From contig CBHTTJ010000001.1 in the NCBI GenBank assembly GCA_966095605.1, forward strand, positions 7,906-71,905: a DNA stretch of 64,000 nt, in the 5' to 3' direction. The stretch is from an uncultured bacterium (GTDB taxonomy: Bacteria; Verrucomicrobiota; Verrucomicrobiia; Limisphaerales; JACDHS01). Below are positions 1 through 64,000 of the stretch, in pieces (the stretch's first letter is position 1; each line of letters begins with the position of its first letter). A model generated the notes under the pieces. That model was not told the origin of the DNA. It searched no databases and saw only the letters and a list, made by a program, of their open reading frames with translations. Both the position numbers and the translations under genes were made by a program.

Positions 1-40
1 CGTTTTTCTCGAAGAGGTCTGGGTCACTTTTAATACCAAA

Positions 41-1828
41 TTGGACAGCATGGGAGCACTTAAACTTTCCTGGCCGCTCGTTCTTGTCCCGTTGGTTCTG
101 TTGCTTTGGTTCAGAACGCAAAATATCAATTGGCCGAAGAAGCGGAATGCGCTTCCAGCGCAGATCTTTCGCCGACAGTTGGGAACTTGCCTTTTCCGGG
201 GGAGCGGCGTTGCGAGTTTTCTTGCTTTTTTTTTCTCCGTGATGTTGCCCTTGTTCCAAATTCTGGGAGCAGCCAAGACCTGGAAGGATTTTTTACCTGC
301 GCTTGCGGCGGGACAACACGCGCTGGCTCATTCCGTTTTCCTCAGTACGCTTTCGGCGACGTTGATTCTGGTTGTAGGGATTTTCGCAACACGATTTCCT
401 GCGGGTAAAATTTTATGGCTTACCTTTCTTATTCCGGGGGTTTTGTTGGACATGGCTTTTATCTGGCTCTTTAACCGTGCTCCGCTTAGTGGTTTCTATC
501 AAAGTCTTGGAATCGTAGTTGTGGCGTACGTAATCCGCTATCTTGCTATCGGTTGGACGGGAGCAACCAACGCCCTGTCTTTCGTTGATCGAGATCTGAC
601 CGATGCAGCCAAGATTGAAGGGGCCAGCCGTTGGCAGATATTTCGCTTGGTGCAGTGGCCCCGGGTTTTTCCACAATTGGCTGCTACCTGGTACATCGTT
701 TATCTGCTCTGTATCTGGGATGTGGAGAGCATAGTTTTGATCGTTCCCCCAGATGGCGAGACTCTTGCGCTTCGCGTGTTTAACCTGTTGCACTATGGTT
801 ACAATGGCCAGATCAATGCACTTTGCTTACTGCTGCTCCTTCTGGCGATGGTACCGTTGCTCCTTTGGGGAGTGTGGAGGTTATTAAATGTTTCTCGAGC
901 CGTTGGAGTTTCGTTGCTGCTCATCCCGGTTCTTTTGTTTACTGGTTGTTCTGATGCTGGTTCGTTGCATAGCAAATTCTTCAATGATGTGCAGGTGATC
1001 GGTTCGCGGGGAACCGCCTTGGGACAGTTCAATAAGCCGCGATCGGTCGCGGTGGATCGCGACGACAATTTGTATGTGGTTGATATGACCGGCCGCGTGC
1101 AGAAATTCTCCCCGGATGGACAGTTTTTGCTGTTTTGGCAGATGCCGCAGACGGTTCGTGGCAATCCCAAAGGAATGTCGCGAGACATGGATGGAAACAT
1201 TGTTCTATTGGAACCGCACTATTGGCGTGTAAATCATTTTTCGACGAACGGAACACTGATTGCTCAGTGGGGAATTCATGGGACAAACGTAGGAGAACTG
1301 GCTTTTCCGCGTGGCGTCGGTGTGAATTCCAAAGGGGAAGTTTACGTAAGCGAATATGAACTGGCGGAGCGGGTGCAACGATTCTCGTCTCACGGAGAAA
1401 AGAGCCTTGGATCGTTCGGAAAGGGCGGGGATGGGGCAGGGGAGTTCAATCGTGCCGAAGGCCTCGGGATTGATGGCAAAGACCGTGTTTATATTGCCGA
1501 TTCCTGCAATCATCGAATTCAGGTTTTTTCTCCCGATGGAAAATTTCTTCGTAGTTATGGTAAAGCGGGACAAAAGCCGGGAGAGTTCAGCTATCCCTAC
1601 GATGTTCGTGTTGACGCAAGCGGCTTGCAATTCGTTTGTGAATTTGGAAACAGTCGTGTGCAAATCTTCGATGCCAACGATCAACCAATCGAAATTTTGG
1701 GTGGACCCGGCGGAGCGCCTTCACAATTCAGCAATCCCTGGTCTATCGCGCTCGACTCCAAAGGAAACCTTTACGTCGCTGATTCAATGAATCATCGCGT
1801 GCAGAAATTCATTCGCAAGAAGGCGTGA
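41..1828 (+). CDS. ABC-transporter permease domain fused in frame to an NHL-repeat beta-propeller domain (5' end possibly cut by window edge)
   Basis: Several hydrophobic helices plus an EAA-loop-like 'DLTDAAKIEGASRWQIFRLVQWPRVFP'. The C-terminal ~300 aa has repeated NHL-type units ('NHRIQVFSPDGKF','NSRVQIFD','NHRVQKF'). The listed start is TTG and the frame stays open back to nt 2. Confidence 0.7.
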   Translation: MDSMGALKLSWPLVLVPLVLLLWFRTQNINWPKKRNALPAQIFRRQLGTCLFRGSGVASFLAFFFSVMLPLFQILGAAKTWKDFLPALAAGQHALAHSVFLSTLSATLILVVGIFATRFPAGKILWLTFLIPGVLLDMAFIWLFNRAPLSGFYQSLGIVVVAYVIRYLAIGWTGATNALSFVDRDLTDAAKIEGASRWQIFRLVQWPRVFPQLAATWYIVYLLCIWDVESIVLIVPPDGETLALRVFNLLHYGYNGQINALCLLLLLLAMVPLLLWGVWRLLNVSRAVGVSLLLIPVLLFTGCSDAGSLHSKFFNDVQVIGSRGTALGQFNKPRSVAVDRDDNLYVVDMTGRVQKFSPDGQFLLFWQMPQTVRGNPKGMSRDMDGNIVLLEPHYWRVNHFSTNGTLIAQWGIHGTNVGELAFPRGVGVNSKGEVYVSEYELAERVQRFSSHGEKSLGSFGKGGDGAGEFNRAEGLGIDGKDRVYIADSCNHRIQVFSPDGKFLRSYGKAGQKPGEFSYPYDVRVDASGLQFVCEFGNSRVQIFDANDQPIEILGGPGGAPSQFSNPWSIALDSKGNLYVADSMNHRVQKFIRKKA

Positions 1829-4677
1829 ACTTCCAATTCTCCAATCCACTTTATCTTGTGCTGCTTCCTCCGGCAGTGTTGTGGGTAATTTGGTTGGCAT
1901 GGAAATCTGACGTGCAGATTAGCGCTTGGCGGCGCTGGGCGGCTTTGATCCTGCGGTTGGTGATTGTTCTTGCTCTGTTGCTCGCAGTGGCCGGTCTCCA
2001 GTGGAAACGCTCGATGGAAGGCGTGAACGTCTTCTTTCTCCTGGACCGGTCGGACAGTGTGCCCTCTTCCCAGCAAGAGGAGGCAAGAGAATTGGTTAAC
2101 CAATTCGCCGCAAAGAAAAAACCCGTGGACAAAGCAGGCGTTCTTGTTTTTGGGGCGGAGGCAAGTATCGAGTCTTCGGTCACTAATGCAGTCGACGTGA
2201 AGAAAATTTATTCCGTCGTTTCCACGGAGCGGTCCGATATTTCCGCTGCCATTCGACTGGGGACGGCGGCGTTTCCTGAAGGTGGACAACGTCGGTTGGT
2301 CCTTTTTTCCGATGGGAACGAGAATTCCGGGAACGCCATGGATGCCCTAACTGCGGCAAAGCCATTGGGCGTCAGCATTGATGTTGTCCCTTTGGGAGTA
2401 AATCGAGGTAACGATGTTTCCGTGCAGAAATTGACCATCCCTTCAAATATTAAAAAGGGACAGACTTTTGATGTTAAGATTTTTGCGCAAGCTGATGAAC
2501 GGCGCGCGGCGACAATTCAGCTTTTTCGCAACGACCAATCATTGGGCGAACAAAGAGTAGAACTTGCTGCGGGGAAAAACCTTTTTACTTTTCCGCAGAC
2601 CCTTACGGATCCCGGGTTCTACAGCTACAATGTAGTGTTGGATGCTCCGGGCGATTTAATTCCACAGAATAATCGGGCCACTGCATTTGCAAGTGTTCGA
2701 GGAAATCCTCGTGTCCTCCTTGTTTCATCGGAGCCAACGCAAGATGCGACGCTCGCGGCAGCTTTGCAGAGTTCTCGTTTGGAAGCAAAAATCGTCGATC
2801 TTACCCATTTTCCGGAGACTCTGGCCGAAGTGCAAAGTTACGATGCAATCTTTCTCTGCAATATTTCGGCCGGCGATCTTGGAAACGAGGGCATGAAACG
2901 GCTGGAAAGCGCCGTTAAAGATTTCGGCGTTGGATTCGTCTGCATTGGCGGCGACCAGGCTTACGCGGCAGGCGGCTATCGCGGTACACCCCTTGAGGCG
3001 GCGCTGCCTGTTGACATGGAATTGAATAGTAAGAAAGTTTTGCCCAGCGGTGCTTTGGTCATTGTTTGTCATGCGACGGAGTTTCCGAACGGGAATCAAT
3101 GGGCTCGCGATATCGCTTTCGCCGCTTTGGATGCCCTGGGACCTCAGGACGAAATGGGGATCGTGTTGTGGGACGGAAATAATCACTGGCTTTTTCCGTT
3201 GGACAAGGTTGGTGACAAGAAAGAGATGGGGCGAAAAATCGCCGGAATGAATCCCGGGGACATGCTGGACTTTGGTGGGCCAATGCAGATGGCCCACGAA
3301 GCGCTCAAGAAATCGACGGCAAATCTGAAGCACATGGTCGTTTTTAGCGATGGCGATCCAAGTGCTCCCAATAAAAAACTCGTGGAGGATATTGTTACCG
3401 ACAAAATCACGATCAGTTCCGTAATGATTGGTGGGCACGTCACGCCGGAAACAATGATGTGGATGGCAAATATGGGTCGCGGACGCTTTTATGATGTGAG
3501 ATCCCCGGCGCAGCTACCGCAGGTTTTTATCAAGGAAGCCGCGGTGATTTTGAAATCGGCAATTTTTGAACAACCATTCAAGCCTCAGCTCGTTGCTAAT
3601 AGCGAGTTGGTCCATGGAATTGGTAGCGCGGAATTTCCGCAACTTAAAGGCTACGTTTGCACAACTCCTAAACCACGCGCCGAAATTCCCCTTGTTAGTG
3701 ACAAAGGTGATCCGATTCTTGCCCATTGGCAATACGGTCTGGGACGAGCTGTCGCCTTTACTTCCGATGCCAAACCAAAATGGGCTGCCGATTGGATGGG
3801 ATGGGAAAAATATCGCCAGTTTTGGTCGCAGGTAGCGCAATGGAGTCTAAGGAAAGTGGAAAATGCGGATTTTACAACCGAAGTATCCGTCGACAAGGGA
3901 GAAGGAAATATCTCGGTCGAAGCAGTCGATGCCGAAGGGAACTACCGCAACTTTCTCAGCCTTCAAACCACAATTGTCAGCCCGAAAGGAGATAAACAGG
4001 TCGTCCAGCTCGAACAAACAGGGCCAGGTCATTATGAAGCCAAATTTCCGACAAAAGAAGTGGGCGCTTATCTGATGAATCTTTCCGACACCAAAGACGT
4101 AGGAGGCCGCGCCTCACAGGTCCTTGGCGCCAGTGTGAATTATTCTCCTGAATTCAGCGCCACAGAACCGAATCTACATCTGCTCCGGCAACTTACGGAA
4201 AGTGGCGATGGGAAAGTAATCGAACCAGAGACGGAAAACCCATTTTTACACGATCGCAAAAAAACCTTTCAACCTCATGACCTTTGGGAGTGGTTGTTGA
4301 AATTAGCTATCTTGCTGTTCCCATGGGACATCGCCATTCGGCGAGTGCAGCTGGATCGAGACGAAGTGGCCCGTTTTTTTCGTCGTTTGCAGTTCTGGAA
4401 GAAAGAAAAGGCTCTGGCGCAGGATGAATCACTGGGGGCCTTGCTGGCTCGACGGGACGAAGTTCGCTCAAAACAAACTGCACCTGCGTTTGAACCGGAT
4501 CAAGACCTGTTTAAGCCTGAACGACCGGTCAGTTTGCCGTCACACGAATCCCGGACAAGCTACCCTGAATCGGCAGCGCCGGGCCCGCCCCCCCCCGACG
4601 GCAAGCCGAAAGAGCAAAGTACCACTACCAGCCGTTTGCTCGATGCCAAGAAGAGGGCGAGGAAACATCTGGAATGA
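1825..4677 (+). CDS. Large BatA-N / von Willebrand factor A (vWA) domain membrane protein
   Basis: N-terminal Bat/aerotolerance-type anchor 'NPLYLVLLPPAVLWVIWLAW'. MIDAS-like 'FFLLDRSDSV' (DxSxS) and a second vWA-like 'VVFSDGDPS'. C-terminal TM and Pro-rich tail. GTGA start/stop overlap with the upstream gene at 1825-1828. Confidence 0.65.
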   Translation: MNFQFSNPLYLVLLPPAVLWVIWLAWKSDVQISAWRRWAALILRLVIVLALLLAVAGLQWKRSMEGVNVFFLLDRSDSVPSSQQEEARELVNQFAAKKKPVDKAGVLVFGAEASIESSVTNAVDVKKIYSVVSTERSDISAAIRLGTAAFPEGGQRRLVLFSDGNENSGNAMDALTAAKPLGVSIDVVPLGVNRGNDVSVQKLTIPSNIKKGQTFDVKIFAQADERRAATIQLFRNDQSLGEQRVELAAGKNLFTFPQTLTDPGFYSYNVVLDAPGDLIPQNNRATAFASVRGNPRVLLVSSEPTQDATLAAALQSSRLEAKIVDLTHFPETLAEVQSYDAIFLCNISAGDLGNEGMKRLESAVKDFGVGFVCIGGDQAYAAGGYRGTPLEAALPVDMELNSKKVLPSGALVIVCHATEFPNGNQWARDIAFAALDALGPQDEMGIVLWDGNNHWLFPLDKVGDKKEMGRKIAGMNPGDMLDFGGPMQMAHEALKKSTANLKHMVVFSDGDPSAPNKKLVEDIVTDKITISSVMIGGHVTPETMMWMANMGRGRFYDVRSPAQLPQVFIKEAAVILKSAIFEQPFKPQLVANSELVHGIGSAEFPQLKGYVCTTPKPRAEIPLVSDKGDPILAHWQYGLGRAVAFTSDAKPKWAADWMGWEKYRQFWSQVAQWSLRKVENADFTTEVSVDKGEGNISVEAVDAEGNYRNFLSLQTTIVSPKGDKQVVQLEQTGPGHYEAKFPTKEVGAYLMNLSDTKDVGGRASQVLGASVNYSPEFSATEPNLHLLRQLTESGDGKVIEPETENPFLHDRKKTFQPHDLWEWLLKLAILLFPWDIAIRRVQLDRDEVARFFRRLQFWKKEKALAQDESLGALLARRDEVRSKQTAPAFEPDQDLFKPERPVSLPSHESRTSYPESAAPGPPPPDGKPKEQSTTTSRLLDAKKRARKHLE

Positions 4678-4753
4678 GCCAGTTTATCTGTAACAAAATC
4701 GTTGCGCGAACTTGCGGACTTAGGCGTAATTCATCAACTTATCGCGGTTCATT

Positions 4754-5032
4754 ATGAAGCGCAGCAGAATGACGGTGTTTTTTTCAGGGAAAGTGCAGGG
4801 AGTTGGATTTCGTTATACAACGAAAACAGTGGCTACTGGTTTTGAGGTGACAGGTACGGTTAAGAATTTATTGGACGGAAGGGTGGAATTAATTGCAGAA
4901 GGCGATAAGCTGGAGCTTGAAGAATTTTTGCAGGCAATCCGCGATTCAGAGGTGGGCCGGTTTGTGAAGAACGAACAGGTTCTCTGGAACGAAGCAAAAA
5001 ATGACTTTCGCGGATTCGAAATTGTCAGATAA
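4754..5032 (+). CDS. acyP: Acylphosphatase
   Basis: 92 aa. '[10 protein letters not shown]' and '[17 protein letters not shown]' match the two acylphosphatase signature regions. Confidence 0.85.
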
Positions 5033-5044
5033 AATTTAACAGGA

Positions 5045-5767
5045 ATGAAGTTCGCAATCATCGCCGATATTCACGGCAATCTTGAAGCGTTTCAGACGGT
5101 TCTGGAAGATATCCAGGCCCAGAAATGCACGCACATCGCTTGCCTCGGCGACGTTGTCGGTTACGGCGCCAATCCAAAGGAATGCCTCGATATCGTTCGG
5201 CAGATGAATATTCCCTGCGTTAAAGGCAACCACGATGAAATGTGTTCCATTGATGATAACATGGAAGGATTCAATCCGGCCGCTGCCGAGGCCGTATTGT
5301 GGACCCGCCAGCAATTGAACGAGGACGACAAAAAGTGGCTGCGCGATCTAAAATATATTCGTCTCGTTACCAGCTTTACCATTGTTCATGCCACCCTCGA
5401 TATGCCTCAGCGTTGGGGGTACGTCTTCGAAAAACTCGCGGCTGCAGCCAGCTTTACATATCAGAACACGTCAGTTTGTTTCTTCGGGCATACGCACGTG
5501 CCAGTCGCGTTTATCCGTGACACGATGGTTCGCGGAGGGACTTACTCCAAGTTCCGTGTTGAACCCGGTCGTAAGTACTTCGTAAACGTTGGCAGTATTG
5601 GTCAACCGCGTGATGGGAATCCTAAAGCGGCGTACGTTGTGTACGATATGGACGACAATTCCATCGAATTACGTCGTCTCGACTACGACATTGCGACTGC
5701 CCAATCCAAGATTCTTGCGGCTGGATTGCCCGAACGGTTAGCAGAACGTTTGGCGGTGGGAAAATAA
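5045..5767 (+). CDS. Calcineurin-like metallophosphoesterase (YfcE/diadenosine-tetraphosphatase-like)
   Basis: Ordered metallophosphoesterase motifs 'IIADIHGN', 'LGDVVGYG', 'GNHD', 'GHTH'. Confidence 0.85.
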   Translation: MKFAIIADIHGNLEAFQTVLEDIQAQKCTHIACLGDVVGYGANPKECLDIVRQMNIPCVKGNHDEMCSIDDNMEGFNPAAAEAVLWTRQQLNEDDKKWLRDLKYIRLVTSFTIVHATLDMPQRWGYVFEKLAAAASFTYQNTSVCFFGHTHVPVAFIRDTMVRGGTYSKFRVEPGRKYFVNVGSIGQPRDGNPKAAYVVYDMDDNSIELRRLDYDIATAQSKILAAGLPERLAERLAVGK

Positions 5768-5825
5768 CTTTGTCGGTAAATCGACCAGTTTTTGCCGGTC
5801 GGGCCCAGTCATTCGGAGCAGCCTC

Positions 5826-6839
5826 TTGAAAATCCTCATTTTAAAGCCGAGTTCCCTCGGCGATGTCGTGCAGGCAGTGCCCGTTCTGCGGTTGCTCAAA
5901 CTTTATTATCCCAAGAGCGAAATTTATTGGTGGATTGATGCTGGTCTTGAGGGTCTTTTGCAGCACGACAGGGATTTAGCCGGGACCATTCGCTTTGAGC
6001 GGAAGCGTTGGGGCTCTGCCTGGCATTGGGATGAAATGTTACGCAGTATTCGAGCATTGCGACGGCATCGCTTTGATCTCGTGATCGATTTGCAGGGGTT
6101 GTTGCGAAGTGGCGTTTTTGCCTGGCTTGCGAACGGCTCTTATACCATCGGGGTGGATGATCCTCGTGAAGGAGCAAGCGGTTTTTACGATGAAGTGGTG
6201 CAGCGTCCGTCGTATTACACGCACGCGGTCGATTGGTATTTGGAAGTGTTGCGTCGATTGAAAGTACCCGTTCACCCGGATTTTACCTGGCTTCCCGAGA
6301 ATCCTGTCACGAAAGCGGCTGTCGAATTGAAGTGGAAAACAACAGCCGTTCAATGGATTGCTATCAATCCCGGGGCGCGTTGGCAGAATAAAATTTGGCC
6401 TTCGAAATATTATGCTGACGTCGTTCAACGGCTGGCGGCAACAAGTTCGGTTAATTTCGCGATCCTTGGCGACCGATCTTCGACTCCGTCGGCGCGTGAA
6501 ATTTCAGCTGGTGCTCCCGACCGATGTCTGGACCTCACGGGGCAAACCTCGTTGAGAGAAATGGTCGAATGGATCCGTTTGAGCAGGGCGTTGATTACTA
6601 ATGACACTGGCCCGATGCATGTTGCGGCTGCCTTGGGAAAACCGGTTGTTTCAGTATTTGGACCGACCGAAGCGCGTCGGACAGGTCCTTATGGGCAGAT
6701 CGAACAGACTTTGCGCATTCCGTTGGCGTGCGCTCCTTGCATGAAGCCGCACTGCTCAAATAAGAATACGATGGAGTGTTTGCGAGGCGTTTTGCCTTTC
6801 CGGGTCGTGGAGGAAATTAAAAGGCGAGTTATCATTTAG
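5826..6839 (+). CDS. Glycosyltransferase family 9 (LPS heptosyltransferase-like)
   Basis: 'ILILKPSSLGDVVQAVPVL' N-terminus and 'TNDTGPMHVAAALGKPVV' C-terminal motif typical of GT9. TTG start. Confidence 0.8.
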   Translation: MKILILKPSSLGDVVQAVPVLRLLKLYYPKSEIYWWIDAGLEGLLQHDRDLAGTIRFERKRWGSAWHWDEMLRSIRALRRHRFDLVIDLQGLLRSGVFAWLANGSYTIGVDDPREGASGFYDEVVQRPSYYTHAVDWYLEVLRRLKVPVHPDFTWLPENPVTKAAVELKWKTTAVQWIAINPGARWQNKIWPSKYYADVVQRLAATSSVNFAILGDRSSTPSAREISAGAPDRCLDLTGQTSLREMVEWIRLSRALITNDTGPMHVAAALGKPVVSVFGPTEARRTGPYGQIEQTLRIPLACAPCMKPHCSNKNTMECLRGVLPFRVVEEIKRRVII

Positions 6840-6940
6840 CGTTATTCTGAATGTTTGAATAGACGTCAGTGGCGTGGAGTCCCTTGTATGGAGGGAGCTT
6901 TGTGGCTTGATCCTGTATTGAACCTCCCTAAACTGCTCCA

Positions 6941-7816
6941 ATGAAACTGGCGAATCTTATCCTGGCAACCTGGTTGGTTTCCCTTGCCTCTGTTTTTGGG
7001 CAGATCAAAGCAGTAAACGTGGATGTCCTTCTTGAGCAGGATCAATTTCTGCCGGATGAAGATGTTCGTGTCGCCGTGAAGATCACGAACCGTTCTGGAC
7101 AAACCCTCCAATTGGGCGAAGACGTTGATTGGTTGACGTTTACCTTGGAATCTCGCGACGGACAGATTATCCAGCAGATCAAAGATCCACCAGTGGTTGG
7201 AAAGTTTTCCCTGGAATCCTCCCTTACCGGAACCAAACGTGTAAATTTAACGCCCTATTTTAATTTTTCGCGCCCCACCGGTTATCGTGTGATGGCCAAA
7301 GTCAAAATACCTCAGTGGAACGACGAGGTGATGGGGAAATCAAAGATGTTTGAAATTGTTAGTGGCACGCGTCTGCGGGAAATTGAATTCGGCGTCCCGC
7401 CGGATGGTAGCAACGGTTCACCGGAAGTTCGCCGTTATGTTTTACAACAAGCCGTATATCTGAAGCACATGAGACTTTACGTCCGACTGATGGACGCGAC
7501 CGGGACGAGGACGTTGAAGCTTCATTCCCTGGCGCAAATGACTTCATTTACCAAGCCGGAAGCCCAATTGGATAAATACAGCAATCTGCATGTTCTCAGT
7601 CAAACGGGTGCTCGTTCTTTCATTTATGCGATGATTAATCCCGACGGCCAAATTCTTACATTGGAGACTCATGATTACAGTGATTCGCGTCCGGAACTTA
7701 AATTTAATGCGGAAGGCCGTGTGCGAGTCCTGGGTGGTATTCGAAGAGTAACCCCCAATGACATTCCGCCGGCGCAGGATCCTTTGACTCAGGCCAATGC
7801 TACTCCGCAACAGTAG
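6941..7816 (+). CDS. Secreted hypothetical protein
   Basis: Signal peptide 'MKLANLILATWLVSLASVFGQ'. Protein-like composition. No family recognised. Confidence 0.5.
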   Translation: MKLANLILATWLVSLASVFGQIKAVNVDVLLEQDQFLPDEDVRVAVKITNRSGQTLQLGEDVDWLTFTLESRDGQIIQQIKDPPVVGKFSLESSLTGTKRVNLTPYFNFSRPTGYRVMAKVKIPQWNDEVMGKSKMFEIVSGTRLREIEFGVPPDGSNGSPEVRRYVLQQAVYLKHMRLYVRLMDATGTRTLKLHSLAQMTSFTKPEAQLDKYSNLHVLSQTGARSFIYAMINPDGQILTLETHDYSDSRPELKFNAEGRVRVLGGIRRVTPNDIPPAQDPLTQANATPQQ

Positions 7817-8798
7817 AATTCTTTTCAGCAAAATCTTTGTTTTGGTTGGCATTTGGTTTTTCACGGCATCGCAGACCGCGCTGACTGCCCAACGAGTTGT
7901 ACTCCAACTGAAAAATGGAGATCGGCTTACCGGGGCGGTTGTTTCGGAAAACACAAACCACATCGTTTTCAAGACAACCTGGAGTGGAGGAATAATTGTA
8001 CCTTTGACTGAAGTTTTAGCGCGGGAACTGTCACCTCTCATCGGGCTGACAAATACATCTGTTGTTGCAACAAACTCGGTCACTAATGTGTTGGCGAAAG
8101 CCAAGCCTGAGCCAACGGATATAACGCCACTAAAGGCTCGTCATTGGCATGGGGAGGCGCAGGTTGGAACCGACCTTGGTTTTAGCGAAAAAGATCGGCA
8201 GCTGTATTACGGCCGATTTAAGGTGACGTACGCACGTGAAATCGCGCCACAGCGCTTTTTCAAAAATACTTTTGACTTCAGCAGCACCTATGGAAAAACC
8301 GACGGCATAACCTCCGCGAACCAGGCAAACGGCAGTTCCAAGACAGACTTCGACACGACAAAGAGGGTCTTCGTCTACAACCTTGTTGGAGCCGGCTACG
8401 ATGAAATTCGGAAAATCGATTTTCAATATGAAGTCGGTCCTGGCGTGGGTTATCACGTGATCATGCAAACCAATTTTGCTTTAAATGCTGAAGCGGGAAT
8501 GAACTTTCAATCGCAGCAGTTTGCCGCGCACGAATCATTGGAACGCTATTTCTTTCGGTTCGCTCAGGATTTCAGATGGGTGATTACTCACAAATTGAAT
8601 TTTGATGAGAAATTCGAATTCTTTCCACGAGACGACATCGAGCAATATCGATTCCGGTTCGAATCGAACTTGCGTTACACATTTTTCGAAAGCTTTATTT
8701 TTACATTCACTTTATTGGACATCTTCGACACGCAACCGGCGAAAGGGGTTTCCCCAAATGATTTGCAAATCCGTTCCAGCCTCGGTGTGAAGTTCTGA
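7797..8798 (+). CDS. Putative outer-membrane beta-barrel protein (DUF481/YdiY-like)
   Basis: Signal peptide, alternating beta-strand pattern rich in Y/F, C-terminal '...SSLGVKF' ending in Phe as in OM barrels. The DUF481 resemblance is from memory only. Confidence 0.45.
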   Translation: MLLRNSRILFSKIFVLVGIWFFTASQTALTAQRVVLQLKNGDRLTGAVVSENTNHIVFKTTWSGGIIVPLTEVLARELSPLIGLTNTSVVATNSVTNVLAKAKPEPTDITPLKARHWHGEAQVGTDLGFSEKDRQLYYGRFKVTYAREIAPQRFFKNTFDFSSTYGKTDGITSANQANGSSKTDFDTTKRVFVYNLVGAGYDEIRKIDFQYEVGPGVGYHVIMQTNFALNAEAGMNFQSQQFAAHESLERYFFRFAQDFRWVITHKLNFDEKFEFFPRDDIEQYRFRFESNLRYTFFESFIFTFTLLDIFDTQPAKGVSPNDLQIRSSLGVKF

Positions 8799-8895
8799 TT
8801 GCCAGACCTCAGTCAGAACTTTTGTGCCGGGGCAGGAAAGGGGGCGTTGAGAACGAAACTGACATTCTTTCCAACCCGTATTAATTTCGGGAGTC

Positions 8896-10251
8896 GTGAT
8901 AAATCGCTTAGTATCGAACCAACCGATGATCGTTCTCTTTTGGGGGTTTCTTTTGGTTTGTTTGCCGCTGCGTGCGGATATTTGGACTACTGCCTATTAT
9001 CCCGGCTATGAGCAGAACAATATGCCTGCTTCCAATGTGGATTTTACCGTTCTCACACATGTGATCCATTTTGCGGTGCTCCCGAATTCGGACGGAACAC
9101 TCAACAGCAGCGCCAACGTGGTTTCCACGTCTAATTCATCGGATTTGATTACGCGCGCGCATGCGGCGGGAAAAAAGGTGCTGATTTGTATTGGCGGCGC
9201 TGGAAGCACTTTTCTTTCGGCCACGGCCACCAACAACATTACGAAGTTTACCACCAACATCGTCAATTTTATGACGACGCGTGGCTACGACGGCGTCGAT
9301 ATCGACTGGGAGCCGATCAACGCATCGGACTCCAACCAGTTCACGACGTTTATTACTGGTCTGCGAACGCGCTTGGACACTGTCACTCCACGCCCAATGC
9401 TCACCGCGGCTGTGGCATGGGAAGAATCGTTGATCGCTTCGCTTCAAAATCAGTTCGATCAAATCAACATCATGACATACGACATGTCCGGGACCTGGGC
9501 GGGTTGGGTGACATGGCATAACGCACCGTTATATGATGGTGGTTACAATTTTCCGAGCACTGGCAAACCGGTTCCTTCTACCGAAGGAATGGTGAACAAG
9601 TTTGTTGCCGCCGGAGTGGCTCTTCAGAAGCTGGGGATCGGCATTGCTTTCTACGGAAAAGTTTGGAGCGGCGGCGCAGGGACTAGCACTGGAGGCGCTA
9701 CTCAACCGCGGCAGTCATGGACGACAGCTCCCACGCTCGCTACCGCGTCGTTCAACGAAATCATGACCACCTATTATCAGTCCAATTTGTATCGTTGGGA
9801 TACGAATGGGCAGGCGGCTTACCTGAGCGTCGACAGCACCAATTCAGCAAACGACAAGTTCATTTCCTACGATGATGAACGTTCTTGTCAGTCCAAGGTC
9901 AGCTTCGCCCGTAATAAAAAGTTGGGAGGGGTAATGATTTGGGAATTGGGAGAAGGATATCGTTCGAGCCAACCTGTTGGTAAACGAGATCCATTGCTAC
10001 AGGCGATCAAGCAGGCGAAGGCGACCCCGCGTTTGACTTCCATCACCCGTACCAATCAACACATTCAGCTTAGCTTCAGCAGCGCGCCGATGGGGACATA
10101 TCGACTCCAATGGACTACAAATCTGGCGTCCACGAACTGGAGCACCCTCTCCACGAATGTTTCTATTTCAAATGACCTGATGCAGGTGACGGATACGAAC
10201 GCTCTACCCTCCAACCTTCGTAAATTTTATCGTGTTCAAACACCTCCCTGA
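8896..10251 (+). CDS. Glycoside hydrolase family 18 (chitinase-like) with C-terminal beta-rich domain
   Basis: Catalytic GH18 motif 'YDGVDIDWEP' (DxxDxDxE), signal peptide, 'GGVMIWELG' near the barrel end. GTG start at 8896; alternative ATG at 8926. Confidence 0.85.
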   Translation: MINRLVSNQPMIVLFWGFLLVCLPLRADIWTTAYYPGYEQNNMPASNVDFTVLTHVIHFAVLPNSDGTLNSSANVVSTSNSSDLITRAHAAGKKVLICIGGAGSTFLSATATNNITKFTTNIVNFMTTRGYDGVDIDWEPINASDSNQFTTFITGLRTRLDTVTPRPMLTAAVAWEESLIASLQNQFDQINIMTYDMSGTWAGWVTWHNAPLYDGGYNFPSTGKPVPSTEGMVNKFVAAGVALQKLGIGIAFYGKVWSGGAGTSTGGATQPRQSWTTAPTLATASFNEIMTTYYQSNLYRWDTNGQAAYLSVDSTNSANDKFISYDDERSCQSKVSFARNKKLGGVMIWELGEGYRSSQPVGKRDPLLQAIKQAKATPRLTSITRTNQHIQLSFSSAPMGTYRLQWTTNLASTNWSTLSTNVSISNDLMQVTDTNALPSNLRKFYRVQTPP

Positions 10252-10580
10252 TTCTGGCAAAAATTAGATAACGATGGGGGCCGACCAGAGCGGACTTCCT
10301 TTGGCCTTTGTTACTGCTGGTGAAACATCACAATGTGGTTTGCGCAGCGAGTTGCCATTCTAAGTAATAGACGCCTTTATTAGCTGTTTTCCCTCATCGT
10401 TTTCCATCGAAAGACCTCCAGTCCGAAAGACTGAAATCGCATGAGCGTGAAACACAAACGTCGCGGAGCGTAAACATCAAGCTTACACCAGTTGGATAAA
10501 CCGAGTCGCCCCAATAGCGAGACACCTTCTAAGAGGTAACGTTCATTCATGACAAAAAACGGCGATTCTGCCAGCAAGCC

Positions 10581-11699
10581 ATGAGTAAACGTATTTTGAT
10601 CACCGGTGGTGCCGGATTTATCGGCTCCCATCTCGCCCAGGAACTTCTCGATGCCGGATATGAAGTTAGAGTTTACGACTGTCTTTCCGAACAAGTCCAC
10701 GGCGGCAGTCGCGATCGGCCCACTTACCTCAGCGCTGATGTGGAACTCGTTCTCGGCGACGTTCGCGACGAAAGAAGTTTACGCAAAGCTCTGCGCGGCA
10801 TTGACGCCGTATATCATCTCGCGGCGATGGTCGGGGTTGGGCAAAGCATGTATGAAATCGCAAAATACACGTCGGTTAATAACGATGGGACAGCCACTTT
10901 GCTGGAGTTATTAATCGAAAATCCAGTGCAGCGATTGGTGGTGGCTTCAAGCATGAGCATTTATGGCGAGGGTTTGTACTGCACAGAGCAAGGGAGACTT
11001 GTTCCCGGTCTGGAGAGAAGTGTTGCACAGTTACACCGGCACGAATGGGAATTGCATTCTGCTGATGGTCATTGCCTTAAGCCCGTTCCAACCTCAGAAG
11101 AAAAAACTCCTTGTCTCTCCTCGATTTATGCGCTGTCGAAATACGATCAGGAGAGAATGTGTCTTCTTGTCGGCCGGGCGTACAACATTCCCACCGTGGC
11201 CCTACGATTCTTCAATGTTTATGGCCCAAACCAAGCCCTTTCTAATCCTTACACTGGCGTGTTGGCGATCTTTGCGTCGAGATTGTTGAATGATAATCCG
11301 CCGCTTATTTTTGAAGATGGGTTCCAAAGACGAGATTTTGTGAGCGTTCACGACGTGGCGCATGCGGGACGTCTCGCTCTGGAGACAGCGACAATTTCGA
11401 ATGATGTTTTCAACGTTGGGAGTGGTGAGAATTTTACAATTCGTGAAGTGGCTGCTCGGATGGCGACCGCAGTGAACAAAGAGTATATGGAGCCGGAAAT
11501 TACACAGAATTACAGGGTGGGAGATGTTCGCCATTGTTTTGCGGATATTTCCAAGGCCCAAAGAATTCTGGGTTATGAACCCGTCGTGAGTTTCGAAGAA
11601 GGGCTGGAGGAATTGGCTCATTGGCTCGAACGCGAGGTTGCGGTGGATCGTGTCGTCGAAGCCAAAGCCGCCCTTCAAGCCAGAGGCCTTGCTATATGA
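10581..11699 (+). CDS. NAD-dependent sugar epimerase/dehydratase (SDR family)
   Basis: 'ILITGGAGFIGSHL' Rossmann motif and catalytic 'YALSKYDQE' (YxxxK). Confidence 0.85.
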   Translation: MSKRILITGGAGFIGSHLAQELLDAGYEVRVYDCLSEQVHGGSRDRPTYLSADVELVLGDVRDERSLRKALRGIDAVYHLAAMVGVGQSMYEIAKYTSVNNDGTATLLELLIENPVQRLVVASSMSIYGEGLYCTEQGRLVPGLERSVAQLHRHEWELHSADGHCLKPVPTSEEKTPCLSSIYALSKYDQERMCLLVGRAYNIPTVALRFFNVYGPNQALSNPYTGVLAIFASRLLNDNPPLIFEDGFQRRDFVSVHDVAHAGRLALETATISNDVFNVGSGENFTIREVAARMATAVNKEYMEPEITQNYRVGDVRHCFADISKAQRILGYEPVVSFEEGLEELAHWLEREVAVDRVVEAKAALQARGLAI

Positions 11700-12907
11700 A
11701 TCTCTCCCTAAATAGCGGTAACGGATCGGTTCGCCTAGATGGTGGCGACAAGCGTCCGGTGCTCATCACAGGCGGCTGTGGTTTCATCGGAACCAACCTG
11801 GCGCATCGATATCTGAGCAATGGCCAGCGAGTCATTCTGTTTGATAACTTGTCTCGCCCCGGTGCTGAAAAGAATTTGAAATGGTTGCGAGAGACACACG
11901 GGAATGCTTTTGATGTCGAAATCAATGATGTGCGTAATCCAAGGGCCTTGCGTGGCGTAATTCGGAATGTCTCGAAAGTATTTCATTTTGCAGCCCAGGT
12001 GGCTGTCACGACTAGCTTGTCTAATCCCATTGAAGATTTCGAAGTGAATGCCCGAGGAACGTTGAATGTTCTTGAGGCAATCCGTGATCTGAATATTCGA
12101 CCGTCACTCGTTTTCACATCGAGTAACAAAGTCTATGGTGATCTCGCTGAGGTTCGGTTGAATGGGCGTGGAGACCGCTATACGCCGGTAGATCGCCTGG
12201 TTTGTCAGCATGGATTCAGCGAAAACCAACCTTTACATTTTCACAGTCCGTACGGCTGCTCAAAAGGTGCCGGCGGTCAGTACGTTTTGGATTATGCAAG
12301 GACCTTTGGCGTTCCGGCTGCGGTTTTTCACATGAGTTGCATCTATGGACCCCACCAGTTTGGAAATGAGGACCAGGGCTGGGTGGCTCATTTTCTTATT
12401 CGAGCGATGGAGGGCCATCCCATCACGATCTACGGAAATGGGAAACAAGTGCGTGATATCCTGTTTGTTGAAGATTTGGTGGATGCGCTTCTGCTGGCTC
12501 AAAAGAACATTTCTCGACTGTCGGGGCAAAGCTTCAATATTGGCGGTGGAACTCAGAACACGGTCAGCCTGCTCGAGTTACTTCAGAATATGGAACGCTT
12601 ATGTGGTCGGCTTCCGGATTTGAAATTTGAGCCAACACGGGCTGCTGACCAGCTGTACTACGTCTCCGACATTCGAAAGTTTTTTGGCGCCACAGGATGG
12701 TGGCCGAAAGTTGCTGCAATGGAAGGCATCCAGCGACTTTATGCCTGGCTTGCGGAAAATCATACGTCACCGACCTTGCGACGTTTCAATGCCGTTTCTT
12801 CTTCCGACACGATCCGCCGAAACCCAGTCACATACCAGCCTTCTCAATCTCAGCCGCGGAGCAAACGACTTTGGCGCCGGCCTGAAAAATCTACGGAAGT
12901 TCATTAA
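11696..12907 (+). CDS. NAD-dependent sugar epimerase/dehydratase (second SDR, CDP-sugar epimerase-like)
   Basis: 'VLITGGCGFIGTNL' and 'YGCSKGAGGQY' (YxxxK). Start moved to the ATG at 11696, which forms an ATGA overlap with the upstream stop (11697-11699). Confidence 0.8.
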   Translation: MNLSLNSGNGSVRLDGGDKRPVLITGGCGFIGTNLAHRYLSNGQRVILFDNLSRPGAEKNLKWLRETHGNAFDVEINDVRNPRALRGVIRNVSKVFHFAAQVAVTTSLSNPIEDFEVNARGTLNVLEAIRDLNIRPSLVFTSSNKVYGDLAEVRLNGRGDRYTPVDRLVCQHGFSENQPLHFHSPYGCSKGAGGQYVLDYARTFGVPAAVFHMSCIYGPHQFGNEDQGWVAHFLIRAMEGHPITIYGNGKQVRDILFVEDLVDALLLAQKNISRLSGQSFNIGGGTQNTVSLLELLQNMERLCGRLPDLKFEPTRAADQLYYVSDIRKFFGATGWWPKVAAMEGIQRLYAWLAENHTSPTLRRFNAVSSSDTIRRNPVTYQPSQSQPRSKRLWRRPEKSTEVH

Positions 12908-12909
12908 CT

Positions 12910-13881
12910 ATGCGCCAAAACAGGACAATGCTTGCAGCGACCTTGTGTGCACCTCACCGGTTCGACTTGGTAAAAACCTTTCTGCCCGAACCCCGAGGTA
13001 ATGAGGTCAGAATTCGCATCGAAGGATGCGGTGTGTGTGGCTCGAACCTGCCGCCATGGCAAGGACGGGATTGGTTCAATTATCCGTTCCCGTCGGGTGC
13101 GCCGGGGCACGAAGGTTGGGGAGAGGTGGATGCAATCGGAGAAGCGGTTACCCAGGTTAAGATTGGTGACCGCGTTGCGGTTCTTTCTTATCACGCCTTT
13201 GCAGAATGCGATGTCGCCGACGAAAATGTCGTCGTTCGTCTTCCGACGGCCCTTAAGAAGAAGCCATTCCCCGGTGAGGCGCTTGGGTGCGCAATGAACG
13301 TAATGGCCCGGTCTCAGATCAAGTCAGGCGAATTGGTGGCGGTCGTCGGAATCGGGTTTCTTGGAGCCCTTGTGACCGCTTTGGCTGTTCGGGCTGGAGC
13401 ACAGGTTGTCGCAATTTCGAGACGGGATTTGGCTCTTGATACCGCCTTGGCGTATGGTGCGGCCGCGGCGATTCCCTTGCGGGATCGTGAGGACATAGTA
13501 AAGCGCGTTGAAAAGTTGACAGACGGAAAGCTGTGCGACTGTGTCATTGAATCTGTCGGGTCTGAATGCCCTCTTAACCTTGCGGCGGAACTTACGAAGG
13601 AAAGAGGCCGGCTCATTATCGCCGGTTATCATCAGGATGGACAGCGACGCGTCAACATGCAGTTGTGGAATTGGCGGGGCCTTGACGTAATCAACGCGCA
13701 TGAACGCGATCCGAATGTTTATGTGCGTGGAATGAAGTCCGCAGTGGATGTAGTTGCTTCTGGCGAGCTTGATCCCTCCCCGCTTTATACACACACCTTT
13801 CCCCTGCAAGAAATTCAGAGCGCGTTCGCGACGATGAACGATCGACCGGAAAATTTTCTAAAGGCTCTCATCAGACTATGA
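12910..13881 (+). CDS. Zinc-type medium-chain alcohol/polyol dehydrogenase
   Basis: 'GCGVCGSNL', 'GHEGWGEV' and the NAD-binding 'VVGIGFLGAL' motifs. Confidence 0.75.
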   Translation: MRQNRTMLAATLCAPHRFDLVKTFLPEPRGNEVRIRIEGCGVCGSNLPPWQGRDWFNYPFPSGAPGHEGWGEVDAIGEAVTQVKIGDRVAVLSYHAFAECDVADENVVVRLPTALKKKPFPGEALGCAMNVMARSQIKSGELVAVVGIGFLGALVTALAVRAGAQVVAISRRDLALDTALAYGAAAAIPLRDREDIVKRVEKLTDGKLCDCVIESVGSECPLNLAAELTKERGRLIIAGYHQDGQRRVNMQLWNWRGLDVINAHERDPNVYVRGMKSAVDVVASGELDPSPLYTHTFPLQEIQSAFATMNDRPENFLKALIRL

Positions 13882-14945
13882 ATGGCGTCGAAAGGAATTT
13901 TTTCCCAGAGTTTTCAACTCCGCTCCGCAAGCCGCGGCTCGGCTTTTTAGGTGTCGGCTGGATCGGACGGCAACGAATGGAGGCGATAGGCCGGAGCGGA
14001 TGCGCTGAAATTGTTGGAGTTGCCGATGAGTCGAAAAGCTCGGGTGAGGCGGCTGGGAGGCAGGTCCAGGAATTCATCACCCAAGGGCATCAACATAGTC
14101 CATTCGTCGCGCACTCCCTCGAAGATCTGCTGAATATGAGCCTGGATGGCGTGATTATCGCGACGCCCAGCGCACTCCACGCAGAGCAATCGATCGCGGC
14201 ATTAAGAAGAGGTGTTGCAGTTTTTTGTCAAAAACCTCTTGCCCGAACGGCGGTTGAAACTCATCGGGTTGTGTCAGTCGCTAAAGAACACAATCGTCTG
14301 CTCGGAGTGGATTTGTCGTATCGGTTTATCGATGGAGCCAGAAGGATTCGTGAGTTGGTAAAAACAGGTGAGTTGGGAGAGATCTATGCCTCGGAGTTGA
14401 CTTTCCACAATGCCTATGGACCTGACAAAGCGTGGTTCTATGACCCGAAACTTTCGGGGGGTGGTTGCGTCATCGACCTGGGCGTTCACTTGGTTGATCT
14501 CGCTATGTGGATCCTGAATTGCAAGGAAGCGACTCGGGTCGATAGCGCCCTGTATGCGAAAGGTCAGAAGGTCACCTCGGGCAATGTGGTGGAAGATTTT
14601 GCCTCAGCTCTTGTGGAATTGAAATGCGGCACCTCGATGCAAGTTGCCTGCTCATGGAGATTGCCTGCCGGATGTGACGCCCGAATTTCTGCCGCCTTTT
14701 TCGGAACGAAAGGAGGCGCGATATTAGAAAACGTCGATGGATCCTTTTATACATTTCGATCATGGCGATGTGACGGCACGAAACGAGACGTCTTGACGAA
14801 GGTGGATGAAGACTGGTCGGGACGTGCCGCTATCGCGTGGTCTCGGCGATTGGCGATCAGCAATGAATTCGATCCTGAAATCGAGTCGGTCGTGAATGTT
14901 GCCGACGTTTTGGATCGAATTTACGGGCGGGGGGAGATGGTATGA
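13878..14945 (+). CDS. Gfo/Idh/MocA-family oxidoreductase
   Basis: N-terminal Rossmann 'LGFLGVGWIGRQR', 'CQKPLA' motif, size and layout of the family. 4-nt overlap with the upstream gene. Confidence 0.7.
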   Translation: MNGVERNFFPEFSTPLRKPRLGFLGVGWIGRQRMEAIGRSGCAEIVGVADESKSSGEAAGRQVQEFITQGHQHSPFVAHSLEDLLNMSLDGVIIATPSALHAEQSIAALRRGVAVFCQKPLARTAVETHRVVSVAKEHNRLLGVDLSYRFIDGARRIRELVKTGELGEIYASELTFHNAYGPDKAWFYDPKLSGGGCVIDLGVHLVDLAMWILNCKEATRVDSALYAKGQKVTSGNVVEDFASALVELKCGTSMQVACSWRLPAGCDARISAAFFGTKGGAILENVDGSFYTFRSWRCDGTKRDVLTKVDEDWSGRAAIAWSRRLAISNEFDPEIESVVNVADVLDRIYGRGEMV

Positions 14946-16081
14946 CGCCTCGGCGCATTTTGATGACAGCAGATACGATAGGCGGTGTTTGGACCTACGC
15001 CACGGAACTGGCTGAGAATTTTGCCGACTTTGGAATTGAAGTTGTACTGGCGACGATGGGCCGCGCTGTGAGTGCGGATCAAAGAAAACAACTCGGGAGA
15101 TTGGGAAACGTGGAGTTGTGTGAAAGCGAGTTTAGGCTGGAGTGGATGGAAAATCCTTGGCGGGACGTGGAGGCGGCCGGGAAATGGCTTCTCGGAATTG
15201 AAGAGAATTTTAAGCCAGATTTGGTCCATCTTAACAGCTTCGGTCAGGGTGCGTTGGCATGGCAGGTGCCCCATATTGTGGTGGGACATTCATGTGTCAG
15301 TTCCTGGTGGCAAGCGGTCAAAGGGGAAGCCATTCCGCGCTCCTGGGATCGGTATGTTGCAACTGTTCGAGATAGTTTGAGGTCAGCAGCTTTCGTCGTT
15401 GCTCCAACTCGGGGAATGCTTAACGAGCTAAACTTTTTTTACGGTCCGTTCTCAAAGTATGGAGTGGTTCATAATTTCCGGAATCCGACTGGTTTTCGCG
15501 CTGATGCCAAGGAGGAGTTTTTGATCACCGCCGGAAGGCTGTGGGATGAGGCTAAAAATCTCTCATTGTTGTTAGAGATCGCTAATCAGCTTCCATGGTC
15601 CATTTATTTAGCCGGCGAGGAACAAAGTGCCGGCGCGTCGATTCGCCGCTCTGTGTATCCTCTTGGGAAATTAGATCCAGAGCCTTTGGCGGAATGGTTG
15701 GGCCGAGCCGCGATTTACGTGGCGCCCGCTCTTTATGAGCCGTTTGGACTGTCCATTCTGGAAGCCGCGCTGTCAGGCTGTGCTTTGGTCCTGGCGGATA
15801 TTCCGACGCTTAGGGAATTATGGAATGGTGCCGCGATATTTATTGCTCCAGACGATCCCCAGGCTTGGCAAGCGGAGTTGGGAAATCTGATTTGGGACAA
15901 ACATCGGATTAAGGAGTTAGCGGCTCTCGCACGATGCCGAGCGCTCAAATTCAATTCAGCAGAAGGAACTCGTGCGTATCTCGATCTATACGAGGTCGTT
16001 TTGACGGCCTCCAACTCGACCGCGAAAGCACAAAGGAGGTTTTGTGAGAATCGTGATGTTTTACCACACGCTGTTGTCTGA
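14942..16081 (+). CDS. Glycosyltransferase family 4 (GT-B, group 1)
   Basis: C-terminal 'EPFGLSILEAALSGCALV' (E-x7-E motif). Overlaps the upstream stop. Confidence 0.75.
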   Translation: MTPRRILMTADTIGGVWTYATELAENFADFGIEVVLATMGRAVSADQRKQLGRLGNVELCESEFRLEWMENPWRDVEAAGKWLLGIEENFKPDLVHLNSFGQGALAWQVPHIVVGHSCVSSWWQAVKGEAIPRSWDRYVATVRDSLRSAAFVVAPTRGMLNELNFFYGPFSKYGVVHNFRNPTGFRADAKEEFLITAGRLWDEAKNLSLLLEIANQLPWSIYLAGEEQSAGASIRRSVYPLGKLDPEPLAEWLGRAAIYVAPALYEPFGLSILEAALSGCALVLADIPTLRELWNGAAIFIAPDDPQAWQAELGNLIWDKHRIKELAALARCRALKFNSAEGTRAYLDLYEVVLTASNSTAKAQRRFCENRDVLPHAVV

Positions 16082-17159
16082 CTGGAATCATGGCAACGCA
16101 CACTTTTTACGAGGGGTTGCAACAGAACTAATCTCTCGCGGACATGAGGTTCGGATTTTCGAGCCGACTCATTCCTGGAGTTACTCAAATTTGGTCAACG
16201 AGCACGGTGGCGATCCGATTCACCAGTTCCACGCAATGTATCCCACACTGAAGAGCATTCGTTATAATGAGAGCATTGATCTCGGCGCCGAACTCGAAAA
16301 GGCAGATTTAGTCGTGGTCCACGAATGGAACAGTCCCGACCTCGTAGCGAAGATTGGGGCCCACCGCCGTTCACGCGGAGACTATGTGCTTCTTTTTCAC
16401 GATACGCACCATCGAATGGTCACCGCTCCGGAGCAGATGTCTGACTTTGACCTCCGCGGATATGACGGAGTCCTGGCTTATGGCAAAGTGCTTCGCGATC
16501 TTTACCTGCAGCGTCAGTTGACGTCCTCGGCGTGGACGTGGCACGAAGCTGCGGATACCCGGGTATTCCACCCAATTCCATCCGCAAACTACGAAGGCGA
16601 CCTGGTTTGGATTGGAAACTGGGGCGACGACGAGCGGACGTCCGAATTGTACGAGTTCCTGATCGCCCCGGTGAAGGAATTGGGGCTGAAAGCGCGGGTG
16701 TACGGTGTTCGCTATCCCAATGAAGCTAAAGAGGCGCTTGCCCACGCCGGTATTGAATATGCGGGCTGGCTGCCGAATTTTGATGTTCCAAAGGTTTTCT
16801 CGCGTTTCAAACTGACCATCCACGTTCCACGACGACCCTATGTGGAACGATTACCCGGAATTCCTACTATTCGACCCTTTGAGGCCCTTGCTTGCGGCAT
16901 TCCTCTAATTTGTTCTCCCTGGAAAGACACTGAAGGGTTGTTTAACCCGGGGAAAGACTATCTCGTGGCAAGAAGCGGCGACGAAATGAAGCTGCACATT
17001 AAATGCCTCCTCAAAGATTCAAGGTTGGCCAGGTCGATCGCGGATCATGGAGTCGCGACCATTCAATCGCGACATACTTGTCGCCACCGGGTAACAGAGC
17101 TACTCAAAATATTTGAAACCCTTCGGCCTACTGCGTTGAAGAAGAGAGTATTTGTATGA
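16044..17159 (+). CDS. CgeB-like / DUF3880-type glycosyltransferase, paralogue 1 of 4
   Basis: N-terminus 'MRIVMFYHTLLSDWNHGNAHFLRGVATELISRGHEVRIFEP' and C-terminal 'FEALACGIPLI' are shared with the three paralogues below. GTG start preceded by AAGGAGG. Confidence 0.6.
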   Translation: MRIVMFYHTLLSDWNHGNAHFLRGVATELISRGHEVRIFEPTHSWSYSNLVNEHGGDPIHQFHAMYPTLKSIRYNESIDLGAELEKADLVVVHEWNSPDLVAKIGAHRRSRGDYVLLFHDTHHRMVTAPEQMSDFDLRGYDGVLAYGKVLRDLYLQRQLTSSAWTWHEAADTRVFHPIPSANYEGDLVWIGNWGDDERTSELYEFLIAPVKELGLKARVYGVRYPNEAKEALAHAGIEYAGWLPNFDVPKVFSRFKLTIHVPRRPYVERLPGIPTIRPFEALACGIPLICSPWKDTEGLFNPGKDYLVARSGDEMKLHIKCLLKDSRLARSIADHGVATIQSRHTCRHRVTELLKIFETLRPTALKKRVFV

Positions 17160-18250
17160 AAACGCATCTAAACATTGCATTTTTCGGCTCCAGTCTCGTC
17201 TCGGCATATTGGAATGGAGCGGCCACTTATTATCGGGGGATTATTCGAGCCCTTTATCAAAGGGGACATCGCGTTACATTTTATGAGCCAGATGCTTTCG
17301 AAAGACAGCGGCATCGCGACATTCCGGATCCGGATTGGGCTGAAGTCGTTGTTTATCCCGCTACCGAGAAAAGTGTTTTGCACGCCGTTGAAAGTGCTCA
17401 AGGAGCGGACCTGATTATCAAGGCGAGTGGAGTGGGCGTGTTCGATCAGTTGCTGGAAGCGAGCGTATTGGAGTGTCACAGCGGCAAAAGCACGGTCGCC
17501 TTTTGGGATGTGGATGCGCCGGCCACACTGGATCGCCTTGGTAAGAACCCAGGCGATCCGTTCCGTTCACTCATTCCGCGTTACGATCTCATTTTGACTT
17601 ACGGAGGAGGTAAGCCTGTTTGCGAGGCGTACCTCCAATTAGAAGCGGCAGCTTGCGTTCCAATATATAATGCGCTTGATCCTCACACTCATTTTTCCGT
17701 CGCAGCGGATCCGCGTTTTGAAGGAGACGTGGCGTTTCTCGGAAATCGGCTGCCTGACCGGGAAAAGCGCGTCGAAAACTTCTTTTTCCAGCCGGCCTTG
17801 GATTTGCCTCACAAAAGATTTCTTCTCGGAGGTAGTGGATGGCAGGACAAAACGATGTCTCCAAACGTGGGGTATGTCGGACACGTATATACCAGGGATC
17901 ACAATGCCTTCAATTGCACCCCAAAAGCCGTCTTAAATATTAATCGAGACAGCATGGCCAGCTATGGCTTTTCACCTCCAACCCGTGTTTTTGAAGCCGC
18001 TGGAGCAGGGGCCTGCATCATCACGGATGCCTGGGCGGGTATTGAAGAATTCCTGGAGCCTGGAGAGCAGATCCTTGTCGCTGAAAATGGAAACGAGGTC
18101 ATCGAAATCCTGGATGCTTTGACACCGAAACGGGCTCATGAAATTGGCCGCGCTGCTTTAAGGAGGGTTCTTTCCGCTCACACGTACACTCACCGCGCTG
18201 AAGAATTGGAACATGTCCTGGAAGGACGCTTAAAGGAGGTGATCGCATGA
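17156..18250 (+). CDS. CgeB-like glycosyltransferase, paralogue 2 of 4
   Basis: 'FFGSSLVSAYWNGAATYYRGIIRALYQRGHRVTFYEPD' and 'FEAAGAGACIITD'. 4-nt overlap with the upstream gene. Confidence 0.6.
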   Translation: MKTHLNIAFFGSSLVSAYWNGAATYYRGIIRALYQRGHRVTFYEPDAFERQRHRDIPDPDWAEVVVYPATEKSVLHAVESAQGADLIIKASGVGVFDQLLEASVLECHSGKSTVAFWDVDAPATLDRLGKNPGDPFRSLIPRYDLILTYGGGKPVCEAYLQLEAAACVPIYNALDPHTHFSVAADPRFEGDVAFLGNRLPDREKRVENFFFQPALDLPHKRFLLGGSGWQDKTMSPNVGYVGHVYTRDHNAFNCTPKAVLNINRDSMASYGFSPPTRVFEAAGAGACIITDAWAGIEEFLEPGEQILVAENGNEVIEILDALTPKRAHEIGRAALRRVLSAHTYTHRAEELEHVLEGRLKEVIA

Positions 18251-19392
18251 AAGTAGTTATTCTTGGCCTTTCAATTACGTCCTCCTGGGGTAACGGCCAC
18301 GCAACGACTTATCGCGGGTTATCACGAGCCCTCGCCGCCGTCGGTCATGAGGTGATTTTCCTTGAGAGAGATGTTCCGTGGTACGCTGGAAACCGGGACT
18401 GTCATAAATGTAAGTTTTGCAAAATTGGTCTTTATAGGAATTTGCAACAGCTTGAGACTCAGTATGGCGAAATCGTACGCCATGCCGACCTCGTATTGGT
18501 TGGATCTTATGTGCCGGATGGAATCTGGATCGGTGAATGGGTGACGGGGGTGGCTCGGGGAATTACCGCGTTTTACGACATTGATACGCCTATAACGCTC
18601 GCGAGGTTGCAAAACAAACAATGTGATTACCTTTCCGTCGAGCTGATTCCCAAGTATCAGATCTATTTATCTTTCACGGGAGGCCCAACGCTGGGACGGC
18701 TTGAAGGGGAATATGGATCCCCCATGGCACGGCCTTTGTATTGTTCGGTGGATTTGGATCTCTACTCGCCGATTTCCTGCGAAAAAAGGTGGATTCTCGG
18801 TTATCTCGGAACTTATAGCGACGATCGCCAGCCCGCCTTGCGGGAACTGCTATTAAAACCGGCAGTGCAGACTCCTGAACACTCGTTCGCCGTGGCGGGT
18901 GCCCAATACCCTGAAGATATTCGGTGGCCGGATAACGTGAGCCGCATCACGCACCTCGAGCCGAAATTGCACAGAAAATTTTATAACGAACAGAGCTTTA
19001 CTTTGAACATTACCAGGGCCGACATGAAACGGGCAGGGTACTCACCCAGTGTTCGGTTGTTTGAGGCGGCAGCGTGCGGAACACCTATCATCACCGATTA
19101 CTGGTCTGGCATTGAGAACTTCTTTATTCCAGGGGAGGAAATTCTGATCGCGCAGAATCACGAAGATATCCTGGGCTTTTTGAGAGAAATTTCTCCTAAG
19201 ACCCGAAAGCGATTGGGGGAACAATGTCGTCGTCGCATTCTTTCTTCCCATACATCTGCTCATCGTGTTCGGGAGTTGGAAGGATATCTGCGGGAGGTAC
19301 GCCCCGTTGGGAAAAAACTGTTTCCTCCAAATTCGGCGTCGTGCGACCCCTCAGTCGTCATTTCAAGGACAACTTTTTATGAAAACATCTAA
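18247..19392 (+). CDS. CgeB-like glycosyltransferase, paralogue 3 of 4
   Basis: '[46 protein letters not shown]' and '[13 protein letters not shown]'. Closest to paralogue 4. Confidence 0.6.
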
Positions 19393-20503
19393 GAAGGTTC
19401 GGGTAGCTATCATTGGAGCTGGAAATTGTGCCTCCTCTCTTGTGCAAGGAGTTGAATTTTACCGGAACACCGCCGAAGAAACAGATGTCCCGGGATTGAT
19501 GCACGTTCGTTTGGGTGATTATCACGTTGGTGACATCGAGTTCACCGCCGCCTTCGATGTGAACAGGACGAAGGTTGGCAGAGACCTGTCGGAAGCCATC
19601 TTCGCTGCGCCAAATAATACCATCGAATTTTGTAAGGTTCCTTACCTGAGCGCTCCTGTTTATCGAGGTATGACTCATGATGGTTTGGGAAAATATTTGA
19701 ACGACGTGATTGAAAAAGCTCCGGGTGAAACCGATGACATTGTCGGCATCCTTCGAGACACGAGGACGGAGGTTGTTGTTTCGTACCTTCCGGTCGGCTC
19801 CGAAATGGCCACAAAATGGTACGTGGAACAGGTATTGGAGGCTGGTTGTGGGTTTGTGAACTGTATCCCTGTTTTCATTGCGTCACAACCTTACTGGCAA
19901 AAACGATTCGAAGACCGAGGGCTGCCGATTGTCGGCGATGATATTAAATCACAGGTTGGGGCAACGATTACGCATCGGGTCCTCACCAGTTTATTTCGAG
20001 ATCGCGGAGTTCGGTTGGACCGAACCTATCAACTGAATTTCGGGGGTAACACGGATTTCATGAACATGCTCGAACGCGAGCGGCTGGAATCGAAAAAGAT
20101 TTCGAAAACCAACGCCGTGACCAGTCAGTTGGGGCATCCTATGCCAGCCGATCAGGTGCATGTGGGACCGAGTGATTATGTGCCATGGCTGGCGGACCGC
20201 AAATGGTGCTATATCAAAATGGAAGGAACAACCTTCGGAAACGTTCCTCTGCACTGTGAGGTGAAACTAGAGGTGTGGGACTCGCCTAATTCTGCCGGTG
20301 TTGTGATAGACGCGGTGAGATGCGCCAAGACAGCGATGGATCGAGGTATTAGCGGGGCGCTGGTCGGGCCGTGTTCTTATTTCATGAAGTCGCCACCTCT
20401 GCAATTTAATGATTATGAGGCTCGCCAGAAAGTTGAAGCATTTATTCGGCGTGAAGAGGGACAGTCAGAGTCTCTCGCCGAAAGGAAAGTGGTCCATCTA
20501 TGA
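19379..20503 (+). CDS. ino1: myo-Inositol-1-phosphate synthase
   Basis: '[22 protein letters not shown]', 'SYLPVGSE', '[11 protein letters not shown]' are typical of bacterial/archaeal MIPS. Start moved to the in-frame ATG at 19379 ('MKTSKKVRV...'). Confidence 0.8.
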
Positions 20504-21588
20504 AAATAGTTATCTTCGGCCTTACAATTAGTTCTTCCTGGGGAAATGGCCACGCAACTTTGTGGCGTGGACTTTGCAAGGCATTGGCAAACCGTGGCCA
20601 TGAGATTGTTTTTTTTGAGAAAGATGTTCCTTATTACGCAAAACATCGTGACCTTCTTGATCCTGCTTACGCGAAGTTAATTTTGTATGATAGGTGGCAC
20701 AATGTAGCGTTTCTCGCGAAGGACGCTTGCGGCCTAGCAGATGTCGCGATTGTTACTTCTTATTGTTCCGACGGAATTGCCGCTTCGGAACTGGTCACTT
20801 CGTCTTCAAGCCAGTTGAAAGTGTTCTATGACCTTGATGCGCCCGTCACGTTGCAGCGCTTGAAATGTGGGGAAAAGGTTGACTACGTCGGAGACCGAGG
20901 CTTCACGGACTTTGATCTGGTGCTCAGTTATACGGGCGGAAGAACTTTGGCGGAATTGAGGTTGCATTTGGGCGCCCGGAGAGCTGCTCCGCTATATGGC
21001 AGTGTTGATCCGCAAACCCATTATCGACGTCAACCCGTTTCGGCTTATGTTTCAGATTTTTCATACCTCGGAACTTATGCCGCCGACCGACAGCCATTGC
21101 TGAAAGAGCTATTTCTAAACCCGGCACGAAGGCAACCCGGTAAGAAATTTGTTATCGCAGGTGCTCAATACCCTGAAAACTTTCCCTGGGACGAGAACAT
21201 TTATTTCGTTCAACACCTCCCGCCTTTCGAACACGCGGCCTTTTTCTCTTCCTCAAGACTGACTTTAAATATCACCCGTCAGGCCATGGCAGAAATGGGC
21301 TATTGTCCATCGGGTAGATTGTTCGAAGCCGCAGCTTGTGGCACTCCAATCGTGACTGATGTTTGGGCAGGATTGGAGAGGTTTTTTACTCCGGGAAAAG
21401 AAGTTATCGCTGCTGGAAATGCTGCCGAGGTTATTCGCGCTGTCGATCTTTCGTCCCACGAACTCCAACGGATTTCGAAATGTGCACAGGAGCGCGTCTT
21501 GGATGAACACACTGCAGACGTGCGTGCCAGGGAATTAGAAGAAATCCTCGAAAGCACATTTTCTGAAACGGAAATGGTCCAGGTATAA
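20500..21588 (+). CDS. CgeB-like glycosyltransferase, paralogue 4 of 4
   Basis: '[46 protein letters not shown]' and '[13 protein letters not shown]'. 4-nt overlap with ino1. Confidence 0.6.
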
Positions 21589-21590
21589 TT

Positions 21591-22391
21591 ATGTGGGGCG
21601 TTATTCCAGCAGCCGGGGCAGGAAGCAGGATTCAACCGCTGGCCTTTTCAAAGGAGCTGTTGCCCGTTGGGAGCCGCCTGGAGGGAAATAATGAGCGCCC
21701 ACGCGCTGTCAGCGAATATCTGATCGAAAGGATGATTTTGGGCGGCGCGACCAAGATCTGTTTCGTCATCTCTCCGGGTAAGTCAGATATTTTGGAATAT
21801 TATGGGGCTGGCCTCGGGTCAGCGGATTTCTCGTACGTGGTGCAGCCTAAACCCGCCGGTCTATGTGACGCTCTCTTCCAGTCGATTCCGCTAATTCATG
21901 ACGATGAACCGATTTTATTTGGACTCCCCGACACCATTTGGTTTCCCGAAACCGGTTTTACGGCTCTTCCTGAGAATGATTTTTCGTTCATGCTCTTTTC
22001 CGTCCGGCAACCGGAATTCTTTGATGCCGTCGTCTTTGATCGCCATGAACGAGTGCAAAAAATAGAGGTGAAACAAAAGGATGCGTCTTCGAATTGGATC
22101 TGGGGCGCTTTTAAAATGCGCGGTTCTGTTTTCCGCCAGTTGCATTCTTTGTGGCTGGAACGAGGCAGACGAGACGAATACCTCGGTACTTTAGTAAATG
22201 AATTTCTCGCCCGCGGAGGAAAGGCACGAGCCATTTGCATCGGGAGTTCGTATGTTGACGTGGGAACGGTGCACGGATACCGGGAAGCGATGCGTTTGCT
22301 CAGCGAACAGCCTTCATCGGAAGTTTCATTGATCAGGGATGCCGGCGTAGGAAAGTCACCATTACCCCTCAGTTCATATGAATGCCGTTAA
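21591..22391 (+). CDS. Sugar/alcohol-phosphate nucleotidyltransferase
   Basis: N-terminal 'GVIPAAGAGSRIQPLAFSKELLPVG' (the GxGxR signature of NTP-transferases). Confidence 0.75.
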   Translation: MWGVIPAAGAGSRIQPLAFSKELLPVGSRLEGNNERPRAVSEYLIERMILGGATKICFVISPGKSDILEYYGAGLGSADFSYVVQPKPAGLCDALFQSIPLIHDDEPILFGLPDTIWFPETGFTALPENDFSFMLFSVRQPEFFDAVVFDRHERVQKIEVKQKDASSNWIWGAFKMRGSVFRQLHSLWLERGRRDEYLGTLVNEFLARGGKARAICIGSSYVDVGTVHGYREAMRLLSEQPSSEVSLIRDAGVGKSPLPLSSYECR

Positions 22392-23175
22392 AAAACGCTC
22401 TGATCACGCGCAAGCTTCACCGTTGACCGATAGCGATCTCAGGCAGCAGATTGAGGACCTCGGTCCTTGGTTTCATAACCTGCAGCTTCAGGGGATTCAA
22501 ACTGCACCAACTCACTTTTTGGGAGACTACCCTGCGTTTAAGTTTCAAAAGTTTGCGGCGGCAATCCCGCAGGATCTCCATGGAAAAACCGTGTTGGATA
22601 TCGGTTGTAATGCGGGTTTCTATTCGTTTGAAATGAAACGCCGTGGAGCGATGCGGGTGGTTGCGATCGATTCTGACGAGCGTTACCTGCGACAAGCCCG
22701 TTTCGCTGCCAGGACTTTAAACTATGACGATATCGAGTTTAGGCGACTTTCGGTATACGACGTGGCAACGCTGCATGAGAAATTCGATTTTGTTATTTTC
22801 ATGGGGGTTTTTTATCATTTGCGTCATCCGTTGTTGGCGCTGGACCTGATCTATGAACATGTGACGAGGGATCTTCTCCTCTTCCAATCAATGCAGCGCG
22901 GAGAGGATGAGGTTTTTGTTACCGATTCGGACTATCCAATCTCAGAAGACATCATCTTTGCCCACGAAGGTTTTCCAAAAATGTTTTTTATTGAGAACCG
23001 CTATTCCAACGATCCTACGAATTGGTGGATTCCGAATCGTGCGGCAGTGGAAGCCATGCTGCGCAGTTCGGGATTTCAAATTCTGCATCGCGCCGAGGAA
23101 GAAGTGTACTTGTGCCGCAGGACCCCATTCGAAGATGAAGCTGGCGACCGTGGTGCTGTTTACCCTTCGCATTGA
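22378..23175 (+). CDS. Class I SAM-dependent methyltransferase (CmoB/DUF1698-like)
   Basis: Motif I 'VLDIGCNAGFYS', preceded by 'WFHNLQLQGIQT' as in CmoB-like enzymes. Confidence 0.75.
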   Translation: MNAVKKRSDHAQASPLTDSDLRQQIEDLGPWFHNLQLQGIQTAPTHFLGDYPAFKFQKFAAAIPQDLHGKTVLDIGCNAGFYSFEMKRRGAMRVVAIDSDERYLRQARFAARTLNYDDIEFRRLSVYDVATLHEKFDFVIFMGVFYHLRHPLLALDLIYEHVTRDLLLFQSMQRGEDEVFVTDSDYPISEDIIFAHEGFPKMFFIENRYSNDPTNWWIPNRAAVEAMLRSSGFQILHRAEEEVYLCRRTPFEDEAGDRGAVYPSH

Positions 23176-24086
23176 AAAAGGAATTTATGATCGATTCTGT
23201 CATGTTTTGGAATGAGCCGAATAACAAATCTCATTGGGATTTTACCATTGATCCGGGCTGGAAAATTTTTGCTGAAATGGTCAGGAACGCGGCCGCAGCT
23301 GTGAGATCCGAAAACCCTGGATTACGGCGCGCGCTCGGTGGCATTTCTCCCATCGATCCTGATTTCATCCTGAATATGAAGCGTCAGGGCGTTTTGGATT
23401 TGATGGATGTTGTTGCGGTGCACGGCTTCCCTTTAGATTGGAATCATTGGCAAATTCGCGAGTGGCCATCCAGGTTGAAAGAAATCGAAGCGGTAACCGA
23501 TTTACCGCTCTGGGTTTCAGAGGTGGGCGTCTCAAGTTTCGGCGCTGAAGAAGTCCAGGAATTTGGTCTTGCTCGCACTGCCGAGTTGCTGGTGGATCGA
23601 GTTGAAAGAATCCATTGGTATTCCCTCTACGATTTGCCAAAGGCATGGCCCGCTACCACAAGACACAAGGAGGCGGAAGGATCGGCTTATTATAGGCATT
23701 TTCACATGGGATTGCTGCGCGAAGACGGTTCGCCGAAATGCGCCTTGGCTGATTTTTCGAGATTTACTCCGGACTTGGGTATCTGCCAATGGTTTCATTT
23801 TGAAGATCATCGACTGGACTCGGCCGTGAAATGGCTGAAACAACTTGGAGTACGTGATGTGCGAACGGGGCTGAGCTGGTCGGATTTCTTTCGTCCGAAC
23901 GCATTACAGTGGTTTGATCGGTTGATGCAGCGGTTGGAAGATTTTAATCTTACGATAACTTTTTGTTTCACTCCAGAGCATCTCGGGTTGCAAGCACATC
24001 ATACGAGCCCCCCGAGGCAGATCGATGAATACGCCTCGTTCTGTGTTGAAATGGTTCGACGTTATGCACCAGTGTCCGTTCGCTGA
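23172..24086 (+). CDS. Clan GH-A-like TIM-barrel glycoside hydrolase
   Basis: 'FWNEPNN' (acid/base Glu context) and 'LWVSEVGVS' (nucleophile Glu context). TTG start at 23172; alternative ATG at 23187 behind AAAAAGGAA. Confidence 0.5.
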   Translation: MKKEFMIDSVMFWNEPNNKSHWDFTIDPGWKIFAEMVRNAAAAVRSENPGLRRALGGISPIDPDFILNMKRQGVLDLMDVVAVHGFPLDWNHWQIREWPSRLKEIEAVTDLPLWVSEVGVSSFGAEEVQEFGLARTAELLVDRVERIHWYSLYDLPKAWPATTRHKEAEGSAYYRHFHMGLLREDGSPKCALADFSRFTPDLGICQWFHFEDHRLDSAVKWLKQLGVRDVRTGLSWSDFFRPNALQWFDRLMQRLEDFNLTITFCFTPEHLGLQAHHTSPPRQIDEYASFCVEMVRRYAPVSVR

Positions 24087-24087
24087 T

Positions 24088-25833
24088 TTATTGAACCATA
24101 GTCGCACAAGATAGGACTGCGTCTGTGTGCTTTAAAACCTGCTTTCGATAGAACGCGGTGGCGATGCGCAAACGTTCGCCTTCTTCCGAATCGTTTTCAA
24201 TAGGTGCAATGGTGCAGAAGCCGCAGCGAAATGCTGCGTACGCGATGCAGTAAGAAGGGATAACGCTTGGTTTACCTACTGCACCTAATCGCCGCAGCAG
24301 ATAGCGAGAAGCAGCAATGTCTAAATCCCATTCGACGATGGTTCCTGCAATGTCCCATTCAATTGGCTGTGGACCAACTATTGTATGGTCACATTCGTGC
24401 GCGGTGGCGTTTGGCTTGATAATCTGGCCGTTGTTTAGTTCTACCCACGCAAGGGGTTCCATTCGCCCATCGCCACATCTCCGGTTCTCCCGAACGGTCA
24501 TCTGTAACCGATTTGTTATTTGCGAGGCGAAATGTGGGGCGAGAATGTCGGCGAGGTTCCATTCGATTATCTGCGAGAGCCGCTTTACGGCATCAGTCGT
24601 CTCCATGGTTGAAAGAACGGAGCCTGAAGCGGACATGATGTGTTCGGCCAACTGGTCGAGTATACACTGCCTTTTCCCGTCTGATTTCTGTAATCGCCGA
24701 CCCGTGATCCATGGTGTCCCGACGAAACCGTCGAATTCCGAACTTCCCGTTTGTTTGATCTGTTGCAGAGCGATTTCGGAAGCTGTCACATCGAAATTGC
24801 GCGTAAAACACAGGCCCTGAAACTTCCAAAGGATCGCCGCGTCTCCTTTTCCTATGCACAGCAGTTTTGTTCGTTCGAACAGCCGATTGATTGCAGGCCA
24901 TTCCTGTTTCCGGGTAAATATTTCCTCGCGCCATCGGCCACCGCCAAGGTCTTTTGTGACGACTCCCTTTTCGCCCAAAAGCTTTGCGCTTTGCCGTGCC
25001 AATCGCCCTTCCCATGTCTGCTTTTCCCAGAGGATTTCTTTGAGTTCTGTGGTGAAGGAGGGGATGAGTTTCCAAAAATCCTTAATTTTCTTTGATGCGG
25101 CAGGTCCCGGCTGATTTGCATGCGCTGGCAAAAACGCAATCTTCCTGGTTTGAACGCCACCGCAAATAAGCGCTTCGGCTGTTGCTGCCATGGAAGATCC
25201 CGACATTCCCGGCCCTTCATCCACGACAAGGGCATGGTCTGCGCAAGCTGTCGTTGCCAAACGCACCTCGCGTTCGAAGGGATGACCCGAAGGTCGCACG
25301 GTAATTCGTCTTACTGGATAACCCATCCTACGCAGCATCGCGGTGACGATTGCTGACAGAGTTGTTCCAATGCTTCGCAGACCAACCACTAGGATACTTG
25401 CGGCCCGCGCAACTCGATTCTGTCGCAACCATTTAATAACGGAGAAACAGTATTGTTCGGGAAAAAGTGTGTAAAACGCAAAACCCTCGGGAACTTTAAT
25501 TCGGAGCGGGGCAGGGGAGCAAACGAACGTGGTTAACTCACTCCCGATATCGTTCCATTTGGCAATTTCCATCGGCGTCCCGAAGAGCGCGCCGCAAAAA
25601 GCAGTGGCCGCAATATCCGTAGCTCGCTCCACGTGTGAGTGTATTTGGGGACCGAGATCAGCATCGGCGACACCTTGTTCGAGCTGTCCCACTTGAATCA
25701 ACAAGGTCCGACATTGCTCCAGGGATCCTGGAACGGCGGTGGTGTGGCGAAGGCGCACTTTCTCGATCGCTTCTTCCAGCGTGATTTCGAAATGAGGATC
25801 GCCGTAAACAATCATTGAGCTGTTCAGGAACAT
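24088..25833 (-). CDS. Hypothetical protein with PRTase-like and kinase(APH)-like motifs
   Basis: 581-aa ORF with protein-like composition. 'HALVVDEGPGMSGSSM' resembles a phosphoribosyltransferase PRPP loop. C-terminal 'HECDHTIVGPQPIEWDIAG' resembles the APH/kinase catalytic-loop region. Confidence 0.4.
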   Translation of the reverse strand: MFLNSSMIVYGDPHFEITLEEAIEKVRLRHTTAVPGSLEQCRTLLIQVGQLEQGVADADLGPQIHSHVERATDIAATAFCGALFGTPMEIAKWNDIGSELTTFVCSPAPLRIKVPEGFAFYTLFPEQYCFSVIKWLRQNRVARAASILVVGLRSIGTTLSAIVTAMLRRMGYPVRRITVRPSGHPFEREVRLATTACADHALVVDEGPGMSGSSMAATAEALICGGVQTRKIAFLPAHANQPGPAASKKIKDFWKLIPSFTTELKEILWEKQTWEGRLARQSAKLLGEKGVVTKDLGGGRWREEIFTRKQEWPAINRLFERTKLLCIGKGDAAILWKFQGLCFTRNFDVTASEIALQQIKQTGSSEFDGFVGTPWITGRRLQKSDGKRQCILDQLAEHIMSASGSVLSTMETTDAVKRLSQIIEWNLADILAPHFASQITNRLQMTVRENRRCGDGRMEPLAWVELNNGQIIKPNATAHECDHTIVGPQPIEWDIAGTIVEWDLDIAASRYLLRRLGAVGKPSVIPSYCIAYAAFRCGFCTIAPIENDSEEGERLRIATAFYRKQVLKHTDAVLSCATMVQ

Positions 25834-25970
25834 TCCAATTTACGTTGTGCAAATGCCATGAACAACAGGGCGACTTGGTGGTGAATTCGGGTGATCTTCG
25901 CAGCCTGAAAAACAGAAAAGCCGCAATTGGAAAACACTTTCGTTCTTTTAGGTTCCAATACGGAGGATTC

Positions 25971-27755
25971 ATGCCCGTTCAATCCATTGCTTCAGCGCGG
26001 TTGCGACGCGCTCTACAGTTTGCCTTTCCTTATCGCAAATCTGTCGGAATCATTCTGCTGATAACCCTGTTTATTGCCGCGCTCAGCGCGGCAGAGCCCC
26101 TCTTTCTGAAGTATATTTTCGATCGGCTGGGAATGGATAAACCAGCGCGACCTCTCATTATTGGAATTGGCTGGCTCTTGTTGCTTGGTTTTCTCCGCGA
26201 AGGTGGAACGGGGCTTTCCAATTGGCTGACCTGGCATACCCGTCTGGGCCTGCACCATGCGTTGCTCGAGGCCACAGTAGGGCGTCTACATCGTATGCCC
26301 CTGAGTATGCATCGAACTGAAGGGGTGGGAGCGATCATGACGAAGCTGGATCGCGGCATCCAGGGATTCATTGGTGCCGTGAGTCAAATTCTCTTCAACA
26401 TTTTTCCTGCAGTTCTCTATCTCGCCATTTCGATTGTGGTGATGTTGAAGCTGGATTGGCGCCTCGCCTTGCTTGTCCTTGCGTTTACGCCGTTGCCCGC
26501 TGTTATCGCCGCATTCTCAGCTCCGGAACAGATCGAGCGCGAACGCACTCTGTTGGAGGGGTGGGGAAAAATTTATTCGCGATTTAACGAAGTTCTCTCA
26601 GGAATTGTAACGGTTCGAAGCTTTTCCATGGAAGAGATGGAGAAGCAGCGCTTTCTCAAAAATGTCCATGATGCGAATCAAGTGGTCGTACGCGGGGTTG
26701 CCATCGATACAGTTTTTACGGCTGCCACAAATGTTGTGATAATGCTTGCGCGTGTCGCCGCGACGGCGCTGGGTGGCTTCTTTGTTTTGCGGGGTCAGAT
26801 CACCCTTGGCACATTAATCGCCTTCCTCGGCTACATCGGCGGATTGTTCGGTCCGGTTCAGGGATTGAGTGGAATTTATCAAACGCTGCAAAAAGCCACG
26901 GTTTCTCTTGATGAAATTTTCCGAATCCTTGATATCCAGGAAACCATTGGCGACGCGCCGAACGCAATCGAGTTAAAAACGGTTCGTGGTGAGGTCACTT
27001 TTGAAAATGTTAGATTTACATATGAACAGGCAAACCGCCCTATCCTGGACGGCGTAACAGTCTCTGTGCGTCCTGGGCAAACCATTGCCCTTGTTGGGCC
27101 CAGTGGGTCCGGAAAAACAACGATGCTCGCGTTGTTGATGCGTTTCTATGATCCGGGGGAAGGAACGGTTTATCTCGACGGGCATGATTTGCGCACCCTC
27201 AAACAAAGCTCGTTGCGTCGCAACATCGGCGTGGTCCTCCAGGATCCCTTACTTTTCAACGATACCGTTCGCAATAACATTGCCTATGGAAGACCGAATG
27301 CCGACATGCGTGAGATTGAGCAGGCGGCGCGAATGGCGAATGCACACGACTTCATCATGCGTCTGCCCGATAAGTACGACACCCAGGTGGGGGAGAGAGG
27401 TAGTCGCCTGTCGGTGGGCGAACGTCAACGCATAACCATCGCACGAGCGCTGATCAAGAATCCGCGGATACTGATGTTGGACGAGGCTACCTCTGCTCTC
27501 GATGCGGAATCTGAAGCACTGGTACAGGAAGCATTGGAGCGACTGATGAGCGGACGTACAACTTTTGTCATCGCGCATCGTCTTTCCACGGTGGTGCACG
27601 CTCACAAGATTGTGGTGTTGAAAGAGGGCAAAATTGCGGAAACCGGCACCCATGAGGAGTTAATGCTCCTTGGGGGCTATTATGCGTCGCTGGTGTACAG
27701 ACAAACTCGTGGTTTGATTCGCAATGAAGGTGAAGAGCCGCTTCGTGCGGCGTGA
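25971..27755 (+). CDS. ABC exporter, fused permease/ATPase (MsbA-like)
   Basis: Six-TM N-terminal half. Walker A 'GPSGSGKTT', signature 'LSVGERQR', Walker B 'ILMLDEATSALD'. Start moved to the ATG at 25971 behind GGAGGA. Confidence 0.9.
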   Translation: MPVQSIASARLRRALQFAFPYRKSVGIILLITLFIAALSAAEPLFLKYIFDRLGMDKPARPLIIGIGWLLLLGFLREGGTGLSNWLTWHTRLGLHHALLEATVGRLHRMPLSMHRTEGVGAIMTKLDRGIQGFIGAVSQILFNIFPAVLYLAISIVVMLKLDWRLALLVLAFTPLPAVIAAFSAPEQIERERTLLEGWGKIYSRFNEVLSGIVTVRSFSMEEMEKQRFLKNVHDANQVVVRGVAIDTVFTAATNVVIMLARVAATALGGFFVLRGQITLGTLIAFLGYIGGLFGPVQGLSGIYQTLQKATVSLDEIFRILDIQETIGDAPNAIELKTVRGEVTFENVRFTYEQANRPILDGVTVSVRPGQTIALVGPSGSGKTTMLALLMRFYDPGEGTVYLDGHDLRTLKQSSLRRNIGVVLQDPLLFNDTVRNNIAYGRPNADMREIEQAARMANAHDFIMRLPDKYDTQVGERGSRLSVGERQRITIARALIKNPRILMLDEATSALDAESEALVQEALERLMSGRTTFVIAHRLSTVVHAHKIVVLKEGKIAETGTHEELMLLGGYYASLVYRQTRGLIRNEGEEPLRAA

Positions 27756-27765
27756 ACTGGCTGCG

Positions 27766-28302
27766 ATGAACGAGAAACCCGAAACAGAAGAATCGCCTCC
27801 GGAATCAACCCCGGTGCTGGATCGCAACATTCAGGCATTGATTGCGCGTCGTCGACAAATCGAACATTCCCAAAGCCGCGAGCAACGCGTCGCAGCAGCC
27901 ATCACATCGTTCGCCGGCAGTATGCGATTCGTGTACCTGCACCTTTTCATCTATGGCGCCTGGATCATCGTAAATCTCCCCGTGGCCCCTCGGTGGACGC
28001 GCTTCGATCCATCATTTGTCGTCCTCGCGATGGAGGCATCGGTTGAAGCGATTTTTATCTCCACTTTTATTTTGATTACCCAAAACCGCATGCAGGCACT
28101 GTCCGAAACCCGCAATGACTTGGATCTACAAATCAGCTTGTTGGCCGAACACGAAGTGACCCGGCTGCTTAGACTCGTTCAACAAATCGCCAACAAGGTG
28201 GGTGCAACGGAAGCTTCGTGCTCCGACCTGAATGAGCTGACGCAGGATGTTCATCCTGAAAAAGTGATGGAGAAAATCGAGGAAGCCGAAAGGAAGGTTT
28301 AA
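27766..28302 (+). CDS. DUF1003-family membrane protein
   Basis: 'ITSFAGSMRFVYLHLFIYGAWIIVN' and 'FISTFILITQNR' are two-TM core motifs typical of DUF1003. Start moved to the ATG at 27766. Confidence 0.6.
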   Translation: MNEKPETEESPPESTPVLDRNIQALIARRRQIEHSQSREQRVAAAITSFAGSMRFVYLHLFIYGAWIIVNLPVAPRWTRFDPSFVVLAMEASVEAIFISTFILITQNRMQALSETRNDLDLQISLLAEHEVTRLLRLVQQIANKVGATEASCSDLNELTQDVHPEKVMEKIEEAERKV

Positions 28303-28369
28303 GTTTCAGATATCACCTTTTGCAGATGGCCCCTTGCGTCCAGTATTTATTTTGTTACCGTGTCCCGCG

Positions 28370-28396
28370 CTGCTGAGTCTTGCCGTTCCTCAGCAG
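28370..28396 (+). terminator. Hairpin downstream of the DUF1003 gene (terminator-like, no clear U-tract)
   Basis: Perfect 8-bp stem CTGCTGAG (28370-28377) / CTCAGCAG (28389-28396) with an 11-nt loop. Confidence 0.3.
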
Positions 28397-28412
28397 GTAT
28401 TGTGAGCAGGAT

Positions 28413-28500
28413 GCCGGTGTGGCGAAATGGCAGACGCACAGGACTTAAAATCCTGGGACCTTAAACAGTCGTGTCGGTTCGAGTCCGACCACCGGCACCA
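28413..28500 (+). tRNA. tRNA-Leu (anticodon UAA), class II with long variable arm, CCA encoded
   Basis: Acceptor GCCGGTG/CACCGGC. Anticodon stem CAGGA/TCCTG with loop CTTAAAA. Long variable arm. T-arm GTCGG-TTCGAGT-CCGAC. Terminal ACCA. Confidence 0.9.
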
Positions 28501-28665
28501 TCTCTTGATGCTGTAACATCAAGTAATCAGGAGGGTTTCAAGGGTTTACGAACACGCAAACGAACACAATAGGAATGCTTCTTTCATTCGCTTTTCAATT
28601 CGTTGCCGTGCTTGCGCCAAACTTCTTTAACGCGGTGATAAGCGCTTCACTACACTCAAGTTGTT

Positions 28666-29694
28666 ATGAAGACGCGATATTCTCTCGTCTGCCTTTCGAA
28701 TCGCGGTGGCACGTTTTACTCCTTCGATTCCGAAACGAGAAAACGAGAAAGTCTGAACACTAAAGATCGTGCCGAAGCGCAGCGACTCCTCAACGCCAAG
28801 AACGAATCCACTCACAACGCAACGGTCAATTTGCAGCTTGCCCGGGTCTATCTCCAGCACAGCGATCCAGCCATTACCACCCGGACTTGGCAGCACATCA
28901 TGGATGAAATGGCTAAACTGAAGGATGGCCCGACAGCTGATCGTTTTGTCCGCGCAACGAAGGATCAGGCCTTTGATTCCATCCGGAACGTTCCAGCCTA
29001 TTCCACCAAAGCGGAGGACTTTTTACGTGTCCTGGAGAAAGGCGGCGTTTCCACCAATGTTTTTCTCCGTCGGATTCATAACTTCGCTCTTTCGATGACG
29101 TTCATTCCTTTGCCGGTCCTTGTTCCCAGAAACTGGCCGGCCGTTCGATTCGAAGAAAAACGTGCCATTACACTCGACGAACACAGGGCCATTGTGGCAC
29201 GGGAAAATAATCCGGAGGTGAGAGCTTACTACCAGCTTTGCTGGCACATCGGCGGCGCGCAATCCGACGTTGCTGCTCTCAAAGGCGAAGACGTCGATCG
29301 CAGCCAACGGATCATCACCTTCAGCCGCAAGAAAACGAAAGTGCCGGTGATCATCTCCTATGGTGAAGAGCTCGCGCAGATCCTCGCCACACTTCCATCG
29401 ACGGGCCCGCTCTTCCCAACGCTGATCAACTACCACGAGCGGCACCGGTCCGAGATGTTTGCTAGACGCTGCAAGAGCCTGAAGATCGAGAACGTGTCAC
29501 TTCACTCTTATCGCTATTCCTGGGCAGAGCGAGCCAAGCAAGTCGGCTATCCAGAACGGTTCGCTCAACAGGCGCTCGGGCACAATTCCAAGGCTGTACA
29601 TCGAGCTTACGCGAAGAACGCTTTGGTGCGGCTGCCATCGCTCGAAGAATACGAACAAAAGATCGTGCCACTACCGAAAGTCGTGAATGGTTGA
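28666..29694 (+). CDS. int: Tyrosine recombinase / phage integrase
   Basis: C-terminal catalytic region 'HSYRYSWAERA...ALGHNSKAVHRAYAK' (H-x-x-R ... H ... Y) and upstream 'ITLDEHRAIV'. Adjacent to a tRNA gene. Confidence 0.85.
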   Translation: MKTRYSLVCLSNRGGTFYSFDSETRKRESLNTKDRAEAQRLLNAKNESTHNATVNLQLARVYLQHSDPAITTRTWQHIMDEMAKLKDGPTADRFVRATKDQAFDSIRNVPAYSTKAEDFLRVLEKGGVSTNVFLRRIHNFALSMTFIPLPVLVPRNWPAVRFEEKRAITLDEHRAIVARENNPEVRAYYQLCWHIGGAQSDVAALKGEDVDRSQRIITFSRKKTKVPVIISYGEELAQILATLPSTGPLFPTLINYHERHRSEMFARRCKSLKIENVSLHSYRYSWAERAKQVGYPERFAQQALGHNSKAVHRAYAKNALVRLPSLEEYEQKIVPLPKVVNG

Positions 29695-29718
29695 GCGTCT
29701 TGGCAGGAGCCGCACTCG

Positions 29719-30621
29719 TCAGGGGTGCGGCTTGTTGCCCCGCTCAAGCTTGTAGGAGGCGATCTTTTTCTTCCACGCGGCAAGACGTTTCTCGCGGAAT
29801 ACTTCGAACTGTTTTCCTTCGGCCGACTCGATTTCCCTCAATGGCAAAACATTCGTCCAGTCAATGGAGTGCCGCCATGCTAAATTTCGCCCATCTTCCG
29901 ATTCTGAAAATGCCATTATCACTTCAACCATTTTGAACCAGCCTCGAGCGTTCAATTCTTCCACAAGCACGCGCTTCATTACGAAGCGTAAATAGGCCCT
30001 TACGCAAAATACCATTATTCGAAGGTGAGCCACATCGTTCCGACTTTCCTGGTTAATTCGAAGCGCCATGTAGCCCTTCGATTTCAAAAGGGATATAGGA
30101 TCGATCAGCCGAACGATTTTACCTTTCAGCTCGGTGGTAATGGCTGTTTTCTCGATAAGGTCGTTTGCCACGCCAGGAACGTCATTCACGACCTCGATTA
30201 GCGATTCCTCGTCACCAATCTTCAGTGGAATGACCGCTACCAAAGCTGTCATTTCGCGCTTGCTCGGAAATTTCGGCGTCAGCTTCAACTGGGCCGCGAT
30301 GGTTTCCGCTGCTTTGCGATCTCCACGGAAATCAATATCGGCACTGGTAAACGGGCTCAGCGGTAGAAGGTGCTTTTCCTCAGCAGAATAATGTTCAGCC
30401 CAGAAGTTGACCGCTTGGCCACCGATCAGAAGAAAGGGTTTATTTTCGTGATTACGGACGAGGAAAAGAGCTTCGAAATCCCCAATTGAGAATTTAGGCA
30501 TTTGCAAAGGCTGCCAATGATTCTTCCAAATTAGTGATTTTCCATCGGCGCGCGTTGCGAACCAAGCCGTTTTTTCGCTGTATCCGCGCAGCGGCTCGGC
30601 GGCCGGTTTTCGCAATGCCAA
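29719..30621 (-). CDS. Hypothetical protein with nucleotidyltransferase-fold motif (AbiEii-like?)
   Basis: 'FLLIGGQAVNFWAEHY...PFTSADIDF' resembles the hG[GS]...DxD minimal NTase/AbiEii pattern. ~300 aa. Confidence 0.35.
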   Translation of the reverse strand: MALRKPAAEPLRGYSEKTAWFATRADGKSLIWKNHWQPLQMPKFSIGDFEALFLVRNHENKPFLLIGGQAVNFWAEHYSAEEKHLLPLSPFTSADIDFRGDRKAAETIAAQLKLTPKFPSKREMTALVAVIPLKIGDEESLIEVVNDVPGVANDLIEKTAITTELKGKIVRLIDPISLLKSKGYMALRINQESRNDVAHLRIMVFCVRAYLRFVMKRVLVEELNARGWFKMVEVIMAFSESEDGRNLAWRHSIDWTNVLPLREIESAEGKQFEVFREKRLAAWKKKIASYKLERGNKPHP

Positions 30622-30776
30622 TGTCTCGCATGCGAAGAGTCGCTTTACGACGTTTTAGAATGGCAGCTGCGGAGGACATTGGTGTTATACGCTGTATACA
30701 GTTATCTGTTTTTAGCATGACGGTCAAGGTCAAGCCTTGCTCCTAAATTAACACGGGGCACGCGATTATGCATCTG

Positions 30777-31133
30777 CTACGCAGCTTCGGCGGAAGCAGA
30801 TTCGGAAACCTTTGCTGCGCTCTCGGGTGCGGCAGGATGCACGTCGGCACCCGGTCCCTTCTTTCGCTTCTTCCCGTTCTCATGGACGTGCTTTTCAACT
30901 ATCCGCACGGCTTTGTCCAACCATGCCACGTCCTGGCTGAGACGTTCGATTTCCACAAGGGCAAACCACTTGCGAGAATTCTGGGAAGGTTTGCCTAAGG
31001 GTTTTAGATGCCCAACGCGCATGAGCAACGGAATAAAGTAATCGGGCCAGCCGAAAATTTTCGCTGCACGCTCCGCGTCGACACAGGCGGGCATTGCCGC
31101 CGAATTGTAAATTCCTTGTTGTTCGACTCTCAC
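30777..31133 (-). CDS. Small HTH DNA-binding protein (excisionase/AlpA-like)
   Basis: 'CVDAERAAKIFGWPDYFIPLLMRVGHLKPLGKPSQNSRKWFALVEIERL' fits the excisionase-type HTH followed by a wing. Confidence 0.45.
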   Translation of the reverse strand: MRVEQQGIYNSAAMPACVDAERAAKIFGWPDYFIPLLMRVGHLKPLGKPSQNSRKWFALVEIERLSQDVAWLDKAVRIVEKHVHENGKKRKKGPGADVHPAAPESAAKVSESASAEAA

Positions 31134-31822
31134 ACTGTTCCTTTGCCGGTTTTCTCCAACCGATCATCAATACCGTTCTTATTTGCATCCACGAAGCCCT
31201 GTAATTTGCCGTGGCGATGAGCGAGGAACCACCCGCCGACGGCCAGCGCTACAGCACCCAAAATCAAAAGCTCGTTTCCAACGATCAATGTCGGAAGGAC
31301 TATCAATGCCAAGCCACCAACCAGAATTGCAGCGCTGGTGGTCACACTGCCGATGATTGCCCGGAGCGGCGGGTAAAAAAGTGAAGCCAATCCAAAGAGA
31401 AACATCACAACACCAACCCAAACAATGCCTTTCAGACTGGAAAGCTTCGCGCCGATCTCGCGGGCACTGTCTTTCTGGGCGGGACCAAGTTCTGTCTTCG
31501 CTCGCGTTTCCTCGCGTTCGACCACAGGCATTGGCGCATTCACAACAACGGCTTGCACGTTTGTCACTGGTGCAGCGGCCGGCTCGACTTGGATGACGCG
31601 AGTTTCCTCGATGCGGGAACCCGCAGGAACAGTATAGCTCTTCGTTTTCACCGTTTCCTGATCCTGCCGGGAAACCGCCGCGGGATTGTCGCTCTGCACA
31701 AGAGTCTGCTCTACGACGCCAGCGGGCTTCACCGTCGTTGTTGCCTTTCCGCCTTTGAGTGGCTTCGTGGTACTGCAGCCGGTTATCAGGCCGACGATGA
31801 GAATTAGTGCGAGGGATTTCAT
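31130..31822 (-). CDS. Lipoprotein with C-terminal multi-TM region
   Basis: Lipobox 'LIVGLITGC', a Val/Pro/Thr-rich linker, then 3-4 hydrophobic helices ('GIVWVGVVMFLFGLASLFY...'). Confidence 0.55.
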   Translation of the reverse strand: MKSLALILIVGLITGCSTTKPLKGGKATTTVKPAGVVEQTLVQSDNPAAVSRQDQETVKTKSYTVPAGSRIEETRVIQVEPAAAPVTNVQAVVVNAPMPVVEREETRAKTELGPAQKDSAREIGAKLSSLKGIVWVGVVMFLFGLASLFYPPLRAIIGSVTTSAAILVGGLALIVLPTLIVGNELLILGAVALAVGGWFLAHRHGKLQGFVDANKNGIDDRLEKTGKGTV

Positions 31823-32112
31823 TTCGAGTCTTTCTTCTGTTGTTGCTCCATCAAAATTGTGATGCGGTCGACGGTTCGGGCCAGCAGCGCCTGATTTTCG
31901 CTAAGCGTGTCCATGCTCCTCTTCAAATCTCGACGTTCTTCGATTGTGTAGCTTTGTCGCAACTCCACGGCCGTCAGGCGTTTGTCCATGTTCGTCCAGA
32001 GCGCAATGAGAGCGCCTGCCATGGAGACCAACTGCAATACATTGCCGAGAGTGATCTCGGGATTGAACTTCAACTGGCGCGTGCCGTTGTTCTTGAAAAT
32101 AGGATCGTCCAT
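31819..32112 (-). CDS. Small single-TM coiled-coil protein
   Basis: 97 aa from the ATG at 32112 ('MDDPIFKNN...'). TM 'TLGNVLQLVSMAGALIALW' followed by a heptad-like region. The longer listed ORF (to 32541) is rejected. Confidence 0.45.
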   Translation of the reverse strand: MDDPIFKNNGTRQLKFNPEITLGNVLQLVSMAGALIALWTNMDKRLTAVELRQSYTIEERRDLKRSMDTLSENQALLARTVDRITILMEQQQKKDSK

Positions 32113-32132
32113 AAAATTTTGTGGCCAGTCTG

Positions 32133-32651
32133 CTAGGACCGGATCAGCGGCACTGCGCCGCTTTTGCTTTTCACTAACGCGCCAAACTTCGCCAGCATTG
32201 CCTGGGCAACATGCGAGAGGATCGGGCGCACATCGGTTTTGCTGTAGCCGGTCTGGTTGGGACCAACGTTGAGGTATTTCAGGCCTTCCCCTGGAGGAGC
32301 TCCTGTTCGATCGGCAACCAAAAGCTCCCGCGCCATTTCGCATGTCGCGTCCAGGAGTTCTCTCGGGATCACGTTCGATTCCACGTACGCTCCTAGGTCT
32401 GGATCCGGACACGTCCGACGCGGCCACTGCAAAGCTTGGGTGTCCGTTGCTTTGAAACCGGCGAAGCGCATCTGTGAATCGATCAATCTCGTTGCCATGA
32501 CGAGCGCGGCCTCCTTGTTCCCGGCGCTCGCGGCGCTCCAAGCCGTGGCGTAAAGATGCCCTTCATGGTACGCGTCACCATCGGCAGCCGAGGCGTATGC
32601 ATTCGCATCGACCTTTCCGGTTCCGTCTTCTTTAACGATTACCAGCGGCAT
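32133..32651 (-). CDS. Phage head-tail adaptor / DnaT-like domain protein
   Basis: 'KVDANAYASAADGDAYHEGHLYATAWSAASAGNKEAALVMATRLIDSQMRFAGFKATDTQALQWPRR' matches the pattern of phage DnaT-like/head-completion proteins. Confidence 0.55.
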   Translation of the reverse strand: MPLVIVKEDGTGKVDANAYASAADGDAYHEGHLYATAWSAASAGNKEAALVMATRLIDSQMRFAGFKATDTQALQWPRRTCPDPDLGAYVESNVIPRELLDATCEMARELLVADRTGAPPGEGLKYLNVGPNQTGYSKTDVRPILSHVAQAMLAKFGALVKSKSGAVPLIRS

Positions 32652-32943
32652 TTTTAAAATTCGGGATCTTTATCCAGTTATGACTGCGAAACATTTGTGG
32701 TCCTGTTGCTTCGCACCGGCACCAGAGCTCTCCATCCAGTTCGTAAAGGAACCGTACGACGTAACCATCACCTTTCGGGCCGCGATAAACGTCGACAGCA
32801 CGGGTCAGTGTTCCGCGCCCGTCGAGCGGACATTCCACGAACGCGCTCGGCTCGACCTTCGTGATTCCGTCTTGAGCACCGGCGACGCTCGACAGTTCGC
32901 CTGTCGATTTTTGATTTGCTTCCGCGAAATTCGGGTTCATCAA
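32632..32943 (-). CDS. Hypothetical phage protein
   Basis: 103-aa ORF in the head-gene operon, overlapping both neighbours (ATGA at 32940-32943). Confidence 0.45.
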   Translation of the reverse strand: MMNPNFAEANQKSTGELSSVAGAQDGITKVEPSAFVECPLDGRGTLTRAVDVYRGPKGDGYVVRFLYELDGELWCRCEATGPQMFRSHNWIKIPNFKNAAGNR

Positions 32944-33665
32944 AACTCCTCCAAGGGAAGTCCTGCACCGTCGTTGTACAGCGCGGTGATCTCATCGGCG
33001 CTCAGAACACGATTCCACTTTGCGACTTCATCGATCGTGCCGGTGAATGGATAGCCGGCTTCGTGTGCACCGATTCGAAACATTTCCCCAACGCGAGGAT
33101 ATCCGGCTACATCGGTCTGGATGGCAGGTTCTCCATTGTCGATGATGAGCCCAACGGTGTTGCCACTACGGTAGAAAACTAAATGATGCCATTGATCTGG
33201 AGTCACATCGGCATTGCCGGCGAGCCAGAGAATTGTATTCCCGTCTGCGTCGTACATGACCAGGTCGAGTGCATGGCCGAAAGTGACCAGATACACACCA
33301 CCCGTTGAGTTGAGCATGGTGTCGGAACCGAAGATCGGTTCGAGCTGATAAACCCACAGGGACATTGTGAAATCCGCATCGAAACGCAGAAGCGGATGAT
33401 CAGGATGATCGAGCCAGCGATCATAACCGACATAGCTGGTTTCGGCTCCGTTTCCGAAGATGCCGCCTTCCTGTCCAACGCCATTGTTGTCCGTCAGATC
33501 CAATCCGTTTCCGGAAGAATCCAAACGCATTTGTCCCGGTCCCTCCTCAAGCTTCCAATACGCGACGAGCCCATCGAGCAAGGAGACCTCGACGGTTTCC
33601 GGTGGCCGAACCGTCGTCGCACGATTGCGACGACGCTTCGCCAACTGGAGAATCTCGAACGCCAC
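32940..33665 (-). CDS. LamG / concanavalin-A-like lectin domain protein
   Basis: 'GLVAYWKLEEGPG...LDSSGNGLDLT' and C-terminal 'GTIDEVAKWNRVLSADEITALYNDG' are hallmark Laminin_G_3 motifs. The proposed GTG start at 33665 is uncertain. Confidence 0.6.
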   Translation of the reverse strand: MAFEILQLAKRRRNRATTVRPPETVEVSLLDGLVAYWKLEEGPGQMRLDSSGNGLDLTDNNGVGQEGGIFGNGAETSYVGYDRWLDHPDHPLLRFDADFTMSLWVYQLEPIFGSDTMLNSTGGVYLVTFGHALDLVMYDADGNTILWLAGNADVTPDQWHHLVFYRSGNTVGLIIDNGEPAIQTDVAGYPRVGEMFRIGAHEAGYPFTGTIDEVAKWNRVLSADEITALYNDGAGLPLEEF

Positions 33666-33669
33666 GCGC

Positions 33670-33954
33670 TTACGCGCCAGGTTCCACGGTCTTCCGGGAC
33701 TTTTCTTCGGCAGCTTTTGCACGTTTTGCTTTCGCGGGTGTAACAGTTGGTTTTTGTTCCGGTAGAACCGCAGTTGATACGTCCGGCTCTGGAACCTGAG
33801 GCGCTTGGGGCGCAACGGGCTCGGCCGGTGATTGTATGACAGGCCTTTCCTCGACTTGTGGTTGAACCTCTGGCACAGCAGGCGGGGTGGCCGTCGGCAA
33901 AGCCTCAGGAGGCAGCAATGGCCTCCGAACACGACGAATGATTGGGTAAAGCAT
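33670..33954 (-). CDS. Pro/Ala/Val-rich small protein
   Basis: From the ATG at 33954 ('MLYPIIRRVRRPLLPPEALPTATPPAVPEVQPQ...KAKRAKAAEEK'). Its stop lies 5 nt before the candidate LamG start. Confidence 0.35.
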   Translation of the reverse strand: MLYPIIRRVRRPLLPPEALPTATPPAVPEVQPQVEERPVIQSPAEPVAPQAPQVPEPDVSTAVLPEQKPTVTPAKAKRAKAAEEKSRKTVEPGA

Positions 33955-33958
33955 AGGT

Positions 33959-34393
33959 CTACTTGATGCGAAAGAATTGAATACCTGTGCGTATGCCGAC
34001 GACGCCGCCGCGATTCGCCGTGTTATTGGAGGCATTGATATAAATTCTTCGCGGACTGTTAATCGTGTGGATTCGGATGAATTCCTGTTCCCACTCGGCA
34101 TTTGCCAAGGGAACTTTAAGTAGCGCTGTGTCGCCGATCTCCAATTCTTGTTCAACGTCGATCAGCGCATAGGTGATGACGTCGCCAGCCTGAAAGTTGC
34201 CGGCAAAGTGAATGCGGCCGAGCAGCAAATACGTTCCAGGATCCTCCAGGCGCACAGAGCAAGGTGCATTGCCAATGCCAAGGGCAATGGGTTCTAGATT
34301 ATTGTTAAGGGCCTGCGGACCCCAATTCATACCGGCGCTTGCAGCGATGCTCGGCGTAAAACTGCAGGAACTGCGTGGAATGATTTTTCCCAT
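33959..34393 (-). CDS. Hypothetical phage structural protein (downstream of capsid gene)
   Basis: 144-aa beta-rich ORF immediately after the major capsid gene. Confidence 0.45.
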   Translation of the reverse strand: MGKIIPRSSCSFTPSIAASAGMNWGPQALNNNLEPIALGIGNAPCSVRLEDPGTYLLLGRIHFAGNFQAGDVITYALIDVEQELEIGDTALLKVPLANAEWEQEFIRIHTINSPRRIYINASNNTANRGGVVGIRTGIQFFRIK

Positions 34394-34465
34394 AGGATTC
34401 CGATTGTTACGGTTGGCGCATGCCGGCCACCGCGGCGGGAGCCGCAGTGGCCGGCATGCTAATGC

Positions 34466-35476
34466 CTAGTTGTTATGGGTAATCGCGACGAGGCGGACGT
34501 TTTTGTTTTCCCAGACACGCGCCCAGTTCGCGCCGTTCTCCAACTCTGCATTCGTCGGCGAGTCACCAGCGACCGCAGCGGAAGTGAACTTCACACCACG
34601 CGGATGCAGGATATAACGACGGCGATTGATCAGAACGGTATCGCTATCGAGCGGCACACGCGCGAGTTCGACGCCTTCAGTGCCGTGACCGCCCTGGAGC
34701 GGAGTGCCGTCCAGCGGAGCGACACCTTTGCCAAAAGCCCCAGAGCCGAAGAGATAGGTCGTGTAAACTTGGCCATCAGTCGTTCCGGCACGAACGGGCA
34801 ATGAATCATCCACGATCACACGGCGACCTTGGAACACACGAAGCATCGGTTTTCCTTCGCTGTCCGGAATGAAATCGATGAGATCGAGTTTGCGAAGCGC
34901 TGCTTCGGTTGCCGAATGCATCGCGACAGCCGTGAGGCGATCAGCGGCGTCACCGAGTTTTGTGCAAGCGTCGACGAACGTCGCGCCGTTTAGCCGTGTG
35001 GCAGCGCTCTGTCCGACTATCGTCTCGGAATTGATGCCGAGGAGGTTTCCAGCCATCGAACCCGCCGCGAAAATGCCTTTAAGCGACGAGATGACGATGC
35101 CTTCGTCGGTACGAGCCCAGTAATCGCCGACCAGGTCGACGATCGCTTGCATCGGATCATCGCCAGAAATGACTTTGGCGAGATGGTTCACGGACCAGAC
35201 CTGCGCATCGTTATGGATGCGTGCGATGTCCTGATCAGCGGCGATCTTGTTCACGTTGAGTGAACCAGCGTCGCTCAAGATTTGGCGTGCTGCCGTGAGG
35301 TCCTTCCAGAACGGCATCTTTACTTCGCGTCCACCGCCTGCCGCGAGTTCGTCGAACTCTGGCGCCATCTCAACGATGCCGGACTGTCCGAAACGGGAGA
35401 GCTCTGCGGTACGCTCGATAGCGTATTTCTCGAACTCTGTTGGAATGATGATGTCTGCTACTGCTGTCTTGGCCAT
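34466..35476 (-). CDS. Major capsid protein (HK97-fold type)
   Basis: 336 aa. 'MAKTAVADIIIPTEFEKYAIERTAELSRF...' N-terminus and overall pattern typical of phage coat proteins. Sits after the scaffold and portal genes. Confidence 0.7.
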   Translation of the reverse strand: MAKTAVADIIIPTEFEKYAIERTAELSRFGQSGIVEMAPEFDELAAGGGREVKMPFWKDLTAARQILSDAGSLNVNKIAADQDIARIHNDAQVWSVNHLAKVISGDDPMQAIVDLVGDYWARTDEGIVISSLKGIFAAGSMAGNLLGINSETIVGQSAATRLNGATFVDACTKLGDAADRLTAVAMHSATEAALRKLDLIDFIPDSEGKPMLRVFQGRRVIVDDSLPVRAGTTDGQVYTTYLFGSGAFGKGVAPLDGTPLQGGHGTEGVELARVPLDSDTVLINRRRYILHPRGVKFTSAAVAGDSPTNAELENGANWARVWENKNVRLVAITHNN

Positions 35477-35503
35477 AAACTATGTGTTCCTTCGGTTTTG
35501 ATC

Positions 35504-36268
35504 TCAGGCGGCAGCTTTCAAGCGTGCAGCGAGCTGAGGATCGGTTTTCTGTAGTTTCATTTGTTCGGTCAGGTTCCACGTCTCACGCTTGAACGGGTTC
35601 TTCACCGAAGGCAGCGTTCTCGCAGAGCTGCTGGCAGCACCGCCGCCAGAGTTGGATTCGAAAAGATGCGGAGCTTCGGACACTTGCGTATCGATCCACT
35701 CCTCTAAAGTCATTGGTGTAATGCCGTCTTTGCCGTAACGCACGGTCTTGCCGCCGCCCTCGAAAGCCGTTGGCACACCGTTCACGAGACGGAACACTGA
35801 ACGAGCGCGGGATGTGATGTCAGGAATCGCTGTAGGGCGGAGACCACGCTTCGTCGCCACAGTGGTCACTCCCTGGTCGATCTGGATCGTTGTGAGGCGT
35901 GCATTGAGCGCGTCACGTTCACTCGTAAGACCCGTGATTTGCTTCTCCCACTCGGTCTTGAGTGACTTCACTCGGTTCTCGATGATCTTCTCGATTTCCT
36001 CGGGCTTGTGGCCCTTCGCTTCGAGTTCGAGTTTCTGTTTCTCTTCAGCGAGGCGACGCACTTCGTCAGGATCAATGCCGTCAAAGCGTTTCTTGAGATC
36101 GTCACGTTCTTTGATCAGAGCGACGTTGTTGTTGCGAAACTCGTCGAGTTTCGTTTTGTCGACGGCACCATCGACGTCGAGGAGCCAGGCTCCATCGCGT
36201 TCGACGTAAAGCGATTGTTGTTCGGCAGGAATTTCTTCCCGCGATTTGAATTTGTATTTCAGTGGCAT
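35504..36268 (-). CDS. Phage scaffolding protein (GP20-like)
   Basis: Highly charged coiled-coil N-terminal half ('DLKKRFDGIDPDEVRRLAEEKQKLELEAKGHKPEEIEKIIENR'). Lies between portal and capsid. Confidence 0.6.
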   Translation of the reverse strand: MPLKYKFKSREEIPAEQQSLYVERDGAWLLDVDGAVDKTKLDEFRNNNVALIKERDDLKKRFDGIDPDEVRRLAEEKQKLELEAKGHKPEEIEKIIENRVKSLKTEWEKQITGLTSERDALNARLTTIQIDQGVTTVATKRGLRPTAIPDITSRARSVFRLVNGVPTAFEGGGKTVRYGKDGITPMTLEEWIDTQVSEAPHLFESNSGGGAASSSARTLPSVKNPFKRETWNLTEQMKLQKTDPQLAARLKAAA

Positions 36269-36277
36269 AAATCGGTT

Positions 36278-37765
36278 TTAGCTAACGGTTGTTGGTATTG
36301 GTGCGGGAGTTTTTGCCGGAGAGGCGCTCACAAGAGATTTCTCGTCCTCATCGGTCCGGCCGGGCGGCAGGATTTCACCACGGCGGAAGAGATCGAACAT
36401 GGTTTCCTGGCTGATGGCACCAGCCTGCCACGCACTCACGACAGCCGTGATTTCATCACTCGTCATGCCCCGCGTGCTGAAGTCGGTATTCACCTGTGCG
36501 AGCACGAGATCATCGTTCACGTCCTCAGGAGTTTCTTCGGTCGAGTTCCACCAGTAGACCCAGCGGAGCACACGTGTGATCGATTCACTCACACTGAGAG
36601 ACACGGCATTGAGCACACTGTCTTCACCGCTCTGGCGGAGTTCGATGGCTTCAGCTGTTTCGCCGACGCGTTTCTGTCCCTCCAGCATGCGGGTACCGAG
36701 CACAGCCATGAGGCGCTCATCGCGGTCCATAGCACGCTCGAAAGTTGTTAAGCCCTGACCGGTGAACTCAAGGAAGCCAGCCGTGGCTCCTGGTGTTTCC
36801 GCCACCCACGCCGTGCTCGATCCGATACGCAACGAGGCTGATTTATCGAAGCCACTTACCCACGCCGTTGGAAGTGCAGTGAAATGCAGGCCATGCTTGT
36901 AGTCTGCGTTGAGGCGATAGTGATCGAGATTGACGGAAATGATGTCAGCCAGCGGAAGTTTATCGACACACTCCTGACAGTTCCGGGCGCCATGGAACAC
37001 GAGCGGAATGAGCGGCAGTGATTTTCCCAGGCGGAGCGGCACACGAGTCTCGGTTTTGATCCACTCGGTTTTCTTGCGGCTGCGGCGGTTGGTGGTGTTT
37101 TGTTTCTCTACATCGTCCCGTTGTTTCCAGATATCGACTTGATAGAACCACTCCGGTTTTGCGTCAGGAGATTTTGTCTCACCCTGCACGAGACGGAGCA
37201 CACGGAGCTGTTCACTGTTCTCAGAGATGAAGACGTCATCGTCATGATTCTTCGCAGTCTCACGGAGGACTACGAGTGAGAGCAGCGTTCTGCCGTTGAT
37301 TCGGTCTGTGCGCCAGTTGATGATTTGTTCAGCAGTGTAGAGAACTGCGTAAGCGCGTTGTTCTGCCTCGTTTTCCCAGTCCACGAGCGTGGCTGCACGA
37401 CCGACACGGATGATCTCACTCGTTACGTTCTTGGTGTAGGACGAGAGAGTTGTGCCGATCATGTCAGCATCGTCCAGGAATGTTTTTAGCGCGTTACTGA
37501 CTCCTGATTTATTCTCCGGAAGTTTGAAGGTTGGTTCACGACGAAAGATCAGCCCGACGAATCCGTCAGCGGTTCGAGCGGATGCATTGAAGAACGAAGC
37601 GCGTTCCTTGTATGCGGCATACTCTTCGTCGGTCTGAGAATCGAGTCGAGGAAGGTAACGAACGCCGCCAGACTTCACTGCATCTTCACCGGCGAACACG
37701 TCACGAGCCCGCAACCATGCAGGAAGGTTTTCGTCGTAGCTCGGATGTGTGGAATCAACTGGCAT
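36278..37765 (-). CDS. Phage portal protein (DUF4055-like)
   Basis: 'NLPAWLRARDVFAGEDAVKSGGVRYLPRLDSQTDEEYAAYKERASFFNASARTADGFVGLIFRREP' matches the conserved N-terminal region of DUF4055 portals. 495 aa. Confidence 0.7.
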   Translation of the reverse strand: MPVDSTHPSYDENLPAWLRARDVFAGEDAVKSGGVRYLPRLDSQTDEEYAAYKERASFFNASARTADGFVGLIFRREPTFKLPENKSGVSNALKTFLDDADMIGTTLSSYTKNVTSEIIRVGRAATLVDWENEAEQRAYAVLYTAEQIINWRTDRINGRTLLSLVVLRETAKNHDDDVFISENSEQLRVLRLVQGETKSPDAKPEWFYQVDIWKQRDDVEKQNTTNRRSRKKTEWIKTETRVPLRLGKSLPLIPLVFHGARNCQECVDKLPLADIISVNLDHYRLNADYKHGLHFTALPTAWVSGFDKSASLRIGSSTAWVAETPGATAGFLEFTGQGLTTFERAMDRDERLMAVLGTRMLEGQKRVGETAEAIELRQSGEDSVLNAVSLSVSESITRVLRWVYWWNSTEETPEDVNDDLVLAQVNTDFSTRGMTSDEITAVVSAWQAGAISQETMFDLFRRGEILPPGRTDEDEKSLVSASPAKTPAPIPTTVS

Positions 37766-37940
37766 CTGAGTGACGAATTACGCCACTCGAAGTGTGATGT
37801 AAAAGCGAACAGAGGGATGTTGCGCAACCACACGCAATCGCGTGTCAATCCGCGTAAGGAATCTTCGAGTTCATGTTTACGAACAAAGAAATTCGTGCAA
37901 CAACGAACCTCTTCTCAACACTCCTCAGAGTCTTCACACC

Positions 37941-38130
37941 GTAGCTCTCTGTATGTGTGTGTCAGCTCCGCACAGGCCGCGAGGTTAGTCGGCACTGCAT
38001 CTGCCGCGCCAGCCACGTGCCCTCGTGCCCTGCTGTCACGGCAGATGCTTTGCCGGAGAAATGGAATGCGCTTTCGCGCAGCGCGTCCCGTGCTGCGCAA
38101 AAGCGATGACACACACATACAGAGAGCTAC
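37941..38130. repeat. Nested inverted-repeat element: 24-bp perfect outer stem enclosing two internal hairpins
   Basis: GTAGCTCTCTGTATGTGTGTGTCA (37941-37964) is the exact reverse complement of 38107-38130. Inner stems are 37997-38006/38039-38048 (10 bp perfect) and 38069-38084/38090-38105 (16 positions; 1 mismatch, 1 G-T). Confidence 0.8.
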
Positions 38131-38408
38131 TACGTTTCGTTCGCATCCACTGGCTTCGCTTTCAGTCGAGCGTCTCCGGTTTGTATTACCGTCGCGTCAC
38201 GTTTCCCGCGCAGGTCTGGCGTGCGGTCGGCAGGCCTTCAGAGTTTCGTCCTCGGTTGCCCTGGTGGCAGCCGTTGGTTTATCGTTGGCTGCACTACACT
38301 GGTTGGTTGTAGTAGTGAGTGACGTTCGTAGCGCTGCGAATCGATTTTTGTTGCGAAGGCGACATTTCCCGATCATCAACCAAGCATTACAAACCAACAC
38401 TCATATCG

Positions 38409-39395
38409 ATGACTGAAAACGATTTTGAAGAGTTCTTTGGGGCAATGGCCAAGCGTTTTCGCAATGAGACGCACTTATCGGATCTCACGTTCACCGCATT
38501 GGAGCTGATCCCTGAATTTAAGAAGGACTTTCTCCATTTCTTTTTCCCTGATTTATCGTTCAAGGATGAAGATGAGATTGCTGTTTACCGTGAATTCAGT
38601 TTGGGATCGAGTAATGGACAGCCCGATTTGGTTTTCCAATCACGTAATTGGGACGCGATCGTCGAGAATAAATTGTGGGATCAGAATTATCACTTTGACC
38701 AATATGGCGCTAAGCCGATCTCGCCACGAAAACCAACGCATACAGGGTTAATAGCAAACCATTCGGTGCAGCGCCCCCCAGCAGCTTCGAAGTGGCAGAT
38801 ACGAGAATGGAGAAATTTTCTAGTCGCGTTCGAATGCAAAAAATACCCTCGTTATGACGGCGTTTTTGTCGCCTATTTGGCATACGTAAAAAGGATTTGC
38901 AAAATGACTGAGTTCAAAAATTTTCAGTTCGATCCCAGTTCGCTGTTTGCTTTGACTCACTTTGTGAGAATGGCTGAGTCAGCGTTGAAGGTGTCAACAC
39001 CTGATACTTATCGAATTACGGTTCAAACCAGCAAAAAAGGAAATTTTGGTGAAAGCTGGGCTGGCTATTGGTTTCAACTACATCCAACAGATTCCACTGA
39101 ACACCTGTCACTTTTTTTTGGGATCGATTTTTCTTTCGGTCCGCCGCCCACAATTGGCGTTCATGTCCATAAACATGAAAACGCTCAGTTTCAGATGATA
39201 GCTGATTCAGTGAACGATGGACCCTCATATAAAATCCGACGAGAGATGAAAGACGGAATAGTTTTTCTAAATCTGCCGAATGATCAGTTTCTCGCCATTA
39301 ATAGCGAAACAGCTAAACAGAAACAGCTGGATGCATTAGTGCGATTTCTCCATACGTGTTGTAATGACTTAACTCGGTTCGTTGTTGCTACGTAG
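38409..39395 (+). CDS. PD-(D/E)XK nuclease-superfamily protein
   Basis: 'GQPDLVFQSRNWDAIVENKLWD' gives the PD...(D/E)xK arrangement. Start moved to the ATG at 38409 ('MTENDFEEFF...'). Confidence 0.5.
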   Translation: MTENDFEEFFGAMAKRFRNETHLSDLTFTALELIPEFKKDFLHFFFPDLSFKDEDEIAVYREFSLGSSNGQPDLVFQSRNWDAIVENKLWDQNYHFDQYGAKPISPRKPTHTGLIANHSVQRPPAASKWQIREWRNFLVAFECKKYPRYDGVFVAYLAYVKRICKMTEFKNFQFDPSSLFALTHFVRMAESALKVSTPDTYRITVQTSKKGNFGESWAGYWFQLHPTDSTEHLSLFFGIDFSFGPPPTIGVHVHKHENAQFQMIADSVNDGPSYKIRREMKDGIVFLNLPNDQFLAINSETAKQKQLDALVRFLHTCCNDLTRFVVAT

Positions 39396-39502
39396 CTAAC
39401 ATGAAGTCAGTTCGCGTTGCTCAGAAAACCATTTGTTCAGGCTTCTCTCGTTCCTCGTTACGCCTTCAATTCGAGGTGCGCCATCCAGTCGAACGCCATT
39501 TC

Positions 39503-39686
39503 TTTGCCGACGTCAACTTCGGCGCGCGTGTGCCTACGCTCTCGCCGCTAACGCGGCTCGCCTCGCGCCGTCTCCTCTTTGCCAACGTTTTCGGTCCGGC
39601 GCTCGGACGCTACTCCGCGCGCGCCATTGATCGCCTTCTCTTTGCGAATGTCACAGGCCTGTTTCACCATTCCTGATTTGCCAACG
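39503..39686 (+). repeat. Four dispersed copies of a TTTGCC(A/G)ACG-type 10-mer (iteron-like)
   Basis: TTTGCCGACG at 39503, TTTGCCAACG at 39578, TTTGCGAATG at 39641, TTTGCCAACG at 39677. All lie in an ORF-poor tract. Confidence 0.4.
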
Positions 39687-41037
39687 CTCACAGGGCGCGC
39701 ACGGAGTAGGCACACAATTAAACTCACCGCTATCGCGGCTCGTCATGAAAGGCGCGCTTCGCGCGCCAGGCATTCAGTTATCGAGGCTGCTTTGCAGCAT
39801 TCGCACGCTTTGTTCCCGCCTTCCAAGCGTCACGGCCAGCGCTCGTCATTCGCTTTGCCTGCGGCCGCTCGGCCGTGGCTGATCGCTCGCAGGCTCGCGG
39901 CCACCGCGCAAGCCGTGACCCTTGGAACCTTCCCGCGGCCGTGGCCGTCCGCTAGGACCCTGACTCCGAGCTTTGCAGTCGCTCCATTCCGCTTTCGTTC
40001 CGCTGCGCTACACACGCTTCACTCCACTCTCGCAAACATCGGAGACAGGCTTGTTTCCCCAGCTCGGCAAGAGTCTTGGATTTGCTTCGGCTACGGTTCT
40101 CGGGTCCATGAGAGGGAGATTGAGGTGGACCCTGCGAGCCTGTGCCTGCCCAAATCCGGCGACACTTGCTGTCGCTCCCAATTTCAGTCTGACATCTGAT
40201 CGTTCGCGCTCCGCGATGAGCCTTCGGCTTTGCCCCGTCACCCTCAAAGCCACGGCTCTTCGCTTCACGCTGCCGTCAGAAGTCAGAAGGAACGCGTCCC
40301 CGCGAGCCCATTGAAAGCGAACCGCCAATGATTCTTTGCTTCGTTCAGTGGGTGGCATGAAGCACCGGCAAACCGCTACGCTTCTCGCCTGCGCTGCGAG
40401 GCTGGGCGTTTGCCTTGCTTCCCGGCTCAGACACAAGAGCTGTTATGTGCAAAGCCGCCTCAGTGCCGGTATCCGCTGCGCAGAACCTCCGGCACCGAGT
40501 CTCCGCCGTCTCATCGCACGGCACGCGTTCGACGGCCCGGTTCATCGCTACACAACAGCGTCTTGTGTCCAAGCTCGGCTGAGCTGCTGTTACATTCACT
40601 GCTAATCCGGACCTCGCGCTCGTCCGGGCAGTGCCCGCGCCAGCAGCTCAGGCATCCTTCATGCCACCCAGTTTTCACTTTGCAGCTTCGCAGTCAGGCG
40701 GTTCGCATGATGAGGAAATCACAAGCCATTCCGCTTCGCTTCATTCGGGGCAATGCGTTCGCAATGCCAGCGCTCACTACGTTCGATTGAAAGGGAATGG
40801 TGTGACCGCTACGCGGCGATGTTTGCTGATCGGATGTTTGAAATGTTTTCAGGTCGTTTGAGCTTTTCCTGCTTCGTCTCCGTTCTTCGCCCATCACACG
40901 GCCGCTTATCCTGACAGGGGCCTTTCGCGGTGCCCTCTGAAGACTACTCCCGCGGGCCGCCATGTCAGCGCGGCACTCATTTCATGGTGAAGGGCGATAG
41001 ACCGTAGACGAACAGCAAAGCTCAAAAAAAAAAGACC

Positions 41038-41448
41038 ATGAAAACAAAACAAACATCCAATCAGAACAAACAAGTTAACAACAATTCAGAGCTCCAGAGC
41101 CGAGCCGAACAGCTTAGCTCAGCACAGCAAGACAAACTGATTCCAATCGATTTCGACGTGCGTCGACAGAACCGGACATTGCCGACAGACAAGGTTTTGG
41201 CACTTCTGCAAAAGGATGCCCCCCGGTTTTACGAGCTGGCCGAAGTCGTTGGCAAATGGGTGTGGATTCAATTCAAAGAAAAGCAACCACGGGAAGTCAC
41301 AGCAGTTTTGGCTCAGCTTGGTTTCCACTGGAACAATACCCGCCAGGCATGGCAGCACCCGTGCGGCATTTTCCGCAAGGGACCGACCGAAGCTAATCCA
41401 CGCGAGATTTTCGGCAGCCGTTTCGCGGCAGATCACAAAGCAGCCTGA
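41038..41448 (+). CDS. Hypothetical protein
   Basis: 136 aa with protein-like composition ('GKWVWIQFKEKQPREVTAVLAQLGFHWNNTRQAWQHPCG'). No family assigned. Confidence 0.45.
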   Translation: MKTKQTSNQNKQVNNNSELQSRAEQLSSAQQDKLIPIDFDVRRQNRTLPTDKVLALLQKDAPRFYELAEVVGKWVWIQFKEKQPREVTAVLAQLGFHWNNTRQAWQHPCGIFRKGPTEANPREIFGSRFAADHKAA

Positions 41449-41491
41449 ACCAATCGGGGCGGAGAAATTCGCCCCCATTCTTTTCAACACT

Positions 41492-41893
41492 ATGAACAAT
41501 GAGCAAAACGAATCGCCCTTTGGCGAAGTGATCTTCAGCTACACCCGTTCACAAGCCGTCGCCGACGGCATGCAGGTCGAAGTGACGAAGACCGCGCAGG
41601 AAGCCGGAATCCGCTTTCCGGTATTCCTTACGCGCACGGTGTTCGATGCGTACGTTTCCGTCCCTCCGAATGTTTCCGGCCAAGACGAAGCAGGCCGATT
41701 GTGGGACATCGTCTGGATGTTGCGCCACGCTATCCAACGCAGCCGCACCGGAGTCGATCGCATTCCCGTCGCTCTCTACGTCCGCAACGACGACCGAGCC
41801 GCAAAGCTGGTTAAGCTCATTGCAACTTGTGGCCCGCTCGACATCGACGACCCACAACCAGCCATCACCGTAATGATGCCCGACGAGGATTGA
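41492..41893 (+). CDS. Hypothetical protein
   Basis: Start moved to the ATG at 41492 ('MNNEQNESPFGEVIFSYTRSQAVADGMQVEVTK...GQDEAGRLWDIVWML'). Resembles small proteins seen on plasmids/ICEs (memory only). Confidence 0.45.
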   Translation: MNNEQNESPFGEVIFSYTRSQAVADGMQVEVTKTAQEAGIRFPVFLTRTVFDAYVSVPPNVSGQDEAGRLWDIVWMLRHAIQRSRTGVDRIPVALYVRNDDRAAKLVKLIATCGPLDIDDPQPAITVMMPDED

Positions 41894-41895
41894 AC

Positions 41896-42237
41896 ATGAG
41901 CCAGGCATTATTTTCGTTCGAACAGTCAGTTCTCGACGCCGAGCAAGCAGATCGAGACGCCAAAGCCGCTGCGAAAGCAGCGGCCTTGGCCGCTCGCGAA
42001 GCAGAGAAACGACAAGAGGAGATCGATAAAGCCAGCCGACGACGCGACCGAGCGGAGAAATACCGAATCCGAAACACTGTGCAATGGGCGGCCTGCGGAA
42101 TCCGCCTTTACAACCGAAACGCCTATAGCGGTTGCGGATGGACGCATTGTCACCACTGCGGCGCAGTCCTTCGGTATTTCGATCTAATTGGCGACGCCCA
42201 GGAAGACGCAAAGAAGCGAGAATGTAAACGCGTTTAA
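41896..42237 (+). CDS. Hypothetical Cys/His-cluster protein
   Basis: Start at the ATG at 41896, 2 nt after the upstream stop. Charged coiled-coil N-terminus, then 'CGIRLYNRNAYSGCGWTHCHHCG'. Confidence 0.4.
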   Translation: MSQALFSFEQSVLDAEQADRDAKAAAKAAALAAREAEKRQEEIDKASRRRDRAEKYRIRNTVQWAACGIRLYNRNAYSGCGWTHCHHCGAVLRYFDLIGDAQEDAKKRECKRV

Positions 42238-42403
42238 TCGCAACAACTCAAGCCGCCGCAAAAAATCGCGGCGGCTTCGCCGCGTACGCAGCTCAGCCGC
42301 AAAACATTTTTCTGGGCCTCCTGCCGGCCCAGACCCGCACGCCAAAGGCAATGCCTCTGGACGCCGCTGAGGCCAATTGGAATGCCAGTGAGCGATTGAC
42401 CGG

Positions 42404-43177
42404 ATGACGCATCTTTCGTGTAATCAGACGCATCGTATGGCCATATTACAGACTCGAATCTTTGCAAAGCACACAGAACCCTGGGATTGGGCTGAAACAC
42501 TCATTGGACGTGTTTTGAAACCTTTGACGAGAGAATACTGCAGCCAATTGGAATGGTTTTGGTTCTCTCGCTACGTATGCCAAATTGGTATGGCAGGTGA
42601 AGATAAAGGAGACTGCGATTTCGACAGCATCCCGCAGATTTTCAAAGGCCATTTCCCTCAGACCAGCATAGCAGGCCACCGGAGTCTCCGATTTCGTTTT
42701 CAACTCGACGATGAAGTTAAAGATCAGTTTGAACAGCGTCTCCGCGAGCTCTTGGCTACCTTTGACTATGCGATTTCCGATGTAAGGTCTTACGACGAGG
42801 TCGCTGACACTGGTAGCGAGAGATTTCTGGGTGCCGAAAATGCACTTTCGAACCGAGCGCCAGTCCGTGCCCGCCTGGTGACTCAGATCTATCACACCAC
42901 GAGCCAGCTGCTTTTGGACACGTTGGTTGGCCCAGATGCAGATGGTCGCTATCGCGTCGAAAACAACGAACTTAGAAATCAGAATCCTAACGGATGCACT
43001 TTTGAATCCGTCCATCATGTGTTCTGTAATATCTCATCAGTGCCCACATCTATTCTATTTCGCAACCAAGCAGGGCAACAATCGTTGCATGGCACTTACT
43101 GGGGCAAACCAAGAGGCTCCAGAGACATTTCAAGTTCGAACGGCGAAACGTTCACGGAAGTTTACATACCATACTGA
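42404..43177 (+). CDS. Hypothetical protein with SpaB_C / thiopeptide-type bacteriocin biosynthesis domain-like motifs
   Basis: 'LEWFWFSRYV', 'HRSLRFRFQL' and 'SYDEVADTGSERFLG' resemble the wFFxRY / HLRLR / YxPExxRYGG landmarks of Lant_dehydr_C. Confidence 0.35.
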   Translation: MTHLSCNQTHRMAILQTRIFAKHTEPWDWAETLIGRVLKPLTREYCSQLEWFWFSRYVCQIGMAGEDKGDCDFDSIPQIFKGHFPQTSIAGHRSLRFRFQLDDEVKDQFEQRLRELLATFDYAISDVRSYDEVADTGSERFLGAENALSNRAPVRARLVTQIYHTTSQLLLDTLVGPDADGRYRVENNELRNQNPNGCTFESVHHVFCNISSVPTSILFRNQAGQQSLHGTYWGKPRGSRDISSSNGETFTEVYIPY

Positions 43178-43210
43178 GTCGTACCACACATCAAAGGAAC
43201 AACGTTCAAT

Positions 43211-44638
43211 TTATACACCCCTCAACTTCCTTTGCGTAATCGCGCGCGTCTTCGTTGCAACCAGGTAACGAAACGCATCCGCGGCATCATCCCCGCCAGC
43301 CCCATCTTCATCCGCGTCGACTTTCAGAACATCTTCGGGCCTGTTCGGGTCATGCTGAAGTGACGGAAGTGATTCGAGCAACCGCGCACAACGCCGATGA
43401 ATGAACAGCGTCGGCCTGATGCCTGCGTCTACATCGCCGAACCGCTGCAAAATTTCCGCCCACCCGTTGATCCGGTCCGTGTTCGCACAGCGCAAGGTGA
43501 TACCTTGCCGCGCATACTGCGCCGCGACGGTAGTTCCGTCGCTCTGTTTGCTGAACACGTCCGCGCCCGCCACAAACCGTTTCAAATCTGAAATCTCTAA
43601 TGGCCGCGTCTGCCCATTGGCCATTTGCAATCGGCTATTGGCTATGCGCCGCCGTCCGACCATAGCCTTGATTGCCTCCGCATGCCGCTGTGGCAACCAA
43701 AGCCTTTGCGCATGTTCATCGACAATGAAAATGTTCCCATCGCCATCCGTGCAACCAAGCAGGCAAACGGTGTAATGCGTGAACCCGTAATCCAAACCGG
43801 CAAACCATTCGCGCGCGCGAGTGTCGTCGAAATCGTCGATCACATGCACATCACGACGAAACGTCGTGAAGAACTGGCCAGCCGCAATGTCCCAATCGCC
43901 ATCAAACCACGCGCGTTTCTGCCACCCCGTTAAATTCGCCAGGACTTTCGTGTATTCCGGATTGTTGAAACGATTGCCGCCGACTTTTGCGGGAACGAAA
44001 CGCGTCTCCCTTTCGCGACCTTCCGCAAACGGCACGATGAACTTCGCTCGATACCAGGCATGACCGATCCCACCCGGGTTTGTGGTCGAATAGATCCTCG
44101 GCCGCCAATTCGGCTTCGATGTTCGGCAACACGTCGAAATATCCTGATGCTTCCGCGACGACAACGTCGTCGCTTCCTCGATCCCAATCACGTCGTATTC
44201 CAACCCAAGGTAAGCATCGATGTCCTTTTCGGCCTGAAAGTGCCCGGCAATGATCCGCGAGCCATTGGAAAAGGACAGCACACCTCGATAAGCCGAGAAC
44301 TCATGGCTCAAGTTGCCGAATAACCGCCGCCGCAGATCCTCAAAGTTCTCCATGTTCGCTTTTCCAACTTTGCGCAAAAGCAAACACTTCAGTCCAGGCA
44401 CACGCTGACAATCATCCGCCCCCATTTGTGCGAGCAACCAATGCGACTTCCCACCGCCGCGCGCGCCGCCGTATCCGACTGCCGTCGGTCCGTCGGCGCG
44501 ATCACACAGTCGAGCGGCCGCACTCGCCATGAGTTGCCGTTCCTGAAGCACAATGTTCGCCCGTTCGAAATTGTGCATTTGATCCTTCGGACAGCCCGCC
44601 CGCCGTCCGACGTAGAAGTAACGTTCCCAAGGCGTCAT
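43211..44638 (-). CDS. terL: Phage terminase large subunit
   Basis: Walker A 'GGARGGGKSHWLL', 'VIGIEEAT' Walker B-like, C-terminal nuclease-region acidic motifs. 475 aa. Confidence 0.8.
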   Translation of the reverse strand: MTPWERYFYVGRRAGCPKDQMHNFERANIVLQERQLMASAAARLCDRADGPTAVGYGGARGGGKSHWLLAQMGADDCQRVPGLKCLLLRKVGKANMENFEDLRRRLFGNLSHEFSAYRGVLSFSNGSRIIAGHFQAEKDIDAYLGLEYDVIGIEEATTLSSRKHQDISTCCRTSKPNWRPRIYSTTNPGGIGHAWYRAKFIVPFAEGRERETRFVPAKVGGNRFNNPEYTKVLANLTGWQKRAWFDGDWDIAAGQFFTTFRRDVHVIDDFDDTRAREWFAGLDYGFTHYTVCLLGCTDGDGNIFIVDEHAQRLWLPQRHAEAIKAMVGRRRIANSRLQMANGQTRPLEISDLKRFVAGADVFSKQSDGTTVAAQYARQGITLRCANTDRINGWAEILQRFGDVDAGIRPTLFIHRRCARLLESLPSLQHDPNRPEDVLKVDADEDGAGGDDAADAFRYLVATKTRAITQRKLRGV

Positions 44639-45204
44639 TTCGGCACCTCAACCTGTTTTACCTCCACGTCGACGATCTCGGCGGGCAACGGTTGCCCATA
44701 AATTTTGTCCAGCGCCACCGCGACCTCCACACGAACCGTCGGCAAATCATCGCCTTTCCGCTTGTCACCATCGCCAAGGCCTGTTGCCAATCGGCCCAGC
44801 TTGCTGGCGATCTCCAGCATCCGAGCAATATCGGAGAGGTTCGCATAAACCTTTTCCCTCGCCATGAAAGCAGCCAACCCGCGTTTCGCTGCACCAATCG
44901 CTTCGCGGTGCAGTTCCCATTCTTCTTCTCGCAATTCCTGTTCGCGCTTTTCCCATTCAGCCGCCTTGCCACGGGCAGCGGCTTCCATCGCTTCGCGTTC
45001 CACCATGGCGAGATGCGCACCATGCGCAGCCAATCTGGATTGCCAGTCGTATTTTGCAGACCAGCGCTTCACCAGCTGTGCACTCTTGGACAACTTTTGG
45101 GCTACCTCCGCAATGGATCTTTCCGGCCCAAGACTTAAATAAAGGGAAAAGGCAGCAAACGCTTTTTCAGACTCTCTGGGTTGTTGTTCAAACGGTAACG
45201 GCAT
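44635..45204 (-). CDS. Terminase small subunit-like HTH protein
   Basis: Start at the ATG at 45204 ('MPLPFEQQPRESEKAFAAFSLYLSLGPERSIAEVAQKLSKSAQLVKRWSAKYDW'), then a coiled coil. 4-nt overlap with terL. Confidence 0.55.
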   Translation of the reverse strand: MPLPFEQQPRESEKAFAAFSLYLSLGPERSIAEVAQKLSKSAQLVKRWSAKYDWQSRLAAHGAHLAMVEREAMEAAARGKAAEWEKREQELREEEWELHREAIGAAKRGLAAFMAREKVYANLSDIARMLEIASKLGRLATGLGDGDKRKGDDLPTVRVEVAVALDKIYGQPLPAEIVDVEVKQVEVPK

Positions 45205-45350
45205 AAGTCTCCTTGTGAGCACTGACAGGGCAATTCCAACGGCAGTGAGGAAGGGAAACCCGACCTCAGGGAGGGTTTCTCCTTCCACTGCCTGTTTACC
45301 TATATAGGTGCATATATCTATATAAGGATGTTGCACTCCTGCACTTCGTA

Positions 45351-46391
45351 TCATTCTGCCCTCCAGTACAGGCCTCCACCGGACCGAATCAGTCCGGCTT
45401 CAGTTAATCTTTCGAGATAATTCGCGGTAGTTCGTCGGCTCATCCCCAGTCCGGCTTCGGCATCCCGCACCACGGCCGTAAACGGCTTTCCTTTGTCGCC
45501 TAAAACTGTGTCGATGAACTCCTTATCTGAGCAGATTTTGTTTTTCGCTTGTGGACGCCTGAGCGCACCGGGATTCAAATCTTTCGCAATCCGCATCAGC
45601 GGAAACTCCCAGGACACGACGAATTCAGGCAGTTGCGGCAGGTTGCGCAGGATCGAGGTAACAGTGAAACAGTTCTCCTCCTCGTGAGGTGTCAGCACAA
45701 CGATGCTGTCCGGATCACGCGCCCAGGCACCGGCTCCACTCATACGATCCAGCGCACTCTTGCTCGTGCTGTCTCCTTTCGCGAAATGATGTGCCACCAC
45801 GATCGAAGCTCCGGAACTCTGCGCCATCGCTTCCAGCTCATTCATGAGCCCGGCAATCTCGCCGTTCGCATTTTCGTCACGATCGCCAAGCACCTTGTAT
45901 GCAGGATCGAGGATGATGAGCCCGAACTGATGTCGTTCCAGTTGCTGCTCCAGCTTCGGTCGCAATGTCGTCAAATCCGCGTTCTTCCCACGCAAATTCC
46001 ACACGGCCAAGGTCTCACCGAGGCCTTTGCACTCCGGTCGGCCGGAACAAATCGCATTGATCCGTTGTCCGAGCGCCCAGTCGTGCAGTTCGAAATTGAT
46101 GTAAACCACCGGCATTTTCGTGCATTGCCGTCCCCACCACGGCTGACCGCTGGCCACGCTGACCGCCAGATCGAGCAGGCACCATGACTTGTTTGATTTT
46201 GAAGTGCCGCCCAGAATCATTTTGCACCCTTGATGCAGGATTCCTTCGATGATTTGAGGCGGTGGCGCAGGAACATCCGCAGCGAAGTCCCGCAAAAACT
46301 GAATTTCCGGCAAAGGCGCCGGCTCAATCTTGAAAGCCACCGCGATGTCGACCTGTTCGGTTGAAGGCTTCATGTGTTGTCCCGCAACCAA
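45351..46391 (-). CDS. RecA-like (AAA_25/RepA-type) replicative NTPase with C-terminal wHTH
   Basis: P-loop 'ILGGTSKSNKSWCLLDLAVSVASGQPWWG', Walker B 'FGLIILDPAYK', C-terminal 'MSRRTTANYLERLTEAGLIR'. Confidence 0.55.
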   Translation of the reverse strand: MVAGQHMKPSTEQVDIAVAFKIEPAPLPEIQFLRDFAADVPAPPPQIIEGILHQGCKMILGGTSKSNKSWCLLDLAVSVASGQPWWGRQCTKMPVVYINFELHDWALGQRINAICSGRPECKGLGETLAVWNLRGKNADLTTLRPKLEQQLERHQFGLIILDPAYKVLGDRDENANGEIAGLMNELEAMAQSSGASIVVAHHFAKGDSTSKSALDRMSGAGAWARDPDSIVVLTPHEEENCFTVTSILRNLPQLPEFVVSWEFPLMRIAKDLNPGALRRPQAKNKICSDKEFIDTVLGDKGKPFTAVVRDAEAGLGMSRRTTANYLERLTEAGLIRSGGGLYWRAE

Positions 46392-47365
46392 ATGACTTTT
46401 TGAAGTTTCCCTTCGCGCCAGGCACCCGGCACACGAACGGGTTGCGAATACGTAAAGACCTTCGGATCACACCCAAAGACGACAAGGCCCGCCTTCAATC
46501 GCTCTTCAAACAGTTTGTTTCGCGGCGCATCAAACCACGCATGCAGCGATTTGCCCCCCGTATCGATGATGCAATGCAGCCGATACTTCAGCCGCCTGCG
46601 CAAATACGCGAACACAGCCCCGACCTGGTCTTTTCCAAGAGTGTCCGATTCAATGACCATGAACCGGTATCCCTCGAGGTTTTCATTCGTCCTGCTGTGG
46701 CTCCCCGGTTTGAATGCCGAACCACAGGTGAAGTTCCCAAGGGCGGGACCGATTTGATACCATTCCGGAATCGGCCGGAAATGCGTCCGATGCTCCGGTC
46801 TACCGGAGCTATAAAGGTCACCGATCCAAATGTGACAATGCGCCGGCCAAAGTTTCAGCCAGGTGCGGAACTGGTCTTCGGGATCTCGCTCGCTCACCTG
46901 CAAAGGCGAATCCTGCAAAATCTGCTCAACCGGCCAGCGAAAGACTTCAAACAACTCAGGCTTAAATCGTTCTGCCTTGGCCCTTACCATCTCGAGCACA
47001 ACCGCTTCGTTCGGCATCTCCCCGGCAAACTTCGCGCCCAACTCAGCCTCAGCTCGCGAAATCACGCACCCGTTCGATTGCAAGACATCGCCACTGCGCA
47101 GCACGTCTCCACTCGGAAGCTGCAGTTCCCACGGCGTCGCGCCAAGTTCACGCCGGAAACGTCGGTTGACCTCCTCCACGGCAGCAACACAGGAGGCATG
47201 AAAGCAATAGATCGTCGGAGCGCCATCGAGGCTGACCCGACAATCCTTTTTCCCGGTTCGCATCGTGTGCAAGGCTTCACCTGGGCAATGACAAAAGCCG
47301 GTGAGTTCGTTTTGCCAATCGATAGCGCCAAGAATTCCCGCAGCAATGTGACGTGGATCTCTCAT
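46370..47365 (-). CDS. Primase-polymerase (AEP-like) with N-terminal zinc-binding motif
   Basis: 'CHCPGEALH...CRVSLDGAPTIYCFHASC' Cys/His cluster. 'FMVIESD' and 'IIDTGGKSLHAWF' resemble AEP motifs I and II. Confidence 0.45.
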   Translation of the reverse strand: MRDPRHIAAGILGAIDWQNELTGFCHCPGEALHTMRTGKKDCRVSLDGAPTIYCFHASCVAAVEEVNRRFRRELGATPWELQLPSGDVLRSGDVLQSNGCVISRAEAELGAKFAGEMPNEAVVLEMVRAKAERFKPELFEVFRWPVEQILQDSPLQVSERDPEDQFRTWLKLWPAHCHIWIGDLYSSGRPEHRTHFRPIPEWYQIGPALGNFTCGSAFKPGSHSRTNENLEGYRFMVIESDTLGKDQVGAVFAYLRRRLKYRLHCIIDTGGKSLHAWFDAPRNKLFEERLKAGLVVFGCDPKVFTYSQPVRVPGAWREGKLQKVIWLRDNT

Positions 47366-47389
47366 GCAGAAAATTGTGTGGATTCGGGG

Positions 47390-47632
47390 CTAAAACTTGA
47401 GCTCAGGCTCACAATGCTGTTTTGCTGCACGAATGAAATCGGCGGGCCGCTTTAAAATCTGCCGGGCAACGTTTTCGGGGACGTAGAAGAAATTCCGCGC
47501 ACAGTATTTCTGCTCGATAAACCGCACAATCATCTCCTCAACGTGCGGATCGCCTCCAAGAAGTCGGTGCAGACGTTCAACCGTCTGCACCGACAATCGG
47601 CCCGTCGCTGGATTGATCAGGGTTGGTTCCAT
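47390..47632 (-). CDS. Hypothetical small protein
   Basis: 80-aa ORF abutting the upstream gene stop (47633). Confidence 0.35.
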   Translation of the reverse strand: MEPTLINPATGRLSVQTVERLHRLLGGDPHVEEMIVRFIEQKYCARNFFYVPENVARQILKRPADFIRAAKQHCEPELKF

Positions 47633-48427
47633 TTAGGCCGCAAGTTTCAGAGGTGCGCTCGGGTCGTAAGCTTTCTCGATGATCCACAAGCGCCGCGCCG
47701 CTTCGAAAGCTTCCACGCCCCGTTCGATCTCTTCTTCTGTCCAAAGATGTTCCACCGGAGCGGAAACTTCTTTCGAGTTCACGATGAGATTCATGCAACG
47801 CACCGGCTGGCCGAGCGCTTTGCGATACGCGGCGAGTTGATACGCCCAAGATTTGTAAGCCGTCGCTTTCGCGCCAGGCTTCACGCCTTGGGTTTTGATG
47901 TCGACGAGCGTCAGCCCATGCTCGGTATGTTCGATCAAGAGATCGGCCGTGCCGGCGAACCCGAGCTCGCCATGCACGAGCACTTTCTCGGTCCAAACCA
48001 GCTTCGCTGCTTTCGCCTGATACCAATCTCGATACAGATGCAGCCACGCTGCCGCCGGGTGTTGCGGATCCACTTCGAGTGTGTTCGCAATGCGTTCCGC
48101 ACCGTGATGAAACGCCGTGCCGAAATCGGCCGCGCCATCACGTGTCGTGAGCGAATCCGAGACGACGCGTTTTGCAAACGCATCTTCGGTTTCGCCTGCG
48201 ATGCGCGGCAAAGTCAGGGCAGCAAGCACCGCTTGCTCCTGTAACCACGATGTCAGTTCCGGCTTCGCGATCACACCAATGATGTTCGTGACACTCGGGA
48301 CAAGGTTCAGCTTGCGCGCATCGCGCAGCGTCGTTGCACGCGCTTCGCCTTTCAGCGAAAGTACCGTGTGCATCGCGACTCCGTCGCGTCCGTACCAATG
48401 AGCTGCATCAGGAGAAAATAATTTCAT
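47633..48427 (-). CDS. PD-(D/E)XK exonuclease (YqaJ/Cas4-like recombination nuclease)
   Basis: 'GTAFHHGAE' and 'FAGTADLLIEHTEHGLTLVDIKTQ' give the D...(D/E)xK core. Confidence 0.6.
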   Translation of the reverse strand: MKLFSPDAAHWYGRDGVAMHTVLSLKGEARATTLRDARKLNLVPSVTNIIGVIAKPELTSWLQEQAVLAALTLPRIAGETEDAFAKRVVSDSLTTRDGAADFGTAFHHGAERIANTLEVDPQHPAAAWLHLYRDWYQAKAAKLVWTEKVLVHGELGFAGTADLLIEHTEHGLTLVDIKTQGVKPGAKATAYKSWAYQLAAYRKALGQPVRCMNLIVNSKEVSAPVEHLWTEEEIERGVEAFEAARRLWIIEKAYDPSAPLKLAA

Positions 48428-48475
48428 GGGATGATGTCGTCTTCAGGATGTTGATATTTGGCCGTCTGCAAAGAC

Positions 48476-49114
48476 TTAGAATCCGACTTCGGGATCGTAG
48501 TCGGGCTTGGGCGCCGGAACCGGCGCGACACTTTTGGACGGTGCCGCCGATGCGCCGGAACGAACTCCCTCTCCGCTCTGGGGAGAGGGTTGAGGTGAGG
48601 TGCGCGCCGTAGGCGCATTGTGTGCAGCCTGCGGCTGCTGTTTAACCTTCCATTCCGAAATCCTTTGCCGCGCCGCCGCTGGATCGTAAGAGCCCGAAAG
48701 CTGAATCTTCTTCGTAGGCTTGCTGACGGCATCGATCGCCGCGTAAGTGCGACCTTGCATGTTCTGTTGATGCGAAATGACCAGCGTGCAGCAAGCGCCG
48801 ATCAATTTGCCGAGATCGATCGATTCACCTGGCATCACCGGGCGACCGCGCCATTTGCCGAGGAACTCAGCGAGCTTCGCTTTCGGATGCAGACTCGCCG
48901 TAAAGTTTTTCGTGATGCTGAACGGGCGGCCATCTTCCATCTTCAGCTCGGTTTCGAATGAAACTTTCAGCTTTTGGACGTTTCGTTTCTGGCCTTGGAA
49001 CTCCGTTTCCACCATGCCCAGGTCAATCACGTCATTGCAGATCGCGACGTAAATGCCTTCAGGATGCGGTTTGAAGTCACTGGTTTCTTTGCATTGCAGG
49101 ATGATGTTACTCAT
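48476..49114 (-). CDS. Phage ssDNA-binding-like protein (DUF669-like) with SSB-type disordered tail
   Basis: N-terminal beta-rich domain ('PEGIYVAICNDVIDLGMVETEFQGQK'). Pro/Gln/Ala-rich linker ending in the acidic-aromatic tip 'PDYDPEVGF'. Confidence 0.4.
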   Translation of the reverse strand: MSNIILQCKETSDFKPHPEGIYVAICNDVIDLGMVETEFQGQKRNVQKLKVSFETELKMEDGRPFSITKNFTASLHPKAKLAEFLGKWRGRPVMPGESIDLGKLIGACCTLVISHQQNMQGRTYAAIDAVSKPTKKIQLSGSYDPAAARQRISEWKVKQQPQAAHNAPTARTSPQPSPQSGEGVRSGASAAPSKSVAPVPAPKPDYDPEVGF

Positions 49115-49125
49115 AGTTTTTGTTC

Positions 49126-49569
49126 TTATTTTTCTGTTTTGTTTTTTGTTTCTGTTTCTTTGTTTTTCGAAGACAGCTCGTCGGCCACATCGGCCTTTGC
49201 TGTCGGAAATTCTTTCGAGTCAACCGCGGGAAAGGTGGCGAATCCTGATGGCACAGAGACGTCGCCACGGAGCAGTCGGAAAAAGGTTTGGGAGTCCATG
49301 GTGACCAACCACGGGCGGAAATTGCGTTTGTGCGCGAGAATTGGCACTTTGCCGGTTCCGTCACGGCGCGCCTGATCCATCGCGTCCTCGATGTTCAGCC
49401 GTTCCACGGCTTTGACCTCGAAGTGGATCCAACTCAGTTGCTCGCAAACGACATCCGGCGATTCCGCCGAGCCTGAAAACTGCTGACCACGACGGGCTGC
49501 AAATCCGTTCTCGCGCAATTCATCGCGCCATTGCCGTTCACCGCGTTTACCTTTTTCCCGTGAGTTCAT
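49126..49569 (-). CDS. Holliday-junction resolvase-like PD-(D/E)XK endonuclease
   Basis: Start at the ATG at 49569 ('MNSREKGKRGERQWRDELRENGFAARRGQQFSGSAESPDVV...HFEVKAVERL'), the typical phage resolvase pattern. ATGA overlap with the upstream gene. Confidence 0.55.
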   Translation of the reverse strand: MNSREKGKRGERQWRDELRENGFAARRGQQFSGSAESPDVVCEQLSWIHFEVKAVERLNIEDAMDQARRDGTGKVPILAHKRNFRPWLVTMDSQTFFRLLRGDVSVPSGFATFPAVDSKEFPTAKADVADELSSKNKETETKNKTEK

Positions 49570-49907
49570 CGCGAACCGCCTTTCGCGGTAGCCGCGGGTG
49601 CCGTACCTGTGGCAGGTGTGCCAACACCCCGACCAGCTCGGCAATGTTGCGAAAGGTGCGTTTCGACTTCGCTCCACTTGAAGGCAACCCGGCTGCCGAT
49701 CTTGAAGAACGGGATCAGCTTCCGCTTCATCCAGTTATCCAGCGTGCGCAGGCTGCAACCGAGGCGCTTAGCGACTTCTGGCTTCCCGATGTAATCCTCC
49801 GGTTCAGCGGCTACGGCCGTTACACTGATTGAGGAAACCGGCCTCACGGACACGATGCGTCCAGGAGGGGAAATCAGTCCGGGTCGGTTAATAATTGGCG
49901 TCTTCAT
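49566..49907 (-). CDS. HTH DNA-binding protein (excisionase/AlpA family-like), first gene of the minus-strand phage operon
   Basis: 'KPEVAKRLGCSLRTLDNWMKRKLIPFFKIGSRVAFKWSEVETHL' is a classic HTH_17-type motif. Confidence 0.6.
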   Translation of the reverse strand: MKTPIINRPGLISPPGRIVSVRPVSSISVTAVAAEPEDYIGKPEVAKRLGCSLRTLDNWMKRKLIPFFKIGSRVAFKWSEVETHLSQHCRAGRGVGTPATGTAPAATAKGGSR

Positions 49908-50012
49908 TTCGTTTGCACCGGGCCAATCACTGGATCAGCCCTATACAAACGGAGGGGTGGTCAAAAACTTTTGGAGGCACGCCAACAAAGCCCAATGAAG
50001 ACAGGCGGTTTA

Positions 50013-50048
50013 GCCATTTTGACCAGGTCAAAAAAAGGTCAAAATGGC
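50013..50048. promoter_or_regulatory. Operator-like inverted repeat upstream of the phage-element HTH gene
   Basis: GCCATTTTGACC (50013-50024) / GGTCAAAATGGC (50037-50048) is a perfect 12-bp IR. A third GGTCAAAA copy sits in the spacer (50026-50033). Confidence 0.45.
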
Positions 50049-50174
50049 CGCAAACTCCTTACTGAATGAGAACGAATTGACTTTCGCCGCAGAGAACCCA
50101 AACTCGTCGCCGTAGATGTTTAGGAAGGGATTTCCTGAACACCTCTAGATTCGCCCCATCGGCCCAAAACAAAG

Positions 50175-50321
50175 ATGAAAAAGCAGAAATCAGCATTTCA
50201 GAAAGCAAAGGATAAAGAGAAAAACCAGAAGCGCTATGCGGCCAAAAAACAAGCCGATGAAGAAGAGGAACGAAAGTGGAAAGAGCGCGACACCGACGCT
50301 AGCGGCAAGGATGTAGGTTGA
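50175..50321 (+). CDS. Possible 48-aa Lys/Glu-rich small ORF
   Basis: ATG at 50175 ... TGA at 50319-50321 ('MKKQKSAFQKAKDKEKNQKRYAAKKQADEEEERKWKERDTDASGKDVG'). No clear RBS. Confidence 0.2.
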   Translation: MKKQKSAFQKAKDKEKNQKRYAAKKQADEEEERKWKERDTDASGKDVG

Positions 50322-50457
50322 CTGCAATGTTAAGGAGCCTAAAAAAACACGAACCAATATCCCTGTCTTTCACGGATCGTGGTTGCCGCATTTTCGAGGC
50401 AGCTGCAGTCACGCCTCACGTTGGCCGTCAGGTTTCAATCGCGTCGCCGTTTGAATT

Positions 50458-50802
50458 ATGAAAGTTTTACTTCTCGGACCCGGTAGTGACAGTTTCATCG
50501 CCGCGTTGGACGAGGCGGGCATTGAGTACGAGCGGCGCAATCCGAAGCCACAGCCCGGGGTGATCATGAACGCCAGTGGAGATATCGTGCAGTTCTTAGA
50601 GCACGCAATTCCGTGGGCTTCCATTGCCACAGTTCTCGTTGCATGGATACGCGCACGAGCTTCACGGAAGATTATTGTCACAACCACTGACAACAAAGTC
50701 GTTCACACGGAGGGATACAGTGTGGAGCAGTTCGAGAAGATACTCACGCAGGCGCGGGAGATCGCCATCATTGACACGAAGAAGTCAGACGTTACGAAGT
50801 GA
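50458..50802 (+). CDS. Small single-TM protein (EACC1-like layout?)
   Basis: 114 aa. N-terminal alpha/beta-like segment, TM 'AIPWASIATVLVAWIRA', then 'IIVTTTDNKVVHTEGYSVEQFEKIL'. Confidence 0.45.
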   Translation: MKVLLLGPGSDSFIAALDEAGIEYERRNPKPQPGVIMNASGDIVQFLEHAIPWASIATVLVAWIRARASRKIIVTTTDNKVVHTEGYSVEQFEKILTQAREIAIIDTKKSDVTK

Positions 50803-50850
50803 TGACACCCAACAAGCTGCTGCGTTCGAACTCACATCTTAATTACAATT

Positions 50851-51111
50851 ATGCCAAAAAAATCGAACCAATCAGACGTTAACGAGTCGTTAGCAGATTT
50901 TTGTTTGCGATTGGACTGCAGACTTATGGCGTTGGAGACTTTGTTTGCCGAGAGATTTTACCAAAACAAAGAACAGAGAGAAGCGTTTCACGAAGACGTT
51001 TCCGCGAAATTTAACTTTTTTTATGAAGCTCGCTTAAAGCAGGCGGAGAAGATTGGGCCGGACACGGTTGCAAGGATGCGCGGTCGAAATAAGAAGTCCA
51101 AAGAGAACTGA
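50851..51111 (+). CDS. Small helical hypothetical protein
   Basis: 86-aa ORF, charged and helical. No family recognised. Confidence 0.35.
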   Translation: MPKKSNQSDVNESLADFCLRLDCRLMALETLFAERFYQNKEQREAFHEDVSAKFNFFYEARLKQAEKIGPDTVARMRGRNKKSKEN

Positions 51112-51151
51112 GAAGGTATTTCGTCGGCACTTTGGCCACGCTATTTGATTT

Positions 51152-51688
51152 GTGGACGTTGTAGCGATTATGATTGCAGGATTAGCTTGGATTAAGGATT
51201 TCATCCGTCTCGGTTTGGACCTGGTCGAGGCGCGCATTCCATTCCGTCTTGAGACAGGCGTAAATGGTGATCCCGCTACGGTCTACGTGGCCGTCACCAA
51301 CCACACTAAAGATATGCCTTTGTTCATCCGGCAGGTCCGTATTCATTTTGGGCATCCAGACGTCACTTATTCGTTCATTCTTGCACCATCGGAAACGCAG
51401 CAGATTAAACCAAGAGATCGCGCGGAGTTCGTTATTTCCTACGCCGCCGGAAACCGCATTAGTCGCAGGCTGATTGTTGACCAATCGAAATACCATCCAG
51501 GTCTGGGTGATGGCTTCCCATCGTTTGACCATCCGGCTCAGCTTTTTCACGCAATTGCCAATGGCCCAAAGCGGGGTTCTTGGATTGAAATAGATTTTAA
51601 CGAAGTTCAAACAGCGCCGGTTTCGACGTGGAAAGATGAAGCCGCTATTTCAGAGAGCGGTGCAGAAATGGAAGTATGCAAACGATAA
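51152..51688 (+). CDS. N-terminally anchored hypothetical protein with beta-rich domain
   Basis: GTG start. TM 'VVAIMIAGLAWIKDFI' followed by a beta-sandwich-like sequence. Confidence 0.4.
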   Translation: MDVVAIMIAGLAWIKDFIRLGLDLVEARIPFRLETGVNGDPATVYVAVTNHTKDMPLFIRQVRIHFGHPDVTYSFILAPSETQQIKPRDRAEFVISYAAGNRISRRLIVDQSKYHPGLGDGFPSFDHPAQLFHAIANGPKRGSWIEIDFNEVQTAPVSTWKDEAAISESGAEMEVCKR

Positions 51689-51869
51689 ACAAGCACCGCT
51701 TACAGGTCGCGGCGCGGGTGAGCCTTAACGAACTTAACGAAAAAGCGGCCTCATTTTTCGCTTTTTACGCAATCGTTGTTCTGGAGCATTTCCAAAAATC
51801 GAGTATCAATTCTCTTCGCCGATAACCATATCGCGCGCGCGAATCTTCAACGCGCGCTTTGGAAAACTT

Positions 51870-52655
51870 ATGTATCGCCCACCGCTGCCTCGAAGAAAGC
51901 CTTCGCCGCGGCTTCCTTGGAAGCGAGGCCCCGTTGCGTGGAGAATTGCGCAATCAGCCGATGAAGTTCGTCTAAAACTTTCAAGCGAGAAGCGACACTT
52001 TTTAAGTCTCCGCCAAACATCCAGCCTGCTTGGCGTGTCGATCCAACCGGTTCGCGTCTGGATAAAACGTCGGTTCCTCAAATCCGAGCATCGGCGTCAG
52101 CTCATAGCGAAAACTGAAATCATTCGCTTCGTCGATTGGCTGGCTCAACGCGCGGAACCCTTTGATACGGCACGATATGTTGACCGATTTTATTGGCATC
52201 GACGACTGCCGACGTATCCATTCTGGAAGTTAAGCCGTTGCAAATTTGTTTGGCCTTATCGCCAGCCATCTCTTACTCCAAAGGAACTCTCGAAATTGAT
52301 TGGTTGTCACCCTTCTCTTATTGTGAAAGCCATCACTAAAGGTTGGCTGCGAGGGAAGAGAAAATCACCTCGGCGATGGGAAGTTACGCGCCGCGCCTGG
52401 GAGGACCGATTTCCTTTGACCGTCCAATTTGCACGAAAACCACCTGAATCTTCTTACAAAGTGCTGCTTCCTACAGCCGAGGTGGCAAGGCGGCTAAGTG
52501 CTAAATGCCTCCGCGTCCGCACCCAACGCTATGTGCGCAAATTGATTCGCACCGGCCAGCTTGAAGCCGAAAGACCTACGCCTGGTGGCAGGAAATGGTT
52601 TGTTAACGAAGCGAGCTTAGCGGCGTACTGCAGAAAGTTAAAAAAAGCCTCTTGA
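51870..52655 (+). CDS. Multi-HTH DNA-binding protein (three excisionase/MerR-type HTH-like segments)
   Basis: 'TSSLLGVSIQPVRVWIKRRFLKS', 'LSKLIGCHPSLIVKAITKGWLRGKR', 'TAEVARRLSAKCLRVRTQRYVRKLIRTGQLEAE...RKWFVNEASL'. Confidence 0.5.
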   Translation: MYRPPLPRRKPSPRLPWKRGPVAWRIAQSADEVRLKLSSEKRHFLSLRQTSSLLGVSIQPVRVWIKRRFLKSEHRRQLIAKTEIIRFVDWLAQRAEPFDTARYVDRFYWHRRLPTYPFWKLSRCKFVWPYRQPSLTPKELSKLIGCHPSLIVKAITKGWLRGKRKSPRRWEVTRRAWEDRFPLTVQFARKPPESSYKVLLPTAEVARRLSAKCLRVRTQRYVRKLIRTGQLEAERPTPGGRKWFVNEASLAAYCRKLKKAS

Positions 52656-52677
52656 CACTCTTTTTGGGGTCAATTTC

Positions 52678-52732
52678 TGCAGAAGTCTTGCAAGGGGTTT
52701 GCAAAGACCTTGCAGAGGCATTGCAGAAGATT
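52678..52732 (+). repeat. Five tandem 11-nt phased repeats TGCARRGNNNT
   Basis: The TGCA cores start at 52678, 52689, 52700, 52711 and 52722, an exact 11-nt period. Units: tgcagaagtct / tgcaaggggtt / tgcaaagacct / tgcagaggcat / tgcagaagatt. Confidence 0.75.
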
Positions 52733-52823
52733 TCCATAAATCACAAGTTCACCACAAACCACGCTGCCAGAATGTGTTCCGTGTTTCGGACTGGCGCGGA
52801 TTTCTGTTTGGTAACGTTTGCTC

Positions 52824-53150
52824 ATGCAATACGTGCATGCAATTTTCCGACTCACTGCGAATTGGTTGGTGACGTTAACCGGGAAGTATCGTCTTGGTTC
52901 GTGGGCCGTTTGGGCGATCCTCACGTCATTTACATGCGCGGTCGCAACTATCTTCCGATCAGTTTGGGCGCGCGATCTCCATCGAGTGAAAGAATCGTTC
53001 ATCCGAAGAATAGACGCCGCAACCAAAGCCGTGGAAGCCGAAGCCCGAATCAAAGAGGCTGAAGCCGACAAAAAAACCGCGGAAGCGCTAACCGTTGCCG
53101 CTAAAATTGACGATCGCTCGCTACGTCGAGCAAAACGTGTGTTCAAGTAA
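52824..53150 (+). CDS. Possible small TM + coiled-coil protein
   Basis: ATG at 52824. TM 'GSWAVWAILTSFTCAVATIF', then 'AATKAVEAEARIKEAEADKKTAEALTVAAK'. Competes with overlapping ORFs on both strands. Confidence 0.3.
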   Translation: MQYVHAIFRLTANWLVTLTGKYRLGSWAVWAILTSFTCAVATIFRSVWARDLHRVKESFIRRIDAATKAVEAEARIKEAEADKKTAEALTVAAKIDDRSLRRAKRVFK

Positions 53151-53167
53151 CTCCTGGCGGTCCGCTC

Positions 53168-54154
53168 TCATTCCTCCTCTTCTCCGCTATTAATGGCCTC
53201 CCGCCGATAAATCACCCGTGCCCGCGAATCCGTCAGCGAATCTGCCATCTTCTCAAAATGCGCCGACATCGTCCGCAGCTGCTCCGGGGGGCGGCCAAGC
53301 TTCTTCTCCAACGCCTGCAAACGCAAAGTGATCAACGAAGGCGCACAGGCACAACTCTTCGCTACCTCATTGCGCCCTTGGCCCTCGAGGCAATACAGCT
53401 GAAACACTCGAGTCACGGGCGCTTTGCGATACTTCGTTTCGAGTTCCAAGGCCTTCACGAGGGCAAACAAACGTTGCGCTTCATTGTCTGAAGCCGGCTT
53501 CGTTGTTTCTGCCAGGAATGGCGAAAACAATTCACCCGCCGACTTCGCCGCATGCAAAGATCCATTCGGCATAACGGTCACGATCGCTTCGAGCGCAAAC
53601 AATCCGGCACCGGCATTTCGCAGAATCGTTTGCGCATTTCCATCCACGCACAGGTTCGTTGGGGTCAGAACGATGAAATGTTTCCCGAAGTGCCCAACCA
53701 ATTGTTGAGCCATCCGCGTGAACTCCATCTGGCTTTGCGCCACCGCAAGTAGGATTGGCATTCCGGAGCCACCAAAACTGCCAATCTGGCGAACACCGTC
53801 GATCGGCATAGCCGCCTCGCGAAACTGGAATCCAAACGCCAAGGCCAGCGCACGACCGAGCTTCGTCCAGTTCAACGCCAGCAAGGAAACGTCCGCCACC
53901 GACAACTTCACATCATCGCAATCGCCACATTCCGAAACGCCAACAATGCGATCCGCCGCATGATGGACAACGCGCATCTTGCACCGGCAAACGCTCGAAC
54001 TTGGATACCACGTCGCCATCGAACCCGTCGGCATGAGCAACGCTCCGCGCATCCGCTCAAAGTCACCATCTACGTGCCAACGCCAAACCGCGGGCACCGC
54101 GACAGCGCCGGTTAACGTCTCCAATCCTTGCCAAAGATTTTTCATTGGTAGCAC
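53168..54154 (-). CDS. Hypothetical protein with Cys cluster and C-terminal sigma70-region-4/LuxR-like HTH
   Basis: 'SSSVCRCKMRVVHH...VSECGDCDD' (CxC...CxxC). C-terminal 'VFQLYCLEGQGRNEVAKSCACAPSLITLRLQALEKKLG'. Confidence 0.5.
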   Translation of the reverse strand: MLPMKNLWQGLETLTGAVAVPAVWRWHVDGDFERMRGALLMPTGSMATWYPSSSVCRCKMRVVHHAADRIVGVSECGDCDDVKLSVADVSLLALNWTKLGRALALAFGFQFREAAMPIDGVRQIGSFGGSGMPILLAVAQSQMEFTRMAQQLVGHFGKHFIVLTPTNLCVDGNAQTILRNAGAGLFALEAIVTVMPNGSLHAAKSAGELFSPFLAETTKPASDNEAQRLFALVKALELETKYRKAPVTRVFQLYCLEGQGRNEVAKSCACAPSLITLRLQALEKKLGRPPEQLRTMSAHFEKMADSLTDSRARVIYRREAINSGEEEE

Positions 54155-54190
54155 CGAGCGTGAGCTCGCTCAAAATCACGACTTTGAACT

Positions 54191-55360
54191 TTAAACTTTC
54201 AACGTAGAACTGCGGTTGGGTCGCTTGAACCCCCGTGCGGACATCCAATCCTGCACACAAGGCAACGCGCTTTGTTTCGCCAGCCGAATCGTATTTGGCG
54301 GTATGATCTTCACCTCCAATGGAACCATCGATTTCCCGAGGTGAATGAGAAACGACGCCTCCTTCAGTGTCGCACCCTTCGGCAGCAAACCATTCGCCAT
54401 TGGCAAGGCCGGACACTTGAAGAGATCGACCGCCTTCCAAGTCGTCGAGAGCTTCTGCTGATCATCAAATTCCAGTTCCAACTGTGTCAGCACCACTTTG
54501 CTGATTCCCGGTATGTCATGGCATTCCAGGGCTTCCGCCCCAAACTCACGAATCGGGTGCAGGGTGTACATCTCGTTTCGCTGGAAGTAATCGGCAAACC
54601 CGTGCAGGAAACATCCAAACGCTTTGCGATACAGTTCCCGTTCGCCGTTTGTCTTCGCATTAATCCGGAGTTCATCTGTTTCCGGTGAGTAAACGATCAA
54701 ATCATCTTTGGCCGGCCGATAATGCAGCACTTCCATTTTCCGCTTTTCCACTTTGGACGATCGCAGGTACGTCCCGCCATGCCGCACGAGGTAGTAATCT
54801 TCACCTTTGATCTGGAATTTTTGCACCACCACCGTTTCATCGCCGCGCCCGTTTCGAACAAACCAGCGGTCGAGATCCGCGACTAGTGCACTCAGATCCG
54901 CTTGCTTCAGTGAAGCGGTGCCCAATTCCAAGCAATCATCCGCTTTGGCGTAATAAACAAAAAGTTTCAGCCGGCTAAACCGATACTCATTATATTTGGT
55001 CGCCAGCAATTCAGGCGAAGTGAGCCAAACCCGGAGCGCCACTTCTTCAGGCGTCGGGCGGTCGCCGAGACCGAGCTGCAACCCAGCTTGGAAAAGTCCT
55101 TTCATCAGCCGGTCGTGCCCGTCTTCGGTCGAAAGCTCCTGCACCTCGTGCAAGACATCATTCACTCGGTCCGGCAAGCCTTCCGGCGACATCAACATTC
55201 CGCTCAACGCGGTGAAAAACTCGTCATCGGTTGCTACGATGGACGGCAGAACAAGCTTCTTTGAAGCGAGGTCGCCGTTGAATTTTTCAAAAAACTCCTG
55301 CAACAGATTTCGCCCGATCGCCCGGAGGAAAGAGCAATCGGTGAATCGTCCATGGTTCAT
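54191..55360 (-). CDS. Hypothetical protein (389 aa), first gene of a two-gene operon
   Basis: Long ORF with balanced composition. 36-nt gap to the downstream gene. No motif recognised. Confidence 0.5.
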   Translation of the reverse strand: MNHGRFTDCSFLRAIGRNLLQEFFEKFNGDLASKKLVLPSIVATDDEFFTALSGMLMSPEGLPDRVNDVLHEVQELSTEDGHDRLMKGLFQAGLQLGLGDRPTPEEVALRVWLTSPELLATKYNEYRFSRLKLFVYYAKADDCLELGTASLKQADLSALVADLDRWFVRNGRGDETVVVQKFQIKGEDYYLVRHGGTYLRSSKVEKRKMEVLHYRPAKDDLIVYSPETDELRINAKTNGERELYRKAFGCFLHGFADYFQRNEMYTLHPIREFGAEALECHDIPGISKVVLTQLELEFDDQQKLSTTWKAVDLFKCPALPMANGLLPKGATLKEASFLIHLGKSMVPLEVKIIPPNTIRLAKQSALPCVQDWMSARGFKRPNRSSTLKV

Positions 55361-55615
55361 ATGTTAGTTCATTTCATTCGTCGTCTTTGTTTTCGTAGGG
55401 ATGCTTCCAAACTGGGTGTCTGAGTGCTGCGCCGTCTTCGGTTGGCCATTGGCCATTTCTGGTAAAAAGGGGACAACCCAAAAGAAGCGCAGCAGGTTCG
55501 AAGTGACAGTTGGTTTTCATCTCGTCTCAGGTAGCCGTGCGTCAAACTGCCCCGGCAAACGTTTTAATTATGACCATACGCTAGCGATCAAAGGAGAATA
55601 CAGTCAAAACAAATG

Positions 55616-55644
55616 TTGAATTGTGAATAACTATTTCAGATAAT
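55616..55644 (+). promoter_or_regulatory. Sigma70-like promoter TTGAAT-17 nt-GATAAT placed 8 nt before the XRE-ImmA start codon (leaderless-type)
   Basis: TTGAAT at 55616-55621, 17-nt spacer, GATAAT at 55639-55644, ATG at 55653. No Shine-Dalgarno can fit. Confidence 0.4.
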
Positions 55645-55652
55645 CTGCACAG

Positions 55653-56744
55653 ATGGAACTTGACGCGCACATACCGAAACGGATTGCCGAAACCCGAAAT
55701 CTGGCAAAACTCAGCCAAAGCCAGCTCGCCAAACGTTTGGAAGTATCACCTTCGCTCATCTGTTCCTGGGAAGCCGGCACGCGCAAACCATCGCTGGATC
55801 AATTATTGGAACTCTCCCGTCACCTCGGTGTTCCGCTCGATTACCTGTTGAAAGAAAAGGCGCAACCGACCTTTCAGTTCCGCGCCGCCGCTACCCTCGA
55901 CGGACCAAAACGAATTGCCGTCAACGAACTCGCCCTTCAGGCTTCGGCGCAGATCGAATACATCGCTGAAGTCTATCATCTCGCAGGCCAACAGGTGCCG
56001 GTCTGCATGCACTGGTCCGAATTTAGTTTCCCGCACGTCGTTCAACTCGCCGCTCACATCCGCGACATCTTCAAACTGAACCGACGCGTCACCTTGGCCG
56101 AACTGAAACAAGCCATGGCCGAGCAAGGCATTTTCGTTTTCGAATGGAACATGCCCTCGCACGTCTCCGGCATGTCCTATCGCGGCCCGATCACCGCCAT
56201 TTTCGTCAATTACCTGCACACCCCACAACGCCGACTCTTCACCCTGGCGCACGAACTCGCCCACGTGCTGTTCCACCTCGGCCGCAGCAAAGAAGAAAAC
56301 GCCCAGATCAGCATCCATTCATTTTTGGATCCGATCGAAAAAGAAGCCAACGCTTTCGCCAGCGAGCTCCTTTTACCGCTTGCCGACGTGGAAGTAATAG
56401 CCAAACGGTACGGCGAAGACATCCGCAACCCGGCGCTCATGGAAACAGTCGCCCGCGGCTTCAACGTCTCCCGCGACGCACTGTTCTATCGCTTAACGCA
56501 GTTGGAGATTTGTTTTTGGAACGAGAAGGCCCAATTCGCCAGCCCCTTTGAAAATGTGGAACCCGGTGAGGCCCGCGTCACAGACATCGCGGCCCAGGTT
56601 CCGTCCGAATTCCTTGAAATTGCCTTGGCGATCCAGTTACGAAAGCGCGAATCCTCATCACTAATCGCCAATTGGATTGCGACAAACGAAAGCACTGCCA
56701 ACGCCTACAACCTAGTCCTGCAAAAGATTCAGCAAACGGAGTGA
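55653..56744 (+). CDS. XRE-family HTH fused to ImmA/IrrE-type zinc metallopeptidase
   Basis: N-terminal 'LAKLSQSQLAKRLEVSPSLICSWEAGTRKPSLDQLLELSRHLGVPLDYLL'. HEXXH 'LAHELAHVLFH' plus downstream 'EKEANAFASELLLP'. Confidence 0.85.
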   Translation: MELDAHIPKRIAETRNLAKLSQSQLAKRLEVSPSLICSWEAGTRKPSLDQLLELSRHLGVPLDYLLKEKAQPTFQFRAAATLDGPKRIAVNELALQASAQIEYIAEVYHLAGQQVPVCMHWSEFSFPHVVQLAAHIRDIFKLNRRVTLAELKQAMAEQGIFVFEWNMPSHVSGMSYRGPITAIFVNYLHTPQRRLFTLAHELAHVLFHLGRSKEENAQISIHSFLDPIEKEANAFASELLLPLADVEVIAKRYGEDIRNPALMETVARGFNVSRDALFYRLTQLEICFWNEKAQFASPFENVEPGEARVTDIAAQVPSEFLEIALAIQLRKRESSSLIANWIATNESTANAYNLVLQKIQQTE

Positions 56745-56760
56745 ACATCAGTGGTTTATC

Positions 56761-58515
56761 ATGAGCATCAAAATCGAGCCGAAATCTTCCAAAGAACAAC
56801 TCCATCGTGCACTTCGTGATTTCCTCGAGGATGCCAAGCCGGGGGTCCTAGCCTTAAAAGGCCCATGGGGTGTCGGCAAAACGTACGTATGGAACAATTT
56901 TTTTGATACGTACAAAAAACAAGCAAAGCACGCAGGATATGCTTACGTCTCCTTGTTCGGCATCCACAGCACTGCTGAACTTCGTCAGGCCATTTTTGCT
57001 AGGCACCAGCCTCTCGGCAATGAGGAAAACGGCGCCTGGTGGAAACGCAGCAAAAAATACGGAACCAATCTTCTCAAACATATTGATTTAGCGCCTGCGA
57101 CCTTCGGATTGCTGAAAAATACAGAGGTTTTTTCCGAATGGCTCCAAGACAAAATTATTCGGAACTTTATCATTTGCATCGATGACCTAGAACGGAAAGA
57201 AGAGTCCGTTAGTGGTTCCGCGCTCCTCGGATTCATTACGAGTTTGCGAGAAGAGCGCAACTGTAAGGTTATAATCATCTACAATGACGCAGAAGTTTCC
57301 AAGGACCTTGATGCGAGTTTCGGTGAATATCGCGAGAAGGTGATTGATCGGGAGGTTACCTATAGCCCGACCATCAAGGAAAACTTTGAAATAATTTTTC
57401 CGGAAGGCGAAAATCGCTTTTTTAGTTCGAGCGGCTCGGCTTCAGAAATCGACCTTTTTTTAGGAAATGACGACCGGCCGATAGTGGCTCTTTTCCAAGC
57501 GCTGGACGTGACGAACATTCGCGTTATGCAAAAAACCCGTCGAGCGCTTGAATACTTTGAGCCCTACCTGCTGCAAAGCTATCCAAAACTGTACCCACGT
57601 TTCGCGCGTCAGACGGTTAAACTTTGCTGCCTTTATTACATGCATGGCGATGAACTCTCGCTTGACGTGCTTTTAAATACTTCGCAGTGGGGCGAGTTTT
57701 TCGCAAAACAAAGCAACGATCCAGAGAAGTTGAAACAACAGGAAGCACTGAAACCGGTGCGCGCGATCGCGTACAGCCCACAAGATACGGACTACCTAAT
57801 TGCAGATTACCTAAACTCTGGTTACGTCCAATGGGAACGCTACCAGGATGCTCTAACCGAGGCCGAGCAACGGCATGCGCGCACTGAGTTAAATTCTCAA
57901 CAGACCCAAACGTGGCAAAAATTTTGGGGAAACTTTCTGACTGACGAAAAAACTTTCATCGTCGAACTATCGCAGTTCGTACGACAGCACTGGCGGCAAT
58001 TAAGTATGGCTGATGTCGACGGAGCTGTTCGTTTTCTGAAACAGTTGGATCCTGCCCTTGATCTTTCCAACCTCATCGCACAGAAGATTGAACAATTTGT
58101 TCGCGACCATCCCAACAGCAACCTGATGCACAGCGACCTTCACAATGTAATGCCCGAAACACAGAAAGAGATTCGAAGATTGTCGGCACTGCACTTGCAA
58201 CGATTACCCATCGGAGAGGCTATTTTGCGCCTGACGGAGTCTGGCGGTTGGAGCCCAACTGATTTTCAGCATCTCGAGCTGATAAAGGCGACTGATTTTT
58301 ACAGTTTTCTCGTTGCAAGCGAGATGCCAGACCTGTTGCAGCGTATTAAGGAACTTCGACAGCGCCTCGGCTCCGGTGAATTGGAACAAAAAATATTGTC
58401 TGAATTGGATGTAGCATTGCGGCGACTGGCCAAACGCTCGAAGCTCGATGAATTACGAGTTCGCAATACTGGTGTAAGCCTTGCAACGCCTGAGCAGCCA
58501 AAACCGTCCATGTGA
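56761..58515 (+). CDS. KAP-family P-loop NTPase
   Basis: Walker A 'LALKGPWGVGKTYVWNNF', Walker B 'FIICIDDLERK', long helical C-terminal region. 16 nt after the ImmA stop. Confidence 0.8.
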   Translation: MSIKIEPKSSKEQLHRALRDFLEDAKPGVLALKGPWGVGKTYVWNNFFDTYKKQAKHAGYAYVSLFGIHSTAELRQAIFARHQPLGNEENGAWWKRSKKYGTNLLKHIDLAPATFGLLKNTEVFSEWLQDKIIRNFIICIDDLERKEESVSGSALLGFITSLREERNCKVIIIYNDAEVSKDLDASFGEYREKVIDREVTYSPTIKENFEIIFPEGENRFFSSSGSASEIDLFLGNDDRPIVALFQALDVTNIRVMQKTRRALEYFEPYLLQSYPKLYPRFARQTVKLCCLYYMHGDELSLDVLLNTSQWGEFFAKQSNDPEKLKQQEALKPVRAIAYSPQDTDYLIADYLNSGYVQWERYQDALTEAEQRHARTELNSQQTQTWQKFWGNFLTDEKTFIVELSQFVRQHWRQLSMADVDGAVRFLKQLDPALDLSNLIAQKIEQFVRDHPNSNLMHSDLHNVMPETQKEIRRLSALHLQRLPIGEAILRLTESGGWSPTDFQHLELIKATDFYSFLVASEMPDLLQRIKELRQRLGSGELEQKILSELDVALRRLAKRSKLDELRVRNTGVSLATPEQPKPSM

Positions 58516-58642
58516 GATTAACAATTCCGCAAAATTTGCTCGGGTGATGTCAGTCTTATCTGACGCGCGTTCACGAAGAACCAGACTGGTATGCTTTAGA
58601 CTTAGCATTGATGAATGAGTCTCAAACTGCCACTCTGACGCC

Positions 58643-59599
58643 GTGTCAGTTGTTAAACAACAGCACTACGTTCCACAGTTCTACCTGAAGAATTTTGCCA
58701 ACGAGAAGGAGCAGATTTGGGTATACGACAAGGTAACTGACAAGTCGTTTCAGACTCACATCAAAAACGTAGCCGGGGAAAGATATTTTTATGATGTCCC
58801 ATCCTTGGATCAGAGGACTGGCGTTAAGCAATCCGTTGAGAAACTGTTGAGTCACGTCGAGGACAAAATGTCGGAGGTTCTGAACACGCTGCTGCAGAAG
58901 CTTGCCACCAATAACTTTATTCGGCTGCACGATGACCAGCGCAATTTTCTTTCGATATTCATGGTTGTGCAAATGTTGAGAAGCAAAGAACATCGCGTCA
59001 TGCAGGAGCATTCCGCACGATCGATGTCGCGCTTTCTTAAAAAACGACTCACAGACCAGCAGATCATCGAGGCATTCGGCAGCGAGGCGTTGCACCCGCC
59101 AACGGCAGAATCATTGGCCGAAGTACAGGCGAGCTGCCTTGCTGACCAAAACCTCATTCGTGAAATGGCCATGATTTTGAATGGGCATATCTGGGTAATA
59201 TACAAAGTACGCCATAGCGGGGAATTTTTGACTTCAGACAACCCCTTCACAAAGCGTGGACACATCAAGCACCCTGTCCGTAGACTTTCTGGAATTCGGT
59301 CGCCAGGGATCGAAATAAGTTTGCCCATATCTCCTGAATTCTGTCTGTGCTTAGCTGAACGCAGTTTTTTCATCGCCAATGAAAAATACGATGGGCGTGT
59401 CGTGGACATCAATGACACGCAAAATATGATCTACTACAATTACGAGAGAATTAAATTTGCCACGCGATACCTGTTCAGCAGTAGCGGCGACTTTCGGTTT
59501 GTAAAACAAGTGTGTGAAGAAGAGCCGATTTTAAAGGATCCTCTTCGAAAAAGGATTGCGTCAAACCATGATGGTCCAGGCGATACTATCGAGGATTAG
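58643..59599 (+). CDS. DUF4238-family protein
   Basis: N-terminal hallmark 'QHYVPQFYLKNFA'. ~318 aa. GTG start. Confidence 0.75.
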   Translation: MSVVKQQHYVPQFYLKNFANEKEQIWVYDKVTDKSFQTHIKNVAGERYFYDVPSLDQRTGVKQSVEKLLSHVEDKMSEVLNTLLQKLATNNFIRLHDDQRNFLSIFMVVQMLRSKEHRVMQEHSARSMSRFLKKRLTDQQIIEAFGSEALHPPTAESLAEVQASCLADQNLIREMAMILNGHIWVIYKVRHSGEFLTSDNPFTKRGHIKHPVRRLSGIRSPGIEISLPISPEFCLCLAERSFFIANEKYDGRVVDINDTQNMIYYNYERIKFATRYLFSSSGDFRFVKQVCEEEPILKDPLRKRIASNHDGPGDTIED

Positions 59600-59656
59600 T
59601 CCCGGACAAAATCGGTTTCCTTTTTGCCCCTCGGTTAGGCTCTCAAGCTTCTTTAG

Positions 59657-60361
59657 CTACTCCGCGCGTTGAAACCAGCGATCACAAGCGTTTTTATTTA
59701 CACCACATAGACGCTGGTAATCTTTTAGATAGATCAAAACCGGCTCAACCAAGGTTCCTTTCATTCCAATTGCTTTCATTGAAAGCAGTCCGTCAATCTC
59801 GGGCGCGAGCGGTTGGTGAACGATAAAGCCGACATCTGGACAATGATCCTGCAACCGAACCGCCAAGTTGATACAATAGCCGGCGTAATCAATCACATCC
59901 GGCGAAACCGCGTCATCAGGGCCGATCAAAGGTTGCACGCGCCCAGTCGCGATACCGACCCTCACTGTGCGAGGCAGACCAGTGGTGCGCCACTCGCGTT
60001 CGCAGCGATTAGCAAATTCTGGCACCTTCTGTTGAAATTCGCGCAACGCTAAAACGGCTGAAGTACAAAACTCGGCAGGAAAATCTTCGCCATTGTCTCG
60101 GAGCCACAACATGAGAGCCCCGTCTCCGGTGAATTTAATAAAGTCAGGGCGCGGAACTTGCACCATTTTCGAAGTGTCGCGGAAAAAATCACGGATCCCG
60201 TCTTTGAAGATCAAATCAAACTCCTTAAACAGTGCAGACAGGAAACGAGTTACGTACGCCTGGGCGTCGTGTCGCTGACAAAAAGTGCTAAACCCTGAGA
60301 GGTCAAATGATGCAGCTATCGCGTGGCGAGTGGCGGGGCCGTTATTACAAAATGAGATCAT
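59657..60361 (-). CDS. Class III nucleotidyl cyclase homologue A (minimal, 234 aa)
   Basis: 'SFDLSGFSTF' (metal Asp), 'KFTGDGALMLW' (second metal Asp), 'RVGIATGRV', 'GYCINLAVRLQ' (Asn..Arg pair). Confidence 0.75.
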   Translation of the reverse strand: MISFCNNGPATRHAIAASFDLSGFSTFCQRHDAQAYVTRFLSALFKEFDLIFKDGIRDFFRDTSKMVQVPRPDFIKFTGDGALMLWLRDNGEDFPAEFCTSAVLALREFQQKVPEFANRCEREWRTTGLPRTVRVGIATGRVQPLIGPDDAVSPDVIDYAGYCINLAVRLQDHCPDVGFIVHQPLAPEIDGLLSMKAIGMKGTLVEPVLIYLKDYQRLCGVNKNACDRWFQRAE

Positions 60362-60436
60362 GGAATTCGTTCAACAACCGGTTACGCGATATGAAGCAAT
60401 TTTGTTTGTCGTAGCAACAAATAATGCAGCGAACGC

Positions 60437-61261
60437 GTGCCATTGACCTTCGCAAAGATAGATGGCAAACACCTGTTTGGTATGCCTGAATGGACGCGCG
60501 ATTATTTTAAATCTTTGGAAGAGCGATTTCATCTTATTGTAGAAAATTCTGCAGATCGGGTCCCAGACATTGTTCAAGGTAGAGTGGCGCCGGGCACGGA
60601 GGACTTGGCGATCGGTAGTGCCAAACAAATACGGGCAGCAGTGTTGTTTTTCGATATTCGCGGTTTCAGCCAAAGGACCGGGTCCGCAGCATTGTCCGAA
60701 TTGCGGAAGACATTGCACATGTTAAACTGCGTGGTGCCGATCGCAATGCACATCATTTTCGATCAGGGCGGCTATGTCGAAAAGAATACGGGGGATGGAA
60801 TAATGGCAATATTCCCGCGATCTTCTTCGGACCGCGAGGCAGCCGATGCCGCCCTTGATGCCGCGTCGATGATCTTTTACGTCCTTAGGACTGTAGTAAA
60901 CCCATATTTAACTAGCATCGGAATCGATAGTGTTGATGCACGGATCGGCATTGACCTAGGAACTATTCTTGTGGCCAAAATCGGTACTCACACTGGTAAC
61001 TCGCGCTTTGATCGGAATTTTTCTACGGCCATTGGGCCTGCAGCTAACATCGCTTGCAAAATCCAACACCTTGCCGGCACAAACCAGATTTTTGTCGGTG
61101 ACCTCATTCGGCGGAACTGCAGCGTAGCCCAGGGCAACTTGTTCCTTGACGCAACGCCGCATCCTTCAGAATGGGATTGGAGTTATGCAAATTCGCCAAC
61201 CAACCGCTACTTTGTTTGGCATTTTGCTGCAGTGCTTAATCCACCATCGCTTACTCGATAA
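60437..61261 (+). CDS. Class III nucleotidyl cyclase homologue B
   Basis: 'VLFFDIRGFSQRT', 'KNTGDGIMAIF', 'RIGIDLGTI', 'GPAANIACKIQ'. GTG start at 60437 or ATG at 60482. Confidence 0.75.
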   Translation: MPLTFAKIDGKHLFGMPEWTRDYFKSLEERFHLIVENSADRVPDIVQGRVAPGTEDLAIGSAKQIRAAVLFFDIRGFSQRTGSAALSELRKTLHMLNCVVPIAMHIIFDQGGYVEKNTGDGIMAIFPRSSSDREAADAALDAASMIFYVLRTVVNPYLTSIGIDSVDARIGIDLGTILVAKIGTHTGNSRFDRNFSTAIGPAANIACKIQHLAGTNQIFVGDLIRRNCSVAQGNLFLDATPHPSEWDWSYANSPTNRYFVWHFAAVLNPPSLTR

Positions 61262-62552
61262 ATACACCGAAGCTGGTCTTCATCGATAGGCCAAACTTCG
61301 AAGTCGCTTCGACAATTAAGAAGTGAAAGCCTTTGTACGCAGTGGCTTCGTAATGAGATATCTTGTGATGCTGCTCGTTCGTTGTGATCTCTTGTGTCGT
61401 TACGTGGTCGCCTCGATCCAATGGGGCTTTAGTTGTAGCCTCATCGCCGTGATTTTCCACTCGAAAGGTTAACGTATAAGGAAGCTTTGGGATGTAAGGC
61501 ATTTTGACCTCGAACCGCAATAGCCTCTGTTTTGGTAGGCGTCGGCTTGATGGTGCATATGATTCGCTTTTATCCAAACTCTCGTAAGCCTGAGCCTTAA
61601 CCTCCATTTTACTGGTGCGAACTGGATCTGCCTGCCCAATGGGGGTAAAGTCCAGGAAACCATTCCAATCCAGAACGTGCTGGCAATAGTTTATCGGCTT
61701 ACCCAATCCGTCAACATGGTTTGGTTCTACATATGGCTTTTGCACTTCCAGTCCATCCAGTTTCGCCGTTTTGACTCGGAGTAAACTCCTAGGGAAGTCC
61801 AGTATCTGTCGCAGAGAATCGCCAATCATGATCTCGTTGCGTCCAGCCGCCTGCTGTAGCTTTGCGGCCACGTCGACGTAAAATGAAGTCGCCGTGACCT
61901 CCTCAATCCCTGGATATCCATACGCAGACCACAATACATCCTCTTTTTTACCATGATCGATGCCTATCCGAACTCCGAACGGGTCGTCAAACCCCTCTGT
62001 TCTCAAAGCTGGCACCACCACGGAATCAACAAAGTATCGCAACACGGAAGCACAATTCATCGCGTCAATCGCAGCGTCTTCTGGCACCCCCGATGTTCCA
62101 CCAAAATATGCCATGACGGCATCTCCCATGATCCGGTGCACGTGGCCGTCGAAAGCACGCACGATTTCAATAGTCGCACAAATGTACGCGTTTTTGATTT
62201 TTTTCACGCGCGGCAAAGTGTGCAACAGGCTCAGTCGAGTCGACCCCTCAATGTCCATGAACAAGGTCGTGATGGGGCAATAGACTTCTTCGTTTGTTTC
62301 TTTTAGGCAACGGAAGTCCGGATGGTCTCCTATGTCCGGCTTGCCAGGCTCGCCTTTGCCGTAAAGGGGCCGCAAAAGTTTTTGCATCGAATAATGCGGA
62401 ACAATGGAAGTTTCTGGTTCTCGCTCACTACAAAAAACGGCCTGCTTGGCTTCGAGCGCCAAGGCCCGGTTGAGAATTGCCGGTTTTTCAGCATCGCGCA
62501 TGTAGCCTTCATAAGAGCGCGCCATGGCTGTTCTCAGATCCGAGGTATTCAT
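61251..62552 (-). CDS. Class III nucleotidyl cyclase homologue C with C-terminal beta-rich extension (PycC-like, possible AGS-C domain)
   Basis: 'TLFMDIEGSTRLS', 'RIMGDAVMAYFGG', 'RIGIDHGKK', 'SFYVDVAAKLQ'. Start set to the ATG at 62552, which forms an ATGA overlap with the upstream TM gene stop. Confidence 0.75.
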   Translation of the reverse strand: MNTSDLRTAMARSYEGYMRDAEKPAILNRALALEAKQAVFCSEREPETSIVPHYSMQKLLRPLYGKGEPGKPDIGDHPDFRCLKETNEEVYCPITTLFMDIEGSTRLSLLHTLPRVKKIKNAYICATIEIVRAFDGHVHRIMGDAVMAYFGGTSGVPEDAAIDAMNCASVLRYFVDSVVVPALRTEGFDDPFGVRIGIDHGKKEDVLWSAYGYPGIEEVTATSFYVDVAAKLQQAAGRNEIMIGDSLRQILDFPRSLLRVKTAKLDGLEVQKPYVEPNHVDGLGKPINYCQHVLDWNGFLDFTPIGQADPVRTSKMEVKAQAYESLDKSESYAPSSRRLPKQRLLRFEVKMPYIPKLPYTLTFRVENHGDEATTKAPLDRGDHVTTQEITTNEQHHKISHYEATAYKGFHFLIVEATSKFGLSMKTSFGVFIE

Positions 62553-63151
62553 AAACACTTCAAACAACCGAGAACATATAGAATGAAAAACACGGCCAAT
62601 GCAGGCAGTTGAAAAAATAAGATCGCTCCAACCGCTACTTTCAATGTTTTGAACTTGCTCCGTAACCCTGTTGCGAGTGCGTGCGCTTGGTAAGACAAAT
62701 CTTTCAATGCGGTTTCCCCCGTGAGTGCCTGCATGTTGGTCAAGTACGACTCGGGGCCGCTATGTTCCGCGACATGTTCAAAGAATACAGAGGAGTGATA
62801 TTTTGTTACTTCTTTGGGGGATTTCAAAAACGGGCTGACAATTTGCCAAGTTGCCCAAAGCGATACGAGCGCGGCTCCCACGGCGACAAGAAGGCTTGCA
62901 CCGGCGACCCATTTAGCCCAAGGCACGGCAAATCCAGCCGCGAGATCGGCCCATTTCAATGCAATGCCAGTAATCAGAAAAACATTAAACGCAAGCAATA
63001 CCGAAGCTTTGGCGTTAATCGCCCCATAGTAGGTGTCATACCGCCCAATTACCTTCCACAAAAAATTTTCACAATCGTACGGCTTTTCCGGCTCCGTTGG
63101 CTGTTTGGGGGTGCCCATGCCTAAAGTTTCTACATGAAATGATTTATTCAC
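62549..63151 (-). CDS. Three-TM membrane protein, PycTM-like candidate effector
   Basis: 'RYDTYYGAINAKASVLLAFNVFLITGIALKW', 'WVAGASLLVAVGAALVSLWATW' and C-terminal 'VAVGAILFFQLPALAVFFILYVLG'. Translationally coupled to cyclase C. Confidence 0.6.
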   Translation of the reverse strand: MNKSFHVETLGMGTPKQPTEPEKPYDCENFLWKVIGRYDTYYGAINAKASVLLAFNVFLITGIALKWADLAAGFAVPWAKWVAGASLLVAVGAALVSLWATWQIVSPFLKSPKEVTKYHSSVFFEHVAEHSGPESYLTNMQALTGETALKDLSYQAHALATGLRSKFKTLKVAVGAILFFQLPALAVFFILYVLGCLKCL

Positions 63152-63270
63152 TCAAGGGATTCCAAGGAATGTAAGTTCGCTCCAAACGCCGTTAGTAACG
63201 TGGTCGTTTGATGGTTTTCATTTTGGAAATCGCAACTGACAATTTCACATCAAACGGTAAAAGTCATTTC

Positions 63271-64000
63271 ATGTCACCGCAGCTAAGAGTTGAACTATTG
63301 CAGCGGCTCTCGCGATCCGAAGACCCGTGGGTCGAACGCAAACAATCGTTTGACGAAAGGGAGGTCCGTAAAACTTTGGTCGGGTTTGCCAATTCATTGC
63401 GCGAAGGCGAGACTGCAGTGCTTTTTCTCGGTGCTCGAAACGATGGAAAGCATCCAGGACTTTCTGACGCTGACGATGTCCAAAAGAAGGTCGGCGGCGT
63501 TGCGTCTGAAAAATGCTATCCCCGGATCAGCTACAATACTGCGGTCCTGGAGGTCGATATCAATGGCAAGAAAGTCGAAATTTTGGCCGTCGTTGTTCCA
63601 TTTAGCGCAAACCGGCCTCATTTTGGAGGCGTGGCTTACATTCGCCAGGGCTCCGAAACGAAAGAAGCCTCGGCCGAAGTATTTTTGGAGTTGATCGCAA
63701 GTCAGAATGACAAGGCTCGGCGCATTCTTAAGTTTAAAGGAACTCGCGTCACGGTCCATTGGCGGTCGCAATCAGGATTGTTCCTGAGAGTGGAAGGCAT
63801 TTTAGAGTTTTGCGACGCACATAGTTTCACGTTTCGGGATGACGTGGGGTGCGATTGGTCTTCGTCCCTTTCTGAGGTTGAAATCAAAAAGGACTCAATG
63901 CACCCGCTAATAATCGTCTCGAAAGCGCCTTGGACCGAGTCAGAACTTGTTCGGCGGATGGTGCGACAGTGGCGTTGGACTCAACGCCCAGAGTCGAAAG
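63271..64000 (+). CDS. Schlafen/AlbA_2-domain protein (3' end beyond window)
   Basis: Not in the supplied ORF track. ATG at 63271 and open to nt 64000. 'PWVERKQSFDEREVRKTLVGFANSLREGETAVLFLGARNDGKHPGL...KKVEILAVVVPFSANRPHFGGVAYIRQGSET' fits the AlbA_2 pattern. Confidence 0.65.
   Translation, partial: MSPQLRVELLQRLSRSEDPWVERKQSFDEREVRKTLVGFANSLREGETAVLFLGARNDGKHPGLSDADDVQKKVGGVASEKCYPRISYNTAVLEVDINGKKVEILAVVVPFSANRPHFGGVAYIRQGSETKEASAEVFLELIASQNDKARRILKFKGTRVTVHWRSQSGLFLRVEGILEFCDAHSFTFRDDVGCDWSSSLSEVEIKKDSMHPLIIVSKAPWTESELVRRMVRQWRWTQRPESK

Follow-up and report, generated by a model that had tools for sequence, protein, structure and literature searches.

A tail-less, head-encoding family of integrative elements in Verrucomicrobiota, and a candidate capsid-forming satellite among its members

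The stretch of DNA analysed here (the window; 64,000 nucleotides) carries an intact copy of a large, widespread and previously undescribed family of integrative elements in Verrucomicrobiota, whose members encode their own phage head and DNA-packaging machine and never carry tail genes. We consider it probable that the element is a capsid-forming satellite, resembling the cf-PICIs in its working and independently arisen. The initial annotation had offered a choice between a capsid-forming satellite and a decayed prophage; that the tail-less, capsid-encoding state is conserved across the family argues for a satellite-type lifestyle, but the element is not a cf-PICI proper, and decay is disfavoured. 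No capsid-encoding satellite of Verrucomicrobiota was found in the literature searched, which supports, for capsid-encoding satellites and the literature on this phylum, the earlier impression that satellites are essentially undescribed in the lineage.

Extent and gene content of the element

The tRNA-Leu(UAA) gene and the tyrosine integrase initially annotated beside it are both confirmed (Table 1), with the integrase starting 165 nt downstream of the tRNA; in family relatives the integrase adjoins tRNA-Thr or tRNA-Cys. The other end, first placed at 50050, proved wrong: the conserved leading genes of the family lie further on, so the element ends beyond 55360, and synteny with relatives gives an extent of at least 27 kb (28.5-55.4 kb) in place of the 21-kb unit originally described. 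These leading genes, encoding 328-aa and 389-aa proteins, lie in conserved order ahead of xis/rusA in at least 10 loci, and host genes abut the 389-aa gene in one relative. Homologues of the 328-aa protein have weak Pfam matches to sigma-70 region 4 and HTH_30; the 389-aa protein (AF2 pLDDT 84.7) has Foldseek matches to RdgC. We infer that the divergent HTH-M78 regulator beyond them also belongs to the element, as its candidate master repressor. No attR (a repeat of the tRNA-Leu 3′ end) was found within the 64-kb window, which counts against the satellite reading; this copy is a candidate mobile element.

Table 1. Features of the element and its flank, in window coordinates
Feature	Position	Strand	Evidence
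tRNA-Leu(UAA), integration target (attL side)	28413-28500	+	ARAGORN; Rfam RF00005, 60.4 bits
Tyrosine integrase, convergent with late operon	28666-29694	+	PF00589; phrog_1, E 8e-26
300-aa ORF, cargo specific to this copy	29719-30621	-	not present in relatives
118-aa ORF, conserved beside integrase	30777-31133	-	adjoins int in 13 loci
230-aa lipoprotein, three C-terminal transmembrane helices; family hallmark	31130-31822	-	family alignment
97-aa protein, one transmembrane segment and coiled coil, directly after adaptor	31819-32112	-	family alignment
Head-tail adaptor Ad1 (SPP1 gp15 type; DnaT_2)	32133-32651	-	phrog_477, E 6e-34; PF20557, E 6e-29
103-aa ORF before adaptor	32632-32943	-	homologues in L035, L064, same position
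LamG (concanavalin-like) protein	32940-33932	-	PF13385, E 3e-19
144-aa C1q/TNF-like jelly-roll knob	33959-34393	-	AF2 pLDDT 86; Foldseek vs PDB, BFVD
Major capsid protein (SPP1 gp13 type)	34466-35476	-	phrog_247, E 1e-91
Head scaffolding protein	35504-36268	-	phrog_206, E 4e-40
Portal	36278-37765	-	phrog_145, E 5e-119; PF13264 (DUF4055)
Conserved unit upstream of portal: ~150-nt motif and long hairpin	37941-38315	-	alignment; inverted repeat
358-aa cargo ORF	38319-39395	+	not present in relatives
Structured RNA domain 2, ~200 nt, extent approximate	40130-40325	-	covariation alignment
Structured RNA domain 1, 334 nt, same sense as TerL and portal	40343-40676	-	covariation alignment
136-aa ORF	41038-41448	+	opposite-strand cargo block 41038-43177
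DUF6573 protein	41492-41893	+	PF20213, E 1e-19
Second 136-aa ORF	41827-42237	+	opposite-strand cargo block 41038-43177
257-aa ORF	42404-43177	+	opposite-strand cargo block 41038-43177
TerL	43211-44638	-	phrog_2 and phrog_979, E 1e-22
TerS	44635-45354	-	phrog_6299, E 3e-21
AAA_25 helicase-like NTPase	45351-46391	-	PF13481, E 1e-30; phrog_2597, E 3e-52
Primase-like protein	46370-47365	-	phrog_2597, E 4e-4
PD-(D/E)XK exonuclease	47633-48427	-	profile match
Phage replication-initiation protein, NGO0469 family	48476-49114	-	NF046043, 123.6 bits
RusA-like/PDDEXK_15 resolvase	49126-49677	-	profile match
HTH_17/excisionase-family protein (TIGR01764)	49566-49907	-	profile match
Second cargo insertion: EACC1-domain protein, 178-aa ORF, 261-aa multi-HTH_17 protein	50458-52655	+	PF19953, PF12728
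Leading genes: 328-aa protein and 389-aa RdgC-like protein	53168-55360	-	family synteny
Divergent XRE-HTH and M78 (ImmA/IrrE-like) regulator	55653-56744	+	PF01381, PF06114

Head, packaging and replication genes do lie on the minus strand, but the single ~20-kb train of the initial annotation is broken by a 5.4-kb block (37766-43210) between TerL and portal, where five ORFs run on the plus strand and about 1.6 kb holds no credible ORF. The first 136-aa ORF of this block and the DUF6573 gene are kept at the same position in many relatives; the 358-aa ORF had no match in any profile library searched. The TerL-portal gap is one of three variable-cargo hotspots, the others lying between the 328-aa gene and xis and distal to the 389-aa gene; the interval that holds the second cargo insertion here spans only 0.2-1.4 kb in relatives.

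Among the replication and recombination genes, the exonuclease, resolvase-like nuclease and HTH regulator stand as first called, and the gene of the supposed RecA-like NTPase matches AAA_25. The gene read as SSB-like instead encodes a replication initiator of the NGO0469 family, and the AEP identity given to the primase was not confirmed, its sole match being weak; primase-like protein and NTPase are two separate genes in relatives too. No ORF scanned between 28.6 and 55.4 kb matched an HNH endonuclease. The Walker A motif of TerL (GGARGGGKS) is visible in the sequence, and its identity to deposited phages is about 29-30%, at most 30% among the matches listed.

A complete head and no tail across the family

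Profiles from PHROG and Pfam uphold the portal, scaffold, major capsid, TerS, TerL, head-tail adaptor and LamG genes named initially. The head and packaging genes are all present and full-length, with profile matches from end to end, and E-values for head, packaging and integrase genes are far beyond chance. The SPP1-type head set is complete and in SPP1 order (gp6-like portal, gp11-like scaffold, gp13-like capsid, gp15-like adaptor). No prohead serine protease was matched; the scaffold (phrog_206) occupies that position. Nor did Pfam or PHROGs match an Hc1-type head-closure/connector gene in the window, and an Hc1-like gene was seen in one relative only (L023); the missing recognisable connector of this copy was counted against the satellite reading.

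After the capsid, the order is not the three small ORFs, LamG and adaptor first reported, but 144-aa ORF, LamG, 103-aa ORF, Ad1, 97-aa membrane ORF, 230-aa lipoprotein, 118-aa ORF and 300-aa ORF. Family members differ in the interval between capsid and adaptor and in the LamG gene itself; here the interval holds LamG and the C1q-like knob, which probably decorate the head surface. Relatives of the LamG protein align only from residue 58 of the ORF, so its true start is probably internal, by arithmetic near 33760. The modelled 144-aa knob is probably a trimeric surface protein; its fold also occurs at the tips of viral fibres and in minor tail proteins.

Between adaptor and integrase, the 97-aa protein had no PDB or profile match. 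In the alignment of the lipoprotein, the lipobox Cys never varies and the C-terminal half is highly conserved. The protein has no PDB match; its relatives comprise 2769 cluster representatives, none of them named and, among those listed, without Pfam assignments. These two conserved membrane proteins could have lysis or entry functions, in which case the element would be less helper-dependent than a classic satellite. The 118-aa ORF, which had no profile match, is a putative excision or DNA-binding factor, and the 300-aa ORF had no match in Pfam, PHROG, PADLOC, NCBIfam or PDB.

The survey yielded 52 capsid loci in GTDB genomes, nearly all of which carry a Verrucomicrobiota or Limisphaerales label; several of the genomes hold 2-3 copies. 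At least 385 TerL relatives came from metagenomes. The order TerS-TerL-gap-portal-scaffold-capsid-variable-Ad1-membrane genes-(integrase)-tRNA is kept. In relatives the neighbouring tRNA gene is Thr, Cys, Met, Leu(CAG) or Leu(CAA), which with the tRNA-Leu(UAA) of the window makes at least six kinds of target. In IMG/VR, a capsid-pattern scan confirmed only 3 loci and an adaptor-profile scan added a few more close relatives; this counts against the satellite reading.

Tail absence was scored by looking for a tape-measure-sized ORF (at least 700 aa, same strand) within 8 kb after Ad1. Such an ORF occurs in 1/30 family loci, there beyond the flanking tRNA, and in 9/10 more distant Ad1 relatives. 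As a positive control, the same PHROG scan of one distant relative (L160) called a tail terminator, tail protein, chaperone, tape measure and tail assembly protein. In relatives, the DNA that follows Ad1 carries host-type genes (sulfatase, S1/P1 nuclease, ABC transporter, peptidase S13). On the element's own ORFs, Pfam and PHROGs gave no match to a tape measure, tube, sheath, baseplate, endolysin or holin, so that the lack of tail and lysis ORFs noted at the outset holds for this copy; the lack of a tail is a family trait, seen in 29 of the 30 loci. Two caveats attach to the absence of tail and lysis folds: the C1q/TNF-like knob turned up among the hypothetical ORFs, and the two conserved membrane proteins follow the adaptor.

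A structured RNA in the packaging module

Downstream of TerL lies a large structured RNA which is conserved, unclassified and part of the late region/packaging module. In the alignment of its domain 1, 36 of 83 pairs show compensatory changes, and 94.8% of alignment cells are paired; shuffling lowers this to 85% and sliding to 30-45%. Model R1 gives the minus strand a score of 142.9 bits. Domain 2 has 66 pairs, 29 with compensatory changes. Searches of Rfam at the gathering threshold and at E<=1 gave no match. In being multi-helix, several hundred nt long, strongly covarying and in a phage-like element, the RNA resembles GOLLD and ROOL, which are often prophage-linked, and it shares with phi29 pRNA its location with packaging genes, without a sequence or architectural match to pRNA; unlike all three, it falls outside every Rfam family. 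Upstream of portal, the conserved unit consists of the ~150-nt motif (38160-38315), which shows no covariation, and a hairpin with perfect 24-nt arms (37941-64/38107-30); it is duplicated in relatives.

A probable satellite lifestyle, rival explanations and known systems

The element sits at tRNA-Leu, probably repressed by the HTH-M78 regulator. Its gene content suggests that, on induction, it would be excised by the integrase and small HTH proteins, replicated by the NGO0469-type initiator and the primase-like/AAA_25 pair, and packaged by its own terminase into its own procapsids, built on the scaffold. Ad1 would then close the portal, giving DNA-filled, tail-less heads. By analogy with cf-PICIs, whose tail-less capsids are released and then docked onto tails, with adaptor and connector setting tail specificity, these heads would become infectious only after docking onto the tails of a co-resident or co-occurring tailed phage and using its lysis functions. 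Spread by borrowing tails from other phages is the most likely course; helper dependence, induction and packaging are predictions. No helper phage was identified, which counts against this reading. The size of at least 27 kb, larger than that of typical satellites, and the phage-sized replication/recombination module were also counted against it.

A defective prophage, the decaying remains of a temperate, SPP1-like siphovirus whose tail and lysis modules are lost, would fit the lack of a detectable attR in the window, and 27+ kb plus a missing 10-15 kb would make an SPP1-sized genome. Those more distant relatives that share the adaptor are complete tailed phages, so the head module descends from phages of this kind. 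However, the identical tail-less layout of nearly all informative loci, the variety of tRNA genes abutted, the several copies per genome and the intact core genes speak against decay. Furthermore, the dN/dS values (capsid 0.06, TerL 0.07, portal and scaffold 0.13 each, Ad1 0.16), with dS saturated, show that purifying selection has acted over a long time since the tail-less state arose; plain decay is thus largely refuted, and we regard it as very improbable. It is unlikely, too, that the element is an autonomous virus or particle, needing no helper, in which adaptor, knob, LamG and the two membrane proteins replace a canonical tail. The knob fold would suit this, as would the lipoprotein, a three-helix family hallmark with thousands of relatives (50-84% identity between loci; portal, 59-75%), placed in the late operon after the adaptor together with the transmembrane/coiled-coil protein. 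But the knob and LamG genes occur in a minority of the family only and so cannot be an essential delivery device, and homologues of nozzle, needle and ejection proteins are absent. Ad1 adaptors such as SPP1 gp15 serve to receive further neck and tail proteins, and we know of no tail-less HK97-fold virus of bacteria.

In a domesticated or co-operative system, whether GTA-like or a split prophage, the tails would come from a locus devoted to them in another part of the carrier's own genome and not from an independent helper phage. GTAs use dispersed loci, and, with carriers viewed at locus level, a tail locus in trans may exist. Yet the element brings an integrase, excision-type HTH proteins, a replication module and a terminase of its own; its cargo varies, and it occurs in multiple copies per genome and at different tRNA targets. 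Such traits mark a selfish mobile element and not a domesticated one, and we think this alternative quite unlikely.

For the satellite reading, the closest models are the cf-PICIs (EcCIEDL933, KpCIDSM30104), with membership judged by the criteria that de Sousa 2023 and He 2025 set out. Shared with them are an integrase island, own replication genes, TerS, TerL, portal, HK97-fold capsid and head-tail adaptor, an absent tail module, and accessory/defence-gene hotspots; the expected product is likewise a DNA-filled tail-less head needing foreign tails. Where those criteria name AlpA/MerR and a primase-replicase, the candidates in the element are HTH_17/TIGR01764, AAA_25 with the primase-like protein, and the NGO0469 initiator. 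In contrast to the HK97-type head with prohead protease of cf-PICIs, its head is SPP1-type with a scaffold; it lacks HNH and a recognisable connector, exceeds their 10-18 kb, has a phage-like recombination set (exonuclease, resolvase, RdgC-like protein), carries integrase and leading regulators at opposite ends, has a structured RNA in its packaging module and resides in Verrucomicrobiota. These differences point to an independent origin, not to membership of the cf-PICI family.

With Bacillus phage SPP1 and Enterococcus phiFL3A the element shares capsid identities of 44-49% and the order of portal, scaffold, capsid and gp15-type adaptor. Unlike SPP1-like siphoviruses, it has none of the post-adaptor genes (stopper, tail-to-head joining protein, tube, tape measure, tip, lysis), its TerL is not closely related to theirs, and at least 2 kb of non-coding DNA separates TerL from portal. 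Classical PICIs/SaPIs and marine VEIMEs, the latter reported in Verrucomicrobia, are integrative, helper-exploiting islands, as the element would be; they are much smaller and without a major capsid protein, whereas the element family encodes a complete head.

Gene content and extent of the element

Profile scans of the element integrated at tRNA-Leu(UAA) bear out the main gene calls of the initial annotation, from portal, scaffold, capsid, head-tail adaptor (Ad1) and LamG protein to the terminase subunits (TerL and TerS), AAA_25 NTPase, exonuclease, resolvase and HTH protein. In the capsid, identity to SPP1, phiFL3A and related siphoviruses is 44-49%, and the head module is thus of SPP1 type; TerL shares about 29-30% identity with the deposited phage terminases among the matches listed. 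Two replication calls need revision: the gene read as SSB-like encodes a phage replication initiator of the NGO0469 family, and the supposed AEP-like primase can be kept as a primase-like protein, its AEP nature having found no confirmation in profile and PDB searches. Nor do the genes form the single minus-strand train once described, as this is broken between portal and TerL by a 5.4-kb block with plus-strand ORFs of 358 aa, 136 aa, DUF6573, 136 aa and 257 aa.

Synteny with relatives leads us to reject the right border at 50050, and with it a 21-kb unit. Many relatives carry the two leading genes in the same order upstream of the xis/resolvase genes, and in one of them the 389-aa gene is directly abutted by host genes; from this, the minimum span of the element is 28.5-55.4 kb. 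Since the leading genes are conserved in relatives, where the interval matching 50.0-53.1 kb measures 0.2-1.4 kb, the plus-strand EACC1-domain and multi-HTH genes of this stretch represent a second cargo insertion. When 28400-28680 was compared with all other parts of the window, by exact 12-mers, by 18-mers allowing two mismatches and by local alignment, only chance-level attR matches came up, such as an 11-mer at 60223 within a coding ORF, and there is no second copy of the tRNA 3' end anywhere in the window; attR either lies past 64000, is very short or has been lost.

Features of the element and its right flank, with positions on the forward strand of the window
Feature	Position	Strand	Basis or content
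tRNA-Leu(UAA)	28413-28500		ARAGORN and Rfam agree; single tRNA in window
Tyrosine integrase	start 165 nt past tRNA end		342 aa
Head-tail adaptor Ad1			phrog_477, E 6e-34; Pfam DnaT_2
LamG-domain protein			profile match
Major capsid			phrog_247, E 1e-91
Scaffold			phrog_206, E 4e-40
Portal	start 37765	minus	phrog_145, E 5e-119; DUF4055
Hairpin	37941-38130		perfect 24-nt inverted repeat
Hairpin plus ~150-nt motif	37941-38315		motif adjoins inverted repeat, upstream of portal
G+C-rich stretch	39400-41000		without credible ORF
Structured RNA domain 2	~40130-40325	minus	adjoins domain 1
Structured RNA domain 1	40343-40676	minus	12-sequence alignment
DUF6573 and 136-aa proteins	41038-41893	opposite late operon	within TerL-portal gap
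TerL	stop 43211		profile match
TerS, AAA_25 NTPase			profile matches
PD-(D/E)XK exonuclease, RusA-like/PDDEXK_15 resolvase, HTH_17/excisionase-family protein			profile matches
Insertion between 328-aa and xis-like genes	50458-52655	plus	EACC1 (effector-associated constant component) protein, 178-aa ORF, several-HTH_17 protein
Leading gene pair	53168-54154, 54191-55360	minus	synteny with relatives
XRE-HTH/M78 regulator	55653-56744	divergent
Gene set right of element	56761-63151		KAP-family NTPase, DUF4238, three cyclase-like genes, PycTM effector

A tail-less head module under selection

In the Pfam and PHROG scans no ORF of the element gave a match to tail, holin or endolysin profiles, which upholds the initial observation that no ORF in the interval resembles a tail or lysis gene, and tail absence is a trait of the whole family, by which we mean this element and its relatives of like layout. 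Among 30 family loci with Ad1 at 48% identity or more and at least 5 kb of downstream sequence, a single one has a same-strand ORF of at least 700 aa within 8 kb after Ad1, and that ORF lies past the flanking tRNA-Leu; a same-strand ORF of this size follows Ad1 in 9 of 10 more distant Ad1 relatives from IMG/VR. The ORFs downstream in family loci are of host type (S1/P1 nuclease, sulfatase, glycoside hydrolase, ABC transporter, peptidase S13). That the method is able to see tails is clear from locus L160, a positive control: right behind its adaptor the same PHROG scan called a tail terminator, tail protein, assembly chaperone, tape measure and tail assembly protein.

The hypothetical ORFs were considered in the same light. 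The 144-aa ORF after the capsid is predicted to fold as a C1q/TNF-like jelly roll (pLDDT 86), and its best structural matches comprise TNF and C1q domains, a cyanophage short tail fibre in its receptor-binding domain, viral proteins of BclA-like and collagen-like type, and many free-standing viral proteins of 140-180 aa. Like the LamG protein, this ORF belongs to a region which is variable in the family and missing from most members, and we infer that they are surface proteins for decoration or adhesion, not tail parts. Ad1 is followed by a 97-aa protein with one transmembrane segment and a coiled coil, and by a 230-aa lipoprotein with three C-terminal transmembrane helices; the latter is a family hallmark, with 2769 cluster representatives, all of them unnamed and those listed without a Pfam domain, and a role in lysis, superinfection exclusion or entry is possible. 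The 389-aa leading gene has an RdgC-like predicted fold (pLDDT 84.7) at moderate TM-scores, and homologues of the 328-aa gene give weak matches to sigma-70 region 4 and HTH domains. Profile and sequence searches of the PDB with the 144-, 97-, 230-, 389- and 300-aa and primase-like proteins found no match, nor did the cargo ORFs of 300, 358, 257 and 136 aa in PADLOC, Pfam, PHROG and NCBIfam.

The element is not a product of decay. Instead of the inactivating mutations by which the initial annotation would have recognised a decayed prophage, all core genes are full-length against their profiles, the Walker A motif of TerL is readable in the sequence, and dN/dS against family homologues is 0.06 for capsid, 0.07 for TerL, 0.13 for portal and scaffold and 0.16 for Ad1, in comparisons where dS is saturated at about 2. 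Such low dN/dS at saturated dS indicates that the tail-less state is old and held by selection. The best-supported reading of these data is a capsid-forming satellite. The element would build its own heads and fill them with its own DNA by its own terminase, the adaptor would complete the portal vertex, and the heads would then rely on the tails of a tailed phage, and probably on its lysis too; induction, packaging and tail theft are what we infer for its life cycle, and gene content, family conservation, tail absence and selection are what the data show. The satellite idea put forward initially stands in its essence; what had to be set aside is the single train, the coordinates and part of the gene calls.

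Capsid-forming satellites were first described in 2023, and reports come almost only from Proteobacteria and Firmicutes, the phyla in which De Sousa et al. found capsid-forming PICIs (cf-PICIs). These release tail-less capsids which dock onto the tails of different phages, the adaptor and connector fixing tail specificity; that Ad1 has the highest dN/dS among the head genes tested is consistent with such a role of the adaptor. As far as its genes tell, the element would work like a cf-PICI, with its own heads and packaging and no tail. However, it has a scaffold and no prohead protease, it lacks HNH and any recognisable head-closure or connector gene (an Hc1-type head-closure gene follows Ad1 in one relative, L023), it measures at least 27 kb as against 10-18 kb, and its ancestry is of SPP1 type and not of HK97 type. 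The element thus best fits a separate origin of the cf-PICI strategy, and is most likely a helper-dependent satellite. The family would show that the same strategy, of own head and packaging motor with only the tails stolen, arose independently from an SPP1-type, scaffold-dependent phage, in hosts from a phylum of the PVC group which is poorly cultivated and common in soils, peat and lakes. The VEIME satellites of marine Verrucomicrobia are without capsid genes.

The family, its hosts and its cargo

The element is real and intact, and belongs to a large, conserved and undescribed family of tail-less integrative elements in Verrucomicrobiota which encode capsid and terminase; our literature search turned up no paper on this family. 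Capsid searches of GTDB genomes gave 52 loci at 57-98% identity, almost all with Verrucomicrobiota or Limisphaerales labels (PVC group), which point to a host of this group for the window as well, several genomes having two or three copies (three in the complete genome OY969763.1), and a TerL search of JGI metagenomes gave at least 385 relatives; in IMG/VR, a capsid-pattern scan confirmed only 3 loci and an adaptor-profile scan a few more close relatives. By tblastn synteny the family order is 389-aa gene, 328-aa gene, variable region, xis-like HTH, resolvase, initiator, exonuclease, primase-like gene, AAA_25, TerS, TerL, a variable gap of 2.1-8.6 kb, portal, scaffold, capsid, variable region, Ad1, 97-aa membrane protein, 230-aa lipoprotein, 118-aa ORF, integrase and tRNA, with exceptions in which the replication module is swapped or the integrase lies at the opposite end. 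The adjoining tRNAs of relatives are Thr, Cys, Met, Leu(CAG) and Leu(CAA), and one relative has both element ends on a single 62-kb JGI contig.

Some loci depart from this picture. At L037 two family copies share one contig head-to-head, with their integrase ends adjoining and no tRNA detected in between. A few carrier bins (L016, L026-L028 and L040) are labelled Bifidobacterium, Bifidobacteriaceae or Hyphomicrobiales, in a family with no other carriers outside Verrucomicrobiota; this is likely mis-binning, or may reflect cross-phylum spread. The pair of 389-aa and 328-aa genes also occurs without head genes in a ~5-kb island with host genes on both sides (L145/L146, 10001-15164), which is perhaps a remnant, perhaps a minimal element of its own. 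Viral contigs of 35-38 kb from IMG/VR (L054-L058) share the resolvase, initiator, exonuclease and AAA_25 module at 30-46% identity and not the head genes, and this module has therefore been exchanged with other phages.

The elements have hotspots of variable cargo, part of which is clearly related to defence. To the right of the element, the set at 56761-63151, in which one cyclase-like gene has a weak PycC match, looks like a Pycsar-type system, and is either element cargo or a neighbouring island; the insertion at 50458-52655 may be a conflict or defence cassette. The relative on the 62-kb JGI contig has a DruA-containing (Druantia-type) operon after its leading genes, and AbiEii/DUF6088, an HNH/McrA-like gene and an integrase upstream, and two large ORFs of 821 and 690 aa upstream in another relative (L093, 1-4950) look, by sequence, like BREX PglZ and BrxL. 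Considering these Druantia-type, AbiE and apparent BREX cargo or neighbours together with the adjoining Pycsar/KAP island, the family may be a major vehicle of defence-gene exchange in Verrucomicrobiota.

Structured RNA between TerL and portal

In each of the 42 loci holding both anchors, TerL and portal lie 2.07 kb or more apart, and the shortest gaps are without a convincing ORF. In minimal relatives a block homologous to domain 1 of the structured RNA lies about 100 nt past the TerL stop codon. The alignment of 12 sequences supports six helices with 83 base pairs, of which 36 show compensatory changes, and the share of paired cells is 94.8%, compared with 85.0±0.7% after shuffling (0/500 reach the observed value) and 30-45% when partners are slid. 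On the minus strand of the window, a covariance model built for the central domain reaches 142.9 bits; across about 44 related loci it detects a single copy per element, in every case in the sense of TerL. Domain 2 adds 66 predicted pairs, 29 of them compensatory.

Protein coding in the region of the structured RNA is ruled out by stop codons in every frame across homologues, and an RNA on the opposite strand by a model score 4-6 times lower wherever an antisense match was reported, and by conserved G·U pairs at several positions, which would there become A·C. Group I and II introns, hammerhead, GOLLD and ROOL are likewise ruled out as its identity, as Rfam 15 gave no match even at E<=1. Candidate roles would be in read-through or stability of the late operon, or in assembly or packaging. 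The RNA is unclassified and covaries strongly, and offers a testable tie of a large non-coding RNA to virion production. We would go further only as speculation, with the odds well against it: the family would be a phylum-wide, independent class of capsid-forming satellites that always keeps a non-coding TerL-portal region of at least 2 kb, whose multi-domain RNA acts in head assembly, packaging or late-operon control and founds a new class of ornate RNA linked with virion morphogenesis. In a still bolder variant, the conserved lipoprotein and transmembrane proteins would free the particles from the need for a tail.

Nearer the portal there are further hairpins, stable and conserved, including the perfect inverted repeat, and the unit made of the ~150-nt motif and a ~170-nt hairpin is duplicated in several relatives (including L011, L014, L051, L006 and L010). 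The motif has no RNA covariation, and its ORFs resemble low-complexity translations; it may be coding, a promoter or a protein-binding site. The DUF6573 and 136-aa proteins encoded within the gap are conserved in many loci, and presumably resemble plasmid leading-region or anti-defence genes.

Follow-up and report, generated by a model that had tools for sequence, protein, structure and literature searches.

The window analyzed here is a stretch of 64,000 nucleotides (64 kb) from an uncultured bacterium of the Verrucomicrobiota, and it holds a prophage. A tRNA-Leu gene (anticodon taa, 28413-28500) is immediately followed by a tyrosine-recombinase integrase (28666-29694; PF00589, 2.7e-08), and the prophage probably has its attachment end here. 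Over ~29-50 kb the GC content goes up from ~0.50 to values of 0.53-0.59. Genes for capsid, scaffold, portal and large terminase are present (Table 1), and the portal and terminase genes are separated by a gap of about 5.4 kb that is occupied mostly by plus-strand genes. The 190-nt inverted-repeat element considered here is located in the interval that separates the portal start from the first gene of this gap, and its distance of 176-365 nt from the portal start (37765), as given in an earlier reading made from the DNA letters only (the sequence-only reading), is confirmed. That reading also called the element intergenic, which is not wholly so, as its right arm turned out to be the start of a conserved 68-aa ORF on the plus strand that had been left unannotated (ATG at 38106, stop codon at 38310-38312). 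The palindrome that follows this ORF, a doubtful terminator, is absent from the terminator-scan list.

Table 1. Features of the element and of the genes around it in the 64,000-nt window.
Feature	Coordinates	Strand	Basis or remark
P1 5' arm ("anti-start")	37941..37964	+	perfect complement of the TG of the ATG plus codons 2-9
Stem extension, 5' side	37965..37981	+	RNAalifold consensus
P2 hairpin with invariant internal-loop core	37989..38055	+	helix 90% paired, 10 doubly changed pairs, 14 loci
P3 small hairpin, TGCGC-TTTC-GCGCA	38067..38080	+	comparative consensus, helix 92% paired
Second hairpin of the sequence-only reading	38069..38105	+	alternative to P1b + P3
P1 3' arm	38107..38130	+	start codon TG plus codons 2-9 (THTYRELL)
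Small gene, 68 aa, MTHTYRELLRFVRIHWLRFQSSVSGLYYRRVTFPAQVWRAVGRPSEFRPRLPWWQPLVYRWLHYTGWL	38106..38312	+	frame conservation, homologues
Conserved block, leader plus ORF	37935..38309	+	82% identity to L013, 73% to L011/L001
Weak terminator-like palindrome TTCGTAGCGCTGCGAA, then T run	38325..38350	+	13 nt past the small ORF stop
First accessory gene, 328 aa	38409..39395	+	no family match
Portal gene	36278..37765	-	PF13264 2.5e-36, phrog_145 5e-119; divergent from the small gene
Scaffold gene	35504-36268	-	
Capsid gene	34466-35476	-	
Large terminase gene	43211-44638		

The two 24-nt arms of the repeat (P1) are 100% complementary and are 142 nt apart. The 24-mer occurs in just these two copies in the window, against 0 expected from 100 shuffles, and no third copy was found in the 64 kb even when up to three mismatches were allowed. 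The perfect 24-bp outer stem described previously is both real and highly non-random, and the window has a single copy of the element. Also present as described are the tandem CGTGCCCT CGTGCCCT at 38016-38031 and the first inner stem (GCATCTGCCG/CGGCAGATGC), which an inverted-repeat search lengthens to 37990-38013 / 38032-38055, with 83% complementarity. The second inner stem (38069-38085 / 38089-38105) is 88% complementary. As plus-strand RNA the 190 nt have a minimum free energy (MFE) of -116.6 kcal/mol (z = -10.8), a value equaled by 0 of 200 shuffled sequences, while the minus strand gives -118.2 kcal/mol (z = -10.2), and the MFE fold of the window sequence itself has the three-way shape that the sequence-only reading had drawn. 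Searches with Rfam 15 at gathering scores matched only the tRNA in the window and nothing at the element, and an E-value search of 37700-38450 gave three matches (E = 3.7-8.4) that are far under the gathering scores. Two known types of structure were tried and rejected. An intrinsic terminator is contradicted by the lack of a T run after P1 on either strand, and the terminator scan lists only small internal hairpins. A retron msr-msd would have inverted repeats, which are present, but it lacks a reverse transcriptase neighbor here, where no such domain was found among the neighboring proteins.

The small ORF has homologues in large protein collections. Three called proteins from a set of 5.8 billion match it at E = 2e-23 to 6e-20, and a profile search of 1.84 billion cluster representatives yielded a family of 108 clusters at 50% identity (71 at E <= 1e-10), many of which are over-extended gene calls that translate the leader. 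In seven aligned loci the frame and the stop codon are kept and the other frames are not conserved, differences at third codon positions are ~1.5-2x those at positions 1 and 2, and each pair of loci differs by 12-21 synonymous codon changes. The AF2 model of the protein is a helix-loop-helix (helical hairpin) with a pLDDT of 85.4. Given the conserved frame, the codon-position bias, the database homologues and the confident AF2 model, the ORF is taken to be a real gene. The window protein is Trp/Arg-rich, with a pI of about 11.6, a net charge of +9 and 16% Arg, and members of the family are 68-85 aa long, with pI values of 11-12, net charges of +8 to +15 and 6-13% Trp around the conserved core RW.R.Q...Y..RVT.P...W.A.G.P..FRP.LPWWQP.V..L..GW. 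Their GRAVY scores are -0.05 to -0.56 and the maximum 19-residue Kyte-Doolittle value is < 1.0, with no hydrophobic or transmembrane-like segment. The small protein has no match in Pfam, PHROGs, the PDB (by sequence) or cultured phages, a fold search with its model against the PDB and BFVD gave no significant matches, and the DNA of the element has no similarity to cultured phages.

A reading of the whole region as one gene of 223 aa (37745-38416) was considered, and L013 and L011, two of the homologous loci (loci are designated by L numbers), carry equivalent ORFs; it was rejected on the grounds that the frames differ among loci and that indels occur in lengths not divisible by three. In the leader the plus strand is nearly stop-free, giving ORFs of 215-250 aa in non-conserved frames (window 37745-38416 (+), L013 3430-4077, L011 2872-3624 (-)), and public gene calls of family members often over-extend through it. 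One conserved leader stretch (CTGCCACTTCGCTTCGGA...) reads as the peptide PATSLRTK in the database proteins P0138, P0143 and P0170 and as PATPLRTK in P0195. Gene callers evidently mishandle this locus, in that the ORF is either missed or extended through the stop-poor leader.

Protein look-ups and portal-based searches produced 15 independent loci with a homologous ORF, from Verrucomicrobia-type prophages and metagenomes. A scan for the arm in the genomes of 185,579 species found one contig, from a Verrucomicrobiales MAG (L001), which carries a homologous locus, and a scan of metagenomes found two real homologues, L013 and L011 (the latter a longer version of L001), both of which are syntenic, the other 18 matches being single low-complexity arms. 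In IMG/VR, exact scans were empty for the 24-mer and for two further conserved strings, an 18-mer scan gave two matches, both due to chance, and a scan with the P2-core pattern (see below) gave 63 matches, of which one was real. Outside the window the element was found only alongside the homologous small ORF, and the block is absent from prophages with 75-82% identical portals (L004-L006) and from most portal-based viral loci. These data bear on the possibility that the element is a MITE or a REP-type genomic repeat that was inserted by chance, which a length of 190 nt and perfect 24-bp terminal inverted repeats would suggest. It is, however, single-copy, all real matches of the arm elsewhere are syntenic, and there is no target-site duplication (the flanks are ...CACACC/GTAGC and GCTAC/TACGTT, the slash marking the end of the element). 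Moreover, homology with the window starts sharply at the portal-side arm and extends 180 nt past the other arm into the ORF, that arm being coding sequence. A REP/MITE family, the case that would have undone the sequence-only reading, is highly improbable.

The gene that follows the small ORF differs in every homologous locus, and the suggestion that the element marks the edge of an accessory insert was upheld. The cargo includes an SF1 helicase in L011, a Gp49/HTH toxin-antitoxin pair in L013 and a toxin-antitoxin pair in L040, while in L046 a kinase/cyclase, a methyltransferase, an SRAP-domain protein and a pentapeptide-repeat protein lie between the module and the portal. PADLOC found nothing convincing among the cargo genes. 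The module lies in the prophage backbone and borders a hotspot of toxin-antitoxin and defense-like cargo between portal and terminase. A DUF6573 gene recurs in related phages between terminase and portal, in a block on the opposite strand (window 41216-41893; L004 6306-6722; L046 13624-14028), and since it is recurrent, part of the "accessory insert" is conserved backbone. In the 328-aa cargo gene of the window a PD..(D/E)xK-like string (QPDLVF...VENK) can be seen by eye, and the gene has no Pfam, PHROGs or PADLOC match. The stretch from 39970 to 41200 has the highest GC content in the window (0.59) and holds only short overlapping ORFs of doubtful coding status on both strands; an ORF at 41038-41448 gives a weak PADLOC match to ZorC (9e-05, 39 residues) that is probably noise. 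In L045 (70-1382) and L047 (348-1337) the module adjoins cellular cation-transport genes (CNNM/CorC; cation efflux), with an ORF of 99-104 aa between transporter and module and neither a phage gene nor a portal on the contig. Possibly these two loci mark the end of a prophage, or else the module also occurs outside phages.

The stem keeps a fixed register with the small gene. In every one of the 15 loci there is a stem of 17-31 Watson-Crick pairs whose 3' arm starts exactly at the T of the ATG, while 479 other ATGs in the same loci, taken as controls, have a mean of 8.3 pairs and never exceed 19. From one subfamily to the next the arms have unrelated sequences (e.g., GTATGTGTGTGTCA, TTTTATTTTCTTCA and AGGTGCGTGCCA), and the encoded N-termini differ with them (MTHTY, MKKIKK and MARTYY). 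Over the 17 innermost pairs of P1 in 14 distinct loci, 97.1% of the alignment cells are paired and 15 of the 17 pairs are changed on both sides, with 72 doubly changed cells against 21+-3 in shuffled alignments and far lower values in slid controls; no pairs are invariant except those that involve the U and G of the AUG. L013, L011 and L041 have the same 5' arm with few or no changes, and in L040 and L047 it covaries with the coding arm. In the outer stem, the last two nucleotides of the start codon (U and G) and codons 2-9 are base-paired with an upstream "anti-start" sequence. The sequence-only reading had proposed a structured element on the basis of a single sequence, and the homologues bear this out with a conserved fold and strong covariation, in P1, in P2 (Table 1) and in the alignment of the nested type (described below), where 93.4% of cells are paired and 23 of 68 pairs are doubly changed, compared with 6.4+-2.1 after shuffling and at most 6 after sliding.

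That reading had also offered a packaging signal, an ssDNA origin and a recombination site as functions. Some form of DNA-level element, such as an ssDNA hairpin for replication priming or packaging or a recombination site at the insert border, would be consistent with the position of the repeat at the border between backbone and variable cargo, with the high conservation of the arm sequence among the closest three loci and with the fact that both strands fold equally well. It would leave unexplained why the stem starts at the ATG in 15 of 15 loci and why the arms evolve freely while they maintain their pairing. In addition, no recombinase, second site or target duplication was seen, the 142-nt spacer disfavors cruciform extrusion, and pac and cos sites are usually near the terminase small-subunit region, from which the element is far removed. 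We regard a DNA-level function as improbable. The long spacer argues instead that the repeat acts by single-strand folding rather than as a palindrome in duplex DNA.

Two topologies are found among the loci. In the nested type (the window, L013, L011, L041, L040 and L047) the hairpin P2 lies inside P1, and the arms enclose about 142-164 nt. The RNAalifold consensus for this type consists of P1, an extension that includes P1b, the hairpin P2 and a small hairpin P3; the extension comprises three pairs (37965-37967 with 38102-38104) and then P1b (~37970-37981 with 38082-38093), for which 9 of 11 pairs are changed on both sides in the homologue alignment. The second hairpin of the sequence-only reading, which competes with P1b and P3 for the same nucleotides, fared less well than the first. 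It is present in the window, where the fold that contains it is better by 8.6 kcal/mol (-116.6 against -108.0 kcal/mol for the fold with P1b and P3), but it is the weakest part of the structure across the homologues, being 79.8% paired with two pairs doubly changed, and the comparative data prefer the predicted P1b and P3. In the simple type (L036, L032, L028, L037, L043-L046 and L049) the arms are separated by a loop of 11-15 nt that ends with GGUG or GUGU and is followed by the A of the AUG. The loops of 11-13 nt in L036, L043, L044, L045 and L049 tend to start with GGG and to end with GGUG before the AUG, and the GGUG-AUG junction makes tandem out-of-frame UGA codons (GUGAUGA); the opposite strand of this loop would start with UCACC, which resembles the 3' end of 16S rRNA. 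Termination-reinitiation coupling by way of the recurrent GTGATGA was considered and rejected on the grounds that upstream ORFs are not conserved and are often without a start codon.

In both topologies P2 accompanies the start-codon stem, either within it or just upstream, at 64-68 nt from the ATG in the nested type and 137-163 nt upstream in the simple type. It has an invariant internal-loop motif, CGCCAGC/GCUGUCA, which in the window is formed by CGCCAGCC at 38007-38014 opposite GCTGTCA at 38032-38038. The core consists, in order, of G-C, a C.U mismatch (14 of 14 loci), C-G, A-U, G-C and C-G, together with one variable position, with C.A in 10 loci and U-A in the other 4, and it is flanked by covarying stems. 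The tip of the hairpin is variable, and the tandem 8-mer at the tip in the window is not conserved. Within the window the core pattern is confined to a single occurrence, that in P2; of 50 loci, 13 match it, and all of these have the small ORF except L034 (a weak, partial protein match only). L049 (599-629, 861-894) and L050 (768-798, 1030-1065) each have two P2-core motifs upstream of the small ORF, and these may be tandem binding sites. The string ACG(T/C)TTCGTTCGC(C)ATCCA is found in nested-type loci just past the 3' arm, inside the ORF (38127-38152 in the window), and just upstream of P2 in the simple-type loci L036 (~3150-3175, reverse), L028, L037 and L044. This placement hints at an origin of the two topologies by rearrangement of one ancestral leader.

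The preceding description takes the RNA to be on the strand of the ORF, and the alternative is that the structure under selection is on the minus strand, either as a cis-antisense RNA that covers the start of the small gene, comparable to IS10 RNA-OUT or a type I antitoxin, or as a leader or RNase III processing hairpin in the transcript that enters the portal operon. In the antisense version, transcription of the sense mRNA may begin within the repeat, leaving it one arm only, and an antisense hairpin would also explain why the stem has its edge at the ATG. On the ORF strand, the non-canonical pairs of P1 lean toward A.C, which is G.U on the other strand, rather than G.U (~14 versus 6 independent events), and the C.A/U-A position of P2 reads U.G/U-A on the minus strand. 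The bias in P1 is not significant, however, and in the nested-type alignment the ORF strand has more G.U than A.C cells (10 versus 4). The minus strand also has the lower folding energy in 12 of 12 loci, but the gap vanishes against composition-matched shuffles, with equal z-scores on the two strands, and folding energy was discarded as a guide to the strand, its preference being an effect of composition. With respect to gene order, the leader-side genes lie on the opposite strand and point away from the small gene, a series that usually ends in the portal, in every locus with enough flank (the window, L011, L013, L028, L036, L040, L045, L046 and L047). Yet the prophages with closely related portal operons noted above are without the element, so portal expression does not need it, and the idea that it is a general portal leader, or a cis-regulator of the minus-strand late genes in general as the sequence-only reading had suggested, was rejected for the same reason. 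L045 and L047 have the element without a nearby portal, on the minus strand the hairpin is not followed by a U run, and a pure portal-leader version leaves the ATG register unexplained. Taking both sides into account, we consider a minus-strand function to be rather unlikely, and it is the antisense version that has a precedent. In IS10, an inverted repeat over the start codon encodes a long antisense stem-loop (RNA-OUT), and the sense mRNA (RNA-IN) starts inside the repeat; such an arrangement would be compatible with both the ATG register and the hint of wobble pairs on the opposite strand. The gene here is no transposase, however, there are no insertion-sequence ends, and the nested form with its 142-nt spacing is without an IS10 counterpart. 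A sense/antisense pair would fit all of the strand observations.

The reading that we favor, with a probability of roughly 55%, is that the element is a structured 5' leader that occludes the initiation of translation of the gene for the small basic protein. A free-standing ncRNA, another function that had been suggested, is not supported; the register is locked to the ATG of the plus-strand ORF. The modeled probability that nucleotides -12 to +15 around the AUG are unpaired is 0.09 with the 5' arm and 0.48 without it, and because the 5' arm buries the AUG in this accessibility model, a transcript that carries the arm would have a buried initiation site and the gene would be translationally off by default. 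Switching it on would require removal, cleavage or sequestration of the 5' arm, and the candidate means are processing by a nuclease, transcription that begins within the leader, or the action of an antisense RNA or of a protein. The perfect duplex of 24-31 bp would be a substrate of the size used by RNase III, and P2 is most likely the place where a regulator would dock; this could be the basic protein itself, in which case it would be autoregulated. Against this reading, a promoter scan did not find a sigma-70-like promoter upstream of the small gene, and the ORF has no clear Shine-Dalgarno sequence. Also counting against a cis switch is the stability of the structure, about -117 kcal/mol, which seems too great for a simple switch. 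Start codons within hairpins are familiar from phages, as in the MS2 replicase operator and in the mom gene of Mu, which is regulated by Com, although those stems have 7-10 bp and the one here has 24-31 bp plus extensions. The likeness is that an AUG in a stem is the point at which a small protein controls translation, as is proposed here. Ribosome standby at structured sites is a subject touched on in PMC5934652.

Two other systems resemble the module more as a whole. In the pL leader of phage lambda, nutL, a highly structured segment and the autoregulated N gene follow one another (PMC5725501). The leader described here is similar in that a hairpin of the protein-binding type is followed by a large stable helix where the gene begins and then by a small basic phage protein. 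P2 is a conserved leader hairpin with an invariant core, and no boxA-like sequence was recognized by eye. Wilson et al. reportedly described in 2002 an involvement of RNase III in the lambda N leader. The helix of lambda is upstream of the ribosome-binding site, whereas the one here includes the AUG and eight codons, and the small protein is similar to N in its Arg content (16%) but has no similarity in sequence to N or to Pfam or PHROG families. In addition, the downstream genes of several loci are oriented toward the small gene, which is unsuited to an antiterminator that reads into them. The second system is that of type I toxins, the mRNAs of which (hok, tisB, dinQ, zorO, aapA1) have primary transcripts that are translationally inert until they are processed, and the antitoxin is an antisense RNA of 60-200 nt that base-pairs with the toxin mRNA (PMC8594479); such systems are also treated in PMC5066626 and PMC5416894. 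The common features are a small ORF on a mobile or prophage element and an initiation region that is sequestered in a stable mRNA structure, which in the present case is modeled by the low accessibility given above. Type I toxins, however, are mostly short hydrophobic membrane peptides, in contrast to basic proteins of 68-85 aa without a hydrophobic segment, the stem here is far longer and more perfect, and the sole hint of an antisense RNA is the opposite-strand wobble bias. Membership in either the lambda N/nut or the type I toxin-antitoxin group fails on the protein.

A broader proposal, which we put forward tentatively, is that leader and protein form a new type of self-contained RNA-protein switch, borne by Verrucomicrobia-type phages where their hotspot of defense and toxin-antitoxin cargo begins, in which the protein would bind the invariant P2 core, in the sense or the antisense RNA, and together with nuclease cleavage of the 24-31 bp duplex would gate its own synthesis and that of its neighbors. 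Such a switch could conceivably be a functional analogue of lambda N/nutL, or a type I toxin module of a non-membrane kind, that is unrelated to either in sequence and has a coding-arm stem without precedent, evolving in concert with the first 8-10 codons, and this too is possible rather than probable.

If the occluding-leader reading is correct, the element would represent a cis-regulatory RNA family that is undescribed and absent from Rfam, paired with a small protein whose family of 108 clusters is likewise undescribed and is missing from Pfam, PHROGs and the PDB; both come from phages of a poorly studied phylum. It would also be an extreme and clean case of co-evolution between RNA structure and coding sequence, in which a near-perfect helix of 24-31 bp covers the first 8-10 codons of a gene and is maintained in two topologies. 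For the phages themselves, the module would be a conserved landmark for the hotspot between portal and terminase, with its toxin-antitoxin pairs, helicase, methyltransferase and kinase, and in this way it could aid the mining of phage-borne defense genes.
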